From: a virus | Length of the DNA: 40,878 nucleotides | Direction: 5' to 3' (one strand) | Virus genome (UHGV): UHGV-0182401 | In this document: piece after piece, positions 1-40,878 of the stretch | Numbering within the stretch: the first letter of the stretch is position 1 | Layout: each line of letters opens with the position of its first letter | Translations under genes and position numbers: made by a program | Notes under the pieces: generated by a model | What the model was told of the DNA's origin: nothing | What the model saw: only the letters and a program-made list of their open reading frames with translations | Database searches by the model: none

Positions 1-10
1 ATGGTCCTCA

Positions 11-30
11 TTCCCGCCGAAATGCGGGAA
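11..30 (+). promoter_or_regulatory. nutR boxB-like hairpin (TTCCCGC-CGAAAT-GCGGGAA)
   Basis: 7-bp stem hairpin about 13 nt downstream of boxA at the window end; same core hairpin recurs on the minus strand in nutL. Confidence 0.55.
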
Positions 31-87
31 TACAACGCGCATAAGTTGATGCGCATAACTTCTTATTTGTTAAGGAAATACTTACAT

Positions 88-366
88 ATGGAACTTACAA
101 GTACTCGCAAGAAAGCGAATGCAATTACAAGCAACATCCTAAATCGAATTGCTGTACGTGGTCAGCGAAAGGTTGCCGACGCGTTAGGGATTAATGAATC
201 GCAAATTTCGCGATGGAAAGACAGCTTCATCCCCAAAATGGGAATGCTTCTTGCTGTTCTTGAATGGGGTGTTGAAGACGAGGAGTTGGCGGAACTGGCT
301 AAGAAAGTAGCCAGAATGCTGACAAAAGAAAAAGCCCCGAAGAACGGCGAATTCTTCGAGGCCTGA
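88..366 (+). CDS. cII: CII-like transcriptional activator
   Basis: Translation from the ATG at 88 aligns along its length with remembered lambda CII (shared QISRWK and [10 protein letters not shown] motifs); AAGGAAA ribosome-binding site upstream. The 1..366 track ORF is just the open frame. Confidence 0.8.
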
Positions 367-400
367 TGTAGAAAGACTGGATCAATCCACAGGAGTCATT

Positions 401-547
401 ATGACAAAACAACTCAGTCCTTACCAGGACAAAATTCACAAACACATACTACGTGATCGCTTCCTGTCCAGCTTCAAGCAGCCTGGTCGATTCCGGGCTG
501 AGTTGGAAAAAGTGAAGCTGATGCAGAAGGAGAAAGGTCATGAGTAA
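401..547 (+). CDS. Hypothetical small protein (48 aa)
   Basis: ATG preceded by AGGAG; stop overlaps the start of the O-like gene. Below the ORF-track size cutoff. Confidence 0.3.
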
Positions 548-1439
548 CATATCTAATCTAGCCGAAGCCAGAGAGGCCAGAAGGCTACAACAACCGCATC
601 AAAGCAGCGGTAAGGGGTATGCCTTGCTGCACCGTAAAATTATGGATGTGCCGTTTTACAAGGACGCAGAAGCTGCGCATCTGTGGGTTCACTTAATCCT
701 CAAAGCAAAGCATACGCCTGAGTATGTAATGACTGACGCAGGAGAAATTCTGGTAGGCAGAGGGAAGCTACTTGGCGGTAGAAACTCTCTGGCGTTTGAA
801 ACAGGACTCAAACCAGATCGCGTTCAGTACCTGCTTAGAAAGTTCAAAAAACTCGGCATGATTGACTGGGTTTCACACGGTAAATTCTCAGTTTTCTCGG
901 TAGAGAAATATGACGATTATCAGTCAAATTTTGTACCAGCAGATTACCAGCAAATTACCACCTCAAAGCCAGCAATACCAATGCCTGCAAGCAATACTGT
1001 ACCAGCAGATTACCAGCAAATTACCACAGATAAAGAATATAATAATATTATCTCTAATACTGACGTATTAGAGAGTACCGCAGCAGACAAAAAGTCTGAC
1101 AAGAAAAAACCTTCCGTTAGCTGTCAGGATGTTGTCGATGCTTACCACGAAATCCTTCCTGAAGCGCCAAGAATCCGCGCACTGAATGACAAGCGTAAAA
1201 ACCAGATCCGAACGTTCTGGCGCAAAGCCGGAGTGATAACCCGCCAGCTTGACGGGCATGGGTTCACGATGCAGGACTGGAGAAATTATTTGAGCTACGT
1301 AGGCGAAAATTGCCGATGGATGTTCGAAGAGCGTCCAAACCATCAACGCGGAACTGTCTGGCACAAAAAGGGATTTGATTTCCTGCTTAACGATAATACC
1401 TACCTGAAAGTTCGTGAGGGTGAACACGATGACCGATAA
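540..1439 (+). CDS. Replication initiation protein (lambda O / P22 gp18 functional analogue)
   Basis: Sits between cII and the DnaB-like helicase; carries internal direct repeats plus an AT-rich tract like ori-lambda inside O. Family assignment is by position and architecture, not strong sequence recall. Confidence 0.7.
932..1075 (+). repeat. Candidate replication origin: two perfect 30-bp direct repeats (932-961, 998-1027) with ACCAGCA/ATTACCA sub-repeats, then an AT-rich tract (1028-1075)
   Basis: Repeats read directly from the sequence (TGTACCAGCAGATTACCAGCAAATTACCAC twice); each encodes [10 protein letters not shown] in the initiator. Confidence 0.6.
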
Positions 1440-2865
1440 TTTTTATGCGCCGCCCCATAGCATCGAGGCAGAGCAGGCGGTGATTGGTGGATTGCTTCTG
1501 GATGATGACAGCAGTGAGCGCGTCCAGAAAGTTCTGGCGATGCTGAAGCCTGATTCATTTTACAGCCGACCACACAAAATCATTTTCGAAGAAATAACCA
1601 GAATGCACCGTGAGCAAAAGCCAGTAGATGGCCTGACGCTTTTCGATGAACTGGAGCGTAAATCGTTAACTGTGTCTGTTGGCGGTTTTGCTTATATAGC
1701 TGAGATCGCAAAGAACACGCCAAGCGCCGCAAACATCGTTGCCTATGCAATGCAGGTTCGCGAAACCGCAATGGAACGCTACGCCATCAACCGCATGACT
1801 GAAGCGACGGAATTGCTCTATTCCCGCAACGGAATGACTGCGACGCAGAAGTACGAAGCTATTCAGTCGATTTTCACGCAACTGACAGACCATGCAAAAA
1901 CCGGATCGCGTCGCGGCCTTCGCTCATTTGGTGAGGTTATGGAAGACTGGGTTAGCGACCTTGAGAAGCGATTTGACCCGTCAGGCGAACAACGAGGAAT
2001 GAGCACAGGGATCCCATCGCTGGACAGGATGCTGTCACCGAAAGGTCTGGTGAAAGGCTCTCTGTTTGTCATTGGCGCTCGCCCTAAGATGGGGAAAACG
2101 ACGCTATACAGCCAGATGGCAATCAACTGCGCAGTGCATGAGAAAAAGCCCGCTCTGATGTTCAGCCTTGAAATGCCCGGTGACCAGATACTGGAAAAAC
2201 TGGTAGGACAGAAGTCAGGTGTTAACCCGAATATTTTTTACCTTCCGGCGACAAATGACGCTGATGACGGCTATCAGGGTGATTACGATGGTGACTTCAA
2301 CAGGGCGATCGAAACAGCCAATCGCTTGAGTGAAATCGACCTGCTTTACATCGACGACACGCCGGGATTATCTCTGGCTCAAATAGTCAGCGAAAGTCGT
2401 CGAATCAAGCGAGAAAAAGGATGTGTTGGCATGATTCTGGTCGATTACCTGACACTAATGACTGCTGAGAAGGCCGATCGCAACGACCTTGCTTACGGCA
2501 TGATCACCAAAGGACTGAAGAACCTTGCCAAAGAGCTTGATTGCGTTGTTGTGCTTCTGACGCAGCTTAACCGCGCACTGGAAAGCAGAACCAATAAACG
2601 CCCATTACCAAGTGACTCACGAGATACAGGGCAGATTGAACAGGATTGCGATTATTGGGTGGGGATCCATCGTGAAGGTGCTTTTGATGACAGTGTTCCA
2701 CCTGGTGAAACCGAACTAATCCTTCGTCTCAATCGTCATGGCAATACCGGCACGGTGTATTGCATTCAGGCAAATGGCTCTATTTATGACACAGACCAAC
2801 AGTCCGCTGAAATGCGCCGCCGTGAACGCGAGGAACCGCAATCCAAGAAGAAAGGAGGATTCTGA
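1429..2865 (+). CDS. DnaB-family replicative helicase
   Basis: N-terminal SIEAEQAVIGGLL motif and Walker-type GARPKMGKT typical of DnaB; start chosen at the ATG after GAGGGTG. Confidence 0.85.
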   Translation: MTDNFYAPPHSIEAEQAVIGGLLLDDDSSERVQKVLAMLKPDSFYSRPHKIIFEEITRMHREQKPVDGLTLFDELERKSLTVSVGGFAYIAEIAKNTPSAANIVAYAMQVRETAMERYAINRMTEATELLYSRNGMTATQKYEAIQSIFTQLTDHAKTGSRRGLRSFGEVMEDWVSDLEKRFDPSGEQRGMSTGIPSLDRMLSPKGLVKGSLFVIGARPKMGKTTLYSQMAINCAVHEKKPALMFSLEMPGDQILEKLVGQKSGVNPNIFYLPATNDADDGYQGDYDGDFNRAIETANRLSEIDLLYIDDTPGLSLAQIVSESRRIKREKGCVGMILVDYLTLMTAEKADRNDLAYGMITKGLKNLAKELDCVVVLLTQLNRALESRTNKRPLPSDSRDTGQIEQDCDYWVGIHREGAFDDSVPPGETELILRLNRHGNTGTVYCIQANGSIYDTDQQSAEMRRREREEPQSKKKGGF

Positions 2866-2895
2866 TGACCATCTACATCACTGAGCTAATAACAG

Positions 2896-2922
2896 GGGCT
2901 ATTTACACAGTAGCCCTTTTTT
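2896..2922 (+). terminator. Intrinsic terminator after the helicase gene (tR2-like position)
   Basis: 6-bp stem GGGCTA/TAGCCC with 9-nt loop followed by TTTTTTATT. Confidence 0.5.
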
Positions 2923-2949
2923 ATTGGATTAAGAACGAGGGGGATCCTG

Positions 2950-3162
2950 ATGGACACCGTTAACGGAATGTGTTCAGACGCACCGCGTGCCAAAAAATGT
3001 AAATGCGGAAAATCACCGACAATATTCGACATGGAGAACGGGTGCCAAATCTACTGCGCTAACCACGCTGCTGTGGCGGCCGCGAATTATCGCAGTGCGG
3101 TAACGGAGTGGAATAACCTGAAATCTGTTAGAGAGGGAAGTCATGAAAAAACTAACCTTTGA
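2950..3162 (+). CDS. Small Cys-rich hypothetical protein (70 aa)
   Basis: ORF with GAGGGGGA ribosome-binding site; five cysteines including CKC and CxxxC spacing suggest metal binding. Confidence 0.5.
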   Translation: MDTVNGMCSDAPRAKKCKCGKSPTIFDMENGCQIYCANHAAVAAANYRSAVTEWNNLKSVREGSHEKTNL

Positions 3163-3583
3163 AATTCGATCTCCGGCGCATCAGCAAAACGCTATTCACG
3201 CAGTACAGCAAATCCTTCCAGATCCAACCAAGCCAATCGTAGTGATCATTCAGGAGCGCAACCGTAGCTTAGACCAAAACAGGAAGCTATGGGCCTGCTT
3301 AGGTGACGTCTCTCGTCAGGTTGAATGGCATGGTCGCTGGCTGGATGCAGAAAGCTGGAAGTGTGTGTTTACCGCAGCATTAAAGCAGCAGGACGTTGTT
3401 CCTAACCTTGCCGGGAATGGCTTTGTGGTAATAGGCCAGTCAACCAGCAGGATGCGTGTAAGCGAATTTGCGGAGCTATTAGAGCTTATACAGGCATTCG
3501 GTACAGAGCGTGGCGTTAAGTGGTCAGACGAAGCGCGACTGGCTCTCGAATGGAAAGCGCGATGGGGAGACAGGGCGGCATGA
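3143..3583 (+). CDS. ninB: NinB recombination protein
   Basis: 146 aa, near-identical along its length to remembered lambda NinB ([27 protein letters not shown]...). Confidence 0.9.
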
Positions 3584-3762
3584 GACGACAGCGACGAAGT
3601 ATCACCGACATAATCTGCGAAAACTGCAAATACCTTCCAACGAAACGCTCCAGAAATAAACGCAAGCCAATCCCGAAAGAATCTGACGTAAAAACCTTCA
3701 ACTACACGGCTCACCTGTGGGATATCCGGTGGCTTAGAGAACGTGCGAGGAAAACAAGGTGA
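3580..3762 (+). CDS. ninD: Nin-region small basic protein (NinD/NinE family, 60 aa)
   Basis: [19 protein letters not shown]...; ATGA overlap with ninB stop. Which of ninD/ninE this is rests on gene order and is uncertain. Confidence 0.65.
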
Positions 3763-3929
3763 TTGACCAAAATCGAAGTTACGAACAAGGAAGTGTCGAG
3801 CGAGCTTTAACGTGCGCTAATTGCGGTCAAAAGCTGCATTTTCTGGAAGTTCACGTGTGCTCCGATTGCTGCGCAGAACTGATGAGCGATCCGAATAGCT
3901 CAATGTGCGAGGAAGAAGACGATGAATGA
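3759..3929 (+). CDS. ninE: Nin-region small Cys-rich protein (NinE/NinD family, 56 aa, GTG start)
   Basis: GTG start overlapping the previous stop; CANCGQ...VCSDCC motif; no in-frame ATG upstream. Confidence 0.6.
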
Positions 3930-4647
3930 GTTAATAAATGGCAATGCCATCAAAATGACAAGCATTGAAATCGCTGAGTTGGTAGAAAGCCGCCATAGCA
4001 ATGTAAAAGTATCCATAGATAGATTGGTGAAACGTGGCGTTATCAAGCCTCCTGCATTGCAGCACACTAACATAATCAATTATTTAGGTGTTATTACCGG
4101 GAAGCGTGATTTCTACGTCTTCGAGGGCGAACAAGGTAAGCGAGACAGTATTGTCGTTGTTGCCCAGTTGTCGCCAGAGTTCACCGCTCGCCTTGTTGAC
4201 CGCTGGCGAGAGCTTGAAGAAGCTGCGGTTAATATCCCCAAAACGCTACCAGAAGCGTTGCGCCTTGCTGCTGATCTTGCTGAGCAGAAAATGCAACTGG
4301 AAAACCAGCTCGCAATTGCCGCACCTAAAGTTGAGTTTGCCGATCGCGTTGGCGAGGCCAGCGGAATTTTGATTGGAAACTTTGCAAAGGTTGTCGGTAT
4401 TGGTCAAAACAAACTGTTTGCATGGATGCGCGATCACAAAATCCTTATTGCTTCAGGTTCCCGGCGAAATGTGCCAATGCAGGAATATATGGATCGCGGC
4501 TATTTCACAGTGAAAGAAACAGCGGTCAACACAAATCACGGAATACAGATATCGTTCACCACAAAAATCACCGGGCGTGGTCAACAGTGGCTGACCAGAA
4601 AGCTGCTCGATAACGGAATGCTGAAAGTAACAGGGGAGGCTGCTTAA
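3922..4647 (+). CDS. Roi/antirepressor-like DNA-binding protein (KilA-C/ANT-type C-terminal domain)
   Basis: 241 aa; position in nin region and domain pattern resemble HK022 Roi and phage antirepressors. Confidence 0.6.
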   Translation: MNELINGNAIKMTSIEIAELVESRHSNVKVSIDRLVKRGVIKPPALQHTNIINYLGVITGKRDFYVFEGEQGKRDSIVVVAQLSPEFTARLVDRWRELEEAAVNIPKTLPEALRLAADLAEQKMQLENQLAIAAPKVEFADRVGEASGILIGNFAKVVGIGQNKLFAWMRDHKILIASGSRRNVPMQEYMDRGYFTVKETAVNTNHGIQISFTTKITGRGQQWLTRKLLDNGMLKVTGEAA

Positions 4648-4937
4648 TGGCTAACCTACGCAAAGAAGCGCGCGGCAGAGAATGCCAGGTACGTATTTAC
4701 GGCGTATGCAATGGCAACCCTGAAACTACAGTTCTGGCACATTACCGGATGGCTGGAATTTGCGGAACGGGAATGAAGCCTGACGACCTGATCGGCGCAT
4801 GGGCTTGTAGTGACTGCCACGCGGAGATCGACCGACGCACCCATAATCTCGACAACAAAGACGCCAGACTTTACCACCTCGAAGGCGTAATCAGGACGCA
4901 GGCGATACTGCTGAAGGAGGGGAAGATTAAGTCATGA
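4647..4937 (+). CDS. ybcO: YbcO-like protein (DUF1364)
   Basis: 96 aa, MANLRKEARGRECQVRIYGVCNGNPET... closely matches remembered DLP12 YbcO; same position upstream of rusA. Confidence 0.75.
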   Translation: MANLRKEARGRECQVRIYGVCNGNPETTVLAHYRMAGICGTGMKPDDLIGAWACSDCHAEIDRRTHNLDNKDARLYHLEGVIRTQAILLKEGKIKS

Positions 4938-5296
4938 ACGAATATCAGTTTGTGCTTCCTTACCCGCCGTCGGTGAACACCTACTGGCGAAGACGGGGAA
5001 GCCAATACTACATCAGCGATAAAGGCCAGAAATACCGAAAAGACGTTCAGCAAATCATCCGCCAACTCAAGTTAGACATTTTCACCAAATCACGACTCCG
5101 CATCAAAGTCATCGCAGACGTTCCAGACTCCCGCCGCCGCGACCTCGACAACATCCTGAAAAGTTTACTCGACTCCCTTATCCACGCCGGATTTGCGGAA
5201 GACGACGAGCAATTCGATGACATTCGCGTAATTCGTGGTGTGAAAGTACCAGGTGGAAGACTTGGAATAAAAATCACCGAACTGGAGAACGCATGA
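4934..5296 (+). CDS. rusA: RusA Holliday-junction resolvase
   Basis: 120 aa with the conserved RRRDLDN motif and overall match to RusA. Confidence 0.9.
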   Translation: MNEYQFVLPYPPSVNTYWRRRGSQYYISDKGQKYRKDVQQIIRQLKLDIFTKSRLRIKVIADVPDSRRRDLDNILKSLLDSLIHAGFAEDDEQFDDIRVIRGVKVPGGRLGIKITELENA

Positions 5297-5478
5297 ACGC
5301 CACAATTCAAACGATACCAGAGCTTCTTATCCAGACACGAGGCAATCAGACCGAAGTGGCGAGGATGCTTTCCTGTGCAAGAGGAACAGTGCTCAAGTAC
5401 AACCGAGACAGCAAAGGTGAGCGTCACGTAATAGTTAACGGCGTCCTGATGGTAACGCCAGGCAAAAAGGGAAGATGA
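5293..5478 (+). CDS. ninH: NinH-like small DNA-binding protein
   Basis: GNQTEVARMLSCARGTVLKY matches the remembered lambda NinH core. Confidence 0.7.
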   Translation: MNATIQTIPELLIQTRGNQTEVARMLSCARGTVLKYNRDSKGERHVIVNGVLMVTPGKKGR

Positions 5479-5996
5479 TGAGCATAAGAGAACTAAACCT
5501 CACCAAAGAACAGCACGATTGGCTGAATTGCTGGCTTGAACTGTGGGGCGCATGGGTTTATTCAGGTCGTCTGGAAAAGCGCATGAGCAGCGTAATAGCG
5601 AAGTTCATGGAGAGCGTAGAGCCGGGAAGAGTTATGACAAGGCCAATGTGCAATGATGATGATGGAATGTTGATTTCTCAGGTCGTCGATTCCGTCATGT
5701 ACATTGACAAGAAAGCCTTTGGCATCCTCCTCAGCTACTACGCTCATGGTTCATCTAAGCGAGCAATTGCATCCTACTATCACGCGACTGCAAAGCCACG
5801 CAAGATGTGTGGACGTGGTGGCGAGGGATGGAGAAAACCTTCACTGGCAACCTGTAGAAACGAAATTGACGACATCCTGAAAGCGTCGTTATTTGTTTTG
5901 TACCAGCCAATGCAAAATGCTTTCAAAATGCGTAAACGTGTTGAGAAAGTTAAGCATGTTGCTGTTAAAAGCCTTGACATGCAATTATCCATTTAG
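5475..5996 (+). CDS. Late-gene antiterminator Q (Q21/QuuD-like family)
   Basis: WGAW and CNDDDGMLI motifs resemble remembered QuuD; last gene before the candidate late promoter. Confidence 0.7.
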   Translation: MMSIRELNLTKEQHDWLNCWLELWGAWVYSGRLEKRMSSVIAKFMESVEPGRVMTRPMCNDDDGMLISQVVDSVMYIDKKAFGILLSYYAHGSSKRAIASYYHATAKPRKMCGRGGEGWRKPSLATCRNEIDDILKASLFVLYQPMQNAFKMRKRVEKVKHVAVKSLDMQLSI

Positions 5997-6013
5997 CCAT
6001 AATTAGAAGGTAA

Positions 6014-6056
6014 GCTGCCGTTAGTGACTCTTAAGTTGCAATGGTGGCTTTTTTTG
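6014..6056 (+). terminator. Possible terminator downstream of Q
   Basis: Imperfect 9-bp stem with G-U pairs and a 17-nt loop, followed by TTTTTTT. Confidence 0.3.
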
Positions 6057-6132
6057 TTTGCACAACAGGTAAGAGCATTGAACCCGCAGACCTCGCGGAA
6101 TTGGTGAAAGGTGCCGCGCAGTGCTCTTATCG

Positions 6133-6263
6133 TTGTGGTGAACTCAATGGCGAGCTAGCAGATAGGCGACAGTGAAAATACTAGTCATGTAGCTGACCGC
6201 CGCGCGTACTGCAATCGGCAGCGCACCGATGGAAGCCGGTTCGATTCCGGCCGCCACAACCCA
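6133..6263 (+). other. tRNA-like element: canonical T-arm (GCCGG-TTCGATT-CCGGC), 7-bp acceptor-like pairing and CCA end, but about 131 nt long
   Basis: GGTTCGATTCC T-loop at 6238-6248; 6133-6139 pairs with 6253-6259; CCA at 6261-6263. No canonical D or anticodon arm could be folded by eye. Confidence 0.3.
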
Positions 6264-6423
6264 AACTGAGCCGTAGCCACTGGCTATCCTGAATTCATCA
6301 GTGATAGTTACGCTGCGGCCTTCTACACATGACCTTCGTGAAAGCGGGTGGTTCAATTCTGCTGTCTTCTTCACGTTAAAAGAGGAATTAGGCTTCGAAA
6401 ATGCAAAAACTTGCAAAAATGAC

Positions 6424-6452
6424 TTGAAAACGAGTTTTGAAACTGCATAATT
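6424..6452 (+). promoter_or_regulatory. Candidate late promoter (pR-prime-like): TTGAAA-N17-ATAATT
   Basis: Near-consensus -35/-10 with 17-bp spacer, downstream of Q and about 80 nt upstream of a strong terminator. Confidence 0.5.
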
Positions 6453-6534
6453 CCTATATGCTCGGACGTCAAAGGCGAAAGAGCTTACCCACCAGCGAAG
6501 ATGCCTTGTGCGGAGCGGTGGGAAACACATTCAA

Positions 6535-6565
6535 GCCCTTGCAGAAATGCAGGGGCTTTTTTATT
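6535..6565 (+). terminator. Intrinsic terminator (tR-prime-like)
   Basis: GCCCTTGCA-GAAA-TGCAGGGGC hairpin followed by TTTTTTATT; immediately upstream of the cargo cluster. Confidence 0.65.
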
Positions 6566-6592
6566 GGCTCAGTGCCACCAGGTGAACACCGT

Positions 6593-7144
6593 ATGCACAC
6601 GGCGATCATTTGCGCTTCCGGACCTTCCCTCACCCACGACGACTGCCAGAAAGCCATTGGCGCTGGATTACCCGTTATTGCGGTGAATTCTTCATGGCGC
6701 GCGGTGCCGGGATGCTCTCACATTTACGCGGGTGATCTGCGCTGGTGGGATGTGAACATTCCCGCGCTGCCCGATGGCCCCGAACGCTGGTCATGTAACC
6801 GGAGAGCACACACCCGATACGGCGTGAGCCTCTTCCCGACAGATACCAGCGGCACATTCAATTCGGGGCAGAGAGCAATCCTGTTCGCTCACTGGCTGGG
6901 TGCCAGTAGCATCATCCTTCTGGGCTTCGATTGCTCAATCTCAAACGGTAGTCACTGGCACGGCGATCACACAGTCCTCGATAACCCGACAGCAGCGAAC
7001 GTAAAGCGCTGGCATGGCGAGTTTGCCCGGGTTGCGGCGCAGCTGCGTGGAAGCGTCAATATCATCAACAGCAGCCGCCAGACGGCGCTTAATTGCTTTC
7101 GTCGCTTACCTCTTGAAGCTGCGATCAGCGAGGTTACATGCTGA
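6593..7144 (+). CDS. Cargo protein of unknown function (183 aa)
   Basis: ATG with GGTGA ribosome-binding site just after the terminator; the 6437 track start would run through the promoter and terminator. No confident family match. Confidence 0.55.
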   Translation: MHTAIICASGPSLTHDDCQKAIGAGLPVIAVNSSWRAVPGCSHIYAGDLRWWDVNIPALPDGPERWSCNRRAHTRYGVSLFPTDTSGTFNSGQRAILFAHWLGASSIILLGFDCSISNGSHWHGDHTVLDNPTAANVKRWHGEFARVAAQLRGSVNIINSSRQTALNCFRRLPLEAAISEVTC

Positions 7145-8079
7145 ATCCTCCGATTTACATCGATGGCATGCTGGGAATGGGAGATACCATTTACCAGCGC
7201 GCTTTCGTCAAACAACTGCCTGCTGGGACATTCATTAAGACGGCATGGCCGGAGCTTTACGAAGATCTGCCGGTGAAAGTTGTCCGAAGTGACACCACGC
7301 TCAGAACGCAGCGTAAAAATGAGTTTCGCAGTTCGGCAAAGTTTTATCCGCCGCCATCGCCACGACAGACGAAGCGAATATTTTACGGACCGTATGATCT
7401 GCGGCGCGGTTCGATATTTGATGCGATGCGACGCCAGTTCGGCGTAACGCCAGCAGCGCTTGATTTGCCATCCTTTGGCCCGTCGCAGTTTACGCACCAA
7501 AAGCCGATCGCCGTTATCCGTCCGGCAACGGTTCGTTCTGAATGGCGTAGCGACTCCCGAAACCCTGACCCCGATTACCTCCTGCGCGCATCGAGAATCC
7601 TGCGGAAACATTTCTGCGTGATTAGCGTTGCTGATTTGCAGGACGGGGAAGAGTGGCTGGTGGGTGAAGAACCAGAGGCGGATCTGAAAATGCACGCTGG
7701 CGAGCTCAATATCAAAGAGCTGATGCGCCTGGTTGAGCATGCCGCTGTCGTGGTTACGCCTGTTGGCTGGGCGCTGCCCGCTGCCATTGCGTACAAAACA
7801 CCTGTTTACGTTGTCGCTGGTGGGCGCGGTGGGCATAACGCTCCCGAGATAGTCACCGATCCGGCGATGGATTTATCCCGCGTTGGCTGGGCAATCCCGG
7901 ACAATTATTGTCGCTGCGAAGCGTGGGATCACCATTGCGACAAACGCATCTTCAACTTTGATTCAAAATTCGAGACATGGCTGAATGAAGTCGTTTTATC
8001 AGGAACTGAACAGCGGGCTGGTATTCCTCCCGGAGCTGGGCATCGGTCGTTATCCGGTTCCGGCATCACGCCCGTATGA
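7138..8079 (+). CDS. GT-B fold glycosyltransferase-like protein (GT9/heptosyltransferase-like motifs)
   Basis: N-terminal GMGD-type motif and C-terminal VVVTPVGWALPAAIAYKTPVYVVAGG resemble GT9 motifs; 7-nt overlap with the upstream gene. Confidence 0.55.
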   Translation: MLNPPIYIDGMLGMGDTIYQRAFVKQLPAGTFIKTAWPELYEDLPVKVVRSDTTLRTQRKNEFRSSAKFYPPPSPRQTKRIFYGPYDLRRGSIFDAMRRQFGVTPAALDLPSFGPSQFTHQKPIAVIRPATVRSEWRSDSRNPDPDYLLRASRILRKHFCVISVADLQDGEEWLVGEEPEADLKMHAGELNIKELMRLVEHAAVVVTPVGWALPAAIAYKTPVYVVAGGRGGHNAPEIVTDPAMDLSRVGWAIPDNYCRCEAWDHHCDKRIFNFDSKFETWLNEVVLSGTEQRAGIPPGAGHRSLSGSGITPV

Positions 8080-8599
8080 CGAGCAGTATTTCGCGAAGTA
8101 TCAGCAGCTTGCCGACACCGAAACAGGCAGAGCCTTAACGCAATCCCGTATTGAGCTGGTGGCGCGCCATTTTCACGGTCCTGTTCTCGACGTTGGTATC
8201 GGTGCCGGTCAGTTCGTCTCTACCCGACCGGGAACGCTTGGGTATGACATTAATCCGGCTGGTATCGCCTGGCTGAACGAGCGGGGCGCATTCGCTGACC
8301 TCTACGCCAGTCAGTGGCGCGCGCTGACGATGTGGGATGTCCTGGAGCACATCGACGAGCCGGAGCTGGCGGTACAGCAGGCTACAGAGTTTGTTTTCGT
8401 GTCGATCCCCATTTTTACCGATGCCGGAGACATTCTTCGCTCGCACCATTTCAGGAAGAACGAGCACATCTGGTATTTCACTGACGACGGTATTAAGCGC
8501 TGGTTTGCAGAGCAGGGCTTCGAATGCGCTGAACAGAACACAATCGAATGCCAGTTAGGGCGTAAGGGCGTCGCTTCGTACGCTTTCCGCCGCGTTTAG
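7985..8599 (+). CDS. Class I SAM-dependent methyltransferase
   Basis: Motif I VLDVGIGAGQF and downstream WDVLEHIDEP typical of the Rossmann-fold methyltransferases; only in-frame ATG is at 7985, giving a 95-nt overlap with the upstream gene. Confidence 0.7.
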   Translation: MKSFYQELNSGLVFLPELGIGRYPVPASRPYDEQYFAKYQQLADTETGRALTQSRIELVARHFHGPVLDVGIGAGQFVSTRPGTLGYDINPAGIAWLNERGAFADLYASQWRALTMWDVLEHIDEPELAVQQATEFVFVSIPIFTDAGDILRSHHFRKNEHIWYFTDDGIKRWFAEQGFECAEQNTIECQLGRKGVASYAFRRV

Positions 8600-8673
8600 T
8601 CCCCTCTTAGCCCATTGCATTTGGGTTTATTCCAGTTTCGCACACATCACCCGCAAACAGGCGAGGTCAACCT

Positions 8674-8832
8674 ATGAATAGCTCTCACGGGATTTTTGAA
8701 CAAACCATGAAATGGATCGCGCTATATCTGCCGTCAGTTTACGCCGGGTTATGCGCTCTGGGCATCTCAGCGCTTATCGACATACGCGCAGGGAAGCCGA
8801 AACTCTACACCGCCACTGGCGCGCTAAATTAA
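8674..8832 (+). CDS. Small hydrophobic protein (52 aa, one predicted transmembrane helix)
   Basis: ATG with GAGGT ribosome-binding site; hydrophobic stretch WIALYLPSVYAGLCALGISALI; just upstream of the holin. Below the ORF-track cutoff. Confidence 0.4.
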   Translation: MNSSHGIFEQTMKWIALYLPSVYAGLCALGISALIDIRAGKPKLYTATGALN

Positions 8833-8863
8833 ATAGAGCAAATCCCCTTATTGTGGGTAAGAC

Positions 8864-9187
8864 ATGAAGATGCCAGAAAAACATGACCTGTTAGCCGCCA
8901 TTCTCGCGGCAAAGGAACAAGGCATCGGGGCAATCCTTGCGTTTGCAATGGCGTACCTTCGCGGCAGATATAATGGCGGTGCGTTTACAAAAACAGTAAT
9001 CGACGCAACGATGTGCGCCATTATCGCCTGGTTCATTCGTGACCTTCTCGACTTCGCCGGACTAAGTAGCAATCTCGCTTATATAACGAGCGTGTTCATC
9101 GGCTACATCGGTACTGACTCGATTGGTTCGCTTATCAAACGCTTCGCTGCTAAAAAAGCCGGAGTAGAAGATGGTGGAAATCAATAA
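8864..9187 (+). CDS. S: Holin, lambda S type
   Basis: 107 aa, essentially identical to remembered lambda S, including the MKM dual-start motif. Confidence 0.9.
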
Positions 9188-9647
9188 TCAACGTAAGGCG
9201 TTCCTCGATATGCTGGCGTGGTCAGAGGGAACTGATAACGGACGTCAGAAAACCAGAAATCATGGTTATGACGTCATTGTAGGCGGAGAGCTATTCACTG
9301 ATTACTCTGATCACCCTCGCAAACTTGTCACGCTAAATCCGAAACTCAAATCAACAGCCGCCGGACGCTACCAGCTTCTTTCCCGTTGGTGGGATGCCTA
9401 CCGCAAGCAGCTTGGCCTGAAAGACTTCTCTCCGAAAAGCCAGGACGCTGTGGCATTGCAACAGATTAAAGAGCGTGGCGCTTTACCGATGATTGACCGC
9501 GGTGATATTCGTCAGGCAATCGACCGTTGCAGCAATATCTGGGCTTCACTGCCGGGCGCTGGTTATGGCCAGTTCGAGCATAAGGCTGACAGCCTGATTG
9601 CAAAATTCAAAGAGGCTGGCGGAACGGTCAGAGAGATTGAGGTATGA
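9171..9647 (+). CDS. R: Endolysin, lambda R type (lytic transglycosylase)
   Basis: 158 aa, near-identical to remembered lambda R. Confidence 0.9.
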
Positions 9648-10081
9648 GCAGAGTCACCGCGATTATCTCCGCTCTGGTTATCTGCATCATCGTTTGCCTG
9701 TCATGGGCTGTTAATCATTACCGGGATAACGCCATCGCCTACAAAGCCCAGCGCGACAAAGCCACATCCATCATCGCTGACATGCAGAAGCGTCAACGTG
9801 ATGTAGCAGAACTTGACGCCAGATACACAAAGGAGCTTGCTGATGCTAACGCGACTATCGAAAGTCTCCGTGCTGATGTTTCTGCTGGTCGTAAGCGCCT
9901 GCAAGTCGCCGCCACCTGTGCAAAGTCAACGACCGGAGCCAGCAGCATGGGCGATGGAGAAAGCCCAAGACTTACAGCAGATGCTGAACTCAATTATTAC
10001 CGTCTCCGAAGTGGAATCGACAGGATAACCGCGCAGGTTAACTACCTGCAGGAATACATCAGGACGCAATGCCTGAAATAA
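9644..10081 (+). CDS. Rz: Rz spanin (inner-membrane subunit)
   Basis: N-terminal transmembrane segment and strong match to lambda Rz in the first 40 residues. Confidence 0.85.
9843..10028 (+). CDS. Rz1: Rz1 spanin lipoprotein, embedded in the +1 frame of Rz
   Basis: Signal peptide [20 protein letters not shown] with lipobox VSAC and a proline-rich mature region, wholly inside Rz. Confidence 0.7.
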
Positions 10082-10279
10082 TTTTTTTGCAAATCACAAA
10101 GTCAATTTAATGAGCCTCGCGATGCGGGGCTTTTTATATCTGAATTTCACAGCGCATCTCACGCGCATATTAACGAGAGCCTTTCAGTAAGCGAGCCTGA
10201 GAAATGCCGTTATAGGTGGCGACCTCTCTCGGGCGGCTTTTCTGTGAGACAGGCTCACTTTCTAAAAGGTAAAGACGCT

Positions 10280-10798
10280 ATGAATCATCAATTGGCTAAT
10301 CTCGATTTCCGGGACATGGTGGTTGTTTCTGGTGATCGCGTGATCACAACCTCCCGCAAGGTAGCAGCTTACTTCGACAAGCAGCATCACCACATCATTC
10401 AGAAAATCGAAAAGCTAGACTGTTCGGATGAATTTCTAACCAGCAACTTTTCGCGGGTTACCTATGAACACAAGGGTAATCAGTATGTTGAATATGAAAT
10501 TTCCAAAGACGGCGCGATGTACATCATCATGTCGTTTACCGGCAAAAAAGCTGCCGCCATCAAAGAGGCGTTTATCAAAGCATTTAATTGGATGCGTGAC
10601 AGGCTGATGGAGATGGCTCACTCATACCAAAGAGAGCACAACGAGTTAATGCTGGAGTTCATGAAGGAAAAGGATGTTGCCAGTATGTCAGGACGCTTGC
10701 TGAACCGCTGGGGCAGGATCAAAAAACCGCAACTCATAGCAAGAATCGAAAGGCTTGAGCAGCAGGCGCAAATATCGATCCCCGGACTGCCAAAGTGA
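10280..10798 (+). CDS. rha: Rha-family phage regulatory protein
   Basis: N-terminal region resembles the Rha domain; start chosen at MNHQLANL. Confidence 0.65.
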   Translation: MNHQLANLDFRDMVVVSGDRVITTSRKVAAYFDKQHHHIIQKIEKLDCSDEFLTSNFSRVTYEHKGNQYVEYEISKDGAMYIIMSFTGKKAAAIKEAFIKAFNWMRDRLMEMAHSYQREHNELMLEFMKEKDVASMSGRLLNRWGRIKKPQLIARIERLEQQAQISIPGLPK

Positions 10799-11150
10799 CC
10801 ATTCCAAAGCCCATCTACGGGTGGGCTTGATAATGAAACCGTGATTTACATCCCCACAATCCGGGTATGTAAAAGATAGTTCAGGCGAGAACAGATTTAA
10901 CTAAATCTGTGCACCACCAGTTACGGCAGTACCACGAAGCAACCCAAGCCAGTAAGTGGGGAAATAACACTGGCAGCCACTGAAAGATGAACCTCCAGCC
11001 TTATGGCAAAAAAGATTCTTTGTGGTGGCGGGCTGATGGAAAGACATCGGTTATTGCAGAGACCATTCAATGAGTGGTCTCGACAATGGCTTATACCCTA
11101 CACGGGATAACTTAACTGATATCCCTTTTAACGGATAAACGGAGCCAATA

Positions 11151-11648
11151 ATGGCAAAGCTCACAGACAAACAAGAGCTGTTTGCCCATCCGGATGATGT
11201 GTATGTCGGAGAGTGTGTGATTTATACCGGCTACATAAATAAGCGAGGGTATGGGCAGAAGCACATTTCACGAAAGCCGCACTACGCACATCGAATCGCA
11301 TACTGCGAAGCTAACGGAATTTCGCTAGATAGCATCAAGGACCTGGTTGTTAGGCATAAATGCGATAATCCATCATGCGTGAATCCTGACCATCTGATTA
11401 TAGGTACTGTCGCTGACAATAATCGTGACAGGTCAAGGCGAGGCAGAAACTCATACCCTGACCGTTCAGGTGAAAAGAACGGAATGGCGAAATTAAAAGA
11501 GTGCGATGTCATCTGCATTCGACGTGAATATGTCCGCGGGAGCATTGGTAGGGGGCTTAGATCCTTATCAGAGAAATATGGCGTATCGACGACCATGATT
11601 GCTGACATCGTTAATTATAGAAATTGGAGCAACGTTTCGGGGGTGTGA
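11151..11648 (+). CDS. HNH endonuclease
   Basis: HRIAY...HKCDNPSCVNPDHL HNH motif; immediately upstream of the terminase genes. Confidence 0.75.
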   Translation: MAKLTDKQELFAHPDDVYVGECVIYTGYINKRGYGQKHISRKPHYAHRIAYCEANGISLDSIKDLVVRHKCDNPSCVNPDHLIIGTVADNNRDRSRRGRNSYPDRSGEKNGMAKLKECDVICIRREYVRGSIGRGLRSLSEKYGVSTTMIADIVNYRNWSNVSGV

Positions 11649-11649
11649 T

Positions 11650-12204
11650 TTGAAACAGCTCACACCTAAGCAGGAACTGTTCTGCCGGGAATATTTAAAA
11701 GATTTAAACGCCACTCAGGCAGCTATCAGGGCGGGTTACAGCGAGAAAACTGCTCGCGCCACTGGTAGCGAGAACCTGTCAAAACCTGACATAGCAGATC
11801 GCATTGCTGAGCTAAAGGCTGAACGCAATGAAGAGGTAGGTATAGACGCTGCCTATGTATTGCGACGGCTGACTGAAATCGATCAGATGGACGTGCTTGA
11901 CATTCTGCTTGCCAATGGCGAACTGAAGCCCATTAAAGACTGGCCTAAGGTATGGCGCACAACGCTATCAGGAATGGATGTCGTCGAGATGGCATCAGCA
12001 GATAGTGCTGCTCTCCTGAAGAAAATCAAATGGCCTGATAAGGTTAAAAACCTTGAGTTGCTCGGGCGTCATGTTTCTGTTCAGGCGTTTAAAGACAATG
12101 TCAAAAATGAAGTGACTGGTGCTGACGGAGGACCAGTCAGAACAGAAATTACCAACTTAACGCCGGAGCAGGCTGCAGAAGCGTATAAAAAAATGATGGG
12201 CTAA
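11650..12204 (+). CDS. Terminase small subunit
   Basis: [28 protein letters not shown] helix-turn-helix region typical of small terminase; start ambiguous (TTG at 11650 after GGGGGTG, or TTG at 11599). Confidence 0.7.
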
Positions 12205-12206
12205 GT

Positions 12207-13829
12207 ATGCCGTTACCATTTCCCTTCGATTTTAAACATCCTGATTACCAGATGGTTTTTGAATGGCGGATGGAACGCTTACAGCGCATTCGCCAGAACC
12301 CTGAAATATTGCCAGCACTAAAACAGTTTTACCGAACCAACCCGGCTCAGTTCATCATCGACTGGGGCATGACAACGGACCCGCGTAATATTGATTATGG
12401 CCTGCCGGTGACCATTCCGTTTTTACTCTTCCCTAAGCAGGAGGAGTGGATCCACTGGATTATGGAACGCTGGGGCAATCGGGAGAATGGTATTACCGAA
12501 AAATCCCGTGAAATGGGACTCAGTTGGACCGCGATCGGACTGGCCTGCTCGCTTTGTCTCTTCAACAAAGAAATGGTCATCGGCTTCGGCTCCCGTAAAG
12601 AGGAATACGTCGACAGCACCGGTGACCCGAAGGCGCTGTTCTGGAAGGCGCGAAAGTTCGTGGAAACACTGCCCATCGAGTTTCGTGGTTCGTGGGACGA
12701 GAAGAAGCATGCGCCGTATATGCGCGTTGAGTTTCCAGATACTGGCGCGGTTATCAAAGGCGAGGCTGGCGACAATATCGGACGTGGTGACCGTACCACG
12801 CTCTACCTGGTGGATGAAGCTGCATTCCTCCAGCGTCCTCTGTTGATTGATGCGGCGCTGTCGCAAACCACCCGTTGCCGTATTGACCTGAGCTCGGTTA
12901 ATGGCATGGCGAACCCGTTCGCGCAGAAGCGCCACGGCGGAAAAATACCAGTATTCACGTTCCACTGGCGAGATGACCCGCGCAAGGATGAAGAGTGGTA
13001 TCGCAGGGAGTGCGAGAAAATCGACAATCCGGTGGTGGTGGCGCAGGAACTTGACCTGAACTACAGCGCATCTGCGGAAGGCGTCCTGATCCCGTCCGAC
13101 TGGGTACAGGCTGCCGTCGACGCGCATATCAAACTTGGTATTCAGCCAACGGGCAAGCGACTGGGCGCGATGGACGTCGCCGACGAAGGCAGGGACAAAA
13201 ATTCCTTTTCCACCCGTCATGGCTTCCTCCTGGAGAATGTGCGGGAATGGTCCGGTGTGGGCAGCGACATTTATCAGTCCGTCGAGAAGGTCTTCGGTTT
13301 TTGCGAACAGGACAACCTCGAAGAGTTTCGCTTTGACGAGGACGGGCTGGGCGCTGGCGTTCGCGGCGATGCACGCGCTATCAACGAACTGCGTAACGCT
13401 GCGCGCCGACCGTCAATACTCGCCACACCGTTTCGAGGTAGTGGCGCGGTATTTGATCCGGATGATGAAGCTATTCGCGGGGACAACGGGCAAGCCGCCC
13501 GCCTGAACAAGGACTTCTTCGCTAACGCCAAGGCCCAGAGCTGGTGGCGGTTACGTAAACTTTTTCAGAATACCTGGCGCGCCGTGGTTGAAGGTATGGC
13601 TTACAACCCGGACGAAATCATCTCAATCAGCAGTAGCATGGCACTCAAAGATAAACTCATCATCGAGCTTTCGCAGCCGACCTATTCCATTAATGGTGTG
13701 GGAAAAATCGTTATTGATAAACAGCCTGACGGCACCAAGTCGCCGAACCTCGCCGACTCGGTGATGATCAGCTACGCGCCAATGAATTCAGCCCTGAACA
13801 TCTGGGAGCTGCTAGGGAGACAGGCCTGA
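12207..13829 (+). CDS. Terminase large subunit
   Basis: 540 aa directly after the small subunit; ATPase and nuclease-like regions. Confidence 0.8.
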
Positions 13830-15295
13830 TGGCACGAAACAAGCAAGCCTCTCAGCGAACGGCGCAGGCCACCGCTGATGGCTACGAGAACTTTGTCGCC
13901 CGCGTGGGGATGCAGACGCCTAACCAGCATTCAGCATCGACCTACCGGGCGAACTTCACCAGCCGCAACCGCATGCTGGTGGAATGGTCCTATCGTTCGT
14001 CCTGGATCATCGGCGAAGCGGTCGACGCTATCCCGGATGATATGACCCGCAAAGGCATTCGCATTACTTCGGAAATTGATGCAAAAGATCGCGGCATTCT
14101 CGAATCACAACTTGATGAGTTGCAGATCTGGGATGCGCTGAACGACGTGCTGAAATGGTCTCGCCTCTACGGCGGCGCGGTCGGCTTCATCATGATCGAG
14201 GGGCAGGCACCAATGACCCCGCTGCGGCTCGAAACCATTGGAGAAGGCAAGTTTAAGGGCATTCTCCCGCTTGACCGCTGGATGATTAACCCGGTGCTGA
14301 CCCGTCGCATTAAAGAGATGGGGCCAGATCTCGGCAAACCTGAGTTTTACGACGTGGTGACCACTGCAACGGGCATCCCGGCCTGGCGCATCCATCACAG
14401 CCGCCTGATTCGCTTCGACGGGGTGACGCTACCATTCCAGCAGAAGATGACCGAAAACGAATGGGGAATGTCGGTTGTAGAGCGTATCTGGGATCGGCTT
14501 ACTGCGTTCGACAGCGCCACTGTCGGCGCGGCGCAGCTTGTCTACAAAGCGCATCTGCGTACCTACAAAGTGAAAAAACTCCGTGAGCTTATTGCGCTGG
14601 GTGGCCCCGCGTTCGAAGCGCTGCTGAAGAACATCGATCTGATTCGCCAGTTCCAGAGCAATGAAGGCATGACGCTGATGGATTCCGAAGATACTTTCGA
14701 AACCCACCAGTACAGCTTCAGTGGTCTGGATGACATTCTTTCGCAGTTCGCTGAGCAGATCAGCGGTGCCGTTGGTATCCCGCTGGTACGCCTGTTCGGT
14801 CAATCCCCGAAAGGCTTCTCTACTGGTGATGCAGACCTCGCCAACTATTACGACCGGGTGAGTTCATTGCAGGAGCGCCGCTTACGGATTCCGATGCGCC
14901 GGATACTGGACATTATGCACCGCTCGGAACTCGGTAAGCCGCTGCCGGACGATTTCACGTTTGAGTTTAACCCGCTCTGGCAAATGTCTGATGTCGATCG
15001 CTCAACGGTGGCGTTAAACACTACCAACGCAATCAGTACGGCGCTGGGTGATGGTCTGATGACACTGAAAGCCGCTATGACCGATTTGCGCGAAAATTCT
15101 GACGTAACCGGCATCGGGGCATCCATTACCGACGAGGACATAGAGAATGCCGAAGACGAAGCGCCGCCAGGCATCGGCGAACTTGGCGACAAACCGCCAG
15201 AGTCGCCAGGCGGAGATCCGATATCGAACGAGCCTACGGCAGATAGCGCGGGCGGTCGGGGATATCGTAAATGGGCGCTACGATGGTTCAAATGA
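13829..15295 (+). CDS. Portal protein
   Basis: 488 aa following the large terminase with ATGA start overlap; size and position. Confidence 0.75.
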   Translation: MARNKQASQRTAQATADGYENFVARVGMQTPNQHSASTYRANFTSRNRMLVEWSYRSSWIIGEAVDAIPDDMTRKGIRITSEIDAKDRGILESQLDELQIWDALNDVLKWSRLYGGAVGFIMIEGQAPMTPLRLETIGEGKFKGILPLDRWMINPVLTRRIKEMGPDLGKPEFYDVVTTATGIPAWRIHHSRLIRFDGVTLPFQQKMTENEWGMSVVERIWDRLTAFDSATVGAAQLVYKAHLRTYKVKKLRELIALGGPAFEALLKNIDLIRQFQSNEGMTLMDSEDTFETHQYSFSGLDDILSQFAEQISGAVGIPLVRLFGQSPKGFSTGDADLANYYDRVSSLQERRLRIPMRRILDIMHRSELGKPLPDDFTFEFNPLWQMSDVDRSTVALNTTNAISTALGDGLMTLKAAMTDLRENSDVTGIGASITDEDIENAEDEAPPGIGELGDKPPESPGGDPISNEPTADSAGGRGYRKWALRWFK

Positions 15296-15920
15296 TAGCG
15301 TTACCGAAATAATGGATGCGCTGGAGCGCTACAGCGAAATCATCACCCCCTGGGCGACTAAGGTTGCTGAGAGCTTCACCGCCGACATTGCGCGCCAGAA
15401 TGAAAAGCAGTGGCGTCAACACAGCCGGAACATCAGCGCAGAGCTGCGCAACATGGTTGACCGCGCCCCGGTAGGCCAGGTGATGAAATCCATCGTCGCC
15501 GAGCAAATTAAGTACATCAAATCTCTGCCTCTTGAGGCCGCCGATCGGGTGTATGACATTCAGAACAAGGCCATCGAGGCCGTTGTGTCTGGTGGCCGCG
15601 CTGAACCATTCGCGAAAGAGATAGCAGCGTCCGGTGACGTGTCACGCTCACGAGCGAACCTTATCGCCCGGACTGAGCTTGGGCGCGCAACCGGCGCGCT
15701 CGATCAGGCGCGTGCGCTGTCAATCGGCTCGAATGGTTATATCTGGCGTACAGCCGAAGATGGCGACGTCCGGCATTCTCATCGAGAGATGGAAGGGAAG
15801 TTTGTCGAATGGGGCCGACCTCCAACGCTTGACGGCATGACCGGTCACGCTGGCGAGCTCCCGAACTGCCGCTGTTACAAAGAAATCGTCTTCCCCAACC
15901 CTCATTCTTATCTCGCCTGA
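15147..15920 (+). CDS. Head morphogenesis protein (Mu F-like)
   Basis: C-terminal TAEDGDVRHSHREMEG...NCRCY motif characteristic of the Mu F family; start uncertain because of the overlap with portal. Confidence 0.7.
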   Translation: MPKTKRRQASANLATNRQSRQAEIRYRTSLRQIARAVGDIVNGRYDGSNDSVTEIMDALERYSEIITPWATKVAESFTADIARQNEKQWRQHSRNISAELRNMVDRAPVGQVMKSIVAEQIKYIKSLPLEAADRVYDIQNKAIEAVVSGGRAEPFAKEIAASGDVSRSRANLIARTELGRATGALDQARALSIGSNGYIWRTAEDGDVRHSHREMEGKFVEWGRPPTLDGMTGHAGELPNCRCYKEIVFPNPHSYLA

Positions 15921-15934
15921 ATCGCAGGTAAACC

Positions 15935-17155
15935 ATGAAATATTTTTTCAATACCCGGCTGGGGGAAACCCGCTATCAGCTGGCTGACGGCTCGTTGCTG
16001 TGCAAAGACGTGCCGATAGGACGAACAGGTAAGCAGCTCTATGGTGCTGATGACCTGCCAAAACTGAAACCCGATAAGTTCGGTGAAATAGTCGTCACGC
16101 GTTCTCCTGAGCAGGTATTCCATCCCGCCACGCTTGCCTCATTCGAAGGAATGAGTATCACGGTGTTGCATCCCGAGGATGAAAACGGGGATGTGCGGCT
16201 GGTCAACCCCGAGAACTGGAAAGAGCTTGCGGTCGGGCATCTTCAGAACGTTCGGCGCGGGACTGGTGATCAGTCTGATTTGATGCTGGCTGACCTTATC
16301 GTCAAAGACGAAAGCGCCATTCAGCTTATCGAAGATGGCCTGCGTGAAGTGTCGTGTGGCTATGACGCGGAGTACGAGCAGACCGAGCCAGGTAAAGCCG
16401 AGCAGGTCGATATTACCGGAAACCATGTGGCTCTTGTCCCTAAAGGCAGAGCCGGAAATCGTTGTGCAATTGGAGACAGAGACACAATGGCAAATCAAAA
16501 GAAAAGCTGGTGGACCCGCATGCGCACGGCCATCAAAACGGGTGACGCTGACACCATGAACGAACTGCTGGACTCTGCGCCAGCGGCGGTAACGGGTGAC
16601 GAAGGGGATCTGCCGAGCGGCGTTAACCTCAACATTAACCTTTCACCGCAGCAACCATTGCCGGACAAAAAGCCGGAAATGGGCGGAGAGCCAACCGGCG
16701 ACGGCGAGGACGATATCAAAACCTTGCTTAAAGCCCTGCTGGCTAAGCTGGAAGGAAATGCGACGGGCGATAACGACAATAAGCCTGACGATAATCCGAC
16801 CGGTGACGGCGAGGACGATGAAGAGGAAACCACGATTACTGGTGACTCAGCCTGGCGTGCCGAAGTTATCGTTCCGGGTATCGATCTGAGCCGTAAGATG
16901 AAACCGACCGCGTTCAAACGCGAGGTTCTGGCTTCCGCTGACAAAACGCTGGTTCGCCAGATAGTCGGCGATGCGGATATCCGCAAATTGCCGAAACAAT
17001 CGGTCAACATGGCGTTTAATGCCGTGTCAGAGATTGCCAAAGGGCGAAACACCCGCAGCACCACGGGCGATGCACAACGTCCAAATATGGGCATGACCAG
17101 CATCGCTTCCCTGAACAAACAAAACGCCGACTTCTGGTCTAACCGCAAAGGATAA
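15935..17155 (+). CDS. Putative scaffolding/prohead protein
   Basis: 406 aa with an acidic low-complexity central region; position between head morphogenesis and capsid genes. Confidence 0.45.
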   Translation: MKYFFNTRLGETRYQLADGSLLCKDVPIGRTGKQLYGADDLPKLKPDKFGEIVVTRSPEQVFHPATLASFEGMSITVLHPEDENGDVRLVNPENWKELAVGHLQNVRRGTGDQSDLMLADLIVKDESAIQLIEDGLREVSCGYDAEYEQTEPGKAEQVDITGNHVALVPKGRAGNRCAIGDRDTMANQKKSWWTRMRTAIKTGDADTMNELLDSAPAAVTGDEGDLPSGVNLNINLSPQQPLPDKKPEMGGEPTGDGEDDIKTLLKALLAKLEGNATGDNDNKPDDNPTGDGEDDEEETTITGDSAWRAEVIVPGIDLSRKMKPTAFKREVLASADKTLVRQIVGDADIRKLPKQSVNMAFNAVSEIAKGRNTRSTTGDAQRPNMGMTSIASLNKQNADFWSNRKG

Positions 17156-17159
17156 TCCA

Positions 17160-17663
17160 ATGACTGCATATCTGTACCGGATGCCTGTTGGCATTGCCGG
17201 GGCTATCTCTCGCCCGCAGGACTTAACCGTCGAACCGGTGGTCCTTAAATCCGATAACGCCTTTGCTGCCTATGGGCTGGCTGGTAAATACGATGATGAC
17301 GGTTTTTTCGTGCCGCTGGAGGACGGTGACACCGCCGACAAGGTGAAGGGGATCTACGTTCGTCCGTATCCGACCACATCGCAGCCAGACATGGTTCGCC
17401 AGGTGGGGACGGATAAGAATTTCCCGGGCGACGCCATGAAACGTGGCTACATGACCGTTAACCTTGGATCTGGCTTCGATGCCAGCACCATCAAAAAAGG
17501 TGATCCTGTCTACGTGGTCGTTTCGCTCGATTCAACCATTGACGTGCCGCTGGGCGGCTTCATGTCCACGTCCGTCAGTGGCAAAAACGTGGCGCTGACC
17601 AACGCCGAATTCACAGGGGCCGGTGACGCTAACGGCAATGCAGAAATCTCCTGGAAGATTTAA
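17160..17663 (+). CDS. Head structural protein
   Basis: 167 aa immediately upstream of the major capsid gene. Confidence 0.45.
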   Translation: MTAYLYRMPVGIAGAISRPQDLTVEPVVLKSDNAFAAYGLAGKYDDDGFFVPLEDGDTADKVKGIYVRPYPTTSQPDMVRQVGTDKNFPGDAMKRGYMTVNLGSGFDASTIKKGDPVYVVVSLDSTIDVPLGGFMSTSVSGKNVALTNAEFTGAGDANGNAEISWKI

Positions 17664-17674
17664 GGAACAGACGA

Positions 17675-18616
17675 ATGATTACTTTTGATCAGGCAACAGT
17701 TGATAGCTCTGGTGCCTTTCTCATCGGGGAGCTGGAGCGACTCGACCAGACGCTGAACCTGCCACTGGTGGGGTACACCTGGACCCGCGATATCCAACTG
17801 CGTGAAGATGTCTCCATCGCAGATGACATTTCCAGCTGGACGAATACCAGCTTCGCCGCTGCGGGTACTGGCGCAAATCCGAATGGCAAAAACTGGGTAG
17901 GCAAAGACTCAACCGCTATTGCTGGCGTAAACGTGGATATCGGCAAATCCGGTAACCCGCTGAATCTCTGGGGCATGGAACTGGGCTGGACCGTTGTAGA
18001 GCTGGCAGCAGCTCAGCAGGTAGGTCGCCCGATTGACACCCAGAAGTACGACGGGATGCAGCTCAAATGGCAGATGGACAACGACGAGCAGGTGTATGTT
18101 GGCGATTCCGCATTAAACCTGAAAGGCCTTGTTACCCTGAACGGTGTTCCTGTCAACAACGCTGCCAAAACGTGGGCAACCTCAACACCGGACGAAATCC
18201 GCGCAAGCATTAACCAGGTGCTGTCTGATGCGTGGGCCGCTTCTGGTTACTCTGTGGTTCCGCGTGATTTGCTGATCCCGCCAGAGCAGTTTGCTCTGTT
18301 GTCCAGCATCATCGTTTCATCTGCGGGTAACCAGTCCCTGTTGACGTACCTTCAGACCAACACCATCAGCTATCACCAGAACGGTGTTCCGCTGAATATC
18401 CGCGCGGTTAAATGGCTGAAAGGCCGTGGTGTGGGGAATAAGGATCGCATGGTTGCGTACACCAACGATAAAAAATACGTCCGCTATCCGCTGGTGCCGT
18501 TGCAGAGCGTTCCTATCCAGTATCGCGGTCTGTATCAGATTGCGACCTACTACGGCAAGCTCGGTGCGGTTGAGCCAGTGTACAAAGAAACCATTTCGTA
18601 CGTTGATGGCATTTAA
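17675..18616 (+). CDS. Major capsid protein
   Basis: 313 aa in the capsid position, followed by a strong GC hairpin. Confidence 0.7.
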   Translation: MITFDQATVDSSGAFLIGELERLDQTLNLPLVGYTWTRDIQLREDVSIADDISSWTNTSFAAAGTGANPNGKNWVGKDSTAIAGVNVDIGKSGNPLNLWGMELGWTVVELAAAQQVGRPIDTQKYDGMQLKWQMDNDEQVYVGDSALNLKGLVTLNGVPVNNAAKTWATSTPDEIRASINQVLSDAWAASGYSVVPRDLLIPPEQFALLSSIIVSSAGNQSLLTYLQTNTISYHQNGVPLNIRAVKWLKGRGVGNKDRMVAYTNDKKYVRYPLVPLQSVPIQYRGLYQIATYYGKLGAVEPVYKETISYVDGI

Positions 18617-18623
18617 CAGCCAT

Positions 18624-18644
18624 ATGGCCCCCTTGCGGGGCCAT
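18624..18644 (+). other. Stable hairpin after the capsid gene (ATGGCCCC-TTGC-GGGGCCAT)
   Basis: 8-bp stem; no T-run, so more likely an mRNA-stabilising or attenuating structure than an intrinsic terminator. Confidence 0.4.
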
Positions 18645-18657
18645 TAAGGATGACCCA

Positions 18658-18879
18658 ATGGCAAAAAATAATGCAGTAATACACGTACATACCCCGTTTG
18701 TGCTCACGCTTCCCGACGGTTCGCGGCGCGAGTTTGTTAAAGGCCGTCATGCAGTGGAGGAAGACGTTGCCACGCACTGGTTCACTCGTGCGCACGCGGA
18801 AGTATCCGTTGGCAAAGCCACAGACGCGCGTAACGAGGTAAAAAATGCCAAAGAATCAAAGTCTGCCAACGGTAAGTGA
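18658..18879 (+). CDS. Hypothetical head-tail joining region protein
   Basis: ORF with upstream AGGA; position only. Confidence 0.4.
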
Positions 18880-19252
18880 TTTTCGCCGCGACTTCCCGCA
18901 GTTTGTTGACCCTGCCAAATATCCCGAAGCGCAAATCCAGTTTCGTCTGAATCTGGCCGATGAACTGCTGAGCGAAAACGTCACCGGCAAAAAGTTGTTT
19001 CCGTACTTTGCCGGGTTGTTCGTTGCGCACTACATGACGCTCTGGGCGGCAGACAGCAGAGCGATGCTGGCTGGTGGTCCGGGCGGTTCAACCAATGGTG
19101 TTCAATCCTCTAAGTCCGTTGACAAGGTAAGCGTCAGCTATGACACCAGCGCGACGCTGAATCCTGATGCAGGTTTCTGGAATAACACCCGATATGGCGT
19201 TGAATTTTATCAGTTGATCACGATGTTCGGTGCAGGTGGTCGCCAGCTATGA
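18845..19252 (+). CDS. Putative head-tail connector/adaptor protein
   Basis: Position and operon coupling. Confidence 0.45.
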
Positions 19253-19803
19253 GTTTCAAAAGCGGTGTAACAACGAGGGTGGATAACGCTAAGGCCATTC
19301 TGGATGCGCTCAGGTCGCTAACCAAAAAGGATGTGCTGGTCGGCATCCCTTCGGAAGACAGCGAGCGTGAAGATGTTCAGTTTGGTAATGCCGGGATCGG
19401 CTATGTCAACGAATACGGCTCACCAGCGCAAAACATCCCCCCACGCCCGCACCTGACCCCCGGCGTTAAATCGGTAGAGGAACAGACAGTGCCGCAGCTC
19501 AAAGCAGCGGCGCAGGCTGCGCTTGATGGAAATGCGGTGGGGGCGGAAAGAGCGCTCAACCGTGCCGGAACGCTGGCCGCTAATGGCGTCAGGCGTTACA
19601 TGACTATTACCGGCTTTACACCGCTTGCTGATAGCACCGTTGAAGCCCGCGCACGTCGAGGTCGCAAAGGGGCGAAAGCTGAGCTTGCCCGACGCGCTGC
19701 TGGTGAGTCTCCTGGAACCGATCTGGTGAAACCGCTAATCGACACCGGGCAATATCGCAGAGCTATTACCCATATTGTGAGGGATAAAGATGCCGACTCT
19801 TGA
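19249..19803 (+). CDS. Putative head completion protein
   Basis: ATGA overlap with the upstream gene; position. Confidence 0.45.
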
Positions 19804-20176
19804 TGTAACAGACGTGCTTTTTGACCCCGATTTTTGCGACTTCAACCTGTGGGTAACGCGTCGCGCGCAAACGGTGGACGATGACGGGATCGGCAGCGAC
19901 AGCGAAGTTAAAACGCAGTTTGCCGGGGTTGTTACTGTTGACCGCTCCCTGGAAAACCGCCGCATGCAGGCCGGGCAGGTTATCAGCGGCGCGATTCTCA
20001 TCGTGACAACTGAGCGGCTGACACAGGGGCAGACTGGCCGTGATGCCGATATCGTGACGTATCAGGGCCGTGATTATCGTGTGACATTCGTCGACCCGTA
20101 TACCGCTTACGGTGCTGGCTTCGTCCAGGCGCATTGCGAACTGTTGCCGTTTGATGGGGGTACTCCCGTTGAGTAA
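19790..20176 (+). CDS. Putative tail completion protein
   Basis: Position between head and sheath genes. Confidence 0.45.
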   Translation: MPTLDVTDVLFDPDFCDFNLWVTRRAQTVDDDGIGSDSEVKTQFAGVVTVDRSLENRRMQAGQVISGAILIVTTERLTQGQTGRDADIVTYQGRDYRVTFVDPYTAYGAGFVQAHCELLPFDGGTPVE

Positions 20177-20717
20177 TAACACCAGCACAGAGCGCGGCTG
20201 GCTGACACCCACCAGCGGCGATCCGGCTTATGACGAAGCGCTCGACAGGCTGTTAAGCCAGTGGATGCGTAACGTTTCCGGTCTGTCTGCCGGGATGGTT
20301 CGTCCGCGCTGGCAGAAAAATCAGCCGCCACTGCCACCCGTTGAAACGAACTGGTGCGCGTTTGGCGTTACCGGGTTGCTCATTGATAACAACCCTGCAT
20401 TCACCGGGCAGACTGAAGAGGGCGCTCAGCTCTGGAGGCATGAAACGTTCGAGTGCATGGCGTCGTTCTATGGTCCGGCGGGGATGGTGTATGCGTCCCG
20501 GTTTCGTGACGGTATATCTGTACCGCAGAACAACGCAGCACTGAATGCGCTGGGGCTGTCTCTTGGCGATTACACAGGTCTGACTCCCTTCCCCGAACTT
20601 ATCAACCAGCAATGGGTTCGCCGTTACGACATGACGGTGCGACTGCGCCGGAAGGTTGTCCGCGAGTATGGCATCAAATCGCTGGTGGAAGTGCCAGTCA
20701 CCTTTTTTGGAGAATAA
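20154..20717 (+). CDS. Putative tail completion protein
   Basis: Start chosen at the internal ATG (MGVLPLS) to avoid a long overlap. Confidence 0.45.
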   Translation: MGVLPLSNNTSTERGWLTPTSGDPAYDEALDRLLSQWMRNVSGLSAGMVRPRWQKNQPPLPPVETNWCAFGVTGLLIDNNPAFTGQTEEGAQLWRHETFECMASFYGPAGMVYASRFRDGISVPQNNAALNALGLSLGDYTGLTPFPELINQQWVRRYDMTVRLRRKVVREYGIKSLVEVPVTFFGE

Positions 20718-20720
20718 ACT

Positions 20721-21881
20721 ATGACGCAGGGCTTACCTGTATCCAACGTTGTAAACGTTGATGTGATCATCTCGCCGAAAGCGGCTACTGGTCGTAACTT
20801 CGGCGCATTGCTAATCCTTGGCTCTTCCACTGTCATTCCGGTGACAGAACGTACTCGCCTATATGCTTCCATTGAGGACATTGGCGAAGACTTCGGTGTC
20901 GACAGCCCGGAATATAAAGCAGCGCAGGTTTTCTTCAGCCAGTCACCGAAGCCGACACAGGTTTATGTTGGTCGCTGGGCGAAGACGCTGAGTTCTTCCG
21001 AGAGTGGAGATACTGAAACTATCGTGCAAGCCGTTAATGCCTGCCTGCAATATACCAACTGGTATGGGCTGGTTGTCGCTGATGATGTTGTCGCTGGTGG
21101 CGATGTGCTTGATGCTGATGACGTGATTGAGGTTGCTAAACTCATCGAAGCGTCCAGCCTGAGCCGCATTTTCGGGGTAACATCTGCTGACGCCGAGATT
21201 ATCAGCACGACTTCGACGACTGATGTTGCGTCGAAATTAAAGGCTGGCAAGTATTCCCGTACCTTTGTTCAGTATTCCACCAGCAGCCCTTATGCGGCTG
21301 TTTCAGCTTTCGGTCGCGCGTTTACTGTCAATTTCAACGGCAGCAATACCACCATTACCCTGAAATTCAAACAGGAACCGAGCGTAACCTACGAAACGCT
21401 GACGGTAGGACAGGCGGCGGCTGTGGATGCGAAGAATGCGAACGTGTTCGTGTACTACGCCAACGACACGGCGATCCTGCAACAGGGCGTCATGGCGAAC
21501 GGTGACTTCTTCGACGAGCGCCACGGGCTCGACTGGTTGCAGAACTACGTTCAGACCAACCTCTATAACCTGCTTTACACCAGCACCACCAAAATTCCGC
21601 AGACTGATGCCGGTGTGACCCGTCTGCTTTCCAACGTTGAACAGTCCATGGATCAGTCCGTCACGAACGGTCTGGTAGCGGCTGGCGTGTGGAATGGTGG
21701 ACCTATCGGACAGCTGAATTCCGGCGATACGCTGACCAAAGGTTATTACGTGTATGCGCAACCTCTTTCAGAACAGGCGCAGGCCGACCGAGAAGCTCGC
21801 AAAGCACCGTTAATTCAGGTGGCCTGTAAGCTGGCTGGCGCAGTTCATTATGCCGATGTGCAGATCAACGTGGTTCGCTAA
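20721..21881 (+). CDS. Putative tail sheath protein
   Basis: 386 aa followed by tube, frameshifted chaperone pair and tape measure, the P2-like order; size close to P2 sheath. Confidence 0.55.
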
Positions 21882-21891
21882 GGAGCGATAA

Positions 21892-22332
21892 ATGGCAACT
21901 TATTCTTTTCTCGATGTAACCGCGTCGCTCACCGGGCCGACCGGCGTTATCGATCTTGGTCAGGGTTCTGCCAACTCTGAGGAAGGTATCACCCAGACCA
22001 TGGGCGGCAACAAGAACACTATGACCATCGGTGCCGATGGCGAAGTGATGCACAGCCTGCACGCCGATAAGTCAGGCACCATTACGGTGACGCTGCTGAA
22101 AACCTCCCCGGTGAACAAGAAGCTGTCTCTGGCGTATAACGCGCAAAGCCAGTCCTCTGCCACCTGGGGCAATAACGTGATCGTCATTCGCAACACGGCA
22201 TCGGGTGATATTTCTACTGCGCGTTCGTGCGCATTCCAGAAACAGCCTGATTTCAATAACGCCAAAGAGGGCGGGACTGTTTCCTGGGTGTTCGACTGCG
22301 GCAAGATTGACCAGCTGCTCGGGGAGTTTTAA
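21892..22332 (+). CDS. Putative tail tube protein
   Basis: 146 aa following the sheath candidate. Confidence 0.55.
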   Translation: MATYSFLDVTASLTGPTGVIDLGQGSANSEEGITQTMGGNKNTMTIGADGEVMHSLHADKSGTITVTLLKTSPVNKKLSLAYNAQSQSSATWGNNVIVIRNTASGDISTARSCAFQKQPDFNNAKEGGTVSWVFDCGKIDQLLGEF

Positions 22333-22335
22333 CGC

Positions 22336-22761
22336 ATGGAATTCGAAATTAAAGGCGTGAAATATCGCACCGCAAAGCTCAGCGTTTTCGAACAGCTGAA
22401 GGTGTCCCGCAAGCTGTTGCCGGTGCTGGCCGGGATGGTTTCTGACTTTCGGAGCGTTCAGGAGAAGATCAGCAGCAAAGACACCGAAGGCGCGATGGCT
22501 ACCATCCTGCCAAAGATTGCCAATGCTGTGTCCGATCTGAGCGATGGCGACGTGGACGCTATCCTGTTCCCCTGCCTTTCCGTTGTTTCACGCGAGCACA
22601 TGAAAGGCTGGGTGCCGGTCTGCCAGCATGGCGAAATGGCGTTTGACGATATCGACCTGCTGACCATGCTGCAACTGGTGGCGCGGGTGGTCGCCGACTC
22701 GCTGGGAAATTTTTTGCAAGGACTCCCTACCAGCGAGACGCCCACCCCGCCAGCGGAATAA
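22336..22761 (+). CDS. Tail assembly chaperone (short form)
   Basis: Between tube and tape measure; slippery heptamer TTTTTTG near its 3-prime end. Confidence 0.6.
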   Translation: MEFEIKGVKYRTAKLSVFEQLKVSRKLLPVLAGMVSDFRSVQEKISSKDTEGAMATILPKIANAVSDLSDGDVDAILFPCLSVVSREHMKGWVPVCQHGEMAFDDIDLLTMLQLVARVVADSLGNFLQGLPTSETPTPPAE

Positions 22762-22949
22762 CCTTCAACAGCCTGCCGGGCGGTGAAGATTTTATTCTTC
22801 GTCCGGCGCTTGCCTTCCAGATTGACCAGAAAGACCTTAACAGCGGTGCGGTAGACCTCTGCCGCATCGCGCTTCTCAATGACTACCTCGACATGCGCGA
22901 GGATAACGACGCCCGGGTAGATAAATGGAGAGCGGCCAATGAGCGGTAA
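22710..22949 (+). other. Programmed -1 frameshift site and extended chaperone reading frame (analogous to P2 E/E+E-prime and lambda G/GT)
   Basis: T-TTT-TTG heptamer at 22710-22716 in frame; the -1 frame stays open for about 75 codons to a stop at 22947-22949. Confidence 0.55.
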
Positions 22950-24954
22950 CGCAGATACGATTAAAGATTTCCTTGTTTCGCTGGGATTCGATATCGATCA
23001 GGCTGGCGCTAATAAGTTTGAAGCCGTGCTGAAAGGCGTTACCGCGAACGTTCTGAAGGTCGGCGCGGTGGTGAAAGGCGCAGCGCTGAGCATTGTCGGA
23101 TTTACCACCCAGATCGCGAATGGTCTGGATAAAATTTACTGGGCATCCCAGCGGACGGGGGCCAGCGTCCAGGGCATCAAAGCGCTGGGCTATGCCGCAT
23201 CGCAAACTGGCGCCAGCGCTGAGTCGGCCATGTCCTCCCTCGAAGGGTTGGCTGGCTTCATGCGTAGCAATCCGGGGGCGGAAGGGTTCCTGAACCGTCT
23301 TGGTGTCCAGACCCGCGATGCCAGCGGAAAGATGCGTGATACTGCTGCCATCTTTACTGGCGTTGGGCAAAAGCTCAACAACATGCCGTATTACCGCGCG
23401 AAGCAATACGCGCAGATGCTCGGCATCGATGAAAACACGCTGATGGCGATGCGCAGAGGGATGGGGCAGCTCAGTTCTGAGTACGCGTTGACGGCAAAGC
23501 GTATTGGTTTTAATGCTGAGTCAGCGGCTAAACAGTCCAATATTTTCATGACCTCCATGCGTAATCTGACGATGACGCTTGGACAGGCGAAAGACAAGAT
23601 TGGCTCTAACCTAGCTGGTGGCCTTGCTGGCAGCATTGATAACTTCCGCAGGCAGATACTCGACAACTGGCCGAAGATTGAAGCGGTCATCACGAAGATC
23701 ATCAAAGGAATTCTCTGGGCAGGTGACGCGATTACCCGCGTGTTATGGCGAACTGGGCAAGCTGTTGAGGGTGTGATCGCCTGGTTCAAAAAGCTGAACC
23801 CAGCCACGCAGCAGCTTATCGCATTGTTCAGTGGGCTGTTGGTTGCATGGCGGCTGCTAAATACCGCTTTCATGTCATCACCCTTGGGCATGATAACGAC
23901 GCTTATTATTGCACTTGGTCTGCTCTTTGATGATTACCAGACGTGGAAAGAAGGTGGCAAAAGCCTGATTGACTGGGGGAAATGGAAGACTGAAATTGAT
24001 CAGGCCGTCAAAATGATTGGTGACCTGAAAAAGACTGTTACGGACCTGACAAAAGCGCTGGCTAAGTTGCTCGGTATTGACCCCAAGTCATGGTCCCTAA
24101 AGTGGGATTTTAGCAACTTCATTTCGCAAATGGGTGAGTTCGGCAAGATGCTGAACATGATCGCCGACCTGCTCAACGCCATTAAAGATGGCCGCTGGGC
24201 TGATGCCGCCAGCATCGGCAAACAGATGCTTAATCAGGGCAGCGAAAATCCGTCAGCGATGCCGATGGTAACAGACAGCGCCAACGGAACCGCCGACTGG
24301 ATTAAAGAGCACTGGGGATTCGATCCTCGCAGCGTGGGCCGAACGGTGCGCGGCTGGTTCGGTGATGATGAGCCTGAACAGCTCGGCCAGTCAGTTAAGC
24401 GGCCACAGCCAACCAAAGCAGGCTCTGAACTGCTGGGATGGATGCAGCCGATGTTTACCAACCTGGAACAGCTCTACCGGCTTCCGGAGGGGTTATTGCG
24501 CAGCGTGGCCATAACGGAATCGGGCGGTAATCAGTTCGCCGTTTCAGGCGCTGGCGCGAAAGGTCTGTTTCAGTTTATGGATGGCACGGCGCGCGACATG
24601 GGCCTGCGTGGCAATGATGTATTCGACCCGGAAAAGTCAGCTCAGGCAGCCGCTAAGTACCTCAGCCAGCTGTTGCGGCAGAACGGCGGAGACCTTAGCA
24701 AAGCACTGGCATCATATAACTGGGGGATCGGGAATGTTAAGCGTTATGGAATGGGGCTAATGCCGCAGGAAACGCGCAACTACATTCCGAAAGTAATGAG
24801 CAATATGCCCACCAGCGCCCCGGTGATTCAGCAGGAAACGAATATTAACATCCACGGTGTTTCCGATCCGCGTGAAGCTGCCCGTTTGACTGTTGACCGT
24901 CAAAAGGGCGTGAATTCACAGTTAACCCAGCAACTCCCCGCAGGACCGAGATAA
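22939..24954 (+). CDS. Tail tape measure protein with C-terminal lytic transglycosylase (SLT) domain
   Basis: 671 aa; ESGGNQFAVSGAGAKGLFQFMDGTARDMG matches the SLT catalytic motif. Confidence 0.75.
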   Translation: MSGNADTIKDFLVSLGFDIDQAGANKFEAVLKGVTANVLKVGAVVKGAALSIVGFTTQIANGLDKIYWASQRTGASVQGIKALGYAASQTGASAESAMSSLEGLAGFMRSNPGAEGFLNRLGVQTRDASGKMRDTAAIFTGVGQKLNNMPYYRAKQYAQMLGIDENTLMAMRRGMGQLSSEYALTAKRIGFNAESAAKQSNIFMTSMRNLTMTLGQAKDKIGSNLAGGLAGSIDNFRRQILDNWPKIEAVITKIIKGILWAGDAITRVLWRTGQAVEGVIAWFKKLNPATQQLIALFSGLLVAWRLLNTAFMSSPLGMITTLIIALGLLFDDYQTWKEGGKSLIDWGKWKTEIDQAVKMIGDLKKTVTDLTKALAKLLGIDPKSWSLKWDFSNFISQMGEFGKMLNMIADLLNAIKDGRWADAASIGKQMLNQGSENPSAMPMVTDSANGTADWIKEHWGFDPRSVGRTVRGWFGDDEPEQLGQSVKRPQPTKAGSELLGWMQPMFTNLEQLYRLPEGLLRSVAITESGGNQFAVSGAGAKGLFQFMDGTARDMGLRGNDVFDPEKSAQAAAKYLSQLLRQNGGDLSKALASYNWGIGNVKRYGMGLMPQETRNYIPKVMSNMPTSAPVIQQETNINIHGVSDPREAARLTVDRQKGVNSQLTQQLPAGPR

Positions 24955-25580
24955 TGGATATTTTATCAGCGATTTTTCGCCAGCAATCCCGGCGAATTGG
25001 CCTGCTGATCCCCAGCGTGGTCGTCTCCGAAAAGCATTCTGATGCGCTCGAAATTACTGAGCATCCGGTGGAGAAGCCAACAACGAATAGCGCGTCGGGT
25101 TTCATCGCCGATCATGCGTATAAGCGTCCCAGCGAAGTCACAATGGAATGCGGCTTTGCTGGTGGCGGTTCGTTGCTGGACTTCATCGATACATCTTCAA
25201 TCGGCCTCAGCGCCGGGCTTAGCCCAAAAGAAACATACCAAAAGCTGCTGGATATGCAGCTTGAGCGCGTGCCATTCGATGTGGTTACCGGGAAGAGGGT
25301 GTACACCAATATGCTGGTGCGTGCCATTGAGGTGACGACCGATAAAACCAGCGAGAACGTGCTGAACTGCACGCTTACCCTGCGTGAAGTCATCATAACG
25401 CATACAAAAAATGTCACCGTTGCTGATAAATCCGATATGCAGGACGGGGTTAGTACATCTGCGGTGCAGAATTCCGGGACTAAATCCACCACCCCAGTAA
25501 ATGAATCGGTAATTAAGTCAACAGGGTGGTTTGATGGACTAAAAGGAACCAGTCTTGGTAACTCTATAGGTATCCAATGA
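24954..25580 (+). CDS. Tail protein (P2 gpU-position)
   Basis: Position after tape measure. Confidence 0.45.
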   Translation: MDILSAIFRQQSRRIGLLIPSVVVSEKHSDALEITEHPVEKPTTNSASGFIADHAYKRPSEVTMECGFAGGGSLLDFIDTSSIGLSAGLSPKETYQKLLDMQLERVPFDVVTGKRVYTNMLVRAIEVTTDKTSENVLNCTLTLREVIITHTKNVTVADKSDMQDGVSTSAVQNSGTKSTTPVNESVIKSTGWFDGLKGTSLGNSIGIQ

Positions 25581-25882
25581 ATGTAACTGAAATCCCTTTA
25601 TCGCCGGATAACCAGCTATTTCGCATTCAGTTAGCAGAGACAACATACACGCTGAGAGTCATTTGGCGTGATTCTGCTGGCTGGATTCTGGATGTACAAG
25701 ATAGCAGTGGCGAACCGCTTCTTTCTGGCGTGCCGCTGGTAACCGGTGTAAATCTTCTTGAGCAATATCCTCAACTAGGTATTAACGGGGCGCTGCTCGT
25801 TGGCTGCGATGTAGGCGCACCGGACGAGCCCACCAAAACCAACCTCGGCACATACAGCCACCTCATTTTCGTGCAGGAGTAG
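25577..25882 (+). CDS. Tail protein (P2 gpX-position)
   Basis: ATGA overlap with the upstream gene; position. Confidence 0.45.
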   Translation: MNVTEIPLSPDNQLFRIQLAETTYTLRVIWRDSAGWILDVQDSSGEPLLSGVPLVTGVNLLEQYPQLGINGALLVGCDVGAPDEPTKTNLGTYSHLIFVQE

Positions 25883-25884
25883 AA

Positions 25885-26949
25885 ATGTCTCTTAACTGGA
25901 TGCGCCATTTTGAGTTGCAGCTGTTGGACCAGAACGGGCAGGGTATTTCCCTGTCTGATTTTAAGGTCACGTTCCAGATCGAGTGGGCAGATACACGCTG
26001 GCCGCGCGTGGCAAACGTGAAAATTTACAACCTTTCGACCGATACCACGAACAAGATACTGGGGCAGGAATTTGCCAAAATTCGCATCATTGCCGGGTAT
26101 GACGGTATTGCGCCGGATGTTGATGCGAGCCAGGTTGGTGTCGCCCGGGAGATTTCACCAGACCAGGTAGGGCAGGTGAACGGTCAGAACTACGGCCTGA
26201 TATTTGACGGTGATATTCGCTTCACCGTCACCGGGAAGGACAACATCACCGATTCCTGGGTGCTGATTCAGGCCATCAGTAACCACGAAGCGTTCCTCTA
26301 CGCGACTACCATCACCACGCTTGCCGCTGGTTATACCGTTGCGGACCTGCACCGGGCGACTATGCAGGATTTCAACGCGTTCGGCGTGACGCAGGGCATT
26401 ACCGGTGACTTTCCTGATACCGTGTTTCCTCGTGGCCGTGCGATTTATTCATCCACCCGTAACGTGATGGATAATATTGCTGCGCAGTGCAAAGCGACAT
26501 GGCAGCTGGTGGATGGTCAGGTCCAGATGGTGCCGGAGGATAAATATATTCACGAAGCCATTGTGTTGAATGCCGATACTGGCCTGATCGGTATGCCGCA
26601 ACAAACGATGGGCGGCGGAGTAAACGTGCGGTGCCTGATAAACCCAAACATCCGTATTAATGGTCTTATCCAGCTCGATCAGGCTTCGGTGTACCGCGCT
26701 GCGCTCGGCAATAGCGAAATCGCTCAGTCGCCCGGGCGTATCACCGAAACGGAAGAGAACGGCAACCGCGTGCTGACAGGTACGACGTCACAGGCTGCCA
26801 GCATTGCGACAGATGGCGTTTATATCGTCAAAGCTATCGACTATACTGGCGACACCAGAGGTCAGGCGTGGTACATGGATTTGATGTGTTTTGCGCGTGG
26901 GGCTCGCGAGCTTTACAGCCAGAATGCCATGCTGAAAACCAACTATTGA
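25885..26949 (+). CDS. Tail/baseplate hub protein (P2 gpD-position)
   Basis: 354 aa, position. Confidence 0.5.
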   Translation: MSLNWMRHFELQLLDQNGQGISLSDFKVTFQIEWADTRWPRVANVKIYNLSTDTTNKILGQEFAKIRIIAGYDGIAPDVDASQVGVAREISPDQVGQVNGQNYGLIFDGDIRFTVTGKDNITDSWVLIQAISNHEAFLYATTITTLAAGYTVADLHRATMQDFNAFGVTQGITGDFPDTVFPRGRAIYSSTRNVMDNIAAQCKATWQLVDGQVQMVPEDKYIHEAIVLNADTGLIGMPQQTMGGGVNVRCLINPNIRINGLIQLDQASVYRAALGNSEIAQSPGRITETEENGNRVLTGTTSQAASIATDGVYIVKAIDYTGDTRGQAWYMDLMCFARGARELYSQNAMLKTNY

Positions 26950-26959
26950 GGTGAATATT

Positions 26960-27304
26960 GTGAAGCGTGTAGCAGCCGTAATTTTTCTGCTGACTTCGTT
27001 TTTATCCTTGAGTGCATTTGCTGATTCACAATGTGGTAACTACAGGGTGCACTGGGCGGATGATGGGCTTGCAAGAATTAATGGCGCAAAACCAGAAACT
27101 CAAAAAATCACTTTTCTGAAAAAAGAAGGTGATTATAACAATGTAAAATTTGAGTGGGTTGTTGCTACCGATCAACCCGGTCGCTGGGTGGGAATGGAGT
27201 TCATTGGGCGCAACGGAAAAGCCATTCTCAATGTCCAGTGGCTGCAAGCCAGCATGAATGCGCCGCGTCAGTATGCAACATACGACTGCCGAAAAGTAAA
27301 ATAG
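26960..27304 (+). CDS. Small secreted protein with signal peptide (moron candidate)
   Basis: GTG start after GAGGTGA; signal peptide MKRVAAVIFLLTSFLSLSAFA; inserted between baseplate genes. Confidence 0.5.
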   Translation: MKRVAAVIFLLTSFLSLSAFADSQCGNYRVHWADDGLARINGAKPETQKITFLKKEGDYNNVKFEWVVATDQPGRWVGMEFIGRNGKAILNVQWLQASMNAPRQYATYDCRKVK

Positions 27305-27322
27305 CCCGCCAGATAGGCGGGC
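27304..27322 (-). terminator. Hairpin terminator between convergent genes
   Basis: GCCCGCC-AGATA-GGCGGGC perfect 7-bp stem; T-rich on the minus strand downstream of the 27328..27618 gene. Confidence 0.5.
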
Positions 27323-27327
27323 ATGCG

Positions 27328-27618
27328 TCAAAAATATTGAGCTTTAATTATAATAAACACAATAATTACGAACAGGATGTTTCTAATTATTTTTTGCTTA
27401 TGAGTAAGTTGTTTTTTTTCTGTCGATTTCCCGGGAGAGTAAAGGTTAGTGGTATGCGACAGCCCCGTGCCGGGAAGGCCATTTGTCATCTTTACGCCTT
27501 TTTTCCCGATGTTAATGGTGGAACCTTTACCACCAATTGAAGTGCTTACTCCGCTTTTGCTAATGTTGATCGCGAGTCCGGGCGCAATCCGGATTCTTTT
27601 GCGAAATCTAAAGCCCAT
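27328..27618 (-). CDS. DUF4236-like protein with C-terminal transmembrane segment
   Basis: N-terminal MGFRFRKRIRIAPGLAINISKSGVS...GLPGTGLS pattern matches remembered DUF4236; lies in an AT-rich tract. Confidence 0.55.
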   Translation of the reverse strand: MGFRFRKRIRIAPGLAINISKSGVSTSIGGKGSTINIGKKGVKMTNGLPGTGLSHTTNLYSPGKSTEKKQLTHKQKIIRNILFVIIVFIIIKAQYF

Positions 27619-27805
27619 TTGTTACTCCTGTAGTCAAGAATGCGATGGTGCAGGTCCACTCTATGGCGGCTTCATGGCTGAAATTGATTTTTAATGCTTA
27701 CTTGTTGCAAATATATCCTAATACACCTTGTGAATATGTGCCATTGCAGCGGAAAAGCCTTACTTCACACTGATGTAGCTTAGTTACTAAGAGATAATTG
27801 ATACC

Positions 27806-27829
27806 AAACCAGCTTCGGCTGGTTTTTTT
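27806..27829 (+). terminator. Intrinsic terminator just upstream of the baseplate spike gene
   Basis: AAACCAGC-TTCG-GCTGGTTT followed by TTTTT. Confidence 0.5.
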
Positions 27830-27840
27830 ATGGGGTTTTT

Positions 27841-28581
27841 ATGCCAATTCCTACTCAATCACAGATCGGCGGCGAGCAGCAGACCGCGCAGGCCATTGCC
27901 GATTCGGTGTCTACTCAGATGCGCGTAGCGATGCCTGGCATCATTCAGTCGTTCGATCCTGACGCTGTAACCTGCACAGTAGAGGTGGCGCTTCGCGGTA
28001 TTGTTGGCGACGACTCCACCGAATTAAAACCGCTGGTGGATGTGCCTGTCATCTTCCCGCGCGGAGGCGGTTGCACGCTGACCTTTCCGGTAAAAGAAGG
28101 CGATGAGTGCCTGCTGATCTTTGCCGACCGTTGCATCGATTTCTGGTGGCAGAGCGGCGGCGTTCAGGAGACCGTCGACCCGCGCCAGCATGACTTATCT
28201 GATGCGTTCGCCATCGTTGGCCCGCAGTCGCAAGCGCAAAAAATCAGCGGTATCAGTACCAGCGCCGCGCAGCTGCGAACCGATGATGGTGTGGCGTTCG
28301 TAGAGGTTTCCGCAGGACATAACATCACCGTTCAAACACCGGGCCAGCTCACGGCTACGGCTGAAGGTGGAACGACAATCACATCCCCGACTATCACGCT
28401 GAACGGCAACGTAACGATTAATGGCAATCTGTCTCAGGGAATGGGAGAAAGTGGTGGTACTGCGACGATGCTTGGGCCGGTTACGGTAACGAATGATGTG
28501 ACAGCTTCAGGTATAAGTGTCGCCACGCATAAACATGGCGGAGTTCAGACAGGCGGGGGAACTACTGGAGGGCCGCAATAA
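27841..28581 (+). CDS. Baseplate spike protein (P2 gpV-like)
   Basis: 246 aa with glycine-rich C-terminus; followed by W/J/I-like genes in P2 order. Confidence 0.65.
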   Translation: MPIPTQSQIGGEQQTAQAIADSVSTQMRVAMPGIIQSFDPDAVTCTVEVALRGIVGDDSTELKPLVDVPVIFPRGGGCTLTFPVKEGDECLLIFADRCIDFWWQSGGVQETVDPRQHDLSDAFAIVGPQSQAQKISGISTSAAQLRTDDGVAFVEVSAGHNITVQTPGQLTATAEGGTTITSPTITLNGNVTINGNLSQGMGESGGTATMLGPVTVTNDVTASGISVATHKHGGVQTGGGTTGGPQ

Positions 28582-28934
28582 TGCGATACCGACGAGAAGA
28601 TGCTGACGGCGATTACACTTTCGGGCAAGGTGACGACACCTTCCTTATCGACAGTCCGGAATGTGTCGCCCAGGCCGTAAAAACCCGTTTCGAGCTCTGG
28701 CGCGGTCAGTGGTTTCTCGATCTGACGGAAGGCACGCCGTATGTTCAGTCAGTGCTTGGGAAACAGCGATCAGACGTCTACATCCTGGCTATACGCGAAC
28801 GCATACAGGACACGCCGGGCGTTCTGTCGATTCTTTCCTTCGATACCAATTATGACGGCACCAGCCGCCGCGTCACTTTCACTTCCTCCATTGACACAAT
28901 CTACGGCCAGACGACTGTAACAAGCGAGGCATAA
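28581..28934 (+). CDS. Baseplate protein (P2 gpW-like)
   Basis: 117 aa, position and size. Confidence 0.65.
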   Translation: MRYRREDADGDYTFGQGDDTFLIDSPECVAQAVKTRFELWRGQWFLDLTEGTPYVQSVLGKQRSDVYILAIRERIQDTPGVLSILSFDTNYDGTSRRVTFTSSIDTIYGQTTVTSEA

Positions 28935-30134
28935 ATGGCTTTGAACCTCGACACGCTGGGGCTATCGGCAACGGTAACCGCCCAGGGGATTAGTGCGCCT
29001 GATTACCAGACAATCCTCGATACACTGACCAGCTATTTCAGGCAGATTTACGGTAGTGATGCCTACCTCGAACCAGACAGCAAAGATGGGCAAATGGTCG
29101 CGCTGGTGGCTCTGGCTGTGCATGATGCTAACAATACCGCTATCGAGATCTACAACTCGTTTTCACCGACGACAGCGCAGGCCGCAGCGCTTAGCAGCAA
29201 TGTGAAAATTAACGGGATCACGCGAAAAGTAGCGACAAACTCTACTGCTGACCTTCTGTTAACCGGTACGGCGGGCACGACTATCACGAATGGCTCCGCA
29301 CGGGATAAAAACGGCATTATCTGGAATTTTCCCGCGAGTGTAGCAATCGGGGTTGATGGTACTGTGCTGGTGACGGCCACATGTGCGAATAGCGGTTCGG
29401 TTGCGGCGATGGCCGGGACTATTACCACCATTAACACACCGACTCGCGGCTGGGTGTCGGTAACCAACCCTGCTGCGGCTATTGTCGGTTCACCAGCCGA
29501 AACCGACGCAGAGCTGCGCATTCGGCAGGGGCAAAGCGTCGCGCTACCATCGATCACACCGTTTGAAGGTGTCGACGGTGCAATAGCTAACGTTGCTGGC
29601 GTGACACGTCACAAGCTGTATGAGAACGACACGGGGGCAACCGACAGCAACGGGCTGCCGCCGCACTCAATTTCCGCCATCGTCGATGGTGGGGATGTTA
29701 CCGAAATAGCCCAGACCATCAGGGGGAATAAAGGGCAGGGAACGGCAACCTACGGGACAACTTCTGTCACGGTGCCGGATACTTACGGTAATCCTCACGT
29801 CATCAGTTTTTCACGCTCTACCGATGTGCCAATTTTCGTAGCCATTACCCTGAAAGTTTTTACCGGGTATACCTCTCAAATCGGCGAGCAGATCAAACAG
29901 GCTGTTGCCGACTATATTAACGGCCTGACAATTGGCGACGACGTTCTGCTGAGCCGTATTTATTCCCCGGCAAACCTTGGTGTTGTGAGCGGCGGTAATG
30001 CCCGATATTACGACATTCAGGAGCTGCTCATCGGCAAATCCTCTGACTCAGTCGCAAGCGGAAATATCGATATTGCTTATGACGAATCTGCGTCATGCGT
30101 TGCGAGTCACGTCACTATCACGGTGACCTCATGA
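28935..30134 (+). CDS. Baseplate protein (P2 gpJ-like)
   Basis: 399 aa, position and size. Confidence 0.65.
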   Translation: MALNLDTLGLSATVTAQGISAPDYQTILDTLTSYFRQIYGSDAYLEPDSKDGQMVALVALAVHDANNTAIEIYNSFSPTTAQAAALSSNVKINGITRKVATNSTADLLLTGTAGTTITNGSARDKNGIIWNFPASVAIGVDGTVLVTATCANSGSVAAMAGTITTINTPTRGWVSVTNPAAAIVGSPAETDAELRIRQGQSVALPSITPFEGVDGAIANVAGVTRHKLYENDTGATDSNGLPPHSISAIVDGGDVTEIAQTIRGNKGQGTATYGTTSVTVPDTYGNPHVISFSRSTDVPIFVAITLKVFTGYTSQIGEQIKQAVADYINGLTIGDDVLLSRIYSPANLGVVSGGNARYYDIQELLIGKSSDSVASGNIDIAYDESASCVASHVTITVTS

Positions 30135-30811
30135 GCAAATACACCGAACTGATCACTAACTACCATGCTACCAAGCCACTCTTTTTTGACCATATAGATC
30201 TGAGCACCCGCCCGCTGATTGATGTGTCCAGCACTATGTCAGGGCTTATAACAGCCTTCGATATCGATACTGCTGTCGGTGTACAGCTCGACATCCTCGG
30301 TCTGTGGATCGGACGCAGTCGCATAGTCAGCCAGCCAATTAGCGGAGTTTATTTCAGCTGGGACACTGACGGGCTTGGGTATGACCAGGGCATCTGGCAA
30401 GGGCCATATGATCCTGATTCTGGCTATACGACGCTAAGCGATGAGACGTACCGCATCATTCTGAAAGCGAAAATCGCTATCAACAACTGGGACGGTCGGA
30501 ACGACTCTCTGCCTCCCATCCTTGACGCTGCTACCGCAGGCTCAGGCCTGAGGATGCAGATCGTCGACAACCAGGACATGACGATTTCGGTCTGGGTTTT
30601 CCCTGAAACTGATATTTCTGATGTGTCTCTCGAACTGATCGCCGCTATCAAACAGGGCTATCTCACCGTTAAATCAGCTGGCGTATGGGCCGGTGATGTT
30701 GAAACGCCTTCGGTAGAAACACCGTCAGAAGGCTCTAAATTCTTTGGGTTTGATATGGATAACGAATACATCGGCGGGCTCGATGTTGGAGCATGGGGGA
30801 CTTTACTCTAA
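30131..30811 (+). CDS. Baseplate/tail protein (P2 gpI-like)
   Basis: ATGA overlap with the upstream gene. Confidence 0.6.
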   Translation: MSKYTELITNYHATKPLFFDHIDLSTRPLIDVSSTMSGLITAFDIDTAVGVQLDILGLWIGRSRIVSQPISGVYFSWDTDGLGYDQGIWQGPYDPDSGYTTLSDETYRIILKAKIAINNWDGRNDSLPPILDAATAGSGLRMQIVDNQDMTISVWVFPETDISDVSLELIAAIKQGYLTVKSAGVWAGDVETPSVETPSEGSKFFGFDMDNEYIGGLDVGAWGTLL

Positions 30812-31692
30812 TGGCAACAAATAACTTTAAAGCGTTCGCGCTTGATCCTAACGCTAACGTCATGTCACAGGCAGACTGGGAAGCGCTTCCGGCGCTGCTG
30901 TCTGGTTTTACTGCCGGGAAGGCCTCCAGTGCGCAGGTTAACAAGGCGTTGCGGCAGAGCAGTACCATGGCAGCTGTTATCGCGCAATTCATGGCTGATA
31001 AAACAGGACAGGATGTACTGGATAATGGTAACACCAGCCAATTAGAGGCGATATTTGCCAGTGCAATCCAGGGGCGTCTAATCAATGTCCGTGTGTTTAC
31101 ATCATCCGGGACTTACACGCCAACCAATGGAACAAAGTCGATTATCGTCGAAGTGCAAGGAGGAGGCGGAGGTGGTGGTAATGCCAAGGCCACTTCGTCC
31201 ACCACATATACATTGACCTCATCGGGAGGGGCTGGTGGGTATGCTAAATCCAGACTTACCAATCTTGCCGCCTCTTATTCTGTAACTGTAGGAGCAGGAG
31301 GCGCGGGAGGTGTTTCTGGAGGGCAGTCAGTTTTTGGCTCTATTACATGCGGAGGAGGAGGTGCTGGCAGCCAAATAGGCGGGTCTTATACAGCATCGAG
31401 CAGTGTAGTAACACTTGGCGCATCAGGAGGCGATGCTTCGGGTGGCAATATAGTTAATGTTCCTGGTTCGAGTGCCGATCCGTCACTTTTAATCGCTGGC
31501 GGGGCTGTGTCTGCTGTTGGTGGAAATTCAGTCATCGGTACTGGTGGGAAAGGTGCCGGTTCTTCTTCTGCTACCGGACTTCCTGGAACACTAGGCGGCG
31601 GTGGTGGTGGTGCTAATGCCGCTGGAAATACTACGTTAATTGCTGGCGGTAAAGGCGGTGACGGTATTGTTATAATTTGGGAGTTTGCATGA
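30811..31692 (+). CDS. Tail fibre protein with glycine-rich repeats
   Basis: Long Gly/Ser/Ala-rich repeat tracts (GGGGGGNAK..., TLGGGGGGANAAG...). Confidence 0.65.
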   Translation: MATNNFKAFALDPNANVMSQADWEALPALLSGFTAGKASSAQVNKALRQSSTMAAVIAQFMADKTGQDVLDNGNTSQLEAIFASAIQGRLINVRVFTSSGTYTPTNGTKSIIVEVQGGGGGGGNAKATSSTTYTLTSSGGAGGYAKSRLTNLAASYSVTVGAGGAGGVSGGQSVFGSITCGGGGAGSQIGGSYTASSSVVTLGASGGDASGGNIVNVPGSSADPSLLIAGGAVSAVGGNSVIGTGGKGAGSSSATGLPGTLGGGGGGANAAGNTTLIAGGKGGDGIVIIWEFA

Positions 31693-32087
31693 TGGCTATT
31701 TACGCATTAGTTAAAGACGGCGTTGTAGAAAACACAGTCATCTGGGATGGGGGAGGTGATTTGTTTCCTGACTACCAGGCGGTTGAACTGAACGAAAATG
31801 AAACCGCTGGTCCGGGATGGACTTATGACGGAACTGAGTTCTATCCTCCAGTTGAACCGGAAAAGAGCCATGAAGAGTTGGTGGTTGAGGCTGAGCAGCA
31901 GAAAGAAGCTTTATTGTCAGAGGCGCAGACAACGATAAGCCTTTGGCAAACTGAACTGCAACTTGGCATCATCAGCGACGAAGATAAGGCAAGTCTGATC
32001 GCGTGGGTTCAGTACATCAAAGCCCTTAAGGCGGTCGACACGTCGAAAGCTCCGGATATCACCTGGCCTGTGCCACCAGCGACTTAA
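31689..32087 (+). CDS. Tail fibre assembly chaperone
   Basis: Small gene immediately after the fibre gene with ATGA overlap. Confidence 0.6.
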   Translation: MMAIYALVKDGVVENTVIWDGGGDLFPDYQAVELNENETAGPGWTYDGTEFYPPVEPEKSHEELVVEAEQQKEALLSEAQTTISLWQTELQLGIISDEDKASLIAWVQYIKALKAVDTSKAPDITWPVPPAT

Positions 32088-32225
32088 TTTCATTTTGGCG
32101 ATGTGCCATATTTGTGTCATACGTGGTAAATCGCCTTTCACTATCTTGCGTCATGTGCCATTGAGTTATGCAATGTGAATGCGGCAATGTACATGTAAAA
32201 CAGTTAGTTAAAAGTGATTCTACTA

Positions 32226-32271
32226 ATTCGTAATGCGAAGGTCGTAGGTTCGACTCCTATTATCGGCACCA
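32226..32271 (+). other. Phage attachment core: 3-prime 46 nt of tRNA-Thr (thrW-like), anticodon loop to CCA
   Basis: ATTCGTAATGCGAAGGTCGTAGGTTCGACTCCTATTATCGGCACCA matches the remembered 3-prime part of E. coli thrW; 14 nt from the integrase stop. Confidence 0.7.
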
Positions 32272-32285
32272 CTAACCACGCGGGT

Positions 32286-33449
32286 TCACGCGATATTCAC
32301 CAGTTCAGCAAAAGCGCCTTGTGCCATATTTGTGCCATTCCCCGCCAGAAATGAGTCGATTTGCATGGCATGCTGCGTCAGGTGATTCGGTGCCAGATGG
32401 GCATAACGCTGTACCATCTCGATACTTTCCCACCCGCCCATTTCCTGTAGCGCACTGAGTGGCACGCCGGACTGTACAAGCCAGCTTGCCCAGGTGTGCC
32501 GCAGGTCATGGAAGCGGAAATTTTCTATTCCCGCCCGCCTTAACGCTGCTCGCCATGCCGTGTTAGCATCAGACCGCATTTTGCGCACTGCCTTTGTTCT
32601 CGTTCCATCCGGGCGAACGGATGATTCAGTGTGAACAAAGACCCACCGGTTATGTTTCCCCAGCTGCTCCCGCAGCACCTTACAGGCCGATTCGTTCAGG
32701 GCGACCCCAATCGCCCTTCCTGCTTTCGCGTCCTCGGGGTGAATCCACGCGACCTTCCTCTGCATATCAATTTGTGACCACTCCAGATCGGTGATGTTCG
32801 ACCTGCGCAGCCCCGTCGCCAGTGCAAAAATAACAACTGGCTTCATATGCTCGGGAAGTTCCCGGATCAGGTTCGCCGCTTCCTCTTTGGTTAGCCAGCG
32901 AATACGCTTATTTTTCGGCACCGGGCATTTGATGTTCGGCGCCTTGGCTATCCATCGCCATTCGTTGGCCGCACATCGTAACAGCGCCCGGATGAAAGCA
33001 AGGTGCGTCGCCTTCGTCGCCAGCGACGCTGGTTTATCCTTAAATTCAGGAACCGGCTTACCTCTTCGCAGCAGGCTGTCCCGTTTCGCCTCCCAGTTCA
33101 TTCGATGTTTGCGATTAACCATCGAACTCACCGCCGACAAGATCCTGTCTTCCGTGATTGCTGACAGGTCCATTCCTTTGAAGTGCATTCTCCAGAATCC
33201 GATCCGGCTTTTGTCATCGTCCAGGCTTTTCTTGTGCTGCTTTTCGTTAAGCCAGCGAACGCACGCTTCATCGAACGTTCTCGGCTTAAACTCACCCATC
33301 TTATCAACTCGCCATGCTTCAGCTTTCAGCTGATCATAGAGCTCCTGCGCTTGCCTTTTGTCCGTTGTCCCAAGAGACCGTCTAATTCGACTTCCACCAG
33401 GCGTAACGAAGTCGCAGTGCCACGTACCGGCACGTTGTTTGATTGACAT
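32286..33449 (-). CDS. int: Tyrosine integrase
   Basis: 387 aa; N-terminus resembles remembered P22 Int; C-terminal HDLRHTWAS...Y catalytic region. Confidence 0.9.
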
Positions 33450-33673
33450 GCTTTAACCTCCTGCACATCAACCGCATTCACCGCGCTATTGTGTCTCACA
33501 GACTTAAGCGCCGCAATGCAGTCTGACTTGCAAATGCGATATGGGCTTTTAGGTTTATCTGGATTTATCTTTGCGGCCTGAAGTCGTCCACTTCGTATCC
33601 ACTGCGTGATAGTGCCTTTGTCTACCTTCAGATACGATGCTGCCTCTTCACGAGTGAAGATTTCTTCTTCCAC
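33326..33673 (-). CDS. xis: Excisionase-like helix-turn-helix protein
   Basis: [22 protein letters not shown] helix-turn-helix; directly upstream of and overlapping int. Confidence 0.55.
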
Positions 33674-33760
33674 TTGGAATCTCCATTTATTGAGTTGGTA
33701 TTATTGCGGTAGGTCTGGATATCTTGAGAAATGAACAGGCCTCATCGAGTGTGAGGCGGG

Positions 33761-34105
33761 TTAGTCCTTGCGTAGCTCGCTAATTCTTCTGTAAGTCTCT
33801 GGTGCTTTGTTTCCGTGTATCTTCATTTCAGACTTCAACAGAGCAACGAGGGAATCCCATTCGTTGAGGATGCCTTTGAATGCCGGAACGCGCTTTGCAA
33901 CCTTGTTGAATGAATCTCTGATTTCTGGAATCTGCTCAACAAGTGCAACGCATCGCCGAAAGTCTGCTGCGTCATGGGGAGCACCGAAGTAATGACCATA
34001 GATATTCTTTTTCAGTCCACATGCGATTGAGGCAAGAGTTGCGCTACTGATGCCAACATCGCCAGTCGATTGCCATTTCAAAACCTTCATAGCCAAATCT
34101 GACAT
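33761..34105 (-). CDS. Hypothetical protein (114 aa)
   Basis: Start placed at the internal ATG (MSDLAMK) because the track start codon lies inside a terminator hairpin; GGAGACAAG upstream. Confidence 0.5.
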   Translation of the reverse strand: MSDLAMKVLKWQSTGDVGISSATLASIACGLKKNIYGHYFGAPHDAADFRRCVALVEQIPEIRDSFNKVAKRVPAFKGILNEWDSLVALLKSEMKIHGNKAPETYRRISELRKD

Positions 34106-34116
34106 TTCTTGTCTCC

Positions 34117-34140
34117 AATAAAAAACCGCCATCAGGCGGC
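34117..34140 (-). terminator. Intrinsic terminator within the leftward early operon
   Basis: CCGCC-loop-GGCGG hairpin followed by TTTTTTATT on the minus strand, directly upstream of the next start codon. Confidence 0.5.
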
Positions 34141-34205
34141 TTGGTGTTCTTTCAGTTATTCAATTCGAATATTGGTTACATTGTTTTCATATATGAATAA
34201 ATAAA

Positions 34206-34385
34206 TTAGCTTTTTTCGTTGCCTTCGCTTTCTTTATTAATTTTAACAAACTCGTTTTTACCACGCTCTCCAAATGCGTCTTTAGAGTCGTTGTATCCGC
34301 AATCGCAGCACACATAATCTCCAGACCATCCACGCATTGTTTTTTCTTTTGCAATATTTCCAGAACCGCATTTTGGACAAGACAT
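34206..34385 (-). CDS. Small zinc-ribbon protein (59 aa)
   Basis: CPKCGSG...CCDCGYND, two CxxC pairs; GGAGG ribosome-binding site. Confidence 0.5.
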   Translation of the reverse strand: MSCPKCGSGNIAKEKTMRGWSGDYVCCDCGYNDSKDAFGERGKNEFVKINKESEGNEKS

Positions 34386-34481
34386 ATCACTACCTCCAAA
34401 GCATGAGTGAGATGACAACGTAACATTGATTGGAGATTAACAATAGATTGCTGATGTAAAAGATATGTATAAGCTTCGCTT

Positions 34482-35048
34482 TCAAAGTGGAGGCTCTGGT
34501 AGCGGCATCCAGTGAGTTACGTCATCCAAGATATTTCCTGATAAATACGTGAAAGCTCTATATTTTTTGTAATCAATTGGATTTACAACCCAGTTCCAAT
34601 ATGCGGCCACGATTTCACCTTGACTAAATGCCAGTAACATTTTGGTTTCTTCCGGCATTCGCTCACTACAGCTTATCCAACCATCCGGAGTTACCGGAGA
34701 GTTGCCCGATAGCTCGTTCAACTTGTAAGTTTGGCTTACGAGTTCGGCTTCCAGTTCTGCTATGCGCTTTTTTGCTGCTTCCAGCTCGCCAAGCAGCGCC
34801 AAGACGGTAGCCGGATTGGCTGCAGCGATGAATTCAGCATTGGCCTGCTGTTCCATTTGGAAATCTTCATCGAAACCGCTTTCAGGATGCGCTCCTTCAA
34901 TTCTGCAAATGGGAAGATATCCAACAACGTCACGATGAATTAGCGCATCATCACAATCAAATCGGCTCTCTCCATATTCGAGCGACCACACCCCACACGT
35001 TGCTTTCTCTGCCGCTTCACGCAGTGCCTGATAGTCAATCTTGCTCAT
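34482..35048 (-). CDS. Ead/Ea22-like protein with C-terminal DUF551-like region
   Basis: 188 aa; C-terminal WISCSERMPEE...THWMPLPEPP resembles DUF551. Confidence 0.55.
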   Translation of the reverse strand: MSKIDYQALREAAEKATCGVWSLEYGESRFDCDDALIHRDVVGYLPICRIEGAHPESGFDEDFQMEQQANAEFIAAANPATVLALLGELEAAKKRIAELEAELVSQTYKLNELSGNSPVTPDGWISCSERMPEETKMLLAFSQGEIVAAYWNWVVNPIDYKKYRAFTYLSGNILDDVTHWMPLPEPPL

Positions 35049-35049
35049 G

Positions 35050-35349
35050 TCACATCACCCTGAATCCGTTGCATTTACGTAAGAAATCGCAGATATAGCC
35101 CTTCATTTTTTCATGCCAATCTCGATCATTCCCATTGCACCACCCATCAGGTGGAGTCCAGTTTTCTATCAGAGCAGCCATTTTCTTTGCTTTCGCCGGA
35201 GTAGCTGTTGCGGTATCGCAGTAATGACGAGTGTCAACAAACTTATCCATGCCATCGATATCAAGTACGCAAAACCATGTGTGATTCGGAATTCCTACAG
35301 GTGGTATTTGTTGCCCACGTCGGCGTTTATCAATGAGATATACACTCAC
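35050..35349 (-). CDS. Hypothetical protein (99 aa)
   Basis: Translationally coupled to its neighbours on both sides. Confidence 0.45.
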   Translation of the reverse strand: MSVYLIDKRRRGQQIPPVGIPNHTWFCVLDIDGMDKFVDTRHYCDTATATPAKAKKMAALIENWTPPDGWCNGNDRDWHEKMKGYICDFLRKCNGFRVM

Positions 35350-35795
35350 TGGTTACCTCCTTTGCGAAGCTCTGCGGCGAACTCGTTAAGTGATATGTAG
35401 CAATCTCCAAATGTTAACGAACCGCTCGACTGCATATGCTCCATAGCCATCTCCACGCCCTGCGCCCGTACTTCAGCCAGGAAAGCATCGGTGGCTGGGG
35501 TTTCAGTAACATCATCTTCCCATTCGCTAAACTCCTCACGACAAAAGTCATTAAATTCCTTCTCAGATTGCTTAAGCGAGGTATTTTCAGCAGCCATCTT
35601 CGCGCATTTAGCCTCAAGGTTATCAATCGTGATTCCAGCAGAACGACACTCCCGCAACGCCGTTTCTAGTTTTGATTCAAGTTCACCGAACTTACGCACC
35701 AGATATTCAGCGTTTGTTTCGTTAACCTTTAAATCTCGGGGGATGCATTTACCTTTCAGAAAACCATCCATCTCAATTAGTGACATTTGTTTCAT
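35346..35795 (-). CDS. Hypothetical protein (about 149 aa)
   Basis: Start chosen at the ATG after GGAG; the track start is a GTG 18 nt upstream. Confidence 0.45.
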   Translation of the reverse strand: MKQMSLIEMDGFLKGKCIPRDLKVNETNAEYLVRKFGELESKLETALRECRSAGITIDNLEAKCAKMAAENTSLKQSEKEFNDFCREEFSEWEDDVTETPATDAFLAEVRAQGVEMAMEHMQSSGSLTFGDCYISLNEFAAELRKGGNQ

Positions 35796-35951
35796 TTCTT
35801 CCCACTCCGCCACATTGCATTCAGATATTTGTTGTCATTAACAGAACCGAAATATTTCTCTTAAGCAATTCCTCTCTCGATGGCATTGGCTTTACGCGTT
35901 GGCGAATAATCATTTCTGCCGGAAGAATGCCGGGATTGTATGCAAGTCCTC

Positions 35952-36242
35952 TCATGATTTACTCTCCACGAACTGGTCAACGGCCATGCTAAGTGACACA
36001 CCTAAAGTATCGATATGCTGCTGAATATCCTGTAGCGTCCGCGCTTGAGATAACAGAATTTCACGGTTGCATAACTCTTTAACCAGATGCTCAAACTTGC
36101 TGTAATAACCGATACGGCTTAGTGTTTCTTTCCCTGCATTCTCACCTTCTTTGATAATTCCTCTTTCGCTAAGAATCAGGTCGTGTTTGGTTCCGGTAAT
36201 AACGTATTTGCCGAGGTCGATGTTTAGCTTCATTGTTTTCAT
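35952..36242 (-). CDS. Hypothetical protein (97 aa)
   Basis: Start at ATG ([10 protein letters not shown]) after GAGGA; the track ORF extends upstream from a TTG into the preceding gene. Confidence 0.45.
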
Positions 36243-36252
36243 TGTTAATTCC

Positions 36253-36549
36253 TCAGTCATTACTGATAGCGCCATAGCGTGAGCGGTAATTACGCAGGCG
36301 CGGGTCGATATATTCAGGGAAGTGGGTATATGTGGCTTTGCGGAATGGTCGGATTGATGTCTGGTAAATTCGCTCTCGTTCTTCTTTCTCTGCAAGCCAT
36401 ATACAGTGGCGAAATTCCTTTTCTTCTTTCGTTTCCTGCGGTAGCGACATTATCCGGTCGTAGTTTTTCCTGAATTTATCCAGCACCTCCGATACGGAAT
36501 TGCCGGAACAGCGGCGCGCGTCGTCCGCACCATACAGAGGCGCTGGCAT
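36253..36549 (-). CDS. Hypothetical protein (98 aa)
   Basis: ORF with ATG start; first gene after ssb in the leftward operon. Confidence 0.45.
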   Translation of the reverse strand: MPAPLYGADDARRCSGNSVSEVLDKFRKNYDRIMSLPQETKEEKEFRHCIWLAEKEERERIYQTSIRPFRKATYTHFPEYIDPRLRNYRSRYGAISND

Positions 36550-36562
36550 GATTTTCTCCTGA

Positions 36563-37078
36563 TTAAATTGCGTGAATAGCGTGACGAGGGAAGGGGAGGG
36601 TTACTGGCGCAAAAGGTATATCGTCGTCAAACTCCATAGGTGGTTCGCTGTGATTTACCTGCTTCTGAGGCTGCTGTTTTTGTTGCTGACCGTTATTTCG
36701 CTGAGGTGAAGACTGTTCATTGCTTCCTTGCTTGCCACCAAGCATTTGCATGGTTCCACCAACGCCCACGATAACTTCGGTAGTGAACCGATCCTGTCCG
36801 CTTTGATCCTGCCATTTTCTTGTCCGCAATTTTCCTTCAAGATAAACCTCAGAGCCTTTTCGCAGATATTCGCTGGCAATTTCTGCCAGTTTCCCGCTCA
36901 TTACCACACGGTGCCACTCCGTCTGCTCCTTTTGCTCTCCAGTTTGCTTATCACGCCATTGTTCTGACGTAGCAACTATAAGGTTTGCAAATGCCGTTCC
37001 TGATGGTGAATATCTGATTTCTGGATCATGCCCAAGGCGACCAATAATGATCACCTTATTTACGCCTCTACTTCCCAT
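36563..37078 (-). CDS. ssb: Single-stranded DNA-binding protein, with a 15-aa extension beyond the canonical DDDIPF tail
   Basis: OB-fold N-terminus typical of SSB and acidic [11 protein letters not shown] near the C-terminus, followed in frame by [15 protein letters not shown] before the stop. Confidence 0.85.
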
Positions 37079-37786
37079 TTATGCCGCCTGTTTTAGTTCG
37101 TTAACTCTGATGTTCATTACCTGAACGCATTTAGCCTGCGCATCCTCATTGCCAGCCATTAATTGCCAGTCATGCTGATAACGTTCTATGAGTTTTTTCT
37201 TGTCAGTTTCTGTTGATGCATAATCGCTGAAGTCTTTCAGGATTTGTTCGCAGTCAACCGATGGAGATTTCTGGTTGGTATTTTCTGGTGATGGTTTGTT
37301 ATCTGATGCTGGGATTGCCCAGCCCGGCAGCGATGGAGGGAGCCAGTAAAATCCTGTTCCATCCTTCAGTTTTGCCCTGTGCCACCCCTGTTTTTTATCG
37401 GGAGATGTTTGTGCGAAACCTTCCTCAAGGTTATACAGATACCGACCGATTCCCCACTGAACGGCAGCGCGCTTCATTGCACCGGAACGACCACCTTTGA
37501 CGGCTTCTACCTGCGTGTTTTCAGCAGCATCCCATTTGGTTACCCATTCGGAATCAATCTTTATTGATATGCCGCATTCAACGCCGCCGTTGTTGGGAAT
37601 ATCGCGGTATTCATTGCGCCATCCTGCTTTGCCACAAACATCGTCAAGGCGTTTCATGATTGCCCGGTTCGTAACATAAGCCAGCACCATAGCCCACACC
37701 TTGCCATCGCGTGTTTTACCGCTTTGCTGTATTCGCCATTCGATATCTTCAGGGCAGAATGGCTCATCGAATTTGTTCAAATCCAT
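37079..37786 (-). CDS. Single-strand annealing recombinase (Rad52/Sak-like)
   Basis: GAMKRAAVQWGIGRYLY motif typical of Rad52-like annealing proteins; paired with ssb. Confidence 0.65.
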   Translation of the reverse strand: MDLNKFDEPFCPEDIEWRIQQSGKTRDGKVWAMVLAYVTNRAIMKRLDDVCGKAGWRNEYRDIPNNGGVECGISIKIDSEWVTKWDAAENTQVEAVKGGRSGAMKRAAVQWGIGRYLYNLEEGFAQTSPDKKQGWHRAKLKDGTGFYWLPPSLPGWAIPASDNKPSPENTNQKSPSVDCEQILKDFSDYASTETDKKKLIERYQHDWQLMAGNEDAQAKCVQVMNIRVNELKQAA

Positions 37787-37873
37787 AATTCACCTCAGAA
37801 TGGACATGGCCCAAGGAAATAACGCTGGTTTAATACTTCGACTCGGGACAAATTAAGGCATACCCGCATTCCT

Positions 37874-38044
37874 TCGCGGTCACCATTATGGCGATACCAG
37901 AGAGCTTTCTGCGTGTACATGCGTCTCTGTAACTTGCTCTCCTTCACTGTGGTTGCAAGTGACATGAATATCTCCTTCGTTACCGATTAATTCTTTCATC
38001 TGACGAATGAATTCTTCGTCTGACCAGTTATCTGTAAAACTCAT
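37874..38044 (-). CDS. Small hypothetical protein (56 aa), coupled to the kil-like gene
   Basis: ATGA overlap with the kil-like stop. An alternative 58-aa ORF in another frame with an AAGGAG site overlaps it, so the frame choice is uncertain. Confidence 0.3.
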
Positions 38045-38193
38045 TTCCTGCGATACCACGGAATGTTGATCGCTGATTTCATCGCTTTATTTGCTTCAAG
38101 CCACATTTTGGAATCACCAATAAATCTGGCTATTACTGCTTTGTTCTGTGCAGCACGAAGCATCTGGTGATTGATGGCTATTTCATTGCGCAT
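38041..38193 (-). CDS. kil: Kil-like small protein (50 aa)
   Basis: GGAGG ribosome-binding site; FIGDSKMW resembles my (uncertain) recollection of lambda Kil; position between cIII-like gene and the recombination genes matches lambda order. Confidence 0.45.
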   Translation of the reverse strand: MRNEIAINHQMLRAAQNKAVIARFIGDSKMWLEANKAMKSAINIPWYRRK

Positions 38194-38312
38194 AACGCCT
38201 CCAGTTGTTTCTTTGCTGCTCTGATTAATTGTTTAACTCGGCGTGATAATTCAGATTCGTGCGGGTAGAAAGCGGACATGACGCCGCTACCCGCGAGCTG
38301 AAAGTGCATCAT
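38178..38312 (-). CDS. cIII: CIII-like small protein (44 aa)
   Basis: AAGGAG site; ESELSRRVKQLIRAAKKQL resembles the lambda CIII central helix. Below the ORF-track cutoff. Confidence 0.5.
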   Translation of the reverse strand: MMHFQLAGSGVMSAFYPHESELSRRVKQLIRAAKKQLEALCAMK

Positions 38313-38395
38313 GGGTAACTCCTTATATTTGATTGCATAACGAAAACGCCTCGAGTGAAGCGTTATTGGTATGCGGTAAAGCCGCGCTCAGGCGG

Positions 38396-38644
38396 CTACT
38401 CTATTTCTTCTTCGAATGATTTTATTAGTCGGTCAATAACATCATCCGTTTCAATATCATTTCCGTCTGATTGCTTTAATACATCTATTGATTCTGCAGC
38501 GGTAAATTCCATCGCTGTGAGAAACTCGACAATTGCACACTCAACGACATATCGTTCTTCATCTGTACGACATGAGATAAAAGAGCATTTAATTGCTGTT
38601 ATTACTTTTTGTTTAAGCTCTGCAGGGTAATCAGTTTTTATCAT
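38396..38644 (-). CDS. Small acidic hypothetical protein (82 aa)
   Basis: ORF with GGAG site, preceded by a terminator hairpin. Confidence 0.45.
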   Translation of the reverse strand: MIKTDYPAELKQKVITAIKCSFISCRTDEERYVVECAIVEFLTAMEFTAAESIDVLKQSDGNDIETDDVIDRLIKSFEEEIE

Positions 38645-38657
38645 CGTTTACTCCGTC

Positions 38658-38686
38658 AAAAAAATTGCCCTCACATTAGAGGGCAA
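38658..38686 (-). terminator. Intrinsic terminator within the leftward early operon
   Basis: TTGCCCTC-ACATTA-GAGGGCAA hairpin followed by TTTTTTT on the minus strand, directly upstream of a gene start. Confidence 0.5.
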
Positions 38687-39050
38687 AGAAGATTTCCAAT
38701 AATCAGAACAAGTCGGCTCCTGTTTAGTTACGAGCGACATTGCTCCGTGTATTCACTCGTTGGAATGAATACACAGTGCTGTGTTTATTCTGTTATTTAT
38801 GCCAAAAATAAAGGCCACTATCAGGCAGCTTTGTTGTTCTATTAACCAAGTTCTCTGGCAATCATTGCCGTCGTTCGTATTGCCCACACCATTGATTCTT
38901 ATCAATAGTCGTAGTCATACGGATAGTCCTGGTATTGTTCCATCACATCCTGCGGATGCTCTTCGAACTCTTCAAATTCTTCTTCCATATCTCACCTCAA
39001 ATAAGTGGTTTGCTGCCAAAACAATGAACCATCCGGAAATTCCAGATAGT

Positions 39051-39278
39051 TCATAATTCACTCTTCAATACTTCCAACTTACTAATCGCCGATAGATATC
39101 CGCGCTGATAGGGCATCATCATTCCTTCGAGCTTGCCACTTCTTAACTCCTCCCTGAGCAATTGTATTGCTTGATCAATAACCTCTGCCTTAGCGTCCTT
39201 TATGGCTTGCTTGCGGGGCTTTGCTTTCTGCTTTGGCAGATTTCTCAAGCATGATGGAATGTATGTCTGATTCATCAC
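39051..39278 (-). CDS. Hypothetical early protein (75 aa)
   Basis: Immediately downstream of the N-like gene. Confidence 0.45.
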   Translation of the reverse strand: MMNQTYIPSCLRNLPKQKAKPRKQAIKDAKAEVIDQAIQLLREELRSGKLEGMMMPYQRGYLSAISKLEVLKSEL

Positions 39279-39551
39279 TTACCTGGCTGTCAGTTGTTTT
39301 GATTTCCGGTAGCCTGCCGAGTAAATGGCTACGTTTGGCAGGCAAATACTTCCACTGCATTCTTCTGCCTTCTTGCAGCGAAGGCTTCCTAGTGATGCTG
39401 CTTTATCTGCTCTGACGCAACCAGAGAGCTTTAGCGCAATTTTTCGTGACAATCGCTGTTCTTGCATTGCCTGTTCACGTTGAGCCTGTCTGCGTGCTCT
39501 GCGGCGATTTCTGGCGTTATCGTCAGCCAGATATGTAATGACTACTGTCAT
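39279..39551 (-). CDS. N: N-like transcription antiterminator (P22 gp24-like)
   Basis: Arginine-rich motif NARNRRRARRQAQREQ; C-terminus YSAGYRKSKQLTAR resembles remembered P22 gp24; first gene after pL and nutL. Confidence 0.75.
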   Translation of the reverse strand: MTVVITYLADDNARNRRRARRQAQREQAMQEQRLSRKIALKLSGCVRADKAASLGSLRCKKAEECSGSICLPNVAIYSAGYRKSKQLTAR

Positions 39552-39657
39552 GTTGACCTCCGATGATTGACTTTGGCGGTGACGCGCCGGGTGCTTATCT
39601 TCCGGTTGCCGTCGTGCAGCTGCACTTCACGTCACCCCAAAGCCAACTACTCTTTGG

Positions 39658-39700
39658 TTCCCGCATTTCGGCGGGACAATCCCATCAATGTTAAAGAGCC
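39658..39700 (-). promoter_or_regulatory. nutL: boxA (GCTCTTTAACA) plus boxB hairpin
   Basis: On the minus strand, boxA at 39689-39699 followed 11 nt later by the same TCCCGCCGAAATGCGGGA hairpin seen in nutR. Confidence 0.6.
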
Positions 39701-39745
39701 TGCCAATCTGTTCCGTTTGGCTACCAGCTTCCTGCTGATGGCTAG

Positions 39746-39774
39746 ATAATCACAAATTGTGGTCGTACTGTCAA
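39746..39774 (-). promoter_or_regulatory. Candidate pL promoter (TTGACA-N17-GATTAT) with overlapping operator-like palindrome
   Basis: Consensus -35 and reasonable -10 on the minus strand; palindrome CACAAATTGTG at 39751-39761 in the spacer. Confidence 0.45.
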
Positions 39775-39846
39775 CACGAAATGTGATTGTTTTTATCACA
39801 ACCCGTGTTTACATTGATTTTAAAGGTAATTTAATTTTCTTTGGGC

Positions 39847-39871
39847 AACAAAAAACCCGCCGAAGCGGGTT
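39847..39871 (-). terminator. Intrinsic terminator downstream of cI
   Basis: AACCCGC-CGAA-GCGGGTT hairpin followed by a T-run on the minus strand, about 25 nt after the cI stop. Confidence 0.55.
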
Positions 39872-39895
39872 TGATGTTTTTAAGTGGCGGGTATA

Positions 39896-40537
39896 TCAGG
39901 AGAATTTCATCATCATCTGCACTGCTACGCCGATTATCTTGCAGTTGCCGTCGATTGGGATCAACGGATAGGCAGGGTTAAGCCCTTTCAGGTATTTGTT
40001 ACCGCCATCAATGATTAGCTTCTTGAACGTGGCTTCATTAGCATCTGTCAGCTTCGCAACTACCAGGCTTCCATTAACGGCTTCCTTTCCAGTGTCGAAC
40101 AGAACCAGCATACCCTCAGGAACGCTAAGGCCGGTAGGAGCTGTCATTGAGTCGCCCTGAACCCTGAGCCAGAAGGCGTCACCGACAACGTGACAATCTG
40201 ATTCATACCACTCATCCACTGCCTGAGGGTTGTACGGCTCTACGGCCTCACTCCATGCACCTGCGCTAACCCAGCTAATCAACGGAAACTTTTCCCCTGG
40301 CTTGTATTGTCCCTGATAGTTGTCGCCAAAAAGCAGTTCTGCCGGAGCGACACCCAAAGCTTTAGCTATTACCTCTGCGTCATCAACACTAACGCTTCTG
40401 GTTCCTGATTCATAGTTGCCGATCCGAGATTGTGAAGCCCAGCCGCAAAGCTCCGCAAGAGCCTTCTGTGTAAGCCCTTTATCTTCCCGTAATCGCTTGA
40501 TACGCGCGGCGATAGTTTCTGTTCTGTTCATGCGCAT
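39896..40537 (-). CDS. cI: CI-type repressor (helix-turn-helix plus LexA-like S24 autocleavage domain)
   Basis: 213 aa; C-terminal domain PLISWVSAG...VQGDSMTAP...CKIIGV closely resembles remembered P22 C2; divergent from cro. Confidence 0.9.
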   Translation of the reverse strand: MRMNRTETIAARIKRLREDKGLTQKALAELCGWASQSRIGNYESGTRSVSVDDAEVIAKALGVAPAELLFGDNYQGQYKPGEKFPLISWVSAGAWSEAVEPYNPQAVDEWYESDCHVVGDAFWLRVQGDSMTAPTGLSVPEGMLVLFDTGKEAVNGSLVVAKLTDANEATFKKLIIDGGNKYLKGLNPAYPLIPIDGNCKIIGVAVQMMMKFS

Positions 40538-40579
40538 TTTATATCACATTCCGTGGTTTAAGGCTTTACACGATTTGTG

Positions 40580-40608
40580 TTGACTATCAATCACAATGTG
40601 TGTTTAAT
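40580..40608 (+). promoter_or_regulatory. Candidate pR promoter (TTGACT-N17-TTTAAT) with operator-like palindromes
   Basis: In the cI-cro intergenic region; ACACGATTTGTGT and TCACAATGTGTG nearby. Confidence 0.45.
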
Positions 40609-40641
40609 AAAGACTGAGTGAACTAGCTCTTAAGGAAACCT

Positions 40642-40857
40642 ATGAACAACATTGCCAACGAACGGAAAAAGCTTGGCATCACTCAATCTGCGTTAGCAGG
40701 CGCGTGTGGCTGGAACCAGTCCCGCTTAGCTAACTACGAGTCAGGTATCCGGACTCCAGATTTAGAGTCGTGCCGTAGCCTGGTAAAGGCGCTGAATAAA
40801 TTGGGGAGCAAGACAACGCTAGATGGCTTGTTCCCGCCGCGTAAGAACGCCGCATAA
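40642..40857 (+). CDS. cro: Cro-like helix-turn-helix regulator
   Basis: 71 aa XRE-type helix-turn-helix (LGITQSALAGACGWNQSRLANYESG), divergent from cI. Confidence 0.7.
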   Translation: MNNIANERKKLGITQSALAGACGWNQSRLANYESGIRTPDLESCRSLVKALNKLGSKTTLDGLFPPRKNAA

Positions 40858-40863
40858 GCAAAT

Positions 40864-40875
40864 TGCTCTTTAACA
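40864..40875 (+). promoter_or_regulatory. nutR boxA (TGCTCTTTAACA)
   Basis: Matches the rrn-type boxA consensus as remembered; its boxB partner is at positions 11-30. Confidence 0.55.
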
Positions 40876-40878
40876 GTC

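Follow-up and report, generated by a model that had tools for sequence, protein, structure and literature searches.

Lambda-like genes in a phage with a contractile tail, the latter seen by electron microscopy, were described in 2017 for SEN34 (PMC5261728), and the SEN34 record is collinear with the genome presented here. UHGV-0182401, the whole stretch of 40,878 nucleotides that was analysed (the window), is a complete, closed and circularly permuted genome of a temperate coliphage (40.9 kb): ECP1 aligned unbroken across 36239-40878 and then 1-410, at 99.3-99.7%. With a probability of about 0.9, it is a complete SEN34-like phage, temperate and lambdoid, that was opened arbitrarily between cro and cII. 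Similarity to SEN34 DNA extends over about 33% of the window, thus the two phages do not belong to the same genus according to the usual 70% rule. The combination of lambdoid control, replication and lysis genes with a myovirus module has already been described and is common in E. coli prophages. The module was found in 402 of 5,426 complete E. coli genomes and adjoins lambdoid early genes in the best 20 of these 402 matching genomes; in the I3 prophage the layout was followed in full.

The first-pass annotation had proposed a mosaic of lambdoid modules and a foreign structural block, and this two-part composition was confirmed, since the DNA similarity of the relatives splits at 12151-31030. 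Similarity to DNA from HK022, HK620, mEpX2, ECP1, HK75, lambda and P22 lies wholly outside this interval and similarity to SEN34, Omnitron and vB_EcoM-606R2 almost wholly inside it. From TerL to the N-terminus of the tail fibre (12151-31030), no DNA similarity to the lambdoid relatives, lambda, P22, SfV, P2 or Mu was found. The GC content is split as well, with approximately 0.41-0.50 in the early regions versus 0.51-0.57 in the structural block. The lambdoid parts (32.1-40.9 kb and 1-12.1 kb) contain int/xis, recombination genes, N, cI, cro, cII, O, a DnaB-type P, the nin genes, Q, S/R/Rz/Rz1, rha and an HNH gene.

The early, nin and lysis genes had been called lambda- or P22-like, which agrees with the protein identities to lambda (ninB, S and R 99%), P22 (Rz 90%, abc2 92%, cII 79% to C1) and HK022 (O 98%, P 99%). 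The cro gene (40642-40857, plus strand; 71 aa, HTH; Pfam HTH_3, 4.5e-12) is located inside a block 99.7% identical to ECP1 that runs past the window end into position 1, and the DNA of the cI repressor gene (39896-40537, minus strand; HTH_3 and an S24 autocleavage domain, Peptidase_S24, 2.9e-25) is identical to ECP1. The antiterminator N (39279-39551, minus strand; N_peptide, 2.3e-15) shares 64% of its amino acids with mEpX2 N and 36% with P22 gp24; cII (88-366, plus strand; Phage_CII, 2.4e-42, residues 30-120) is 98% identical to the mEpX2 protein. A cII box (TTGCN6TTGC), pRE-like, is present at 121-134 on the minus strand. The cII reading frame is open from position 1, with M30 as the likely start. 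The gene for the replication initiator O (540-1439, plus strand) contains ori iterons (927-1027, with repeats at 927-961, 938-972 and 993-1027) where the HK620 annotation has its rep_origin. P (1429-2865, plus strand) is a DnaB-type replicative helicase (DnaB_C, 3.1e-60; DnaB, 1.5e-31) of the P22 gp12 type (31% amino acid identity) and not of the lambda P type.

The nin region (3143-5478, plus strand) comprises ninB, ninE, ninF, roi (KilAC antirepressor), a ybcO-like nuclease gene, rusA and ninH (Pfam YbcO and ANT), with 94-97% DNA identity to HK022, mEpX2 and HK620. It is followed by the antiterminator gene Q (5475-5996, plus strand; Phage_antitermQ, 1.4e-25), which has 99.3% DNA identity to HK75, is nearest to HK75/Sf6 and is 21-type according to the Sf6 annotation. 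The annotated HK75 pR' and tR' map to 5974-6003 and 6013-6054 on the plus strand (promoter scan 11/12). Taken together, cI/cro immunity, cII with cIII, N, and Q with pR' and tR' constitute a lambda-type control circuit.

In HK75, S directly follows the late leader, whereas in UHGV-0182401 a cargo insertion (6352-8826, plus strand; PHROG and Pfam matches) is located between them. On the plus strand it encodes a sialyltransferase-like/MptE-like protein (6593-7144; PHROG/Pfam), a phrog_6804 protein with no assigned function (7138-8079; PHROG) and a SAM methyltransferase (7985-8599; PHROG/Pfam). The insertion has 99.75% identity with the I3 prophage of E. coli; megablast against 50,697 phage records gave no match. 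The lysis genes on the plus strand are S, a holin with the dual start MKM (8864-9187; Phage_holin_3_1), the endolysin gene R (9171-9647), Rz (9644-10081; Phage_lysis) and, embedded in Rz, Rz1 (9843-10028; lipobox VVSAC). The interval between lysis genes and terS is a variable slot, occupied here by a Rha-family regulator (10244-10798, plus strand; Phage_pRha, 1.2e-23, and ORF11CD3) and in HK620 by hkbK. An HNH endonuclease gene (11151-11648, plus strand; HNH_3, 1.6e-09) lies immediately 5' of terS, and the lambdoid DNA similarity ends near it, at 11159.

At the other end of the structural block, the attP core (32226-32275) contains a match of 46-50 nucleotides to tRNA-Thr genes, with 98-100% identity to annotated tRNA-Thr genes of E. 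coli genomes; the mEpX2 annotation places a thrW-like site at the equivalent position. The integrase (32286-33449, minus strand; Phage_integrase, 1.1e-42) is 100% identical to that of Omnitron and 65% to those of P22 and SfV at the amino acid level, and is a tRNA-Thr-targeting enzyme. Next to it lies a gene for an excisionase-like HTH protein (33326-33673, minus strand; HTH_17). Accessory and recombination genes of the early-left region (33761-38644, minus strand), among them Ea22/DUF551, DUF7739 and DUF5405, were assigned with Pfam, protein identities to P22, HK022 and mEpX2, and the ECP1 annotation. They include, all on the minus strand, abc2 (36253-36549), SSB (36563-37078), a Rad52/Erf-type annealase (37079-37786), kil (38041-38193), cIII (38178-38312) and an anti-restriction-like ORF (38396-38644).

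The structural block starts within the C-terminus of the small terminase (11650-12204; Terminase_2, 6.5e-41), where similarity to SEN34 and Omnitron DNA sets in at 12151-12166. The head genes, all on the plus strand, continue with the large terminase (12207-13829; phrog_2) and the portal (13829-15295; Phage_portal_3, 6.6e-106), a pair with 95% amino acid identity to SEN34. Then follow a minor head protein of the Mu-F/SPP1 gp7 type (15312-15920), a DUF2213 protease/scaffold (15935-17155; PHROG head maturation protease), a cement/decoration protein (17160-17663; XM1_gp53_minor_capsid/Phage_cement), the major capsid protein (17675-18616; Major_capside; Pam3 capsid 8HDT, 1.3e-18) and head-tail connector genes (18658-20717) including DUF4054, a Neck1-type protein, an adaptor and a tail terminator (Phage_tail_terminator_9; phrog_222, phrog_939). 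The head had been named Mu-F-type; the minor head protein does carry the Phage_Mu_F domain (3.9e-18), and Mu gp30 matches the same family, but nothing else in the head is Mu-like.

The predicted sheath, tube and frameshifted chaperone were all recovered by Pfam or PDB matches on the plus strand. The sheath (20721-21881; DUF3383, 8.4e-103) matches XM1 gp6 (7KH1, 4.5e-35) and the Pam3 sheath (1.2e-28), and the tube (21892-22332; KPP10_Orf10, 5.9e-60) the Pam3 tube (3e-10). The tail assembly chaperone (22336-22761; Phage_TAC_15, 4.4e-33) contains the slippery run GGGAAATTTTTTG at 22704-22716, and its -1 frame, with a DUF6889 match (1.2e-11), is open to 22949 (22336-22949 with the extension), overlapping the tape-measure start at 22939. 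SEN34 has the slippery run and the 79-aa -1 ORF as well, despite a chaperone that is only 54% identical, and the frameshift is also kept in the I3 prophage. The chaperone is made in two forms via this conserved programmed -1 frameshift.

Further downstream on the plus strand, the tape measure protein (22939-24954) ends in an SLT lytic transglycosylase domain (4.2e-25). The inner baseplate (24954-27304; phrog_196 and phrog_3443) consists of the tube initiator (24954-25580; Dit_like; Pam3 gp17, 5.8e-12), the plug (25577-25882; Pam3_gp18), the hub (25885-26949; a weak E217_GP41 match; Pam3 gp19, 1.3e-08) and a conserved protein with no assigned function (26951-27304). The outer baseplate (27841-30811; phrog_120; PDB matches E217 gp43, Pam3 gp20, XM1 gp16/gp17 and Pam3 gp22/gp23) comprises the spike with apex motif (27841-28581; PF18352 and Apex), the sheath initiator/gp25-like protein (28581-28934), wedge J (28935-30134; Baseplate_J) and the DUF2612 wedge (30095-30811). 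Between them lies a moron region (27304-27825) with a DUF4236 gene in reverse orientation (27328-27618, minus strand; 1.8e-20), its own terminator (27322-27304, terminator scan) and a low GC content (0.451); it is identical in the I3 prophage but missing in SEN34 and Omnitron. The tail fibre (30793-31692; Gly_rich_2) is conserved only in its N-terminal ~93 aa and is followed by a fibre assembly chaperone (31677-32087; Caudo_TAP). The right junction is near 31030: SEN34, Omnitron and I3 lose their DNA similarity at 30957-31032.

As judged from its protein families, the head and contractile-tail block is of the SEN34/Pam3/XM1 kind and not of the P2 or Mu kind. The Pfam and PDB chain matches place the head and tail in the lineage of the minimal myophages Pam3, XM1 and E217, with a DUF3383 sheath, KPP10_Orf10 tube, gp17-like tube initiator, gp18-like plug, gp19-like hub, spike and gp25/J/DUF2612 wedge. 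The contractile morphology is predicted from homology with SEN34 and with structures already solved. The structural proteins, 23 in number, are all collinear with SEN34 (Salmonella), Omnitron (Citrobacter), vB_EcoM-606R2 and E. coli prophages, and none of the 23 is common to lambda, P22, HK022, mEpX2, SfV, P2 or Mu in the gene-sharing comparison. Among the 46 other proteins, 25 are in common with mEpX2, 20 with HK022, 16 with P22 and 11 with lambda.

The first-pass annotation had instead combined the lambdoid backbone with a head of Mu type and a tail of P2 lineage, which is very unlikely. The window does contain the Phage_Mu_F domain, Baseplate_J and the GpV apex motif, its spike marginally matches P2 gpV (3QR8, E 0.0065), and two stretches of its gene order, sheath-tube-frameshifted chaperone-tape measure and spike-W-J-I-fibre-chaperone, are each reminiscent of a P2 operon. 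However, P2 and Mu share 0 bases of DNA similarity and no structural protein (0/23) with the window, Pfam found none of the P2 tail families Phage_sheath_1, Phage_tube, TAC_7, GpU, GPD, Phage_base_V, GPW_gp25 and Tail_P2_I, and portal, protease/scaffold and capsid protein have no Mu match. Apart from the fibre-assembly cassette, tblastn with P2 gave no match to the tail proteins, and Baseplate_J is the only family that the ten P2 tail proteins have in common with the window. Gene order does not support a P2-like tail either. The tail genes form one run, from the sheath and the tube via the chaperone, the tape measure, the tube initiator, the plug and the hub to the spike, the wedge and the fibre. 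Mu has this order, and the numbering of the named Pam3 components, with gp13 for the sheath followed by gp17 to gp24, implies it as well, whereas in P2 the V-W-J-I-H-G baseplate/fibre operon is located upstream of, and apart from, FI-FII-E/E'-T-U-D; the two P2 operons have the opposite relative order, with fun(Z) between them. Lambdoid myoviruses of the other class known, the SfV type, have an HK97-like head and a Mu-like tail, and membership in that class is extremely unlikely: SfV is likewise lambdoid with a contractile tail and matching tail gene order, and its R (89%), int (65%), rusA, xis and cI-like proteins have counterparts in the window, yet tblastn gave 0/23 structural matches, DNA similarity within 12151-31030 is absent and Pfam detected none of the Mu tail families Tail_tube, DNA_circ_N, GpP, Gp45, GP46 and Gp48.

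At 12.1 kb and 31-32 kb, both the relatives and the GC content change sharply, which could also suggest that the assembly had fused two co-induced prophages into a chimera. No one record spans the window, none in the phage and E. coli collections covers at least 80% of either half, and the exact mosaic is without an independent twin. Such an artefact is nevertheless extremely improbable since both junctions are seen in independent complete genomes: the I3 prophage aligns unbroken over 10046-24005 (Rz, rha, HNH, terS, TerL), the E. coli 730V1 alignment connects the structural block, via the fibre-assembly gene, with the integrase, in the circular Omnitron record the attP-int segment adjoins a matching tail block, and ECP1 closes the window seamlessly. 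It is also highly improbable that lambdoid backbone and myovirus module were joined only once and recently, in this phage alone. Early segments 97-99.7% identical to siphovirus and podovirus taxa do indicate very recent exchange, but early, Q and lysis genes of lambdoid type precede the block, in unchanged order, in SEN34, Omnitron and many E. coli prophages, and the relatives come from three host genera, with structural proteins diverged down to 51% identity. The shared layout and this divergence show that the join is older than UHGV-0182401.

The deep join, which would define SEN34, Omnitron and many E. coli prophages, is probably old because it is spread over host genera; the block follows the pR'/lysis region directly on the same strand and might be transcribed within a single Q-dependent late operon. 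The module exchange that the first-pass annotation saw in this genome holds for recent events in the early region, but the backbone/tail join is common to these phages gene for gene. At the level of gene order, the genome is largely collinear with a single recognised phage type, that of SEN34. The per-module DNA and protein comparison and gene-sharing count that the first-pass annotation had suggested support the two-part mosaic, but show that the tail lineage had been misnamed and the architecture was already known.

Recent mosaicism would be reassortment inside the lambdoid part, through recombination within the prophage pool common to enterobacteria, the breakpoints falling at gene borders. 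With DNA identities of 97-99.7%, the genome appears to record recent early-region reassortment with siphovirus (Hendrixvirinae) and podovirus (Lederbergvirus) taxa. Its lambdoid patches (94-99.7% DNA identity to HK022, HK620, mEpX2, HK75 and ECP1) are 1-2897 (HK620/HK022, 98%), 3131-5482 (HK022/mEpX2, 94-97%), 5483-6351 (HK75, 99.3%), 8827-10185 (HK022/mEpX2, 96-97%) and 36239-40878 (ECP1, 99.7%); for 12151-31030, the values are 84-94% for Omnitron, 66-86% for SEN34 and 91-95% for the E. coli I3 prophage. Breakpoints were mapped to 5482 (ninH/Q), 6351 and 8827 (cargo slot before S), 11159 (before HNH), 12151-12166 (terS C-terminus) and ~31030 (after the tail-fibre N-terminus).

The genome is a two-part mosaic, as the first-pass annotation had proposed. 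Similarity to lambdoid phages at the DNA level lies outside a structural block at 12151-31030, and similarity of the SEN34 type is found almost only inside it. The left border of this block (12151) falls into the C-terminus of terS and the right one (about 31030) just past the N-terminus of the tail fibre. Within these borders no DNA similarity was detected to the compared lambdoid phages, lambda, P22, SfV, P2 or Mu, and SEN34, Omnitron, vB_EcoM-606R2 and a prophage of E. coli I3 align almost solely there. All 23 structural proteins, from TerL to the DUF2612 wedge protein, have homologues in SEN34 (51-96% identity), Omnitron (60-100%), 606R2 and I3, and none is shared with lambda, P22, HK022, mEpX2, SfV, P2 or Mu. 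The other 46 proteins are shared with mEpX2 (25), HK022 (20), P22 (16) and lambda (11), but only five of them with SEN34, with which the early regions have little in common. The GC content is 0.41-0.50 in the early regions versus 0.51-0.57 in the structural block.

For the tail, the analysis departs from the first-pass annotation, which had called it P2-like and was misleading on this point: its protein families place the tail with Pam3, XM1 and E217 (the SEN34-like kind), not with P2. There are likenesses to P2 (Peduoviridae), in that both have a contractile tail, a Baseplate_J protein, a chaperone with a -1 frameshift ahead of the tape measure and a fibre-assembly cassette (36% identity); the endolysin is 56% identical to P2 K. 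However, blastn found 0 bases and tblastn 0 of the 23 structural proteins in common with P2, which tblastn matched only in the fibre-assembly cassette and the endolysin, besides a generic integrase and a single small early protein. The P2 tail is made of the Pfam families Phage_sheath_1/1C, Phage_tube, TAC_7, PhageMin_Tail, GpU, GPD, Phage_base_V with Phage_spike, GPW_gp25, Baseplate_J and Tail_P2_I, and the tail encoded here of DUF3383, KPP10_Orf10, TAC_15 with DUF6889, SLT, Dit_like, Pam3_gp18, a weak E217_GP41, PF18352 with Apex, Baseplate_J and DUF2612. The annotated sheath and tube are thus present, as DUF3383 and KPP10_Orf10 proteins, but the sheath and tube families of P2 were not found in the window, neither with Pfam nor by tblastn, and TAC_7, GpU, the GpD hub, Phage_base_V, GPW_gp25 and Tail_P2_I were absent among the window proteins in the Pfam search; the P2 counterparts of sheath, tube, chaperone, GpU, GpD, V, W and I therefore belong to other families. 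The sole tail family in common, Baseplate_J (PF04865, 4.7e-15), does not discriminate, because it is common to most contractile tails including that of Mu. The layout differs as well: P2 has two tail operons, with V-W-J-I-H-G upstream of and apart from FI-FII-E/E'-T-U-D, whereas the tail genes of the window form one run that begins with the sheath block.

This single run is the arrangement seen in Mu, and both Mu and the SfV-type phages share this tail gene order and have a simple baseplate of six conserved core components. Neither is a plausible source of the structural genes. Mu, just as P2, was rejected with 0 bases in blastn, 0 of 23 proteins in tblastn and differing Pfam tail families, and 0 of the 23 structural proteins were matched in an SfV-type lambdoid myovirus. 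The tblastn matches to Mu are confined to short, weak ones in J (26%) and TerL (28%) and to the fibre-assembly cassette, and the Mu tail families Tail_tube (PF10618), DNA_circ_N, GpP, Gp45, GP46 and Gp48 do not occur in the window. A Mu-F-type head had also been annotated, and of this the Mu-F domain itself stands: the gene adjoining the portal encodes a Phage_Mu_F protein (PF04233) at 3.9e-18, compared with 6.1e-32 for Mu gp30. The rest of the head does not follow Mu. It comprises a Phage_portal_3 portal, a DUF2213 protease/scaffold, a cement protein of the XM1-gp53/E217-gp24 type and a PF09950 capsid protein, none of which had a tblastn match in Mu. Apart from the Mu-F domain and Baseplate_J, all head families (by tblastn) and tail families (by Pfam) are different. 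TerL had no Pfam match. A 2.4-kb TerL-portal remnant with 93% identity is located in E. coli BL21 (NZ_CP170101.1, 751653-754013); its portal-family fragment (DUF1073 / Phage_portal_3) bears the name 'anti-CBASS protein Acb1 family protein' in that record, which conflicts with the portal assignment.

The assignment of the tail to the Pam3/XM1/E217 kind is carried by the PDB search. The sheath matched XM1 gp6 (7KH1) at 4.5e-35 and the Pam3 sheath at 1.2e-28, the tube the Pam3 tube (3e-10), the tube initiator Pam3 gp17 (5.8e-12), the hub Pam3 gp19 (1.3e-08) and the major capsid protein the Pam3 capsid (8HDT, 1.3e-18). The spike was matched by E217 gp43 and Pam3 gp20, and by P2 gpV only at 0.0065; the wedge proteins were matched by XM1 gp16/gp17, Pam3 gp22/gp23 and E217 gp44. 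The tail chains came from 7KH1, 8HDR, 7YFZ and 8EON, and the codes were assigned to XM1 and Pam3 via their papers. The gene order in the window is sheath, tube, chaperone, tape measure, tube initiator, plug, hub, spike, sheath initiator, wedge pair and fibre, so that the components run in order from the DUF3383 sheath through the two-protein wedge; for the named components this parallels the Pam3 gene numbers (sheath gp13, then gp17 to gp24). The cyanophage Pam3, the Vibrio phage XM1 and the E217/PB1-like Pseudomonas phages thus have the same families from sheath to capsid, cement proteins included, and the same tail gene order, although the relationship is distant (E 1e-8 to 1e-35). Additional features of the window are the SLT domain of its tape measure and the moron that lies within its baseplate cluster; in the descriptions consulted, none of the three is credited with a lambdoid control or lysogeny backbone. 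The sheath family reaches Burkholderia, Erwinia, Vibrio, Klebsiella and Felix-O1-like myoviruses, and no P2- or Mu-like phage is among the 40 spread-sampled records listed. In SEN34, which has a lambda-type architecture, an icosahedral head and a contractile tail were seen by electron microscopy (PMC5261728). Of the SEN34-like phages, SEN34 alone has such images; from the homology to Pam3, XM1 and SEN34, the virion encoded in the window is probably contractile-tailed too.

The frameshifted tail chaperone of the first-pass annotation is real. A slippery run, GGGAAATTTTTTG, at 22704-22716 contains three overlapping X_XXY_YYZ heptamers, and the -1 frame is open for 77-79 codons up to 22949, ending 10 nt inside the tape-measure gene. 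The chaperone itself is a TAC_15 protein and the -1 extension matches DUF6889 at 1.2e-11. In SEN34 this run is retained together with a -1 frame of 79 codons, although chaperone identity is only 54%. In the middle of the tape-measure gene (24005-24826) DNA similarity is lost both to I3 (gap 24005-24370) and to Omnitron (gap 24398-24826); the tape measure is 69-76% identical overall, and its neighbouring proteins are 96-100% identical.

Outside the structural block the annotation of lambdoid early, nin and lysis genes was confirmed by segments near-identical to accepted lambdoid phages, by protein identities and by Pfam. Patches with 94-99.7% DNA identity comprise cII, a small ORF, O and P (1-2897; 98%, HK620/HK022), ninB, ninE, ninF, roi, a ybcO-like gene, rusA and ninH (3131-5482; 94-97%, HK022/mEpX2), Q with pR' and tR' (5483-6351; 99.3%, HK75), S, R and Rz/Rz1 (8827-10185; 96-97%, HK022/mEpX2) and the left arm from abc2 through N, cI and cro (36239-40878; 99.7%, ECP1). 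Protein identity to lambda is 99% for ninB, S and R, and protein identity to P22 is 90% for Rz, 92% for abc2 and 79% for cII; cIII and kil are 98-100% and O is 98% identical to HK022. Pfam matches were obtained for cII (Phage_CII), cI (HTH and Peptidase_S24), cro (HTH_3), N (N_peptide), the Q antiterminator, the DnaB-type helicase, the holin and Rz. For the classical definition of a lambdoid phage, viable recombination with lambda, the patches of 94-99.7% DNA identity give indirect support only. The characteristic lambdoid arrangement is present, with divergent cI/cro, cII, cIII and the N antiterminator, an O-type initiator with internal iterons followed by the DnaB-type helicase P, and a nin region followed by Q with pR'/tR' and S/R/Rz/Rz1. 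The iterons (927-1027 inside O) have the position of the annotated HK620 origin, and Rz1, with the lipobox VVSAC, is encoded within Rz. The promoter pR' (5974-6003) and the terminator tR' (6013-6054) were placed by the HK75 annotation, with which a promoter scan agreed. Between P and ninB lies a stretch of 234 nt (2897-3130) with a 70-aa ORF (2950-3162), for which the compared phages gave no similar sequence and Pfam and PADLOC no match.

TTGCN6TTGC boxes occur ten times in the window, with 3.7 expected, and only the pRE-type box at 121-134 is supported by its position. Another one at 5790-5803 on the minus strand, antisense within Q, resembles the lambda paQ / P22 a23 promoter; this paQ-like guess could be coincidence, given the number of boxes expected by chance. 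The exact lambda boxA, CGCTCTTA, was not found in the window, so no nut site could be placed.

The cI and cro DNA (39896-40857) is identical to that of ECP1 (7511-8472) and lies within the 99.7%-identical block. Therefore, the window phage and ECP1, a Hendrixvirinae siphovirus, are predicted from these sequences to be homoimmune. The ECP1 record annotates an ORF of 128 aa only, though the full repressor ORF of 213 aa is intact; a truncated cI in ECP1 was rejected, since the DNA is identical and the annotation merely shorter.

The module exchange had been read as an event recorded by this genome, and this did not hold, as SEN34 has the same whole-genome plan. SEN34 (Brunovirus SEN34; 'temperate 26' lambda cluster), Omnitron and vB_EcoM-606R2/683R1 share the head order (terS, TerL, portal, MuF, DUF2213, cement protein, capsid protein, connectors), the tail order (sheath, tube, frameshifted chaperone, SLT tape measure, baseplate, fibre) and the remainder (int/xis, recombination genes, repressor, cro/cII, O/P, nin, Q, S/R/Rz), that is, a collinear head and tail set in lambda-type early, nin, Q and lysis surroundings. 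They differ from the window in terS and the integrase, in the cargo genes and in the C-terminal portion of the fibre, and the replication module of 606R2 is a different, non-lambda one. One-way DNA similarity is 33% for SEN34 and 48% for Omnitron, both under the whole-genome DNA identity of 70% or more that the ICTV convention asks of members of one genus; with about 33% of its bases identical to SEN34, the window phage falls outside Brunovirus. The same plan recurs in the I3 prophage, which lies at sbcB-dacD and matches 67% of the window at the DNA level. The head-to-tube segment was found in 402 of 5426 complete E. coli genomes, in 294 of them with at least 80% coverage, and in the best 20 of the 402 it adjoins lambdoid early genes. 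Thus, the join of backbone and virion module belongs to an established group and is a property of this group across Escherichia, Salmonella and Citrobacter.

The recent change is reassortment within the lambdoid part. Sharp breakpoints at gene borders were found at 5482 (ninH/Q) and at 6351 and 8827 (flanking the cargo before S), and further ones at 11159 (HNH start), 12151-12166 (terS C-terminus) and about 31030 (after the baseplate-binding N-terminus of the fibre). The partners are, by classification, Hendrixvirinae siphoviruses (HK022, mEpX2, HK75, ECP1) and Lederbergvirus podoviruses (HK620, Sf6), and the virion genes of these phages have zero similarity to those of the window. Identical immunity genes and near-identical early segments thus circulate among phages of three virion architectures, and the junctions of the exchange can be given at base level for a prophage type present in approximately 7% of complete E. 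coli genomes. The exact combination has no twin in the collections searched, yet its kind is already described and the mosaic mechanism is textbook lambdoid; the genome is a clean example of the classical mosaic model and not a new principle. The terS gene (11650-12204) has been swapped independently of TerL, with SEN34 and Omnitron sharing only its last 23-38 residues or so, and the similarity boundary lies inside the C-terminus, which is presumably the TerL-binding part. For the mosaic itself, the evidence carries no further than a virion block of the SEN34 type that acts as a movable cassette, with the terS C-terminus at one end and the fibre N-terminus at the other.

No twin genome covering at least 80% of either half was found in the phage collection or the 5426 E. 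coli genomes. A chimeric assembly is unlikely, as both junctions were found intact in other genomes: the I3 prophage aligns unbroken over 10046-24005, E. coli 730V1 has tail block, fibre-assembly gene and integrase in one run, and in Omnitron the same attP-int segment adjoins the same tail block. The 40,878 bases read as a single complete temperate phage genome, with genes directed rightward from 1 to about 32.1 kb and leftward at 32.3-40.5 kb, and with cro rightward at the end. ECP1 aligns to 36239-40878 and then directly to 1-410, gapless and with 99.3-99.7% identity; since it is continuous across both ends, the record is a circular permutation opened between cro and cII. The attP (32226-32275) matches 46-50 nt of tRNA-Thr genes. 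The window contains no tRNA genes according to ARAGORN and no Rfam match at the gathering threshold.

The sequence encodes a lambda-type lysis/lysogeny switch with N- and Q-type antiterminator genes. Replication by O and the DnaB-type helicase at the iterons within O, and integration at a tRNA-Thr gene, are likewise shown by the sequence. A single late transcript probably runs from pR' through the cargo, the lysis genes, rha, the HNH gene, the terminase genes and the whole virion block. By homology to Pam3, XM1 and SEN34, the particle would have a capsid with cement protein and a simple contractile tail, the baseplate of which would consist of a hub-spike core, tube initiator, plug, sheath initiator and a J/DUF2612 wedge with one fibre type. 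The SLT domain of the tape measure would cut peptidoglycan at entry.

The mapped cargo slots (Q/S, Rz/terS and hub/spike) are places to seek accessory genes in this group. The slot between late leader and S, in which Stx phages have their toxin genes and Sf6 has tRNA genes, contains a cargo (6352-8826; GC 0.53-0.55) that is 99.75% identical in the I3 prophage and had no megablast match in 50,697 phage records. Its genes encode a phrog_4603 'alpha-2,3-sialyltransferase' that is weakly MptE-like (6593-7144), a 313-aa protein of phrog_6804, a family of unknown kind (7138-8079), and a SAM methyltransferase (7985-8599). A strong terminator-like hairpin (6533-6558) is located just 5' of the first gene. 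NCBIfam and PADLOC gave no match for the cargo and accessory ORFs. That the cargo is an uncharacterised glycan- or nucleic-acid-modifying system, expressed late and serving for example conversion or counter-defence, is an unlikely though conceivable reading. Two ORFs on the minus strand, 6144-6530 and 6967-7836, overlap the late leader and the cargo genes and were rejected as spurious.

Directly upstream of terS, an HNH endonuclease gene (HNH_3 / His-Me finger; 11151-11648) is located, and its stop codon directly adjoins the start of terS; an HNH with 32% identity occupies this position in Omnitron. The enzyme could be a terminase helper like that of HK97-like phages, or else a homing endonuclease. 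The moron in the baseplate cluster, between a hub-associated gene and the spike, is a DUF4236 gene (27328-27618, minus strand) in a low-GC patch (0.45; region 27304-27825), and it brings along a GC-rich terminator of its own (27322-27304). The I3 prophage has an identical copy, Omnitron lacks the gene, and SEN34 has two other small ORFs in this slot. Between the fibre-assembly gene and the attachment site the window has 139 nt only and no O-antigen-modifying gene. Relatives carry O-antigen-modifying cargo at this place, gtrABC (44763-47482) in I3 and an O-acetyltransferase gene (21143-22234) in SEN34.

What the first reader, a model, noticed from the sequence alone, without database searches (positions are those of the whole stretch)
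932..1075. Replication origin embedded in the initiator gene: perfect 30-bp direct repeats plus an AT-rich tract
Two identical 30-bp repeats, each containing ACCAGCA and ATTACCA sub-repeats, are followed by about 50 bp of AT-rich DNA, all inside the O-like initiator coding sequence. This is the same architecture as ori-lambda; the repeats also encode a duplicated [10 protein letters not shown] peptide, probably an interdomain linker.
Basis: partly seen in the sequence, partly recalled or inferred. Interest (0 to 1): 0.4.

Follow-up and report, generated by a model that had tools for sequence, protein, structure and literature searches.

The report
Phage replication origin inside initiator gene
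The repeats are almost certainly the replication origin of an HK022/VT2-Sakai-type lambdoid phage, sitting inside its own initiator gene; public records of sister phages already annotate these same repeats as the origin, so it is real but ordinary.

Summary
A perfect 30-bp direct repeat lies at 932-961 and 998-1027, 66 bp apart, inside a 299-aa initiator gene (540-1439). A very AT-rich tract follows.

Each block holds three head-to-tail 11-bp units (TACCAGCARAT, the third partial). Tract 1028-1050 (8.7% GC) is the least stable duplex in the whole window. A perfect 10+10 palindrome follows at 1051-1074.

The origin reading is well supported by comparison with relatives:
- In 139 related loci, the unit sequence follows the clade of the initiator's N-terminal domain (57/57, 37/37, 9/9).
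- The C-terminal domain instead follows the helicase or loader gene downstream.
- The iteron blocks are islands of DNA conservation inside a variable, disordered linker.
- The palindrome keeps pairing through compensatory changes at all 10 pairs.

It is not new. The gene is 98-99.7% identical to "O" of HK022, HK620, mEp235 and VT2-Sakai. The VT2-Sakai and HK620 records mark exactly these repeats as "ori iteron 1/2" and "rep_origin".

It works like ori-lambda, but the initiator is not a lambda O homologue. It is a winged-helix protein nearer the SPP1 G38P type, and its iterons are 11-bp direct units. I found no experimental proof for this origin type.

The parts
540..1439 (+). Initiator gene (299 aa), called 'O' in HK022, HK620 and VT2-Sakai and Eru3A in Stx phages. 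It contains the origin.
   Evidence: ORF. phrog_345 'replication initiation O-like', E 5.6e-88. 99.2-99.7% nucleotide identity to O of mEp235, VT2-Sakai, Stx2 phage 86 and CP-1639. No Pfam Phage_rep_O hit. Named Eru3A in PMC8044961.
615..920 (+). Coding region of the N-terminal winged-helix DNA-binding domain (residues 26-127), the presumed iteron reader.
   Evidence: AlphaFold2 gives pLDDT above 90 over residues 30-120, with helix-helix-beta-helix-helix-beta-beta topology. Foldseek matches winged-helix regulators (CodY, ArsR/SmtB, CAP), E about 5e-3. 22 of 92 relatives hit Pfam PF09681 Phage_rep_org_N.
934..961 (+). Iteron block 1: 11-bp units TACCAGCAGAT (934-944), TACCAGCAAAT (945-955) and the partial unit TACCAC (956-961). 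It lies within the perfect 30-bp repeat 932-961.
   Evidence: 79% invariant columns among 11 divergent relatives, against 26% in the adjacent spacer.
962..999 (+). Variable spacer between the blocks. It keeps the 11-bp register (block starts 66 = 6 x 11 bp apart) and holds one degenerate unit, AGCCAGCAATA (967-977).
   Evidence: 11-bp register print; only 26% invariant columns.
1000..1027 (+). Iteron block 2: TACCAGCAGAT (1000-1010), TACCAGCAAAT (1011-1021), TACCAC (1022-1027). It lies within the perfect 30-bp repeat 998-1027 and abuts the AT-rich tract.
   Evidence: 86% invariant columns.
1028..1050 (.). AT-rich tract AGATAAAGAATATAATAATATTA (8.7% GC), the presumed DNA unwinding element.
   Evidence: the least stable 31-bp duplex of the whole window starts at 1029 (4.5 sd below the mean); the GC dip. 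An AT-rich minimum (GC 0.15-0.25 over 40 bp) sits at about the same offset in almost all enterobacterial relatives.
1051..1074 (.). Perfect palindrome TCTCTAATAC-TGAC-GTATTAGAGA (10-nt arms, 4-nt centre), a third origin element.
   Evidence: Either strand folds as single-stranded DNA at -7.5 or -7.6 kcal/mol, z -4.3 and -4.1. Across 34 distinct variants all 10 pairs change on both sides, 97.4% of cells pair against 61% in shuffles, and the 9 inner pairs show no wobble. Lambda has a 12-nt-arm palindrome with a 4-nt centre at the equivalent place.
1113..1436 (+). Coding region of the initiator's C-terminal domain, the presumed helicase-recruiting part.
   Evidence: The C-domain family tracks the downstream gene. 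The window type goes with a DnaB-type helicase in 116 of 116 interpretable loci. The lambda-O-type C-terminus goes with a lambda-P-type loader in 6 of 6. Model confidence for this domain is low.
1429..2865 (+). DnaB-type replicative helicase gene ('P' of HK022 and VT2-Sakai; Eru3B). It overlaps the initiator stop by 11 nt.
   Evidence: Pfam DnaB (1.5e-31) and DnaB_C (3.1e-60). The start at 1429 follows the VT2-Sakai annotation. No loader gene follows: the next genes are NinB, NinF, Rha/ANT, YbcO and RusA.

Best explanation
This is the theta-replication origin of a lambdoid phage that carries the HK022/HK620/VT2-Sakai ('Eru3') replication module. It is embedded in the linker-coding part of its own initiator gene.

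Shown by sequence and comparison:
- Six head-to-tail 11-bp units are arranged 3 + 3 in one helical register (11 bp per unit, block starts 66 bp apart).
- A 23-bp tract follows directly and is the least stable duplex of the window.
- A perfect 24-bp palindrome follows that.
- The unit sequence changes together with the initiator's N-terminal winged-helix domain.
- The C-terminal domain changes together with the helicase or loader gene downstream.

Inferred mechanism:
- Winged-helix N-domains bind the units one per helical turn on one face of the DNA. Because the units are direct repeats without dyad symmetry, binding is probably head-to-tail.
- The resulting nucleoprotein complex, with negative supercoiling, melts the adjacent AT-rich tract.
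- The C-terminal domain brings in the phage's own DnaB-type helicase, with no separate loader.
- The palindrome probably acts as a structure (hairpin or cruciform) at the edge of the bubble, because its stems are free to change while pairing and the T(A/G)A(C/A) centre are kept.
- The duplicated [10 protein letters not shown] peptide is a by-product of origin DNA being translated as a disordered linker.
For: 1. The two repeats are annotated as 'ori iteron 1/2' bound by O protein in VT2-Sakai (AP000422.1) and as rep_origin in HK620 (NC_002730.1). Both sets of coordinates map exactly to 932-961 and 998-1027.
2. The 11-bp period is not a multiple of 3. The same unit is therefore translated in three frames (GTA CCA GCA GAT / TAC CAG CAA ATT / ACC ACC), which a peptide repeat cannot explain.
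3. In 139 related loci the N-domain cluster predicts the iteron core one to one: 57/57 TACCAGCA-type (56 TACCAGCA, 1 the overlapping ATTACCAG), 37/37 TGTCCAGC, 9/9 TGTCCAAC-type (5 TGTCCAAC, 4 the overlapping TTGTCCAA), others TGCCAACA. The same N-cluster carries several palindrome and C-domain types. Adjusted mutual information is 0.86 for N-cluster against iteron and 0.51 for C-cluster against iteron.
4. The 3 + 3 layout, 66-bp spacing, AT-rich tract and palindrome recur in relatives down to about 43% protein identity. Distant relatives show 4-5 tandem 11-bp units followed by an AT-rich tract.
5. Among 11 divergent members of the window's own clade, the iteron blocks keep 79% and 86% invariant columns. 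The spacer keeps 26%, the N-domain 3' coding 57% and the C-terminal part 27-30%.
6. The AT-rich tract is the least stable duplex in 40.9 kb.
7. The palindrome co-varies at all 10 pairs without wobble pairs in the 9 inner pairs.
8. The N-domain is a confident winged helix and the origin-coding segment is disordered.
9. C-domain type pairs with the helicase or loader type in 116/116 and 6/6 loci. The Erwinia phage EhrS_59 joins this N-domain and iterons to a lambda-O-type C-terminus and a lambda-P-type loader.
10. The phage L genome paper independently proposes six 11-bp repeats (TGTCCAACGGA) in gene 18 as that phage's origin (PMC8022706). ST64T gp18, 66% identical to the window protein, carries the same 11-bp unit.
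Against: - I found no experiment (binding, footprint, origin cloning, replication mapping) for this origin type. The database annotations and the phage L statement are predictions.
- The strictly AT-rich tract is only 23 bp, against about 43 bp between the last iteron and the palindrome in lambda.
- Natural variants carry 1, 3 or 4 blocks, so two blocks are not strictly required. Whether the one-block prophage is viable is unknown.
- The loci are related and partly redundant, so co-variation counts overstate the number of independent events.
- The palindrome segments were chosen by looking for the best inverted repeat, which favours pairing.
- A protein-level role for the repeated peptide is not excluded.
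Confidence: 0.85

Rival explanations
1. The repeats are a protein-level duplication of a 22-residue linker module, for example a spacer, a partner-binding motif or a protease signal. On this reading the DNA has no function and the neighbouring AT-richness is incidental.
For: - The repeats are in frame as a 66-bp (22-aa) module and encode [10 protein letters not shown] twice.
- Module number varies from 1 to 4 in natural proteins of 277, 299, 321 and 343 aa.
- Relatives share a loose peptide pattern, [VC]P[AT][DE]xQ.
Against: - The 11-bp sub-period is out of frame, so one DNA unit gives three different peptides.
- The peptide lies in a segment predicted to be disordered.
- The peptide differs strongly between clades, while the DNA unit stays exact within each genome and tracks the N-domain clade.
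- The 33-38-bp spacer inside the same module is poorly conserved, 26% invariant. This is the opposite of what a selected 22-aa module would show.
- The loose peptide pattern follows from the shared CCA(A/G)C DNA core.
Confidence: 0.05
2. The repeats are binding sites for the initiator but act mainly in control rather than initiation. They could drive autoregulation, titration or handcuffing of the initiator, as plasmid iterons do, while the true initiation site lies elsewhere in the genome.
For: - Iteron arrays have such control roles in plasmids (established knowledge).
- Plasmid-borne ori-lambda iterons can inhibit lambda replication (PMC3349717).
- SPP1 G38P binds two separate sites, oriL and oriR.
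Against: - The exact unit occurs nowhere else in the 40.9-kb window, so there is no second cluster.
- The repeats directly abut the least stable duplex of the window and a conserved palindrome. That is the full origin architecture seen in lambda.
- The window may not hold the whole phage genome, so a second site cannot be fully excluded.
Confidence: 0.07
3. The repeat is a neutral, recent tandem duplication or a recombination scar at a mosaic boundary between the N- and C-terminal gene modules, with no function.
For: - The region is a module junction. N-domain and C-domain types reassort around it.
- Module copy number varies.
Against: - The same 3 + 3 layout with exact intra-genome identity recurs in many genera with different unit sequences. 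This requires maintenance rather than one recent accident.
- The blocks are the best conserved DNA of the region.
Confidence: 0.02

Closest known systems
Origin annotated in HK620 (NC_002730.1, rep_origin) and VT2-Sakai (AP000422.1, 'ori iteron 1/2'); same module in HK022, mEp235, Stx2 phage 86 and CP-1639 ('Eru3' replication region of Stx phages)
   Same: The element is essentially identical. The initiator gene is 98-99.7% identical, the same two 30-bp repeats sit at the same gene positions, and the same DnaB-type helicase lies downstream.
   Different: There is nothing of substance. HK022 has one mismatch that shortens the exact repeat to 26 bp. The public records mark only the two 30-bp repeats, not the 11-bp substructure, the AT-rich tract or the palindrome.
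ori-lambda, inside gene O of phage lambda
   Same: - The origin lies in the middle of a 299-aa initiator gene, between the DNA-binding N-domain and the partner-binding C-domain.
- The order is iterons, then an AT-rich tract, then a palindrome with a 4-nt centre.
- The origin-coding part is a linker.
- The module sits downstream of cII and the oop region.
   Different: - The initiator is not a detectable homologue: BLASTP E 4.7, and Pfam Phage_rep_O hits lambda O but not this protein.
- Lambda has four 18-bp iterons with internal dyad symmetry. Here there are six 11-bp direct units with no inverted symmetry.
- The AT-rich tract is about half as long.
- The partner is a phage DnaB-type helicase rather than lambda P plus host DnaB.
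Phage L / ST64T gene 18 origin (six imprecise 11-bp repeats TGTCCAACGGA; PMC8022706)
   Same: It is the same protein family (ST64T gp18 is 66% identical) and has the same 3 + 3 layout of 11-bp units, 66-bp spacing, AT-rich tract and palindrome.
   Different: The unit sequence differs (TGTCCAACGGA against TACCAGCARAT), matching a different N-domain clade. That origin is also only predicted.
SPP1 oriL inside gene 38, bound by the replisome organiser G38P
   Same: - The origin is embedded in the initiator's own gene.
- Direct repeats ('AB boxes') lie next to an AT-rich unwinding element, the initiator has no AAA+ domain, and a DnaB-family helicase is encoded downstream (PMC5737612, PMC6316719).
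- Relatives of the window protein hit the same Pfam N-terminal family, PF09681 (22 of 92).
   Different: - SPP1 has a separate helicase loader (G39P) and a second site (oriR). Neither was found here.
- The window protein itself is below threshold for PF09681 (E 0.13).
- SPP1 oriL is experimentally proven. This origin is not.

Membership tests
HK022/HK620/VT2-Sakai ('Eru3') replication module and its annotated origin | The initiator gene is near-identical to O of HK022, HK620 and VT2-Sakai. | tested here: met
   99.2-99.7% nucleotide identity over all 900 nt. 98-100% protein identity.
HK022/HK620/VT2-Sakai ('Eru3') replication module and its annotated origin | Two 30-bp direct repeats lie at gene positions 393-422 and 459-488, annotated as the origin or its iterons. 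| tested here: met
   The VT2-Sakai misc_binding and HK620 rep_origin coordinates map to window 932-961 and 998-1027.
HK022/HK620/VT2-Sakai ('Eru3') replication module and its annotated origin | A DnaB-type helicase gene lies immediately downstream and overlaps the initiator stop. | tested here: met
   Pfam DnaB and DnaB_C on ORF 1414/1429-2865. The same arrangement is seen in all these records.
Lambda-type origin (ori-lambda) | The origin is embedded in the initiator gene between the N- and C-terminal domains. | tested here: met
   The repeats lie at residues 132-163 of 299, in a predicted disordered linker between a confident N-domain and the C-terminal part.
Lambda-type origin (ori-lambda) | An iteron array is followed by an AT-rich unwinding tract and then a palindrome. 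| tested here: met
   Lambda was analysed with the same tools.
Lambda-type origin (ori-lambda) | The initiator belongs to the lambda O family (Pfam PF04492 Phage_rep_O). | tested here: not met
   No PF04492 hit even at E up to 1, while lambda O scores 5.7e-36. BLASTP against lambda O gives E 4.7.
Lambda-type origin (ori-lambda) | Iterons are 18-19 bp long with internal dyad symmetry, each bound by an O dimer. | tested here: not met
   The units are 11-bp direct repeats. No inverted repeat of 8 nt or more occurs in 900-1050, whereas the lambda iterons give several.
Lambda-type origin (ori-lambda) | The initiator binds the iterons and the fragment supports initiator-dependent replication. | not testable with these tools
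   This needs EMSA or footprinting and an origin-cloning assay. No published test was found.
SPP1 G38P-type replisome organiser with in-gene origin | The N-terminal domain belongs to Pfam PF09681 (Phage_rep_org_N). | tested here: inconclusive
   The window protein scores E 0.13, 12.7 bits, against a cut-off of 23.3. 22 of 92 aligned relatives match, best E 2.7e-7. PHROG 'DnaD-like helicase loader' families hit at 4.8e-21 to 5.9e-08.
SPP1 G38P-type replisome organiser with in-gene origin | Direct repeats plus an AT-rich unwinding element lie inside the organiser's own gene. | tested here: met
   The SPP1 description comes from PMC5737612.
SPP1 G38P-type replisome organiser with in-gene origin | A separate helicase-loader gene (G39P-like) lies between the organiser and the helicase. 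| tested here: not met
   The initiator and helicase genes overlap (1429-1439). Downstream genes are NinB, NinF, Rha/ANT, YbcO and RusA.
Iteron plasmid origins (Rep / DnaA-dependent) | DnaA boxes lie next to the iterons. | tested here: not met
   TTWTNCACA has no match anywhere in the window.

The most novel reading that the evidence does not exclude
The most novel reading not excluded concerns the palindrome and the iteron code, not the repeats themselves.

The perfect palindrome just right of the unwinding tract could be a required structural DNA element. Its stems change freely but always with compensation, with no wobble pairs in the 9 inner pairs, and its T(A/G)A(C/A) centre is kept. It might act as a hairpin or cruciform that fixes the edge of the bubble, or that serves as the entry or priming site for the phage's loader-less DnaB-type helicase.

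The one-to-one match between the 11-bp unit and the winged-helix clade would then be a natural, swappable origin-specificity code.

Neither point appears in the database annotations or in the papers I could read.
Probability: 0.3. Interest if true: 0.5.

Novelty: already known. Interest (0 to 1): 0.22.

Why it matters
This replication module is very common. The exact 299-aa protein is recorded on more than 1000 contigs. It drives replication of medically relevant Shiga-toxin phages such as VT2-Sakai, where phage replication level affects toxin output.

Knowing the origin's real anatomy gives precise targets for the experiments still missing for this origin type. That anatomy is six 11-bp units, a 23-bp unwinding tract and a co-varying palindrome.

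The case also shows that the lambda-style 'origin inside the initiator gene' layout is shared by initiators with no detectable sequence homology. For the scan itself the result is that the finding is correct but already annotated.

Tried and rejected
- Homology of the initiator to lambda O: none by BLASTP or Pfam, so the name 'O' is positional.
- NCBIfam: no family.
- Sequence search of solved structures with the N-domain profile: nothing meaningful, best E 0.14 to an RNA polymerase subunit.
- Rfam scan of the whole window: no RNA family, so no known RNA explains the palindrome.
- DnaA boxes: none.
- RNA-hairpin reading of the palindrome: judged less likely. The 9 inner pairs show no G-T/G-U state in 34 variants, and both strands fold equally.
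- Second iteron cluster elsewhere in the window: none.
- Testing whether the lambda-family palindrome also co-varies: the locus search returned only N-domains about 100% identical to lambda, so there was no diversity to test.
- One of those contigs has the same length as the window (40878). BLAST shows no similarity, so this is a coincidence.
- Oberto et al. 1994 on the HK022 segment (PMC523588) is not held in the library. Clark 2001 (HK620), Makino 1999 (VT2-Sakai) and Juhala 2000 (HK022) were not in the search results. What those papers say about the origin is known to me only through the GenBank features.
- Within-type variation (35 distinct genes, at least 98% identical) was too small for a selection test, so I used the more divergent clade members instead.
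Full report
**1. The observation**

The window begins with a lambdoid early-right operon:
- a CII gene at 88-366 (Pfam Phage_CII, 1.2e-42);
- a small DUF2740 gene at 401-547;
- a 299-aa ORF at 540-1439;
- a DnaB-type helicase ORF at 1414/1429-2865, overlapping the previous stop.

Inside the 299-aa ORF, TGTACCAGCAGATTACCAGCAAATTACCAC occurs twice without mismatch, at 932-961 and 998-1027, 66 bp apart. Tandem Repeats Finder reports period 11 in both copies.

Printed in rows of 11, the region reads:
- TACCAGCAGAT / TACCAGCAAAT / TACCAC...
- then three poorly matching rows,
- then TACCAGCAGAT / TACCAGCAAAT / TACCAC...

That gives six head-to-tail units arranged 3 + 3 in one register.

The exact 11-mer occurs only here in 40.9 kb. 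With one mismatch allowed there are 6 matches against 1.17 expected, and no shuffle out of 100 reaches 6.

Directly after the last unit comes AGATAAAGAATATAATAATATTA (1028-1050, 8.7% GC). The least stable 31-bp duplex of the whole window by nearest-neighbour energies starts at 1029 (-27.7 kcal/mol; mean -43.0, sd 3.4).

It is a perfect palindrome with arms 1051-1060 and 1065-1074 and centre TGAC. As single-stranded DNA either strand folds at about -7.5 kcal/mol, z about -4.

**2. Already annotated**

The ORF is 99.2-99.7% identical in DNA to the 'O' gene of mEp235, VT2-Sakai, the Stx1 phage, Stx2 phage 86 and CP-1639. It is 98% identical in protein to HK022 and HK620 O.
- The VT2-Sakai record carries two misc_binding features, 'ori iteron 1' and 'ori iteron 2', bound moiety O protein. 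Their coordinates map exactly to 932-961 and 998-1027.
- The HK620 record carries a two-piece rep_origin over the same bases.
- The ST64T gene 18 fetched here is 66% identical to the window protein and carries exactly that unit.
- Llarena et al. call this module Eru3 (Eru3A and Eru3B) in Stx phages but do not discuss the origin (PMC8044961).

I found no paper reporting binding or origin-function experiments for this origin type. The element is known, but only as a prediction.

**3. Is it really an origin? Comparative evidence**

I collected 139 usable related loci. They came from annotated phage records, one genome per bacterial species, and viral contigs, and were analysed with scripts.

(a) *Architecture.* In almost all enterobacterial relatives, down to about 43% protein identity, the same layout recurs:
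- two blocks of three 11-bp units, 66 bp apart;
- an AT-rich minimum (GC 0.15-0.25 over 40 bp) right after the second block;
- a palindrome with 9-11-bp stems.

Very distant relatives (a Bacteroidia genome and others) have 4-5 tandem 11-bp units followed by an AT-rich tract.

(b) *The unit sequence tracks the N-terminal domain.* N-domains were clustered at 75% identity.

| N-domain cluster | Loci | Iteron core |
|---|---|---|
| 0 (window type) | 57/57 | TACCAGCA-type (56 TACCAGCA, 1 the overlapping ATTACCAG) |
| 1 | 37/37 | TGTCCAGC |
| 2 | 9/9 | TGTCCAAC-type (5 TGTCCAAC, 4 the overlapping TTGTCCAA) |
| several further clusters | - | TGCCAACA |
| singletons | - | TCCCAGAA, AATCCAAA, GCCAACGA |

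The same N-cluster carries several palindrome types and several C-domain types. Adjusted mutual information is 0.86 for N-cluster against iteron class and 0.51 for C-cluster against iteron class.

(c) *DNA-level selection.* Eleven divergent members of the window's own clade were aligned.

| Segment | Invariant columns |
|---|---|
| Iteron block 1 | 79% |
| Iteron block 2 | 86% |
| Spacer between blocks | 26% |
| 3' part of N-domain coding | 57% |
| C-terminal part | 27-30% |

The stretch ATTACCACAGATAA, spanning the last unit and the start of the AT tract, is invariant.

(d) *Frame.* Eleven is not a multiple of three. The unit is read as (G)TA CCA GCA GAT, then TAC CAG CAA AT(T), then (AT)T ACC AC(C). 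A repeat selected at peptide level cannot produce this.

(e) *The protein.* AlphaFold2, run with a 92-sequence alignment, gives:
- a confident N-domain (residues about 26-127, pLDDT above 90) with winged-helix topology;
- pLDDT below 50 for residues 136-142 and 147-191, the stretch encoded by the origin.

Foldseek matches winged-helix DNA-binding domains (CodY, ArsR/SmtB, CAP) at E about 5e-3.

(f) *Modularity.*
- The window-type C-terminal domain is followed by a DnaB-type helicase in 116 of 116 interpretable loci.
- A lambda-O-type C-terminus is followed by a lambda-P-type loader in 6 of 6.
- Erwinia phage EhrS_59 joins this N-domain and its iterons to a lambda-type C-terminus and loader.

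This is the classical division of labour. The N-domain reads the origin and the C-domain recruits the helicase system.

**4. The palindrome**

Thirty-four distinct versions were aligned without gaps.
- All 10 stem pairs show changes on both sides.
- 97.4% of cells are paired, against 61% in shuffles and at most 46% when the partner is slid.
- The covariation score is 0.82 against 0.19.
- The 9 inner pairs show no one-sided (wobble) states.

The absence of G-T states and the equal folding of both strands point to a DNA-level rather than an RNA-level constraint.

The centre is conserved as T(A/G)A(C/A), while the stems differ even between phages with the same N-domain. The palindrome type follows the C-terminal side more than the N-terminal side (AMI 0.73 against 0.62), which may be simple linkage.

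Caveats:
- The segments were picked as the best inverted repeat in each locus, which favours pairing.
- The sequences are related.

Even so, a perfect stem of 9 bp or more at a fixed place in about 135 of 139 loci is far beyond chance.

Lambda has a palindrome with 12-nt arms and a 4-nt centre at the equivalent position. It is therefore part of the shared origin architecture. From memory, its function is not settled even in lambda.

**5. Mechanism**

Shown: the anatomy, the co-variation and the modularity described above.

Inferred, by analogy with lambda O and SPP1 G38P (PMC7466680 and PMC5737612):
- N-domains occupy the six units, one per helical turn on one face of the DNA. Binding is head-to-tail, because the units lack dyad symmetry.
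- The complex, with supercoiling, opens 1028-1050.
- The C-domain delivers the phage DnaB-type helicase.

No loader gene is present. The initiator and helicase genes overlap, and NinB, NinF, Rha/ANT, YbcO and RusA follow. No DnaA box occurs in the window.

The palindrome plausibly forms a hairpin or cruciform at the edge of the bubble. This is the weakest step.

**6. Comparison with known systems**

- *Identity.* It is the same element as the annotated HK620 and VT2-Sakai origin.
- *Function.* It works like ori-lambda.
- *Membership.* It fails two defining features of the lambda family. The initiator is not a Phage_rep_O protein. The iterons are not 18-19-bp dyad-symmetric sites.
- *Affinity of the N-domain.* It is nearer the SPP1 G38P 'replisome organiser' family. 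PF09681 is matched by 22 of 92 relatives, but the window protein itself is below threshold.
- *Difference from SPP1.* There is no separate loader and no second binding region.

**7. Variation**

The 66-bp (22-aa) module occurs in different copy numbers among near-identical phages.

| Copies | Protein length | Example |
|---|---|---|
| 1 | 277 aa | L089 |
| 2 | 299 aa (dominant; on more than 1000 contigs) | window |
| 3 | 321 aa | L063, P0002 |
| 4 | 343 aa | P0001 |

This is as expected for unequal crossing-over between perfect repeats.

**8. Verdict**

- Novelty: already known, as a database prediction.
- Modest added value here: the 3 + 3 structure of 11-bp units, the one-to-one pairing of iteron and N-domain clade, the co-varying palindrome, and the finding that the initiator is not a lambda O homologue.
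- Interest is low to moderate.

Noticed in passing
window 376-408: ACTGGATCAATCCACAGGAGTCATTATGACAAA matches the 33-bp block at the oop promoter and 5' end that PMC3349717 reports as conserved in 23 lambdoid phages. The window probably encodes an OOP-like antisense RNA overlapping the end of cII. The Rfam gathering scan finds no family.
   Followed up: partly
L063 (viral contig), L089 (viral contig), proteins P0001 and P0002: Near-identical phages carry 1, 3 or 4 copies of the 66-bp origin module instead of 2, giving proteins of 277, 321 and 343 aa. Whether copy number changes origin strength, or whether the one-block prophage is viable, is unknown.
   Followed up: partly
L011 (Erwinia phage vB_EhrS_59), about locus positions 1280-1460: This is a natural hybrid. 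It has this family's N-domain, iterons and palindrome, followed by GTCAGAGAATTT (the left arm of the lambda palindrome) and a lambda-O-type C-terminus with a lambda-P-type loader. The recombination junction lies just right of the origin.
   Followed up: partly
L135 (viral contig), gene downstream of the initiator: The DnaB-type helicase ORF is longer than 679 aa. It has an insertion right after the Walker A motif (GARPKMGK-AMALDAKILLQDGSW...), which looks like an intein.
   Followed up: no
L059 (Bacteroidia MAG), L056, L061 (Prevotella): Distant relatives of the N-domain also have tandem repeats right after it. L059 has 4.5 x GAACAACGACC. L056 has 4.5 x GAACAACARAT before a tract with GC 0.075. 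L061 has 8 x 12-bp CAAACAAATGAG, which is in frame and could be a peptide repeat. This suggests that an in-gene origin is general for this initiator family.
   Followed up: partly
whole window: The hexamer TACCAS (both strands) occurs 62 times against 21 +/- 4 in dinucleotide-preserving shuffles. This is probably the general CCAG/CTGG excess of enterobacterial DNA and unrelated to the origin.
   Followed up: no
window 6348-24377: The rest of the window is a mosaic. The early-right operon is HK022 type, but the structural genes best match Citrobacter phage Omnitron (93%), Escherichia phages of the vB_EcoM-606R2 group and Salmonella phage SEN34. No phage record covers 80% or more of the first 25 kb.
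   Followed up: no

Follow-up and report, generated by a model that had tools for sequence, protein, structure and literature searches.

We identified a conserved RNA gene in the late leader of a phage genome stretch of 40,878 nt (hereafter the window). Nucleotides 6132-6263 of its + strand belong to a family of tRNA-like RNAs of ~133 nt that we name TLR, and the stretch flagged by an initial annotation as a tRNA-like element is a real, strongly conserved and previously unannotated phage RNA gene. We used 29 relatives to build a covariance model (R1), which matches the window copy over its full length with 141 bits (E ~7e-30) and scores uniformly between 128 and 157 bits among unrelated phages, a conservation that is far above chance. 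A second R1 match in the window, at 32155-32273 (11 bits, E 0.6), was dismissed as noise. We find at least 148 TLR loci in Enterobacterales phages and prophages, comprising 62 distinct sequences, and TLR is present in at least 175 of 5,426 complete E. coli genomes (~3%). E. coli E308 (NZ_CP030281), for example, is an HK75-type lysogen with its element near 1,439,600. Hosts beyond E. coli include Klebsiella, Enterobacter, Superficieibacter, and Rosenbergiella, and one copy was found in a Pantoea phage. Because the collections were scanned with exact patterns, these counts and this diversity are lower bounds and are skewed toward the patterns used. Lambda-type phages are among the best-studied systems, yet every record that we examined lacks an RNA annotation over TLR. 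Rfam 15 contains no TLR family, and topic and literal-sequence literature searches returned no earlier description, although TLR may correspond to an uncharacterised candidate of the 2023 IMG/VR structured-RNA catalogue. The features of the element, all on the + strand, are as follows.

6132-6263, + strand: whole TLR element including CCA; model R1, 141 bits, full length.
6132-6140 with 6252-6260, + strand: acceptor-like stem, 5′ strand with 3′ strand, 9 pairs.
6142-6156, + strand: D-arm, stem A-CTC/GAGCT, loop AATGGC with conserved GG, from alignments.
6158-6212, + strand: arm in the place of the anticodon arm, with helix P3, junction strands, and a long hairpin.
6180-6185, + strand: apical hexamer ACTAGT, putative site of kissing-loop dimerisation.
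6214-6230, + strand: hairpin at the variable-arm position, ATCGG-CAGCGCA-CCGAT, 5-bp stem and 7-nt loop.
6235-6251, + strand: T-arm, GCCGG-TTCGATT-CCGGC.
6252-6260 and 6261-6263, + strand: 3′ acceptor strand and CCA.

Comparative analysis resolves TLR into a cloverleaf composed of an acceptor-like stem, a D-arm, helix P3 with a long hairpin, a hairpin at the variable-arm position, and a T-arm, and RNAalifold yields this cloverleaf unguided. Across the 62 distinct sequences, standard pairs fill 96.3% of pair cells versus 30-45% with the partners slid, double-sided (compensatory) changes are observed at 23 of 36 pairs versus 5-11 when slid, and the covariation score is 0.334 versus at most 0.082 when slid; none of 500 shuffles matches any of these measures. 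Folded on its own, 6133-6263 gives no informative structure (z -0.9), and the fold became visible only through comparison. One form of the family, type D, reaches the model fold from thermodynamics alone (z -4.5). G.U pairs are found on the + strand, and the comparative evidence presented here shows selection on the + strand RNA for a five-arm cloverleaf. The "tRNA-like RNA structure" proposed by the initial annotation is supported, in the form of a conserved, covarying cloverleaf on that strand.

Each arm was then considered in turn. In the acceptor-like stem, 98% of cells are paired and 7 of 9 pairs have double-sided changes. The 7-bp pairing described earlier between 6133-6139 (TTGTGGT) and 6253-6259 (GCCACAA), with one G.U, is present, and the comparative stem is longer, at 9 bp, and its outer pairs both covary. 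At the outermost position, 53 of the 62 sequences have G-C, 4 have A-U, 3 have G.U, and 1 has U-A. The CCA end that had been reported is likewise there at 6261-6263 and, as a consequence of the 9-bp stem, it directly follows the stem without a discriminator base. Of the 62 sequences, 28 continue past the stem with ACCA and 16 with CCAA, as in the window, and 18 have another tail; the discriminator can be A, C, G, or missing, and many copies lack CCA. The window D-stem is one base short on its 5′ strand, with GAA-CTC compared to GAAGCTC in all other aligned copies, which is why the D-arm at 6142-6156 was overlooked. The initial annotation's statement that neither a D-arm nor an anticodon arm could be folded therefore holds for the anticodon arm, which is truly absent, but not for the D-arm. 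With this private 1-nt deletion, the window copy could be impaired. The D-stem is 99.4% paired among relatives and has no double-sided changes, so conservation is what supports it, and the D-loop is AAYGGC or AGCGGC across the family with GG kept.

In the place of the anticodon arm, GCAG (6158-6161) pairs with CTGC (6209-6212) to form helix P3, which is accompanied by conserved junction strands (ATA at 6162-6164 and GCGCGTA at 6202-6208) and the long hairpin (6165-6201). P3 occurs as GCAG/CUGC, GGG/CCC, GAG/CUC, GUGU/ACAC, and GCGA/UCGC, and double-sided changes are observed at 3 of its 4 pairs and at 7 of 8 pairs of the long arm. The hairpin at the variable-arm position has 3 of 5 pairs with double-sided changes and a loop consensus of N-W-K-CGCA, and its compensatory forms AUCAG/CUGAU, AUUGG/CCAAU, AUAGG/CCUAU, and ACAGG/CCUGU come from copies that were found without requiring the hairpin sequence. 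The T-arm at 6235-6251, claimed from the window alone, was recovered, with double-sided changes at 3 of 5 pairs and the loop TTCGAYT in 62/62 sequences. A pseudoknot between CGC of the hairpin loop and the junction strand GCGCGUA was also considered; both partners are nearly invariant, making covariation uninformative on this pairing.

The initial annotation had raised the possibility of a degenerate or interrupted tRNA, which could derive from a BTP1- or Stx-like tRNA cassette. The tRNA-like T-arm and D-arm, the 1-nt D-stem deletion of the window copy, and a slot and right-hand junction that are the same as for the tRNA-Thr of BTP1 all fit such an origin. However, covariation contradicts it, as the 62 sequences from unrelated phages keep all six helices and 23 compensatory pairs, including in the parts that are not tRNA-like, R1 scores are uniform in unrelated phages, and no anticodon loop is found anywhere in any copy. 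We consider a tRNA pseudogene very improbable.

The apical hexamer occupies the same position in all copies and has 7 variants, and it is self-complementary in 62/62 sequences. All of its cells (100%) are paired, its covariation score of 0.717 is reached by 0 of 500 shuffles, and self-complementarity is kept across at least 5 double substitutions. A hexamer that is variable yet always self-complementary implies a kissing-loop dimer, and since adjacent bases cannot pair inside one loop, the pairing would have to be between copies. The HIV-1 DIS, which we cite by analogy only, likewise has a six-base self-complementary loop centre with variants that preserve self-complementarity; however, its loop is 9 nt compared to ~20 nt in TLR, its biological setting is unrelated, and the TLR dimer is a prediction. 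A covarying self-complementary loop thus predicts a natural small-RNA homodimer, which would be rare and is easily tested.

We compared TLR to known RNA classes. ARAGORN reports no tRNA at the element in the window, HK75, PdC23, or ST1UNAM, and no tmRNA, mRNA-like part or tag in the window. The Rfam tRNA model does not match even at E<=10, and in E-value mode the tmRNA models match the 17-nt T-arm only (10-12 bits). On an intact relative, the Rfam tRNA-Sec model aligns end to end with 18.9 bits, versus a gathering threshold of 47. The initial annotation had contrasted its proposal with a chance T-loop-like motif lacking a covariance-model match and a pairing conserved in homologous phages; Rfam indeed gives no match at the window element at gathering thresholds, but the family-specific model matches it with 141 bits and the pairing is clearly conserved.

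TLR resembles tRNA, class II tRNA, and tRNA-Sec (RF00005, RF01852) in its open acceptor-type stem, D-arm GG, and T-loop TTCGAYT, so that the TPsiC-type T-loop and D-loop GG of canonical tRNA are both found, and its extra hairpin is at the place of the long variable arm of class II tRNAs. It departs from them elsewhere. Canonical tRNAs have a 7-bp acceptor, a discriminator, and CCA, whereas TLR has a 9-bp stem and a variable tail. Where tRNAs have the 5-bp/7-nt anticodon arm, TLR has a helix of 3-4 bp, an internal loop that is conserved, and the long hairpin; the 7-nt loop CAGCGCA is at the variable-arm place and has A33 and C37 instead of the U33 and purine 37 of an anticodon loop; and position 8 is A, unlike in canonical tRNA. 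The acceptor/T stack is 9/5 (14 bp) compared to 12 or 13 bp in tRNAs. As tRNA-Sec has a 13-bp stack (8/5 or 9/4), a long variable arm, and a UCA anticodon, TLR, which has a variable-arm-like hairpin but a 9/5 stack and no anticodon loop, is not a tRNA-Sec. To our knowledge, no tRNA has a 9+5 bp acceptor/T stack or a 9-bp acceptor, and with a stack longer than that of known tRNAs recognition by RNase P and the CCA enzyme is not guaranteed.

These features bear on whether TLR is a chargeable but non-decoding molecule, CCA-tailed and aminoacylated by an anticodon-blind synthetase (Leu, Ser or Ala type), that would donate or sequester an amino acid or engage EF-Tu or the ribosome. LeuRS, SerRS, and AlaRS recognise their tRNAs without the anticodon, and the ACCA copies, the class II/tRNA-Sec-like architecture with its end-to-end tRNA-Sec alignment, and the alignment of the T4 tRNA-Ser variable arm to the invariant TLR hairpin are in keeping with charging. 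Against it are the variable discriminator, the many copies without CCA, a 9-bp stem beyond known acceptors, and the lack of both G3.U70 and an ARAGORN tag, and we regard charging as improbable.

Among non-decoding RNAs, tmRNA likewise combines T-arm and acceptor mimicry, but TLR has no mRNA-like frame, pseudoknots, or G.U alanine identity pair, and the TLR family has a full D-stem. T4 species 1 RNA (rnaC), which is stable and 139 nt long, is also phage-encoded, of similar size, equipped with extra hairpins, and located among tRNA genes, and the T-arm near its 3′ end (CCGGG-UUCGAAU-CCCGG) is canonical like that of TLR. However, no D-arm is seen in rnaC and its hairpins are arranged differently. 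Homology of TLR to T4 rnaC/rnaD was rejected, as R1 matches the T4 region only at tRNA-Ser and tRNA-Thr. Neither sequence nor model similarity to rnaC was detected, and these RNAs serve as an analogy. [quoted passage not shown] TLR was rejected as a YrlA RNA, since the topology is opposite, with the TLR acceptor open at the ends, and no Rfam match is found; rsr is not among the recurrent ORF clusters neighbouring TLR.

In the window, the element is situated in a late leader with the following features.

5475-5996, + strand: Q antiterminator gene (Pfam PF06530 Phage_antitermQ, E 1.4e-25).
5974-6003, + strand: late promoter pR′, TTGACA-18-CATAAT, 11/12 matches in the promoter scan.
6013-6056, + strand: tR′ intrinsic terminator, hairpin and T-run, giving the short pR′ transcript.
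6061-6137, + strand: P0 hairpin, ~19-20 bp in MFE folds, candidate RNase III site.
6264-6351, + strand: conserved downstream flank, AACTGAGCCGTAGCC..., from alignments.

The Q region shares 99% identity with the annotated Q region of HK75, pR′ coincides with the pR′ annotated in HK75, and tR′ is at the position homologous to the annotated Tr′ of HK75. The window promoter scan found no promoter of TLR's own between tR′ and the element at its threshold. In P0, CACAAC-A-GGTAAGAGCATTG (6061-6080) pairs with CAGTGCTCTTATC-GTTGTG (6119-6137) around a variable apical insert (6081-6118), and the 3′ strand of P0 overlaps, by 6 nt, the beginning of the acceptor 5′ strand. Compensatory versions of P0 are found in all type U relatives examined, such as GGTAATGGCACTG/CAGTGCCATTACC and GGAGAGAGTATTTA/TAAGTACTCTCTTC. 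The unprocessed window unit is predicted to favour full P0 with the acceptor unpaired, so the tRNA-like fold may exist in a fraction of molecules, or in none without processing.

This arrangement extends to lambda. The lambda late leader contains the P0 hairpin, the 9-bp closing stem as a compensatory version (GUUGUGCUG/CAGCACAAC), CCA, and the downstream flank, and this flank is common to lambda, HK75, HK629, and BTP1 and represents the right-hand junction of an exchangeable cassette. Type D TLRs are instead placed within a ~21-bp stem between nutL and the start of N, with the 3′ end 15-25 nt upstream of the N ribosome-binding site. The base of this stem (AGCUUUGGGGUGUG/CACACCACCAAAGCU) is identical to the lambda N-leader stem, and nutL and the N ribosome-binding site match too. 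TLR therefore shares the lambdoid leader frame, with a homologous stem base and the same position relative to tR′ or nutL and to the downstream flank. P0 and the type D stem, each ~20 bp, are candidate RNase III helices, and the type D stem is homologous to the lambda N-leader hairpin, which is cleaved by RNase III. The lambda leader hairpins are known as processing or regulatory sites and not as tRNA mimics, and the tRNA-like core has no relation to their interiors (~90 and 66 nt). We rejected the lambda and HK629 interiors as degenerate TLRs, as the model with filters off matches the closing stem only. Since lambda and HK629 have other, unrelated sequences within this same closing stem, the "acceptor" is partly a generic leader stem. 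Published work (Steege 1987, Wilson 2002, and Daniels 1988, listed among the references of PMC5371410, PMC5725501, and PMC7547250) concerns the processing of the two lambda leaders by RNase III, and PMC5725501 describes the lambda N leader from nutL to the N start as highly structured.

The lambda frame raises the question of whether TLR is a cis-acting leader module that recruits RNase P and/or RNase III, with a released RNA that is functionless. A cut would free the downstream message from the antitermination complex, in which qut or nut RNA is tethered to the polymerase, and would permit translation or make the mRNA more stable, comparable to the effect of RNase III cleavage on lambda N. 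Several observations favour such a module: TLR is most often located at precisely the two hairpins of the lambda leaders, the closing stems are common with lambda despite a different interior, type D ends closely before the N ribosome-binding site, and N autorepression acts from nutL across the structured leader, as described in PMC5725501. However, the Skate, Akira, and L128 units adjoin tRNA genes with no downstream mRNA on their strand, a cis module would have no need for the junction GCGCGUA, the N-W-K-CGCA loop or the self-complementary hexamer, and lambda and HK629 manage with unrelated interiors. We consider the cis module rather unlikely overall.

The TLR unit occupies several genomic positions, including leaders, tRNA arrays, and virulent-type siphophages. 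In L128 and L142, TLR is ~5 nt before a tRNA-Arg that is followed by a tRNA-Met; in L128 these are tRNA-Arg(UCU) and tRNA-Met/Ile(CAU). In Skate, the unit consists of promoter-like sites, P0, TLR, tRNA-Ile, and a terminator-like hairpin, and the TLR strand is without mRNA, while in the L016 type a terminator hairpin is directly 3′ of TLR. Together with the ACCA that follows the stem in 28/62 copies, these arrangements speak for a stand-alone RNA gene. The initial annotation was apt in noting real tRNA genes at the corresponding place of Stx-type phages, as in BTP1 the same flanks enclose tRNA-Asn and tRNA-Thr, with the downstream flank following the 3′ CCA of tRNA-Thr. We show here that TLR is a mobile unit in slots otherwise holding tRNA genes or leader hairpins. 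The context categories that we assigned to the loci are heuristic. No constant protein partner gene was found, as the neighbouring ORF clusters vary by context (Q/holin, HNH, CI/N, and tail genes).

These positions also bear on an integrase attachment site, relic or active, derived from a tRNA 3′ end, of which the initial annotation had proposed a secondary, relic form. Phage att sites often hold a tRNA T-arm and 3′ acceptor strand, in line with that idea. It is contradicted by the presence of a D-arm and of both acceptor strands, which covary, and by the distance of the element from integrase, its placement in early or late leaders, and its occurrence at several positions that include tRNA arrays and virulent-type siphophages. 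Additionally, the 159 to 193 copies found in E. coli are all in prophage-type flanks and have no association with host tRNA annotations. An attachment site is highly improbable on these grounds.

Our preferred explanation, which as a whole we hold to be somewhat better than an even bet, is that TLR is a trans-acting tRNA mimic, made from a leader, excised by RNase III and RNase P, and dimeric. Expression, processing, and dimerisation are inferred, and would proceed as follows. TLR would be transcribed from pR′ only upon Q-enabled readthrough of tR′. In the fresh transcript, the 20-bp P0 would sequester the 5′ acceptor strand until RNase III cuts P0, allowing the acceptor stem to close, and RNase P and 3′ exonucleases would then trim the ends in the fashion of a tRNA. 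The mature RNA would present a tRNA elbow and acceptor end without decoding, and two copies may join tip to tip through their ACUAGU loops. More speculatively, the dimer may mimic tRNA in trans toward a factor specific for the tRNA elbow or acceptor, for which it would be a decoy or a scaffold.

A more specific version, which we put forward tentatively and judge fairly unlikely, is a new class of phage effector in which the dimeric non-decoding mimic, made from the earliest (pL) or the late (pR′) leader transcript, binds and neutralises or redirects such a host factor. Candidates for this factor would be a tRNA-cleaving defence nuclease or a tRNA-processing or tRNA-sensing enzyme. If this is correct, the tRNA genes and TLRs found in one slot would be alternative answers to the same host pressure. 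Whether codon usage or evasion of tRNA-targeting defences accounts for the one or two tRNAs at this slot is under discussion, and since TLR swaps with real tRNA genes at one junction, its function could help to explain the temperate-phage tRNAs there. TLR ties the two classic lambda regulatory leaders to tRNA-shaped cargo, which suggests that leader processing may make functional small RNAs beyond tuning N or late-gene expression.

Lastly, the locus could be read as protein-coding, through the - strand ORF at 6144-6530 (128 aa) that overlaps TLR or through small annotated ORFs, and some records do call a "hypothetical protein" over TLR, one of them a "polyubiquitin-A". The 1-nt indels among family members contradict this reading, the variation follows base-pair compensation and not codon position, and the locus is free of annotated genes in HK75 and in RefSeq E. 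coli, leaving a coding function with a negligible probability. The R1 covariance model allows annotators to mark TLR loci and to drop such spurious ORF calls.

Downstream of the Q antiterminator gene, the window encodes a tRNA-like phage RNA (TLR) that is a real feature and belongs to a new family, widespread but unannotated, with an unusual predicted dimerisation loop and a setting within the classic leader structures of lambda. Phage HK75 and many E. coli prophages match window 5950-6351 at 99% identity, and the HK75 record has no annotation from tR′ to the holin. The slot is one in which Stx-type phages were said to carry genuine tRNA genes, and BTP1 and numerous P22-like phages hold tRNA-Asn and tRNA-Thr between the same window-type flanks. 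The right junction lies exactly at the 3′ CCA of tRNA-Thr in BTP1, where the window reads ...CACAACCCA.

Features of the late leader in the window (TLR, ~133 nt, 6132-6263, + strand)
5475-5996, Q antiterminator ORF (PF06530)
5974-6003, pR′ (promoter scan)
~6013-6056, tR′ (by HK75 annotation)
6132-6140 / 6252-6260, + strand, acceptor-like stem, 9 bp, 7 covarying pairs
6142-6156, + strand, D-arm, conserved, no double changes
6158-6161 / 6209-6212, + strand, helix P3, carrying the long hairpin in the anticodon-arm place
6165-6201, + strand, long hairpin between conserved AUA and GCGCGUA
6214-6230, + strand, hairpin with loop CAGCGCA
between that hairpin and the T-arm, + strand, GGAA
6235-6251, + strand, T-arm
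8864-9187, holin gene

RNAalifold recovered a five-arm cloverleaf unguided from 34 diverse copies, and the window copy scores 141 bits, over its full length, against a covariance model derived from 29 representative copies. Among the readings proposed in the initial annotation, this bears out a tRNA-like RNA structure. In a model-based alignment, fitted to that model, of the 62 distinct sequences among the matches listed, standard pairs make up 96.3% of pair cells (30-45% for slid partners), both sides change in 23 of 36 pairs (5-11 for slid partners), and the covariation score is 0.334 versus at most 0.082 for slid partners; no pairing or covariation measure was reached by any of 500 shuffles. 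A MAFFT-only alignment gave the same picture. The hairpin at 6214-6230 appeared invariant because the first search pattern required its sequence; copies retrieved via the D-arm carry AUCAG/CUGAU, AUUGG/CCAAU, AUAGG/CCUAU or ACAGG/CCUGU. As judged by covariation, the cloverleaf is under selection, and the G.U pairs fall on the + strand, which identifies the + strand RNA as the selected molecule.

Several details of the initial annotation survive in modified form. The T-arm (GCCGG-TTCGATT-CCGGC, read directly) and the CCA at 6261-6263 are present as described; the pairing of 6133-6139 with 6253-6259 is part of a longer, 9-bp comparative stem; and a D-arm thought unfoldable emerges by comparison, with an anticodon arm indeed absent. 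A chance T-loop-like motif is contradicted by covariation and distribution, which together with the indel pattern also contradict a degenerate tRNA and a relic of an attachment site. The same three lines of evidence speak against a protein-coding reading. ORFs or CDSs do overlap the element in the window (6144-6530, - strand), in Skate (KGB39_gp90) and in vB_EcoP-611R6 ('polyubiquitin-A'), but 1-nt indels and base-pair covariation point to spurious protein calls.

Standard searches miss the family. ARAGORN found no tRNA in the window, Rfam 15 at gathering thresholds gave no match at the TLR, and at E≤10 the Rfam tRNA model did not match it and tmRNA models matched the 17-nt T-arm only. The single-sequence fold (z -0.9) is uninformative. 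The TLR shares T-arm and D-arm features with tRNA but departs from it in acceptor length and anticodon arm, and tRNA models do not detect it. The Rfam tRNA-Sec model aligns end to end with an intact member, though at only 18.9 bits, short of the required 47, and with 55 nt inserted at the anticodon-arm place. The only outside match of the family model, at 17 bits, is T4 tRNA-Ser (L127, 2614-2707), whose long variable arm CCGGCAGUCGCUCCGG weakly aligns with the hairpin at 6214-6230 (UCGGCAGCGCACCGA). Both alignments hint that a class II tRNA may have been the ancestor. T4 species 1 RNA shares with the TLR only the T-arm, size and tRNA-cluster setting, and YrlA Y RNAs, encoded beside rsr (PMC4201824), are permuted relative to it.

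Sensitive BLAST located the core (~6119-6260) in unrelated phages, namely the Salmonella siphophages Skate, Akira, seszw and ST1UNAM and Pantoea phage PdC23. Viral contigs were scanned with two exact patterns, one per TLR end; each gave at least about 120 loci, and together they gave at least 148 copies. Species-representative genomes added Klebsiella pneumoniae, Enterobacter, Superficieibacter and Rosenbergiella. Of 5,426 complete E. coli genomes, the window-type core occurs at ≥99% identity in 146 and some subtype in 175; all these copies are chromosomal and none has an RNA annotation. We found no prior description in the literature, although the family may be among the viral structured-RNA candidates catalogued in 2023.

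Within the apical loop of the long hairpin, the window reads ACUAGU at 6180-6185, and a self-complementary hexamer occupies this position in all 62 distinct sequences among the matches listed, as ACUAGU, UCGCGA, UCUAGA, GCUAGC, ACCGGU, UCCGGA or, through G.U, UCUGGA. Scored as three pairs, the hexamer is paired in 100% of 87 cells, with a covariation score of 0.717 that 0 of 500 shuffles reached; slid controls ranged from 0 to 0.50, the top value coming from a single pair. Comparison of the copies shows the self-complementary loop to be under selection. A DNA palindrome bound by protein is disfavoured because a constant sequence would be expected, yet the hexamer varies. Since neighbouring loop bases are unable to pair together, the simplest reading is an intermolecular loop-loop contact between two TLR copies.

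TLR copies sit in one of two frames. In type U (the window, HK75, Skate, PdC23 and others), an upstream segment pairs with a conserved 13-nt leader and the first 6 nt of the acceptor 5′ strand, forming the ~20-bp hairpin P0 (6061-6080 with 6119-6137), whose apical insert varies and which occurs in compensatory versions in other phages. The acceptor stem and the outer 6 bp of P0 are mutually exclusive, and minimum-energy (MFE) folding of the entire window unit favours full P0. In type D, leader-trailer pairing lengthens the acceptor to ~21 bp with a bulged A, the model fold is reached from energy alone (z -4.5), and an N-type antiterminator gene (PF11438 or PF25694) lies downstream. In the L046-type subgroup of type D (L046, 3340-3420), a conserved small hairpin CCCGCAUCAGCGGG follows the trailer, and after it come diverse small ORFs with no N gene there.

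Both frames have counterparts in lambda and, by these alignments, are shown to be homologous to its leaders. The phage of locus L009 and lambda have in common nutL, the stem base AGCUUUGGGGUGUG/CACACCACCAAAGCU and the N start, the stem interior being the sole difference. The lambda late leader (L160, lambda 44,400-45,300, ~locus 330-546) has P0, a compensatory 9-bp stem GUUGUGCUG/CAGCACAAC and then CCA, with the downstream flank as in the window and a 66-nt interior unrelated to the TLR, for which we know of no function. HK629 has the same frame with yet another interior; with filters off, the model matches only the closing stem in lambda and HK629. The lambda stem-loop with its CCA might itself serve RNase P/RNase III as a minimal substrate. 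RNase III reportedly processes both the lambda N leader and the Q-dependent late transcript; cleavage of the N leader presumably falls within the stem homologous to type D, and we infer that late-transcript cleavage falls within P0. N autorepression from nutL acts across a highly structured leader (PMC5725501).

Other layouts resemble tRNA genes and speak for a gene product, not a leader structure alone. Skate carries on its + strand promoter-like sites, P0, TLR, tRNA-Ile and a terminator-like hairpin, this whole array being flanked by opposite-strand genes, and Akira is similar with tRNA-Met. In loci L128 and L142, ~5 nt separate the TLR from tRNA-Arg(UCU), the spacing of tandem tRNA genes, and tRNA-Met/Ile(CAU) follows; in the L016 type, a terminator hairpin comes directly after the TLR. 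The TLR is shown to be mobile, as it turns up in tRNA slots as well as in leader hairpins. Of the 62 copies, 28 have ACCA behind the 9-bp stem, 16 have CCAA (the window type) and 18 some other tail, which makes a tRNA-like 3′ end common, not universal.

In the window, transcription would be Q-dependent; RNase III would cut P0 (or, in type D, the leader-trailer stem), releasing the acceptor strand, RNase P and exonucleases would trim the ends, and copies would dimerise tip to tip. More speculatively, the RNA could work in trans, serving as decoy or scaffold to a factor that recognises tRNA elbow and acceptor. Chief among the rival readings is a processing module that acts in cis only; the TLRs in tRNA arrays, the Skate context and the conserved non-helical features argue against it.

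Some loci carry HNH endonuclease genes. In HK629 (L003, 1597-2310 and 2381-2504) one lies downstream of Q between two copies of the tR′ region, and behind it the interior enclosed by P0 and the closing stem holds a CCGG-AGAUCAGCA-CCGG hairpin at the T-arm place; P0 with HK629-type or other interiors also occurs in ep3, LPSTLL, D10 and an Acinetobacter phage record. In L016/L028-type loci (L016, ~7300-7600), an HNH gene is immediately upstream, and P0-TLR lies between near-identical terminator-type hairpins (AGCCACCTTCGGGTGGCTTTTT upstream, GGCTACCTTCGGGTGGCCTTTTTT downstream), which suggests a cassette moved by duplication of the terminator region.

The window copy is one G short in the D-stem 5′ strand at 6142/6143 (GAA-CTC vs GAAGCTC), a deletion private to it among aligned copies (E. 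coli alignments start just past the site) that costs little (model score ~142 to 141 bits) and may reflect either genuine mutation or an error in sequencing. In the tR′ stem, position 6042 is T versus C in HK75, HK629 and BTP1 (GCAATGG vs GCAACGG), changing a G-C pair to G.U. Relative to HK75, an accessory cassette (6352-8800) is inserted between late leader and holin; contiguous with a TLR, it was not found in E. coli complete genomes or the phage collection.

Features of the inserted cassette
6424-6451, promoter-like site TTGAAA-16-CATAAT at its beginning
6533-6558, 11-bp intrinsic terminator with T-run
6593-7144, weak MptE-like/DUF115-type protein (below Pfam cutoff)
7138-8079, 313-aa protein, no Pfam match
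7985-8599, class I methyltransferase

The terminator closes a strongly folding stretch of ~105 nt (z -3.8) downstream of the promoter-like site. Rfam gives terminator-like matches only on 6424-6566, which is 94% identical to Citrobacter phage Omnitron and could be a small RNA gene starting the cassette.

Follow-up and report, generated by a model that had tools for sequence, protein, structure and literature searches.

An orphan late promoter and terminated leader, probably of another lambdoid lineage, between a phage-21-type late control region and the cargo and lysis genes of a virus genome

Which promoter controls the cargo and lysis genes of the virus genome UHGV-0182401, analysed here as one stretch of 40,878 nucleotides (the window)? 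The first-pass annotation had noticed a near-consensus promoter, followed about 80 nt later by a strong intrinsic terminator, downstream of a Q-like gene, and had read the pair as the late promoter and terminator on which this Q acts, in the manner of lambda pR'/tR' and of the stx genes in Stx phages. Our comparisons lead to a different regulatory map. We consider it likely, with good though incomplete confidence, that the cassette is the pR'-qut-tR' of another lambdoid lineage, which was brought in with a cargo block, became parted from its own Q, and works in this genome as a terminated dead end. The coordinates of the features are collected in Table 1.

Both elements are present as they had been described. 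The promoter is predicted to be of the sigma-70 type by its match to the consensus; reading the -10 hexamer as CATAAT gives a spacer of 16 and 10/12 consensus matches, and reading it as ATAATT gives the TTGAAA-N17-ATAATT of the first-pass annotation. From the end of the -10 to the start of the terminator stem the distance is 81 nt. The stem, AAGCCCTTGCA/TGCAGGGGCTT at 6533-6558, has 11 pairs, 6 of them G-C, around a 4-nt loop, and it is followed by TTTTTTATT, reaching 6565. Promoter-like sites by themselves occur at chance level between 4000 and 10000 (4, against 5.0 +/- 2.1 in shuffles), as they would if the site were a consensus match that arose by chance and has no function. The combination tells against this reading: a promoter with at least 10/12 matches and a strong terminator 10-170 nt downstream is found once in the whole 40.9-kb window, namely at 6424, against a mean of 0.05 in 40 dinucleotide shuffles (2/40 had one), and it is conserved across genera, always at the same genomic position. 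The probability of a chance match is therefore next to nil. By these comparisons the promoter and its terminated leader are a real, conserved regulatory element of a known kind, for which promoter activity, start site and terminator efficiency at this locus are predicted from the sequence.

Table 1. Features of the late region of the window, with positions, strand and supporting details
Feature	Positions	Strand	Details
Resident antiterminator gene Q, phage 21 type, 173 aa	5475-5996	+	PF06530 E 1.4e-25; phrog_943 E 1e-92
Resident late promoter pR'	5974-6003	+	TTGACA-N18-CATAAT, 11/12; overlaps end of Q
Resident tR' (hairpin 6012-6050 plus T-run)	6012-6056	+	Fold -18.4 kcal/mol, z -3.4; annotated in HK75 and Sf6
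Decayed tRNA region	6060-6262	+	Common to HK75; Sf6 has tRNA-Asn and tRNA-Thr; T-arm-like piece left at 6204-6262
Donor Q-like 3' remnant, last 32 codons and TAA stop	6352-6450	+	tblastn: donor Q residues 196-227 at 6352-6447
Orphan late promoter of donor lineage (predicted)	6424-6452	+	-35 TTGAAA 6424-6429; -10 CATAAT 6446-6451 or ATAATT 6447-6452
Invariant initial transcribed block	6457-6484	+	TATGCTCGGACGTCrrAGGCGAAAGAGC; 25 unique sequences
Variable middle of leader	6485-6532	+	Hairpin 6488-6522 in the window's lineage
Orphan tR'-type intrinsic terminator (predicted)	6533-6565	+	11-bp stem, GAAA loop, T6
Cargo gene 1, MptE-like/DUF115-like	6593-7144	+	phrog_4603 'alpha-2,3-sialyltransferase'; Pfam 30.9, below gathering score 34.6
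Cargo gene 2, phrog_6804, 313 aa	7138-8079	+	
Cargo gene 3, class I SAM-dependent methyltransferase	7985-8599	+	PF13489 E 1e-10; phrog_6564
Donor lambda-family holin 5' remnant, 51 codons	8674-8832	+	50/51 aa as in N-terminus of E. coli LHM10-1 prophage holin
Resident lysis genes	8864-10081	+	Holin 8864-9187 (PF05106 E 2e-30), endolysin 9171-9647, Rz 9644-10081; order as in HK75 and Sf6

The Q gene on which the earlier reading depended already has a late promoter and terminator of its own. Judged by sequence, the gene at 5475-5996 is essentially the Q of phage 21, as its product matches the Q21 chains of PDB entries 6JNX and 6P18 with an E value of 4e-90 over residues 2-163 (162 residues). The surrounding DNA (5400-6351) is 98.5% identical to phage HK75, whose annotation places pR' over the end of Q with Tr' right behind it, and the annotation of the same region in Sf6 speaks of a promoter 'nearly identical to phage 21 late promoter', with qut and tR'. 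In the spacer of the resident pR', a direct repeat, TTATCC/TTAGCC (5985-5998), is the sole perfect match to TTAKCC-N2-TTAKCC in the window, and, for a transcription start at about 6010, its C residues occupy -21 and -13. The Q21 subsite geometry matches C residues at -21/-13, and the Q21 hexamer quoted with it is TGAGCA (PMC6606751). We infer that the repeat is the resident Q-binding element (QBE), an assignment made by position and not by identity, as the repeat differs from the quoted TGAGCA.

These resident elements (5974-6056) sit 420-450 nt upstream of the orphan cassette. The presence of tRNA genes between Q and the orphan site, as in Sf6 and Stx phages, was considered and rejected, as ARAGORN finds none there; the T-arm-like GGTTCGATTCCGGCC gives a sub-threshold match to the tmRNA/tRNA clan (20 bits, gathering score 47). 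An open reading frame on the minus strand (6144-6530) spans both the tRNA remnant and a recombination joint.

That joint is the left border of a foreign block. Homology to HK75 ends at about 6351, which places the joint at ~6351/6352, and homology to HK75 and Sf6 restarts at AATTAAATAGAGC, position 8827, 37 nt ahead of the resident holin, so that the right joint falls at ~8826/8827. Just inside the left joint, a 57-codon frame without a Met has as its last 32 codons (6352-6447) a stretch homologous to a different Q, hereafter the donor Q, and a holin remnant lies at the right joint. The two remnants indicate that a block of ~2.47 kb (6352-8826) was imported, the donor having been cut inside Q and inside the holin. 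The E. coli prophages LHM10-1 and 730V1 have the corresponding uninterrupted order: rusA, donor Q, the orphan-type promoter and terminator, the three cargo genes and a lambda-family holin. As far as sequence comparison goes, the ancestry of the block, both of its joints, the loss of the cognate Q gene, the intactness of the promoter and terminator, and the separateness of the resident pR'/tR' are established. MAG Hs463, an intact relative, shares ~99% identity with the window in the cassette and only 75-90% in the cargo genes. The import may therefore be recent, and for this reason the intactness of the cassette says little about selection.

The three cargo genes stand between the late terminators and the holin, which predicts that they form a late-expressed unit. 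The reading frames of genes 2 and 3 share 95 nt. Searches of PDB and NCBIfam returned no match for any of the three cargo proteins, and Pfam none for the product of gene 2. A scan of 4000-10000 called no terminator-like site between the cargo and the holin. Among the relatives, identity breaks straight after the T-run of the orphan-type terminator: about a third continue into the same three cargo genes, and the rest continue into unrelated DNA. The position right behind the terminator is, on the evidence of these alignments, a recurrent cargo insertion point.

A second genome has undergone a comparable event. In the E. coli I3 prophage (NZ_CP195969.1; L008 4000-4700), the leader and terminator of the window and its three cargo genes, likewise without the donor Q, stand behind a foreign Q. 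This resident Q and its pR' (TTGACT...TAAATT...AACGAT) are of the lambda type, the joint coincides with the -35 and is not 72 nt upstream of it as in the window, and the terminator stem is one G shorter. The I3 prophage carries an independent orphan copy.

The relatives also identify the gene from which the remnant derives. The DNA from 6348 on is matched by Citrobacter phage Omnitron at 94% and by the Klebsiella phages Mulock and Chronis at 87% and 79%. In Mulock the match falls on the 3' end of a 214-aa gene that has ninE, ninG and a small ORF on its upstream side and a terminator, tRNAs and the lysis genes on its downstream side; these neighbours mark the position as that of Q. In Mulock, LHM10-1 and 730V1 alike, the promoter overlaps the stop codon of a gene of 214-241 aa, which comes after ninG/rusA and ahead of the terminator and the lysis genes. 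The comparison with lambda pR'/tR' therefore holds by homology, in that the relatives have the cassette directly behind a Q-like gene, overlapping it, and ahead of the lysis genes; it fails in the window for the adjacent Q, whose promoter this is not.

The cassette recurs in phages and prophages across the Enterobacterales. A search of IMG/VR with a degenerate 33-nt pattern across the promoter returned 36 contigs, in which promoter invariance is imposed by the pattern itself. The promoter, the 28-nt block and the terminator also occur in 3 phage genomes and several E. coli prophages, with more than 40 Enterobacterales phage and prophage loci overall, and a pattern over the -10 and start region recovered seven species genomes (Pantoea, Klebsiella, Kosakonia, Pluralibacter, Trabulsiella, Apirhabdus and an Enterobacteriaceae MAG). 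Among complete E. coli genomes it is present in 10 of 5,426 only. In every viral or phage locus with enough upstream DNA (37/37), the TAA within CATAAT ends an intact Q-like frame of 213-249 aa. A Q gene is likewise found at the promoter in six of the seven species genomes; in the seventh, Apirhabdus, it is frameshifted. In this genome (Apirhabdus apintestini CP138906.1; L051, 6913-7591), a full-length donor-type Q is split over three frames next to an intact promoter and leader, representing either a pseudogene or sequencing errors. We rejected it as a third orphan copy, since its Q is full-length though frameshifted.

The donor-type Q belongs to a family distinct from Q21. Pfam, including PF06530, gives no match for the proteins of Mulock, Chronis and P0001; DUF1133 is matched weakly by 8 of 21 donor Q relatives (best E 5e-6), and neither phmmer nor a profile search finds sequence kin in the PDB. 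The donor-type Q of E. coli LHM10-1 is WP_136698480.1, and the family has more distant members at 48% identity. Compared with the Q of phage 21 (6P18, 6JNX), the donor Q is 12-15% identical and 50-80 residues longer. Direct comparison with the resident Q finds no significant similarity (BLASTP E 0.13; hhalign probability 6%), the two methods recovering only a short LTxxQxxW...WG motif. Fold comparison, based on a structure model of moderate confidence (pLDDT 64.5), nevertheless assigns the donor Q to the Q21 fold. It is most likely, to the extent that the model can be relied upon, a divergent antiterminator of the Q21 fold at the fringe of DUF1133.

A candidate site for the donor Q can be proposed within the promoter, where TTGAAA is directly repeated at 6424 and 6437, 13 bp apart. 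The units at 6424 and 6437 are present, in the form TTGNAAA, in every recovered locus, a constancy that the search pattern itself demanded. With the unit at 6411, TTGNAAA occurs three times at 13-bp spacing (2 matches against 0.33 expected); this additional unit lies within the Q coding remnant and is not kept in the Chronis lineage.

The start of the predicted transcript, in contrast to the promoter, lies outside the search pattern, and its invariance is not imposed. Transcription is predicted to begin at A6458. The block at 6457-6484 varies only at positions 6471 and 6472 and is otherwise unchanged, although the 3' ends of the Q genes differ (79-87% DNA identity) and the rest of the leader is unrelated. 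Its first six nucleotides, TATGCT (6457-6462), are its only -10-like hexamer, with 4/6 matches to the pause element, A2 and T6 among them; they are invariant in all relatives, and we infer that they are a candidate sigma-dependent pause element. The invariance reaches about +27, beyond what a pause element alone would need, and suggests a constraint at the DNA or RNA level. A nested 5' hairpin is possible at 6460-6484, with GCUC..GAGC around CGUC..GGCG, and both variable positions of the block fall in its loop.

Behind this block the leader is free to change. In other lineages its middle is replaced, shorter or longer, and in some it is absent. The terminator is retained as a function: three hairpin sequences occupy its position, each with a T-run behind it, two of them differing by compensatory stem changes, and the start of the stem ranges from +46 to +127. 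A promoter and start region that do not change, a middle that does and a terminator function that is retained together form the pattern that is expected of a qut site plus tR'. In the window, the RNA from about 6458 to the terminator would measure ~105 nt, consistent with the earlier expectation of a leader shorter than the lambda 6S RNA, which has ~194 nt. Its predicted fold (-42.7 kcal/mol, z = -3.2) has three hairpins, of which the terminator is the last.

An open frame, 6437-7144, begins ahead of the predicted start (with an ATG at 6458), spans leader and terminator and continues into cargo gene 1. We considered it as a leaderless or extended version of this gene and rejected it, as in the lineages of Mulock and Chronis it meets a stop after 12-20 codons, by our own reading of the aligned sequences. 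The RefSeq start of cargo gene 1 is the ATG equivalent to 6593. Since the frame is not conserved in other lineages, it is probably fortuitous. The record of Klebsiella phage Chronis has a 39-aa 'hypothetical protein', gp66, at L005 3107-3226, within the stretch that we interpret as the non-coding late leader; it is probably an over-call.

A structured RNA of this kind raises the possibility that the cassette is kept because its short terminated transcript acts in trans as a small RNA in the lysogen. StxS, a by-product of pR'-tR' in Stx phages and an Hfq-dependent sRNA, provides a precedent (PMC7547250). The predicted RNA ends in a Rho-independent terminator, leader and terminator have been retained in two independent orphan copies, and in the closest relative the leader is conserved above the level of the cargo genes. 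On the other hand, no Rfam family matches the leader at E <= 1 in 6400-6600, and the leader middle, where a seed would be expected, is not conserved across lineages and is missing in some. A qut site is the simpler account of the invariant 5' block, and linkage to the cargo can account for the retention. We regard retention for an sRNA function as rather improbable. Taken together, the possibilities that the ~105-nt transcript serves as a StxS-like regulatory RNA of the lysogen or as a second lysis gate, or that Q21 also loads at the orphan site, are unlikely as well, if slightly less so.

The reading from which we started, in which the 6424 site is the operative late promoter of the adjacent Q and its terminator is the tR' that this Q overcomes, can now be weighed. 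It accounts for the architecture of promoter, leader and terminator upstream of the cargo and lysis genes, and it draws on the fold common to the donor Q and Q21 and on a likeness between the two promoters: in both, CATAAT is followed by a TAnGCT hexamer, TAAGCT at 6011-6016 behind the resident pR' and, at the equivalent place behind the orphan promoter, TATGCT. Against it stand the canonical pR'/tR' that Q21 already has over its own stop codon and the spacer of the orphan promoter, which, unlike that of pR'21, contains no Q21-type repeat (no TTAKCC-N2-TTAKCC in 6400-6460 with 2 mismatches allowed). The dissimilarity of the two Q proteins and the constant pairing of the element with the other Q type in its relatives weigh in the same direction. 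Q proteins generally act specifically on their own qut sites, which further disfavors this reading. We consider it highly improbable that Q21 uses the 6424 site as its late promoter. Some cross-recognition between the donor Q and Q21 is possible given the fold that the model suggests they share; loading of Q21 at the orphan site is nonetheless unlikely, given the missing Q21-type repeat and the lack of significant sequence similarity between the two proteins. Because the adjacent Q is Q21, with its own pR'/tR', and the orphan spacer lacks the repeat, the cargo and lysis genes are most likely controlled from the upstream pR' and not from the orphan promoter. The analogy with stx thus survives in part: the cargo occupies the stx position, with a terminator ahead of the cargo and lysis genes, and the control that had been ascribed to the flagged promoter most likely belongs to the one upstream.

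pR' promoters are constitutive and are terminated at tR' in lysogens (PMC7547250), and polymerase loaded with Q ignores downstream terminators (10.1101/651190). These two properties suggest how a dead-end orphan cassette and read-through by Q21 would operate together. In this scenario, the donor block of ~2.47 kb, extending from the last 32 codons of Q to codon 51 of the holin, landed between the resident pR'/tR' and the resident holin. The orphan promoter would still fire constitutively as a sigma-70 promoter, and its transcripts, lacking their own Q, would stop at 6558-6565 to give the ~105-nt RNA. In the lysogen, the cargo, holin and endolysin genes would be shielded from this promoter by the orphan terminator. 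Upon induction, Q21 would load at pR' (5974-6003) and carry polymerase past tR' (6012-6056) and past the second terminator, and the cargo would thereby be made as a late gene product alongside the lysis proteins. The orphan cassette in this genome would thus be a relic of mosaic recombination and probably a dead end.

The cassette might instead be the promoter of a moron, in which case leaky termination would allow the cargo a low, Q-independent level of expression in lysogens. A 10/12 promoter directly upstream of the cargo and the recurrent insertion of cargo just past tR' are both compatible with such a role. In a moron unit, however, the terminator would not stand between promoter and cargo; here the strong terminator (11-bp stem, T6) precedes the genes rather than following them, and leaky read-through would reach the holin and endolysin too. 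Furthermore, relatives that carry no cargo have the same promoter and terminator. A moron promoter is, in our judgment, quite improbable, and the dead-end cassette of a foreign late control region remains our preferred explanation.

With regard to known systems, the orphan cassette resembles lambda pR'/6S RNA/tR' in that a constitutive late promoter would yield a short terminated RNA and, in the relatives of the orphan, the antiterminator gene is immediately upstream. It differs in its unrelated Q family and in the absence of the lambda Q-binding and -35-like elements from the orphan site. The phage 21 cassette has a leader of ~46 nt, compared to ~105 nt here, and retains its Q gene, which the orphan has lost; moreover, the orphan sits downstream of a genuine phage-21-type cassette. 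As in the pR'-tR'-stx arrangement of Stx phages (PMC7547250), the cargo has the late terminator on one side and the lysis genes on the other, so that it would be expressed by antitermination only, and a short terminated transcript is predicted to be made in lysogens. Unlike Stx phages, the window has two tandem promoter-terminator cassettes, and its cargo consists of putative glycosyltransferase-like, phrog_6804 and methyltransferase proteins and not of a toxin. Measured against a Q-dependent late cassette in general, the sigma-70-type promoter and the terminator ahead of late genes are present, and the cognate Q and a Q21-type binding element are absent.

In conclusion, these comparisons correct the regulatory map of this genome: the cargo and lysis genes are most likely switched on from the phage-21-type pR'/tR' at 5974-6056, and the site that had first drawn attention adds a second terminator gate, behind a promoter that is probably a dead end. 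They have also located, by comparison alone, a qut-like region of an uncharacterised, DUF1133-fringe Q lineage, comprising a promoter, an invariant 28-nt start region and a terminator. If Q21 did load at the orphan site, the prophage would possess, in tandem, two late promoters that respond to Q with different specificities. More generally, cargo blocks can take their former late control region along when they move between phages of different Q types, and a superinfecting or co-resident phage that encodes a donor-type Q could act at the orphan promoter and so turn on the cargo and lysis genes.

Follow-up and report, generated by a model that had tools for sequence, protein, structure and literature searches.

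The DNA analysed here (the window: 40,878 nt, the virus genome UHGV-0182401) raises the question of what three overlapping genes might be doing between the late antiterminator gene Q and the holin gene of a phage with lambda-type lysis genes. The preliminary description had presented them as a co-directional cargo cluster in the Q-to-holin slot, and the expected open reading frames were indeed found on the plus strand at 6593-7144 (g1, 183 aa), 7138-8079 (g2, 313 aa, with a conserved core of residues 1-287 reaching to about nt 7998) and 7985-8599 (g3, 204 aa). What they encode, how they came to be there and what their products might act upon are considered in turn.

Gene content and late-operon setting of the cassette

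The reading frames of g1 and g2 share 7 nt (ATGCTGA), those of g2 and g3 95 nt. The start of g1 at 6593 is backed by full-length 183-aa homologues and by RefSeq gene models, and a Shine-Dalgarno sequence (AGGTGA) lies 8 nt upstream of it; a longer form of the gene (TTG start at 6437, 235 codons) was rejected because it would cross the terminator hairpin described below. Antisense open reading frames, including one of 289 codons at 6967-7836, were regarded as by-products of GC-rich coding, all the homology being on the plus strand. Since each protein matched a PHROG family (E = 4e-49 for g1, 1.7e-110 for g2 and 3e-81 for g3, the last with phrog_6564) and has hundreds of homologues, g1, g2 and g3 are, as judged from homology, genuine genes. 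Lambda had been described as having essentially nothing at this position, and in the searches both lambda and its close relatives lacked the cluster: against isolated phages, megablast returned matches to the flanks alone, and sensitive blastn matched the cassette in short pieces at most.

Upstream, the cassette is flanked by the Q gene, promoter-like sites and a terminator-like hairpin, and downstream by the lambda-type lysis genes S (8864-9187), R (9171-9647) and Rz (9644-10081), which together span 8864-10081 on the plus strand; S and R are 98% identical to those of lambda. The Q gene (5475-5996, plus strand) belongs to the phage 21-like family (PF06530, Phage_antitermQ, E = 1.4e-25; phrog_943, E = 1e-92). 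A consensus scan placed the resident late promoter-like site (TTGACA-18-CATAAT, 11 of 12 matches) at 5974-6003 of the same strand, overlapping the 3′-end of Q, in a sequence context common to Sf6 and HK-type phages. A second such site (TTGAAA-16-CATAAT, 10 of 12 matches) was found at 6424-6451, also on the plus strand, within a block shared with a prophage of Escherichia coli I3 (L001; 99.75% identity) and with a further locus, L002 (82%); it is probably the pR′-equivalent of the donor phage. A predicted intrinsic terminator follows at 6533-6566 (plus strand; hairpin 6533-6558), with an 11-bp GC-rich stem, a 4-nt loop and a T-run, 27 nt upstream of g1. This hairpin is the single terminator-like site in the region 5800-9000, and it is present in the minimum free energy fold of the 121-nt leader (6455-6575; –42.7 kcal/mol).

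After induction, Q-modified RNA polymerase is presumed to read through this terminator, and g1-g2-g3 would then be co-transcribed with the lysis and virion genes. Expression in lytic growth, as earlier proposed, is a reasonable expectation because the scan of 5800-9000 detected neither promoter-like nor terminator-like sites inside the cassette or from g3 to S. The same layout, with a Q/promoter/terminator unit, then the trio, then the holin, was seen in L001, L002 and a third locus, L003, together with three other Q families. By its location between the Q/pR′/tR′ unit and the holin, the cassette thus has the appearance of Q-dependent late-operon cargo.

Mobility and distribution

The segment 6428-8827 (plus strand) takes in the promoter and terminator of the donor, the three genes and the 5′ portion of a holin gene, also from the donor. 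Across 2400 nt it is 99.75% identical to the L001 prophage (NZ_CP195969.1, around 2.15-2.165 Mb), while the flanks of the two differ; homology to the cassette-free prophage of E. coli strain EC291 (NZ_AP027445.1, around 1.39-1.42 Mb) restarts exactly at 8827. Scars were found at both ends. On the left, 6348-6450 (plus strand) is what remains of the 3′-end of another Q-like gene, of foreign origin: the blastn match to L002 (82%) starts at window position 6348, equivalent to L002 position 5849, inside an L002 gene (5268-5951) of phrog_753, an anti-termination protein Q-like family. This remnant probably came in with the cassette. On the right, an open reading frame at 8674-8832 (plus strand) preserves 52 N-terminal codons of another holin gene of the lambda family. 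Inside the shared block, which ends at 8827, it aligns collinearly with the beginning of the holin gene of L001 (8174-8506; PF05106), and it appears to be a recombination scar. Because the near-identical block occurs in a differently flanked prophage and is accompanied by donor Q and holin fragments, the cassette is, on this comparison, mobile.

These features support horizontal acquisition more strongly than does base composition, on which the preliminary description had relied. The cassette (56.1% GC) is indeed richer than its neighbours (48% in both flanks), but the excess is modest and lies inside the phage's own range, the structural genes having 53.7% and the whole window 50.9%. The EC291 prophage has the same virion genes, with a capsid gene 99.6% identical to that of the window, and no cassette; the module is dispensable.

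Nor is the cluster the singular oddity that it had seemed. At least 542 loci were found in IMG/VR, and in 79 of the 80 examined for gene order the trio was complete and in the same order; proteins in which g1 and g2 are fused also exist (P0062 and P0059). All three genes are carried by the known phages D3 and PAJU2 (32-49% identity). Among E. coli genomes carriers are rare (9 of 5426); there are also carriers in Enterobacter and Citrobacter. On these sequence data the trio is a widespread conserved module. Lysis genes, not capsid genes, are its neighbours in the window, as they are in 38 of the 80 loci, and in related phages the cassette lies 3′ of the lysis genes or within the head-neck region; since the same cassette occurs at several positions, the Q-S slot appears to be incidental.

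A mobile, accessory block in the classic cargo position, that of the Stx genes, with a GC content different from its flanks and a sigma-70-like promoter that moves with it, might also be a lysogenic-conversion 'moron', expressed in the lysogen from the 6424-6451 promoter by leakage past the terminator and modifying a host surface protein or glycan. We consider this improbable. The travelling promoter overlaps the 3′-end of the Q remnant and has a strong terminator no more than about 100 nt downstream, an arrangement typical of a late promoter that depends on Q rather than of an independent one; the trio genes of PAJU2 and D3 overlap adjoining virion genes, with no such promoter unit annotated; and the trio is also found in jumbo phages and other isolates. 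A role in defence or anti-defence was rejected for want of a supporting match, none of the PADLOC defence-system models matching g1, g2 or g3.

The three predicted enzymes

The identification of g3 as a class I SAM-dependent methyltransferase held up well. The protein matched PF13489 (Methyltransf_23) with 41.9 bits, above the cutoff of 27 (E = 1.1e-10); motif I (VLDVGIGAGQF) is intact and, like GYDVN, varies little or not at all in the family, and conservation of the protein begins with residue 1 at its N-terminus, all of which indicates an intact enzyme. Sequence searches of the PDB with each of the three proteins and with their family profiles gave nothing significant, the best matches of g3 being weak ones to UbiG-type O-methyltransferases (E = 0.017).

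For g2, the earlier assignment to GT-B glycosyltransferases with GT9-like motifs stood as regards the fold. The model consists of two Rossmann-like lobes in a GT-B arrangement, nearest to GT9 structures, but the corresponding profile match is absent: no Pfam or NCBIfam entry, PF01075 included, was matched at E ≤ 1, and hhalign against E. coli WaaC/F/Q/U gave a probability of 23%, covering the C-lobe only. A profile search with the family collected 866 representative proteins, of which 775 had E ≤ 1e-10, leaving few weak matches. G13, G15 and D16 are invariant and lie at the end of beta-strand 1; the catalytic Asp of the N-terminal G-D motif is D13 in WaaC and D110 in TibC. The GT9 enzymes WaaC, WaaF and WaaQ differ in having 'DTG' at the invariant Asp261 position, where g2 has 'VGW', and g2 in being phage-borne and in a late operon. 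Also invariant in g2 is a Cys-x-Cys-x4-His-x-Cys cluster (C258, C260, H265, C267) in a loop (253-273) preceding the last helix. Its topology recalls the four-Cys iron finger (Cys339/342/358/370) inserted in the C-lobe of the BAHT enzyme TibC (PDB 4RAP; PMC4358343), where the four residues are spaced cysteines rather than C-x-C-x4-H-x-C.

The resemblance to TibC has other limits. [quoted passage not shown] TibC and Aah, moreover, act on autotransporters, and for g2 no autotransporter substrate is present. The last ∼26 residues of g2 form a read-through tail (pLDDT 29-42), most homologues stopping near residue 287; the apparent conservation of this tail was attributed to constraint from the overlapping N-terminus of g3, many homologues ending earlier. 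In relatives of g2, the fusion partners are MptE-like, LicD, methyltransferase and genuine GT9 domains. The protein is best described as a putative heptosyltransferase of GT-B fold, GT9/TibC-like.

The product of g1, previously listed as an unknown 183-aa protein, could be placed: it is a putative CMP-sugar glycosyltransferase of the Maf/DUF115 (MptE-like), sialyltransferase-like type, related to PmgO (37% identical to it) and PmgP of phage P1. Its match to PF01973 (30.9 bits) falls below the cutoff of 34.6 and covers just the last 33 profile positions, while precomputed PF01973 matches are present on many close homologues. The model has the fold of the Maf central domain, and the residues S9 G10 P11 S12 L13, N90 S91 G92, G111 and D113 are invariant. 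Features of the GT42 sialyltransferases Cst-I and Cst-II are an N-terminal GxGPS motif that binds CMP, T/S-S-G and G-x-D blocks and a catalytic His188. The NSG...GxD block of g1 aligns weakly (hhalign probability 19%) to residues 131-155 of Cst-II (PDB 1RO7), and in that alignment His188 of Cst-II falls on a non-His position. The Maf flagellin glycosyltransferases, at 632 residues, are also far larger than the bare core of ∼180 residues that g1 represents. A protein of this kind might instead be a pyrophosphokinase of the MptE/TPK type, or some other nucleotide-dependent enzyme, in which case the trio would make or modify a small molecule (a sugar nucleotide, a cofactor or a signal); little weight is given to this alternative. 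No membrane-spanning segments were found in g1, g2 or g3; all three are near-neutral or acidic, and neither isoelectric point nor hydrophobicity discriminated among the hypotheses. The constant order of the trio, the g1-g2 fusions and the domain fusions among g2 relatives point to a single pathway. Taken together, the cluster is very probably a late-expressed glycan-building module.

Candidate acceptors and comparison with known systems

Under the reading that we prefer, g1 would move an acidic, CMP-activated sugar to Ser or Thr residues of a virion protein, g2 would add heptose from ADP-heptose, either to the sugar placed by g1 or straight to the protein, and g3 would O-methylate the glycan as a cap. 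The donor for g1 in these hosts would most likely be CMP-Kdo, or alternatively a nonulosonic acid. CMP-Kdo and ADP-heptose are guesses, and they are made less sure by the existence of a cyanophage with homologues of g2 and g3, as the LPS of cyanobacteria often contains little Kdo or heptose. The acceptor would most likely be a head protein (major capsid or cement) or another exposed virion protein, yielding glycan-decorated particles. That the acceptor is a virion protein at all is a tentative proposal, which could well turn out either way, and the full reading, late methyl-capped O-glycosylation of virion proteins from host sugar nucleotides, is put forward with confidence a little short of even. 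A bolder version is rather doubtful: that the trio is a portable kit which builds a methyl-capped glycan of the Kdo/heptose type from LPS inner-core precursors of the host (CMP-Kdo and ADP-heptose) and attaches it to capsid or other exposed proteins of structurally unrelated virions, the first system for glycosylating virion proteins in phages of Gram-negative bacteria.

What points to virion proteins is the gene context of the relatives. In PAJU2 the trio has head-closure genes on one side and neck/tail-terminator genes on the other, the reading frames overlap, and the depositors labelled the g1 homologue (ORF010) 'structural protein'. In D3, the g1 homologue is located 3′ of the major head protein gene, with just the small orf6.5 between them, and the g2 and g3 homologues are among the connector genes. 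The whole trio is also found in a further phage. In Mulvp2 it is flanked by the genes for capsid and tail tube. Relatives of g2 were found directly 3′ of a capsid region in L090 (a cement gene plus a 333-aa gene taken as capsid), directly after a protease-capsid fusion in L091 and L092, and directly after an SPP1 Gp13-like capsid gene in L096. In P1, pmgO and pmgP belong to a late-promoter operon. This comparative context favours modification of a virion protein over that of DNA or envelope glycans. Counting against a virion link, the trio has lysis genes as neighbours in the window and in the 38 loci mentioned above, the Q-S, post-Rz and head-tail slots are ordinary insertion sites for accessory genes, and no Ser/Thr-rich acceptor tails were seen on the window's virion proteins. 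As the EC291 capsid protein gene is 99.6% identical in the absence of the cassette, the capsid would have no cassette-specific feature.

The trio or its relatives accompany at least five unrelated virion modules, including those of jumbo phages and a cyanophage; the window specifies a myovirus with a DUF2184 capsid (genes for cement at 17160-17663, capsid at 17675-18616 and sheath at 20721-21881), L063 and D3 have HK97-like capsids, and PAJU2 has a protease-capsid fusion. A virion-protein modifier would therefore need a generic acceptor or a flexible specificity. Such independence of virion type would also suit a DNA substrate, as would late timing (compare Mom of phage Mu), and glycosylation of phage DNA by GT-B enzymes has precedent, including the placement of Kdo and heptose on 5hmC (bioRxiv 10.1101/2023.12.21.572611). 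Post-replicative glycosylation and methylation of phage DNA before packaging, as a protection against restriction, is nevertheless very improbable, and was rejected as the leading idea given the lack of a base-activating enzyme, the wrong methyltransferase family and the wrong context. Neither the cassette nor its immediate surroundings encode a cytosine C5 methyltransferase, dioxygenase, hydroxymethylase or kinase by which an acceptor base might be made; g3 falls with the small-molecule/O-methyltransferases (PF13489) and not with the DNA methyltransferases; the matches of g2 are to GT9 enzymes and TibC rather than to the T4 beta-glucosyltransferase; the near-neutral or acidic character of the proteins speaks against it too, and genes for DNA modification are not normally found among head-neck genes.

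The envelope is a second possible target. LPS heptosyltransferases scored nearly as well as TibC against g2, and the fold of this protein therefore cannot separate a protein acceptor from a glycolipid. The trio might thus remodel host glycoconjugates during lytic growth (the Kdo2-lipid A/LPS inner core, capsule or ECA intermediates), with g1 and g2 adding a Kdo-like sugar and heptose at the inner membrane in the manner of WaaA/WaaC/WaaF and g3 methylating the product; the altered surface or debris could, for example, reduce re-adsorption of progeny or block superinfection. We regard this as unlikely. Expression would come minutes before lysis, leaving scant time for new LPS to displace the old. 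The known phage genes for O-antigen/LPS conversion are active in lysogens and located close to att/int, not in late operons. The recurrent placement in head-neck clusters and the translational coupling are hard to account for on this view. The lack of membrane-spanning segments also argues against it, although WaaC and WaaF are without them too.

Were virion proteins the acceptors, the glycan would alter the particle surface, which might shield it from antibodies and proteases in the gut, lessen sticking to debris, or mask capsid features from host immunity. The range of particle glycosylation, at present the mycobacteriophages, would widen to take in the many phages of enterobacteria and Pseudomonas, among them laboratory phages of the D3-like and P1-like kinds; phrog_4603, phrog_6804 and phrog_6564, at present labelled 'unknown' or mislabelled, and P1 PmgO/PmgP would gain a function; and a three-gene tool for decorating particles would be available, with a bearing on the immunogenicity and pharmacokinetics of therapeutic phages. 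Whatever the acceptor, the cassette offers a testable case of a phage drawing on host sugar-nucleotide pools late in infection, and natural cassette-plus and cassette-minus relatives allow comparison.

Among known systems, the closest in position are the Stx genes and other Q-S cargo of lambdoid phages, which occupy the same slot with the same apparent reliance on Q read-through of the terminator; the cargo is a toxin there and enzymes here. To our knowledge, decoration of virion proteins with glycans by phage enzymes has been shown to date for mycobacterial phages only. Some of these carry a methyltransferase gene alongside the glycosyltransferases. PmgO/PmgP of P1, HdmB/HdmC of P7, orf7/orf12/orf13 of D3 and gp10-12 of PAJU2 are true homologues in late or morphogenetic regions, although P1 has two g1 paralogues only and neither g2 nor g3. 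Both PmgO and PmgP were dispensable in a CRISPRi screen (PMC10695390), and full-text literature searches found no study on the cassette, on D3 orf12/13 or on the function of PmgO/PmgP beyond non-essentiality. Mycobacteriophages have been shown to O-glycosylate their capsid and tail proteins with enzymes of their own, according to the account in PMC11652166 of Freeman et al. 2023. As described there, the glycosyltransferase genes are phage-encoded, non-essential and late, and act on capsid and tail, a parallel that for the cassette is a proposal. The hosts in that account are actinobacterial and the glycosyltransferases of other families, while the cassette enzymes are Maf-like and GT9-like; and the glycans are placed on the C-termini of capsid and tail tube subunits (PMC11652166).

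Organisation of the cassette and its late-control region

In the window, which is matched at 100% by an IMG/VR viral contig (L010; IMGVR_UViG_3300029005_000004), lambdoid regulatory genes are joined to a structural module of the myovirus type (terminase, DUF1073 portal, cement protein, DUF2184 capsid protein, sheath and baseplate). As the preliminary description had proposed, three co-directional, overlapping genes occupy positions 6593-8599 of the + strand, their ORFs having 183 (g1), 313 (g2) and 204 (g3) codons; the overlap is 7 nt (ATGCTGA) between g1 and g2, and 95 nt, in different frames, between g2 and g3. Since every ORF matches a PHROG family of its own (E-values 4e-49, 1.7e-110 and 3e-81 for g1, g2 and g3, respectively) and hundreds of homologues, these are genuine genes rather than chance ORFs. 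The g1 start (6593) is that of the RefSeq models of related prophages, and lies 3′ of an AGGTGA Shine-Dalgarno sequence. An antisense ORF of 289 codons (6967-7836, - strand) crosses g1 and g2, and several further long ones lie inside the cassette; they lack homology support and seem to be a side effect of GC-rich coding.

Upstream lies a phage-21-type gene for the late antiterminator Q (5475-5996), with a strong promoter-like site overlapping its 3′-end (5974-6003). The 3′-end of a foreign, phrog_753-type Q gene, matching the Q-like gene of comparison locus L002, is found at 6348-6450, a second promoter-like site (TTGAAA-16-CATAAT) at 6424-6451, and a strong terminator-like hairpin, the only one in the region, at 6533-6558. 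Positions 6348-6566 form a second late-control unit (foreign Q 3′-end, promoter-like site and terminator) in tandem with the resident one. The stretch 6040-6350 resembles decayed tRNA genes; ARAGORN detected no tRNA in it, and Rfam gave a sub-threshold tRNA-like/tmRNA match at 6204-6262 (20 bits). At the equivalent spot, tRNA-Thr and tRNA-Asn are present in related phages (Sf6, HF4s and others), and 6255-6350 is common to the window and the lambda Q-S intergenic region.

The lambda lysis genes S, R and Rz lie directly downstream of the cassette. No promoter-like or terminator-like sites were found inside the cassette or between it and S, so cassette and lysis genes appear to form one unit behind the Q-controlled terminator, a layout that suggests late expression. 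With such a layout, expression by the lysogen, as conversion genes, seems improbable. The window also contains a KilAC antirepressor-type gene in the nin region (3922-4647) and, between the lysis and terminase genes, a Rha-type regulator gene (10244-10798; named from the annotation of the Escherichia coli I3 prophage, L001), both ordinary lambdoid accessory genes.

Acquisition of the block by recombination

The GC profile confirmed that the cassette is more GC-rich (56.1%) than its flanks (48% on both sides), the structural genes (53.7%) or the window overall (50.9%). The horizontal acquisition earlier suggested by this composition was borne out by far stronger evidence, namely block identity and junctions. 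The block at 6428-8827 is 99.75% identical to one in the I3 prophage, which differs from the window in its Q gene, endolysin and flanks, and from 6348 onwards there is 82% identity to the corresponding L002 block. Directly upstream of the intact lambda S (8864-9187), the ORF at 8674-8832 corresponds to codons 1-52 of the lambda-family holin gene of the I3 prophage. This remnant is a scar left by recombination at the right-hand edge of the imported block (8827), exactly where the match to the cassette-free EC291 prophage restarts. The block matches, the Q and holin remnants and the 8827 boundary indicate that the cassette came by recombination as one unit, consisting of the donor Q 3′-end with a promoter like pR′ (the Q-dependent late promoter), the terminator, g1-g2-g3 and the 5′-end of the holin gene. 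The E. coli EC291 prophage (NZ_AP027445.1), compared with window 8827-23726, represents a naturally cassette-free relative, with identities of 95.5% in the lysis genes, 88.6% in the head-to-sheath genes and 99.6% in the capsid gene; its lambda-type Q is only 434 nt from S.

Distribution and genomic position of the trio

The complete trio, in the same order, was present in 79 of 80 IMG/VR loci (56-100% identity to g2); in the remaining one it is cut by the contig end. Relatives of g2 are encoded at at least 542 IMG/VR loci; g1-g2 fusion proteins occur, and fusions to MptE-like, true GT9, LicD or methyltransferase domains are found among distant relatives of g2. On a metagenomic phage-like contig (L093, 3994-7092), a 1032-residue protein (P0431) unites a genuine GT9 domain with a g2-like one, and an intein bearing a LAGLIDADG endonuclease splits it; next come genes for a methyltransferase, a sulfotransferase and a second methyltransferase. 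Most carriers are prophages of Enterobacterales (Enterobacter, Citrobacter, Klebsiella, Kluyvera, Serratia, Pantoea, Rahnella, Salmonella and E. coli). The cassette is seldom present in E. coli: nine of 5426 complete genomes contain it, against 341 with the window's capsid gene. Isolated phages with the full trio include Pseudomonas D3-like phages, PAJU2 and Psp6 (Pseudomonas), Enterobacter phage Mulvp2, and Klebsiella and Serratia jumbo phages; a Synechococcus phage was among the matches to g2 and g3.

A Q-like gene, from one of four families, directly precedes the trio in 35 of the 80 loci, and lysis genes directly follow it in 38; in 18 the lysis genes are upstream, and all of these loci have another structural module, of HK97 type. 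Other lineages have the module embedded in head-neck genes. In PAJU2 it lies, with overlapping reading frames, between the head-closure gene and the neck/tail-terminator genes, and in Mulvp2 between the capsid and tail tube genes. In D3 only the small orf6.5 separates the major head protein gene from the g1 homologue downstream of it, and the homologues of g2 and g3 are found amid the connector genes. The PAJU2 g1 homologue was labelled 'structural protein' by its depositors. Other relatives show similar placements: a 1214-residue MptE-like/GT9-like fusion (L090) comes right after the cement gene and a 333-codon gene with no Pfam match that is taken to be the capsid gene, and g2 relatives directly follow an SPP1 Gp13-type capsid gene (L096) or a protease-capsid fusion gene (L091/L092). 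The L091/L092 cluster (10001-13848: LicD-g2-like fusion, Methyltransf_24, cytidylyltransferase, LicD and Methyltransf_23) suggests a head-associated phospho-sugar or teichoic-acid-like modification.

Enzyme families and proposed role

For g1, a sialyltransferase-like putative glycosyltransferase, Pfam gave only a sub-threshold MptE-like/DUF115 match. Its invariant blocks (SGPSL, NSG, GxDC and HWHGxH) are similar to sialyltransferase motifs; the NSG...GxD block aligns weakly with Cst-II, whose catalytic His is unmatched in the alignment. P1 and P7 each have two g1 paralogues (PmgO and PmgP in P1). Those of P1 (AF234172.1, 5593-6779), in tandem and both with weak MptE-like matches, adjoin the Ppp phosphatase gene in a late-promoter operon; g2 and g3 are absent from this phage. 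Both paralogues are non-essential by CRISPRi (PMC10695390). A small-molecule pathway in which g1 is a pyrophosphokinase is an improbable alternative to the sialyltransferase-like assignment.

No match to g2 was found in Pfam or NCBIfam. Its family (866 representatives after clustering at 50% identity) is distinct from PF01075, and its sequence similarity to E. coli GT9 enzymes is marginal. An N-terminal GxGD is invariant, as is a C-x-C-x4-H-x-C cluster before the last helix, which recalls the TibC iron finger but is not identical to it. The stop codon found near residue 287 in most homologues is missing from g2, hence the long overlap with g3. The 26 extra residues (7999-8079) are predicted to be disordered (pLDDT 29-42), and their apparent conservation reflects constraint on the overlapping, fully conserved g3 N-terminus; long and short C-terminal forms both occur in the family. 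The g3 product has the intact motifs of a class I SAM methyltransferase and is an ordinary member of the Methyltransf_23 type; among solved structures, the closest sequences are those of UbiG-like O-methyltransferases, at insignificant scores. The best structural relatives of both transferases are protein O-glycosyltransferases. That the trio modifies DNA is very unlikely.

The trio very probably constitutes a short glycan-assembly pathway expressed late, with the virion and lysis genes. Mycobacteriophages offer a precedent for phage-encoded virion O-glycosylation (summarised in PMC11652166). This precedent, the structural relatives and the recurrence beside capsid genes in unrelated phages favour, tentatively, late glycosylation of virion proteins from host sugar nucleotides, followed by methyl capping. 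The likely donors, which are guesses, would be host CMP-Kdo (or nonulosonic acid) and ADP-heptose, and g3 would cap the glycan; by analogy only, terminal methylation by WbdD caps polymannose O-antigens. Against virion glycosylation, the trio travels among unrelated virion types (at least five), is absent from a phage with a nearly identical capsid gene (99.6%), and has three insertion sites, all of them generic accessory-gene slots. Moreover, in structural comparisons LPS heptosyltransferases come close to TibC as matches for g2; remodelling of host envelope glycoconjugates is the less likely explanation.

Full-text searches returned no paper describing the cassette, whose genes are publicly annotated as 'hypothetical protein', 'alpha-2,3-sialyltransferase', 'glycosyltransferase family 9' and 'methyltransferase'. 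The virion glycosylation hypothesis can be tested directly, since relatives with and without the cassette occur naturally. The enzyme superfamilies and the concept of phage virion glycosylation are already known; these particular families, the way they invariably occur together and the role proposed for them in phages of Gram-negative hosts are uncharacterised.

Follow-up and report, generated by a model that had tools for sequence, protein, structure and literature searches.

The DNA analysed here (the window) is a 40,878-nucleotide stretch of viral sequence that carries four lysis genes on its plus strand at positions 8864-10081. The ORF list and the sequence give the order S, R and Rz, with Rz1 nested in Rz, and all of the ORFs are full length. 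S (8864-9187) has 107 codons, R (9171-9647) overlaps S by 17 nt, Rz (9644-10081, 145 aa) overlaps R by 4 nt (ATGA), and Rz1 (9843-10028, 61 aa) lies wholly inside Rz. An earlier note on this DNA had described four lysis genes at this place with a holin starting MKM, and the ORFs are found exactly there. A consensus scan also detected a terminator-like GC hairpin with a T run after Rz (10112-10132, plus strand); the HK75 annotation has a terminator at the corresponding position.

Profile and structure searches assigned these proteins to lysis families, with matches of cassette proteins to PHROG lysis families at 1e-40 to 1.5e-72. S matched Pfam Phage_holin_3_1 (PF05106) at 2.4e-30 (105.3 bits, cut-off 23.8) and TIGR01594, holin_lambda, at 2.6e-37 (127.3 bits, cut-off 55.05), which makes it a lambda-family class I holin. 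Rz matched Phage_lysis (PF03245) at 2.4e-36 (125.2 bits, cut-off 25.4) and PHROG 13 at 1.5e-72. Hydropathy shows a single N-terminal hydrophobic segment in Rz, residues ~1-26, as the transmembrane domain (TMD) of an i-spanin. R is a lambda-type lytic transglycosylase that matches the lambda lysozyme structure PDB 1am7 over residues 1-158 (2.6e-105) and the endolysin family PHROG 90 (1.6e-63). Pfam and NCBIfam searches gave no family for R, so its assignment rests on the PDB and PHROG matches and on the alignment with lambda. R keeps the catalytic Glu19 and has no hydrophobic segment, hence no signal-anchor-release domain. These features indicate a soluble, holin-dependent endolysin.

The earlier note had also called the holin and the embedded spanin near-identical to those of lambda. 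This applies to S, in which 106 of 107 residues are identical to lambda S (99.1%), and it extends to R (156/158, 98.7%), but it does not apply to the spanin pair. Rz is identical to lambda Rz at 90 of 154 positions (58.4%) and is 145 rather than 153 aa long, and its periplasmic Cys92 and Cys143 are the counterparts of lambda C99 and C152. Rz1 shares only 24 of 63 positions with lambda Rz1 (38.1%). At the DNA level, 909 of 934 nucleotides match lambda over 8827-9760 (97%), and the similarity collapses after ~9760, about 80 nt before the start of Rz1. Sliding identity to lambda drops at 9756-9764, about codon 39 of Rz, with lambda-like sequence to the left and HK97-type sequence to the right, and the matches of three IMG/VR relatives to the window stop at 9756-9760. 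Relative to lambda, Rz is by alignment a mosaic of lambda-like and HK97-type sequence with its joint near 9760. Alignment to lambda therefore succeeds for S, R and codons 1-39 of Rz and fails for the remainder of Rz and for Rz1. The earlier note was right about the divergence of the neighbouring modules from lambda: 8827-9892 is the longest stretch of the window that matches lambda, and the flanks have no such match.

Rz1 starts 199 nt after the start of Rz, which places it in the +1 frame, as in lambda. An AAGGAG Shine-Dalgarno sequence (9830-9835, read from the sequence) stands 7 nt before its ATG. The protein has matches to PF06085, 'Lipoprotein Rz1 precursor' (2.2e-20), and to PHROG 3198 (4.1e-29). 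It satisfies the PROSITE lipoprotein rule PS51257, with R4, K7, a hydrophobic core and the lipobox VSAC (9891-9902), which holds Cys20. On this rule and on family membership, Rz1 is a predicted lipoprotein, with a mature form of 42 aa that starts Cys20-Lys21. An Asp at the +2 position of a lipoprotein is an inner-membrane retention signal, and other residues lead to outer-membrane sorting. The +2 residue of Rz1 is Lys, not Asp. The description of a spanin gene contained entirely in Rz, out of frame and with a lipobox of its own, is thus borne out.

The 'HK97' o-spanin family, which includes HK97, HK75, HK022, mEpX2, P22, Sf6 and epsilon34, has been defined as separate from the 'Lambda' family (Kongari et al. 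2018, PMC6139136). The window Rz1 is identical to mEpX2 Rz1 at all 61 residues and to HK75 Rz1 at 60 of 61. Its only Cys is that of the lipobox, lambda Cys29 being absent, and it has PPP where lambda has PPPPP, with 5 Pro in total compared with 11 in lambda. On its 24/63 identity and its lack of both Cys29 and the penta-proline, it falls outside the lambda o-spanin family (Rz1 of lambda, 933W, Gifsy-2 and others), and sequence comparison places it in the HK97 family. A periplasmic Cys is likewise absent from every VSAC-type Rz1 allele surveyed (~65). The lambda spanin needs a homodimer disulfide at Rz C152 or Rz1 C29, either one (PMC5295617; PMC6139136). Since Rz1 has no periplasmic Cys here, spanin function presumably depends, by analogy with lambda, on a disulfide at Rz Cys143.

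We considered whether the embedded +1 ORF could be a chance open frame that is not expressed, with the outer membrane disrupted by something else. Among 5000 synonymous-codon shuffles of Rz, 1532 (31%) kept a +1 ORF of at least 61 codons. This is what a chance frame would predict, and we dropped ORF length as evidence for Rz1. A +1 ORF with a lipobox, by contrast, appeared in just 45 of the 5000 (0.9%), and the ORF is preceded by a consensus Shine-Dalgarno sequence at ideal spacing. We surveyed 96 IMG/VR loci in which a lambda-type S leader is followed by enough downstream DNA; 89 of them had S, R and Rz together with a +1 lipobox ORF inside Rz. The commonest Rz1 allele among the surveyed loci is exactly that of the window, and behind a lambda-type S, loci with VSAC-Lys (HK97-type) Rz1 far outnumber those with the lambda type. 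In addition, lambda Rz1 is experimentally essential (PMC5295617). It is the two profile scores for Rz1 that decide the matter, and because of them we set a chance origin aside as wildly improbable.

Over its full 1218 nt, the cassette is 97-98.4% identical in DNA to mEpX2, HK75, HK446, HK544, HK97, HK022, CUS-3 and Sf101. Compared with the mEpX2 proteins, 106 of 107 residues are identical in S, 158 of 158 in R and 143 of 145 in Rz, in addition to the complete identity of Rz1. The same four genes are annotated in mEpX2/HK75/HK97/HK022-type phages, including the 'dual start motif' and Rz1. This degree of identity to characterised phage genes, in the DNA as in Rz1, means that the module is already known. 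By these comparisons its nearest relatives are mEpX2, HK75, HK97 and HK022, not lambda. The Citrobacter phage Omnitron was rejected as a relative at this locus: it is the top phage match for the whole window, but its S is 73% identical, it lacks the insert described below and it does not share the cassette. If all four genes, spanins included, were near-identical lambda alleles, the 97-99% likeness of S, R and Rz codons 1-39 would be accounted for. The low identities of Rz and Rz1, the missing Cys29 and penta-proline, and an Rz1 identical to that of mEpX2, a member of the HK97 family, already refute this idea, and we give it practically no credence. We are instead highly confident that 8864-10081 holds a lambdoid lysis cassette that is intact and belongs to the HK97/HK022/mEpX2 allelic type, and nothing contradicts its assignment as a lysis cassette.

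Upstream, positions 5400-6351 of the window are 98.5% identical to HK75. A candidate late promoter pR' (5974-6003, plus strand, TTGACA-18-CATAAT) scored 11/12 in a consensus scan and maps onto HK75 pR'; it overlaps the end of the Q gene (5478-5996). The terminator tR', the target of Q antitermination, is placed at 6013-6054 (plus strand) by transferring its position from the HK75 annotation by homology. Between tR' and S the window has 2475 bp (6352-8826), compared with 117 bp in lambda (45033-45148). Within this insert lie genes at 6593-7144, 7138-8079 and 7985-8599, followed by a 52-aa ORF at 8674-8832, and no tRNA genes were found between Q and S. As a result, pR' and S are now ~2.9 kb apart, with a terminator-like hairpin from the consensus scan between them (6533-6558). 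Late expression would depend on Q-modified polymerase reading through this ~2.9 kb.

The 52-aa ORF (plus strand) is the 5' remnant of another holin gene of the lambda family, of which it keeps the first 51 codons. Over residues 1-51 it does not differ from the holin of the E. coli I3 prophage, a 110-aa protein that matches PF05106 at 5.5e-16 and aligns to the window S with 28% identity over 64 aligned residues. Two E. coli prophages, I3 (99.75% identical) and 730V1 (94.7%), share the insert over 6428-8827 and 6348-8827, respectively, both ending at 8827 exactly. Position 8827 is the left joint; it lies at a CTAA microhomology, and the 52-aa ORF stops where the lambda-type leader starts. On the right, base-by-base comparison shows that identity to I3 resumes in the last 36 nt of Rz (10046-10081), the right-hand joint of the swapped-in cassette. 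The window equals I3 at every base of this segment, compared with 3 mismatches to mEpX2, and I3 retains a 30-aa Rz C-terminal remnant at the equivalent place.

The simplest reading of these joints is module replacement, in which an HK97-type S-R-Rz/Rz1 module would have replaced a resident holin-GH19-LysB/C module between 8827 and ~10046. Illegitimate recombination would have made the left joint, truncating the resident holin gene, and homologous exchange within the 3' end of Rz would have made the right one.

We then considered how widely this recombinant is distributed. Exact-pattern scans of GTDB representative genomes, IMG/VR and JGI metagenomes gave no match to the 8827 junction, and none of the 50,697 phage records or 5,426 complete E. 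coli genomes searched by BLAST spanned it. An exact-protein look-up, however, found the exact 52-aa product indexed in 61 blocks of assemblies, which indicates that the earlier negatives reflect the content of those collections and not rarity. In all six places that were read, the junction and the T variant of the leader (see below) are identical to those of the window, and we withdrew the view that the junction is unique. In these six places the block 6554-10135 is 98.8-100% identical, with different Q genes upstream and different genes downstream. Over the 6159 nt compared, two 41-kb metagenome contigs (JGI 3300045988 Ga0495776_008131 and an ENA scaffold) agree with the window at every position. 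The recurrence of the junction among varied flanks, together with these two contigs, indicates that the recombinant is established and mobile rather than a one-off.

S opens with ATG AAG ATG (8864-8872), encoding Met1-Lys2-Met3, a dual-start motif in which two Met flank a basic residue. By analogy with lambda, Met1 would start the S107 antiholin and Met3 (8870) the S105 holin. In lambda, four elements control these starts: a GGGGG Shine-Dalgarno sequence for Met1, a stem-loop at nt -21 to -7 that gates it, a UAAG sequence for Met3 and an intragenic stem-loop at +31 to +47, and S105 and S107 are normally made at about 2:1 (bioRxiv 10.1101/2025.05.14.654169). Two of these elements are identical to lambda in the window, namely UAAG (8858-8861), the unusual Shine-Dalgarno sequence for Met3, and the intragenic stem-loop (8894-8910), which helps to partition initiation (roles per bioRxiv 10.1101/2025.05.14.654169; both on the plus strand). 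The sole change near the intragenic stem-loop is a synonymous G-to-A at 8893 (nt +30), just outside the stem. Alignment with lambda and mEpX2 places the counterpart of the sdi stem-loop and of the Met1 Shine-Dalgarno sequence at 8842-8858 (plus strand), and here a G-to-T change at 8854 (nt -10) converts GGGGG to GTGGG and breaks one C-G pair of the stem. The sdi hairpin is predicted at -9.9 kcal/mol for lambda but at -3.9 kcal/mol for the window, a loss of 6 kcal/mol.

Since the upstream RNA element that sets S107:S105 carries this change while the MKM codons are intact, we infer a lambda-like start partition rather than read it off directly. The substitution should leave the site more open and the Shine-Dalgarno sequence poorer. 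These effects are opposed, so a shift in S107:S105 cannot be predicted; the modelled hairpins suggest that the antiholin:holin ratio may differ from lambda's in either direction. It is possible, though we lean against it, that dual-start control has been retuned or lost through the change at 8854, leaving MKM in place with an S107:S105 ratio and a lysis timing unlike lambda's. The weakened hairpin and the location of the changed base in the element that serves Met1 are consistent with such retuning. So is the recurrence of the variant, which was found in 12 IMG/VR contigs compared with at least 120 that have the lambda form, and in all six of the junction places read. Against it, Met1, Lys2, Met3, UAAG and the intragenic stem-loop are unchanged, and the mutation has two effects that act in opposite directions. 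Retuning would in any case modify, and not replace, the assignment as a lambdoid lysis cassette.

The T-variant leader is a recurrent natural allele. We ruled out that it is tied to the insert: all 12 of the variant-bearing IMG/VR contigs lack the insert, and their backgrounds are varied. The 52-aa remnant keeps a Shine-Dalgarno sequence, TMD1 and the start of TMD2. One could imagine that the remnant and the G-to-T leader together form a functional modifier of lysis timing rather than debris, in which a small antiholin-like membrane peptide would be made just before S and would move with the insert and S-R-Rz as a fixed unit across phage backbones. We regard this as improbable.

The truncated holin gene immediately upstream also records a past rearrangement, which would fit a cassette that is decaying in a defective prophage and has lost its function. 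The cassette itself argues otherwise: its four ORFs are full length, its R and Rz1 proteins are identical to those of the isolated phage mEpX2, and Glu19 is kept. The window, moreover, has the full set of phage-sized ORFs, and its terminase, portal and other structural genes have matches in related phages. We consider decay very improbable.

The earlier note read the locus functionally as a dual-start holin with an out-of-frame o-spanin in the i-spanin gene, and the HMM, PHROG, PDB, frame and lipobox tests agree with this reading. In the mechanism that we propose, Q-modified RNA polymerase from pR' would read through tR', and the cassette would supply the first conserved genes of the late operon. 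S105, made from Met3, would act as the holin, accumulating in the inner membrane and then triggering into large holes. S107, made from Met1 with an extra Met-Lys, would act as the antiholin and delay triggering. R would escape through the holes and degrade murein. Rz, a putative type II inner-membrane protein, and Rz1, a putative outer-membrane lipoprotein, would assemble into a spanin complex that reaches across the periplasm and removes the outer membrane. The two S products and their ratio, the lipid modification and outer-membrane sorting of Rz1, and the Rz-Rz1 complex are carried over from lambda genetics and are likely by analogy.

For annotation, these data call for a correction: the cassette is of the HK97/mEpX2 type and not lambda's, and its Rz1 belongs to another o-spanin family, one without the Rz1 disulfide. 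Both the dual-start holin and the embedded Rz1 are overlapping-gene devices of the textbook kind, and several sequenced phages have this combination of alleles annotated. It is the commonest layout in the surveyed IMG/VR loci. It carries little weight for discovery and would not surprise phage-lysis specialists. We regard the variant leader and the remnant of the holin gene as minor curiosities. The locus does, however, illustrate module exchange cleanly, with its two joints both in view, and is modestly instructive for phage mosaicism.

Set against known systems, the window shares its architecture, frames and overlaps with the S-R-Rz-Rz1 cassette of lambda. It keeps the MKM dual start, UAAG and the intragenic stem-loop of lambda, whereas the sdi stem has G-to-T at -10. 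Downstream of the cassette, the window has a Rha-family gene on the same strand, whereas lambda has bor on the opposite strand. The I3 and 730V1 prophages continue past 8827 with a full 110-aa lambda-family holin and a GH19 endolysin, which belongs to another endolysin family than R. I3 has overlapped spanin genes that we read as LysB/LysC-type, in contrast to the embedded Rz/Rz1 of the window, while its downstream backbone is also common to the window. The phages mEpX2, HK75, HK97 and HK022 (Hendrixvirinae), as well as CUS-3 and Sf101, have the same gene order and overlaps and the same terminator after Rz. In these phages, S lies ~0.4-0.5 kb past pR', whereas the window has the 2.5-kb insert and the holin-gene remnant in between. 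The mEpX2 leader has the lambda form, GGGGG, in place of GTGGG, and in the last 36 nt of Rz the window follows the I3-type backbone and not mEpX2. With the HK97 o-spanin family, the window shares the embedded +1 layout, the VSAC lipobox, Lys at +2 and the lack of a periplasmic Cys, and we found no differences.

Upstream of S, the holin gene of the lysis cassette (8864-9187), the window carries the remains of a second holin. Codons 1-51 of a 52-aa ORF at 8674-8832 are the 5' part of another lambda-family holin gene, which is cut off at 8827, the left recombination joint of the swapped-in cassette. The E. coli prophages I3 and 730V1, which share the window's upstream insert (described below) up to this joint and then carry a different lysis cassette, encode an intact 110-aa version of this holin, whereas only the first 51 codons are found in the window. 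The truncated ORF retains a GAGG Shine-Dalgarno sequence. Its exact product was found in 61 assembly blocks of an exact-protein index, and in all six of the places read the ORF lay immediately upstream of S.

The I3 prophage carries a remnant of its own. The 30 C-terminal residues of an Rz spanin are encoded at 5270-5359 of the I3 sequence (L136, in its own coordinates), where the annotation gives a partial 'lysis protein' pseudogene, 3' of the prophage's LysB/LysC-type spanins. This Rz remnant mirrors the window's holin remnant and suggests that cassettes have been replaced repeatedly at this site.

Between tR', a terminator early in the late operon (6013-6054), and S lies a 2.5-kb insert of three genes (6352-8826), in the interval where stx sits in Stx phages. 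The first gene (6593-7144) belongs to PHROG 4603, annotated 'alpha-2,3-sialyltransferase', and gave a weak, sub-threshold Pfam match to MptE-like proteins. The second (7138-8079) encodes 313 aa of PHROG 6804, a family annotated as unknown, and had no match in Pfam and PDB searches. The third (7985-8599) is a Methyltransf_23 methyltransferase ORF that overlaps the second in a different frame by 95 nt (7985-8079). An identical overlap appears in the PGAP annotation of I3 and 730V1, and the real methyltransferase start may lie further downstream than 7985. Together these genes may form a moron for glycan modification, with expression driven by late transcription.

A strong terminator-like hairpin (6533-6558; 11-bp stem and T run) lies within the late operon, 3' of tR' and 5' of the first insert gene. 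Citrobacter phage Omnitron also has this hairpin, with 94% identity over 6348-6561. At 8854, upstream of S, G is replaced by T in lambda's sdi stem-loop and the GGGGG Shine-Dalgarno sequence serving Met1 of S. The T allele occurs naturally but in the minority, in 12 IMG/VR contigs as against at least 120 that have lambda's sequence, and is not linked to the insert.

Joined to the lambdoid early and lysis regions is a structural module (11151-31700) with no similarity to lambda head and tail genes. Its best matches are named vB_EcoM and annotated tail-sheath or DUF3383; the module matches the vB_EcoM-606R2 group (89%), Salmonella phage SEN34 (86%) and Hafnia phage yong1 (80%). Downstream of Rz, the window encodes a plus-strand Rha-family regulator/ORF11CD3-domain gene (10244-10798), whereas lambda has bor at this position on the opposite strand and relatives with the same lysis cassette have KilA-N or HNH genes instead.

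Follow-up and report, generated by a model that had tools for sequence, protein, structure and literature searches.

Long-tailed double-stranded DNA phages carry counterparts of the −1 ribosomal frameshift that yields lambda gpG and gpGT (Levin 1993; Xu, Hendrix and Duda 2004, 2013, 2014; reviewed in PMC5009743). The tail genes of virus genome UHGV-0182401, analysed here as a single stretch of 40,878 nucleotides (hereafter the window), raise the question of whether the tail assembly chaperone gene is decoded in the same manner and, if so, at which nucleotides, with the help of which stimulator and into which product. A sequence-only reading of the locus had recognised in it the chaperone frameshift of long-tailed phages. 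Gene order, the presence of a DUF6889 domain in the −1 frame, the absence of a start codon for that domain and the conservation of the whole arrangement support this view, as detailed below.

Tail module and overlapping frames

The window is an E. coli prophage. The region considered here is 99.8% identical to E. coli strain LR-71-1 (NZ_AP027599) and 99% identical to Citrobacter phage Omnitron. Of 5,426 complete E. coli genomes, 39 or more carry the prophage. It contains a contractile-tail module in which the sheath, tube, chaperone and tape measure genes follow one another, in that order, on the + strand. The tail sheath gene (20721–21881) matches Pfam DUF3383 (E = 8e-103) and phrog_205, 'tail sheath' (E = 5e-130). 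The tail tube gene (21892–22332), directly 5' of the chaperone, matches Pfam KPP10_Orf10 (E = 6e-60), a family that carries the RefSeq label DUF3277. The zero-frame chaperone ORF (22336–22761) encodes a 'G-like' product of 141 amino acids and matches Pfam Phage_TAC_15 (E = 4.4e-33; score 114.9 against a cut-off of 22 bits) as well as phrog_1688, 'tail assembly chaperone' (E = 3e-57). Positions 22939–24954 encode the tape measure protein of 671 amino acids, with matches to phrog_2276, 'tail length tape measure protein' (E = 3e-227), and, in its C-terminal part, to the SLT lytic transglycosylase domain (Pfam SLT, E = 4e-25). The chaperone gene pair is thus placed between the tube gene and the tape measure gene, as in the lambda G/GT type. 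Sequence searches of the PDB with the chaperone and with the T domain returned no match.

Near its 3' end the chaperone ORF reads, directly, CTG GGA AAT TTT TTG CAA. By this codon reading the T_TTT_TTG heptamer to which attention had first been drawn (22710–22716, + strand) lies in the X_XXY_YYZ phase, 14 zero-frame codons before the stop. That heptamer is real and in phase, but it is only the 3' member of a longer slippery run of 13 nt, G_GGA_AAT_TTT_TTG (22704–22716, + strand), in which three in-phase X_XXY_YYZ heptamers, G_GGA_AAT, A_AAT_TTT and T_TTT_TTG, overlap in consecutive codon steps (36 of 38 loci).

The background frequency of such sites was estimated from a crude gene set of the window (52 ORFs, 11,648 codons), which holds 29 in-phase XXXYYYZ heptamers, or about 2.5 per 1000 codons. 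At 25 of these 29 the −1 extension spans only 0–33 codons and closes well within the gene. Besides the three of the chaperone, a single heptamer, at the end of the tape measure gene, enters a −1 frame that outruns the zero-frame stop. This site, A_AAG_GGC (24903–24909), is in phase and would fuse the tape measure protein to the product of the next gene (baseplate); it is absent in Mulock, yong1 and SEN34, and we therefore regard it as a chance occurrence.

Open over 22647–22949, the −1 frame gives 79 sense codons when translated from 22710, 77 of them after the heptamer, in agreement with the length of about 75 codons given by the sequence-only reading, which had also placed its end just past the tape measure start. 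As the tape measure ATG stands at 22939, within the 3' end of the extension, the −1 frame ends 11 nt into the tape measure ORF, with a TAA at 22947–22949. The extension proper (22713–22949, + strand), a 'T-like' domain of 77–78 codons followed by the TAA, would complete a fusion of 204 amino acids. Searched against Pfam, the 79 residues read from the −1 frame hit DUF6889 (E = 1.3e-11; 44.5 bits, curated cut-off 23.9) over approximately 22827–22934; they also match phrog_4364 (E = 3e-17).

Conservation and alternative explanations

Conservation was examined in two data sets. The close set consisted of 37 distinct loci, taken from E. coli, from other genomes of Enterobacterales and from phages, in which chaperone identity goes down to 54%; the codon alignment comprised 31 sequences sharing 64–79% nucleotide identity with the window. 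The frameshift proposal had been made to depend in part on conservation of the slippery site and of the extended frame in related phages, and both are kept in 36 of the 37 distinct enterobacterial loci. The −1 frame is truncated in one locus only (L100, Enterobacter sp. R1(2018)), for which prophage decay or an error of assembly is the probable cause. The 13-mer GGGAAATTTTTTG is found in all but two loci; variants of the run have CGG or TGG at the 5' end (two loci) and TTA at the 3' end (one locus).

Synonymous variation is strongly reduced over the run. GGA, AAT, TTT and TTG are four-, two-, two- and sixfold degenerate, yet the first three never vary and TTG is kept in 30 of 31 sequences. Only eight of the 52 conserved degenerate codon columns in the alignment fall at or below an entropy of 0.25 bits, the median of the other columns being 1.29 bits. 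These eight frozen columns are codon 2, the adjacent codons CGG and GTG (22684–22689), the four codons of the run (GGA, AAT, TTT, TTG; 22705–22716) and CTC (22723). Since the two codons just 5' of the run, TCG and CTG, reach 1.56 and 0.95 bits while the run columns stay at or below 0.25 bits, the synonymous constraint starts at GGA. The zero-frame codons of 22717–22725 are likewise invariant at synonymous sites across the 31 loci.

The extension evolves as a protein-coding sequence. When columns are sorted by −1-frame codon position, their mean entropies are 0.87, 0.82 and 1.38; the third position is the freest, and the stretch thus reads as coding in this frame. Its length is 76–78 aa in 36 of 37 distinct loci. 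The translations share the core LPGGEDYILRP … G.VDL..IA.MND.L … DN … KWR, and eleven residues are invariant among 26 sequences (P21, P30, G44, D47, L48, A52, N55, D56, N64, W71 and R72). The −1 stretch therefore encodes a real, conserved protein domain.

These data bear directly on the suggestion that the −1 ORF is silent, as a coincidence or a relic, and that the heptamer is the chance outcome of encoding Gly-Asn-Phe-Leu. At the heptamer density of the window, about 9% of random 37-codon overlaps would carry an in-phase heptamer, a point in favour of this reading. The −1 frame, however, matches a curated family above threshold, it has kept its length of 76–78 aa and its third-position substitution pattern across sequences at 64–79% nucleotide identity, the run is frozen at synonymous sites, and the frame is broken in L100 alone (1 of 37). 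The family match and the comparative data together exclude chance or relic status, and we consider this explanation effectively refuted.

A domain that is translated could still be expressed as a separate small gene, from a non-canonical start or by re-initiation coupled to termination at 22761, with no frameshift involved. Some database records present it in this way: RefSeq annotates a separate 'DUF6889 family protein' in E. coli (PGAP; 64 aa) and several phage records call a separate ORF of 51–59 aa. The start chosen by PGAP lies at 22758 and overlaps the stop of the chaperone ORF in a geometry that could allow coupling, but the codon used is an ATA. In the window the first ATG, GTG or TTG of the −1 frame is codon 60 of 77, no −1-frame ORF of at least 20 aa with one of these three starts exists between 22700 and 22950, and no start position is shared among the 31 loci. 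A search of 5.8 billion proteins with the −1 peptide retrieved 24 short fragments of 46–75 aa (and one 119-aa outlier), whose N-termini are inconsistent and scattered over about 30 codons; gene callers disagree on the N-terminus because there is no conserved canonical start. The same search, word-indexed and hence a limited test, returned no single-frame protein joining the chaperone (TAC) and DUF6889. Moreover, the −1 peptide is conserved from the slippery run onward, 5' of every proposed start and in distant phages too, as F-F/Y-x-R-T/A-P/A-Y. The synonymous invariance of 22717–22725 is expected if both frames are read there, and a separate gene leaves the invariant in-phase slippery run unexplained. 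We therefore rate independent initiation as very improbable.

A more distant set comprised nine phages with chaperone identities of 27–38%, obtained by tblastn against phage records; a locus search with the T-domain alignment had returned close relatives only, and the distant loci were taken from tblastn instead. In all nine the T domain is still in the −1 frame. The −1 frame ends between −8 and +10 nt of the tape measure start in eight of them and at +58 in AbTJ. Seven of the nine have at least one perfect in-phase heptamer, which is a different one in several: G_GGA_AAT plus A_AAT_TTT in Acinetobacter, G_GGT_TTT plus T_TTT_TTC in Ralstonia, C_CCT_TTT in Burkholderia phages Magia and BgManors32, T_TTT_TTT in Providencia and G_GGA_AAT only in Bordetella. 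A perfect heptamer is missing in the other two, where the sites are imperfect (T_TCT_TTT in Burkholderia vB_E192a and G_GAT_TTT in Edwardsiella ZHS). A ..T_TTT site with UUU as A-site codon is found at the homologous position in seven of the nine, and in five it forms a perfect X_XXT_TTT in which X is A, G, C or T. The varying X triplet before a constant T_TTT is the frameshift counterpart of a compensatory change.

The distant relatives also weigh against transcriptional slippage, in which RNA polymerase, on copying the T6 run (22710–22715), would insert a surplus U and thereby bring the DUF6889 frame into phase in part of the mRNAs. Insertion of a single base there would lead to an identical …GNFFAR… protein, and some bacterial and phage genes do rely on slippage of this kind (reviewed in PMC5009743). 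The run of the window, however, has only six T's, and the conserved feature is phase-specific and includes GGA-AAT, 5' of the T run. Productive transcriptional slippage in bacteria usually needs about eight or nine identical bases. In distant relatives the arrangement persists with only four T's (CCCTTTTAT, GGGAAATTTTAT) or with GGGAAATAC; with four T's or none, and with the heptamer rule still obeyed, RNA polymerase slippage is implausible in these phages. For the locus as a whole we consider that slippage by the polymerase has only a slight chance of being the explanation.

From the foregoing we infer, with a probability of roughly 0.88, that −1 ribosomal frameshifting on the slippery run yields a chaperone-DUF6889 fusion. 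Most ribosomes would stop at 22761 and release the 141-aa chaperone. A minority would slip back by one nucleotide on the run and read 77–78 codons in the −1 frame up to the TAA at 22949, giving a predicted 204-aa product made of chaperone residues 1–126 or 1–127 followed by the C-terminal DUF6889 domain. If the shift takes place at A_AAT_TTT, the P-site tRNA-Asn and the A-site tRNA-Phe would re-pair to AAA and UUU, and the flanking heptamers may offer extra chances to slip.

Candidate shift site and stimulator

The choice among the three heptamers has little effect on the protein, as all three sites lead to a 204-aa product. The predicted junction is …LGNFFART… for a shift at G_GGA_AAT or A_AAT_TTT and …LGNFLART… for a shift at T_TTT_TTG, which alone changes residue 127 (Leu for Phe). 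T_TTT_TTG had been put forward as the shift site in the sequence-only reading, but by comparison A_AAT_TTT is the better candidate. With moderate confidence we consider the central heptamer (22707–22713, + strand) to be probably the main shift site, because most distant relatives keep ..T_TTT at this place, five of them as a perfect X_XXT_TTT. This choice agrees with reporter measurements made on other sequences in E. coli, in which the classes H_HH.U_UU.Y and R_RR.U_UU.Y are of high efficiency and A-site codons of the 'heterogeneous' class, UUG and AAU among them, are less shift-prone (Sharma et al., PMC4066793).

T_TTT_TTG would then be a possible additional site, and the conservation of its TTG can also be accounted for by the coding of Phe-Ala in the −1 frame after a shift further upstream. 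The invariant third-position A of GGA is relevant only to A_AAT_TTT or G_GGA_AAT, GGA being a rare choice of Gly codon in E. coli. G_GGA_AAT is dispensable, since two loci lack its first G (CGG and TGG).

As for stimulation, one of the checks proposed at the outset concerned a downstream structure, and none was found in the enterobacterial lineage. The 84 nt that follow the run (22717–22800) fold no better than shuffled sequences (z −0.8). RNAalifold on the 31 loci, from −60 to +93 and from +10 to +99, gave no consensus and no covariation (−0.25 kcal/mol, no compensatory pairs), and Rfam gave no match at E ≤ 1. A stem-loop or pseudoknot located 5–9 nt after the heptamer, of the dnaX / IS911 type, is therefore lacking at this locus. 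A long stem pairing approximately 22676–22705 with 22730–22755, and so enclosing the slip site, was seen in a 201-nt fold (z −1.69); it has no support in the alignment, and we rejected it as a stimulator because a ribosome standing on the run would already have melted its 5' arm.

An upstream element offers a better candidate. The Shine-Dalgarno-like sequence GGGUGGUCG (22685–22693, + strand) forms the strongest duplex with the 16S rRNA 3' end in the whole gene, at −12.2 kcal/mol; the mean over the gene is −2.0 (sd 2.4) and the second-best site reaches −7.4. It ends 10 nt before G_GGA_AAT and 13 nt before A_AAT_TTT, inside the spacing of 6–17 nt that Sharma et al. (PMC4066793) applied to SD-like stimulators. 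A G-rich element of the GGUGGU type is present in 30 of 31 loci, and the codons CGG and GTG that belong to the element show an entropy of about 0.2 bits compared with the median of 1.29. Its anti-SD match, the best in the gene, its spacing, its presence in 30 of 31 loci and its frozen codons make the SD-like element (GGGUGGUC / GGGUGGUCG) a plausible candidate for a 5' stimulator of the dnaX kind. Part of its conservation must operate at the protein level, since the same bases encode a conserved Arg-Val-Val. The likely stimulator of the proposed frameshift would thus be the pairing of GGGUGGUCG with the 3' end of 16S rRNA, as in dnaX, and not a downstream hairpin.

Several distant relatives have a stable hairpin that begins a few nucleotides 3' of the site. 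The downstream fold of the Bordetella phage reaches −27.9 kcal/mol (z −2.6), and folds below those of shuffled sequences were also obtained for Acinetobacter (z −1.7 and −2.1) and Edwardsiella (z −1.7). In the Burkholderia phages BgManors32, vB_E192a and Magia a GGGCUGCU…AGCAGCCC stem can be seen by eye and is paired by RNAfold in the first two, although, with z values of −0.1 to −1.4, the 60-nt folds of these phages do not fall below those of shuffled sequences. Relatives from Bordetella, Burkholderia, Acinetobacter and Edwardsiella combine a single or imperfect heptamer with a downstream hairpin.

A tentative scenario, which we advance as a speculation more apt to fail than to hold, is that in the enterobacterial branch the triple heptamers and an upstream SD-like stimulator have replaced a single heptamer with a 3' hairpin, DUF6889 being a 'T' domain made by frameshifting only. 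If true, this would be a case of natural stimulator swapping, in which additive tandem shift sites set the G:GT ratio.

Relation to known systems and to existing annotation

As in lambda G/GT, two overlapping ORFs separate the major tail or tube gene from the tape measure gene, and an in-phase X_XXY_YYZ heptamer lies near the end of the first. The second ORF occupies the −1 frame, lacks a start and closes where the tape measure gene begins. The first of the heptamers found here, G_GGA_AAT, is a single base apart from the G_GGA_AAG of lambda. Unlike in lambda, there are three overlapping heptamers instead of one and a candidate upstream SD-like stimulator, and the tail is contractile, with sheath and tube genes. 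No sequence similarity to G or T is detectable, the Pfam matches being restricted to Phage_TAC_15 and DUF6889. Tape measure protein is bound in lambda both by gpG and by the G portion of gpGT, and the T domain engages the tail tube protein (PMC5009743). By analogy, the short form and the chaperone part of the putative fusion would coat the tape measure protein and the frameshift-only domain would recruit the tube protein, with neither form present in the virion. Frameshifts of the lambda type yield the fusion at a low and constant ratio, with both forms required for tail assembly and neither found in virions. Unlike those of lambda, the efficiency and the protein roles are here predictions.

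The FETUD tail operon of P2 is closer in tail type, being that of a myovirus with a frameshift between the tube and tape measure genes. The heptamer of the P2 gpE/gpE+E' −1 frameshift is reportedly T_TTT_TTG, an assignment attributed to Christie et al. in 2002, and would thus be shared with the locus described here, where T_TTT_TTG is, unlike in P2, probably secondary to A_AAT_TTT. The chaperone is not a sequence relative of P2 gpE, as Phage_TAC_15 is the only family matched in a Pfam scan at E ≤ 0.01. The efficiency of P2-type frameshifts is two- to threefold above that of lambda (PMC5009743).

With frameshifts of the dnaX / IS911 type the locus shares an element complementary to the anti-SD sequence about 10 nt 5' of the slippery sequence. 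In dnaX this element is combined with A_AAA_AAG and a strong 3' hairpin, whereas here no 3' structure is detectable and the SD role is a proposed one. The arrangement is otherwise a textbook one, as expected for long-tailed phages. For frameshift biology it offers a modest, testable case of three overlapping heptamers and an SD-like element without a 3' structure. What the present analysis adds is the reading of DUF6889 as a T domain made only by frameshifting, the triple run with A_AAT_TTT as its likely shift site, and the SD-like candidate in place of a 3' structure.

In the literature we found no experiment on the fusion protein in this phage or its relatives, and no paper that mentions DUF6889. 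A joined 'tape measure chaperone frameshift product' is already present in GenBank for Klebsiella phage Mulock (MN098327, CPT_Mulock_015) and for Burkholderia phage Magia (NC_070954, PQC04_gp15). Both are database annotations for which a supporting publication was not found, and the announcement of Mulock does not mention a frameshift. These two phages are true homologues with the same gene order, their chaperones being 61% identical (Mulock) and 42% identical over the C-terminal part (Magia) to that of the window. Mulock carries the identical GGGAAATTTTTTG run; Magia has, unlike the triple run found here, C_CCT_TTT and a downstream hairpin.

RefSeq divides the gene into a 'phage tail assembly chaperone' and an ATA-started 'DUF6889 family protein'. 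The frameshift reading would give DUF6889 a role and correct these prophage records, among them the records of the 39 or more complete E. coli genomes (of 5,426) in which the prophage occurs. Other records name the DUF6889 fragment 'lytic transglycosylase' or 'NTP pyrophosphohydrolase'.

RNA structures around the slippery run

In the window, the slip site of the chaperone gene (22336-22761) is the run G_GGA_AAT_TTT_TTG (22704-22716). The homologous sites of different groups of phages are accompanied by different candidate stimulators. Hairpins were found a few nucleotides downstream of the slip site in distant relatives from Bordetella, Edwardsiella, Burkholderia and Acinetobacter (loci L201, L202, L204, L205 and L207-L209), an example from Burkholderia phages being GGGCUGCU…AGCAGCCC. 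The enterobacterial clade lacks such a downstream hairpin but carries an upstream SD-like element (22685-22693), and the two may represent a lineage-specific swap of stimulators. When 201 nt of the window were folded, approximately 22676-22705 paired with approximately 22730-22755 in a long imperfect stem (z −1.69) whose loop holds the slippery run; this stem received no support from the alignment of 31 loci.

The −1 extension: annotation and a broken frame

Public annotations label the −1 extension inconsistently (locus L001, 1923-2114, corresponding to window 22758-22949; records MK416019, MT135176 and OP114732). PGAP calls it a 'DUF6889 family protein' with an ATA start codon, other sources name its fragments 'lytic transglycosylase' or 'NTP pyrophosphohydrolase', and the called lengths range from 46 to 75 aa. 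An early stop in the −1 frame was seen at a single locus, that of Enterobacter sp. R1(2018) (L100, 1815-1994; NZ_RCAA01000019), where the slippery run is intact and the −1 frame ends 37 codons after it. The probable cause is either prophage decay, through an indel, or an assembly error.

The chaperone of Elizabethkingia phage EKP1 (OM284015.1; hits H21 and H61) is 53% identical in protein and 68% in DNA to that of the enterobacterial prophage. The host on record for EKP1 belongs to the Bacteroidota, an unexpected assignment given this closeness.

A second heptamer and a low-GC island

Near the end of the tape-measure gene (22939-24954), an in-phase A_AAG_GGC heptamer occurs at 24903-24909, 14 codons before the stop, and from it the −1 frame continues directly into the adjacent downstream gene, which is Dit-like (24954-25580). 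A shift there would produce a hypothetical tape-measure/baseplate fusion. This fusion was rejected and the heptamer is, judging from sequence comparison, probably due to chance, since phages Mulock, yong1 and SEN34 lack it at the corresponding position.

Further downstream, the baseplate genes are interrupted at 26950-27840 by a low-GC island (41-47% versus approximately 54% in the flanks), which lies between a hub-like gene (25885-26949) and a spike gene with Pfam PF18352 and a GpV Apex motif (27841-28581). It contains two ORFs in opposite orientations. The one on the plus strand (26951-27304) encodes 117 aa, begins with a stretch resembling a signal peptide and has no match in Pfam; the one on the minus strand (27328-27618) is a DUF4236 ORF. 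The island looks like a moron-type insertion.
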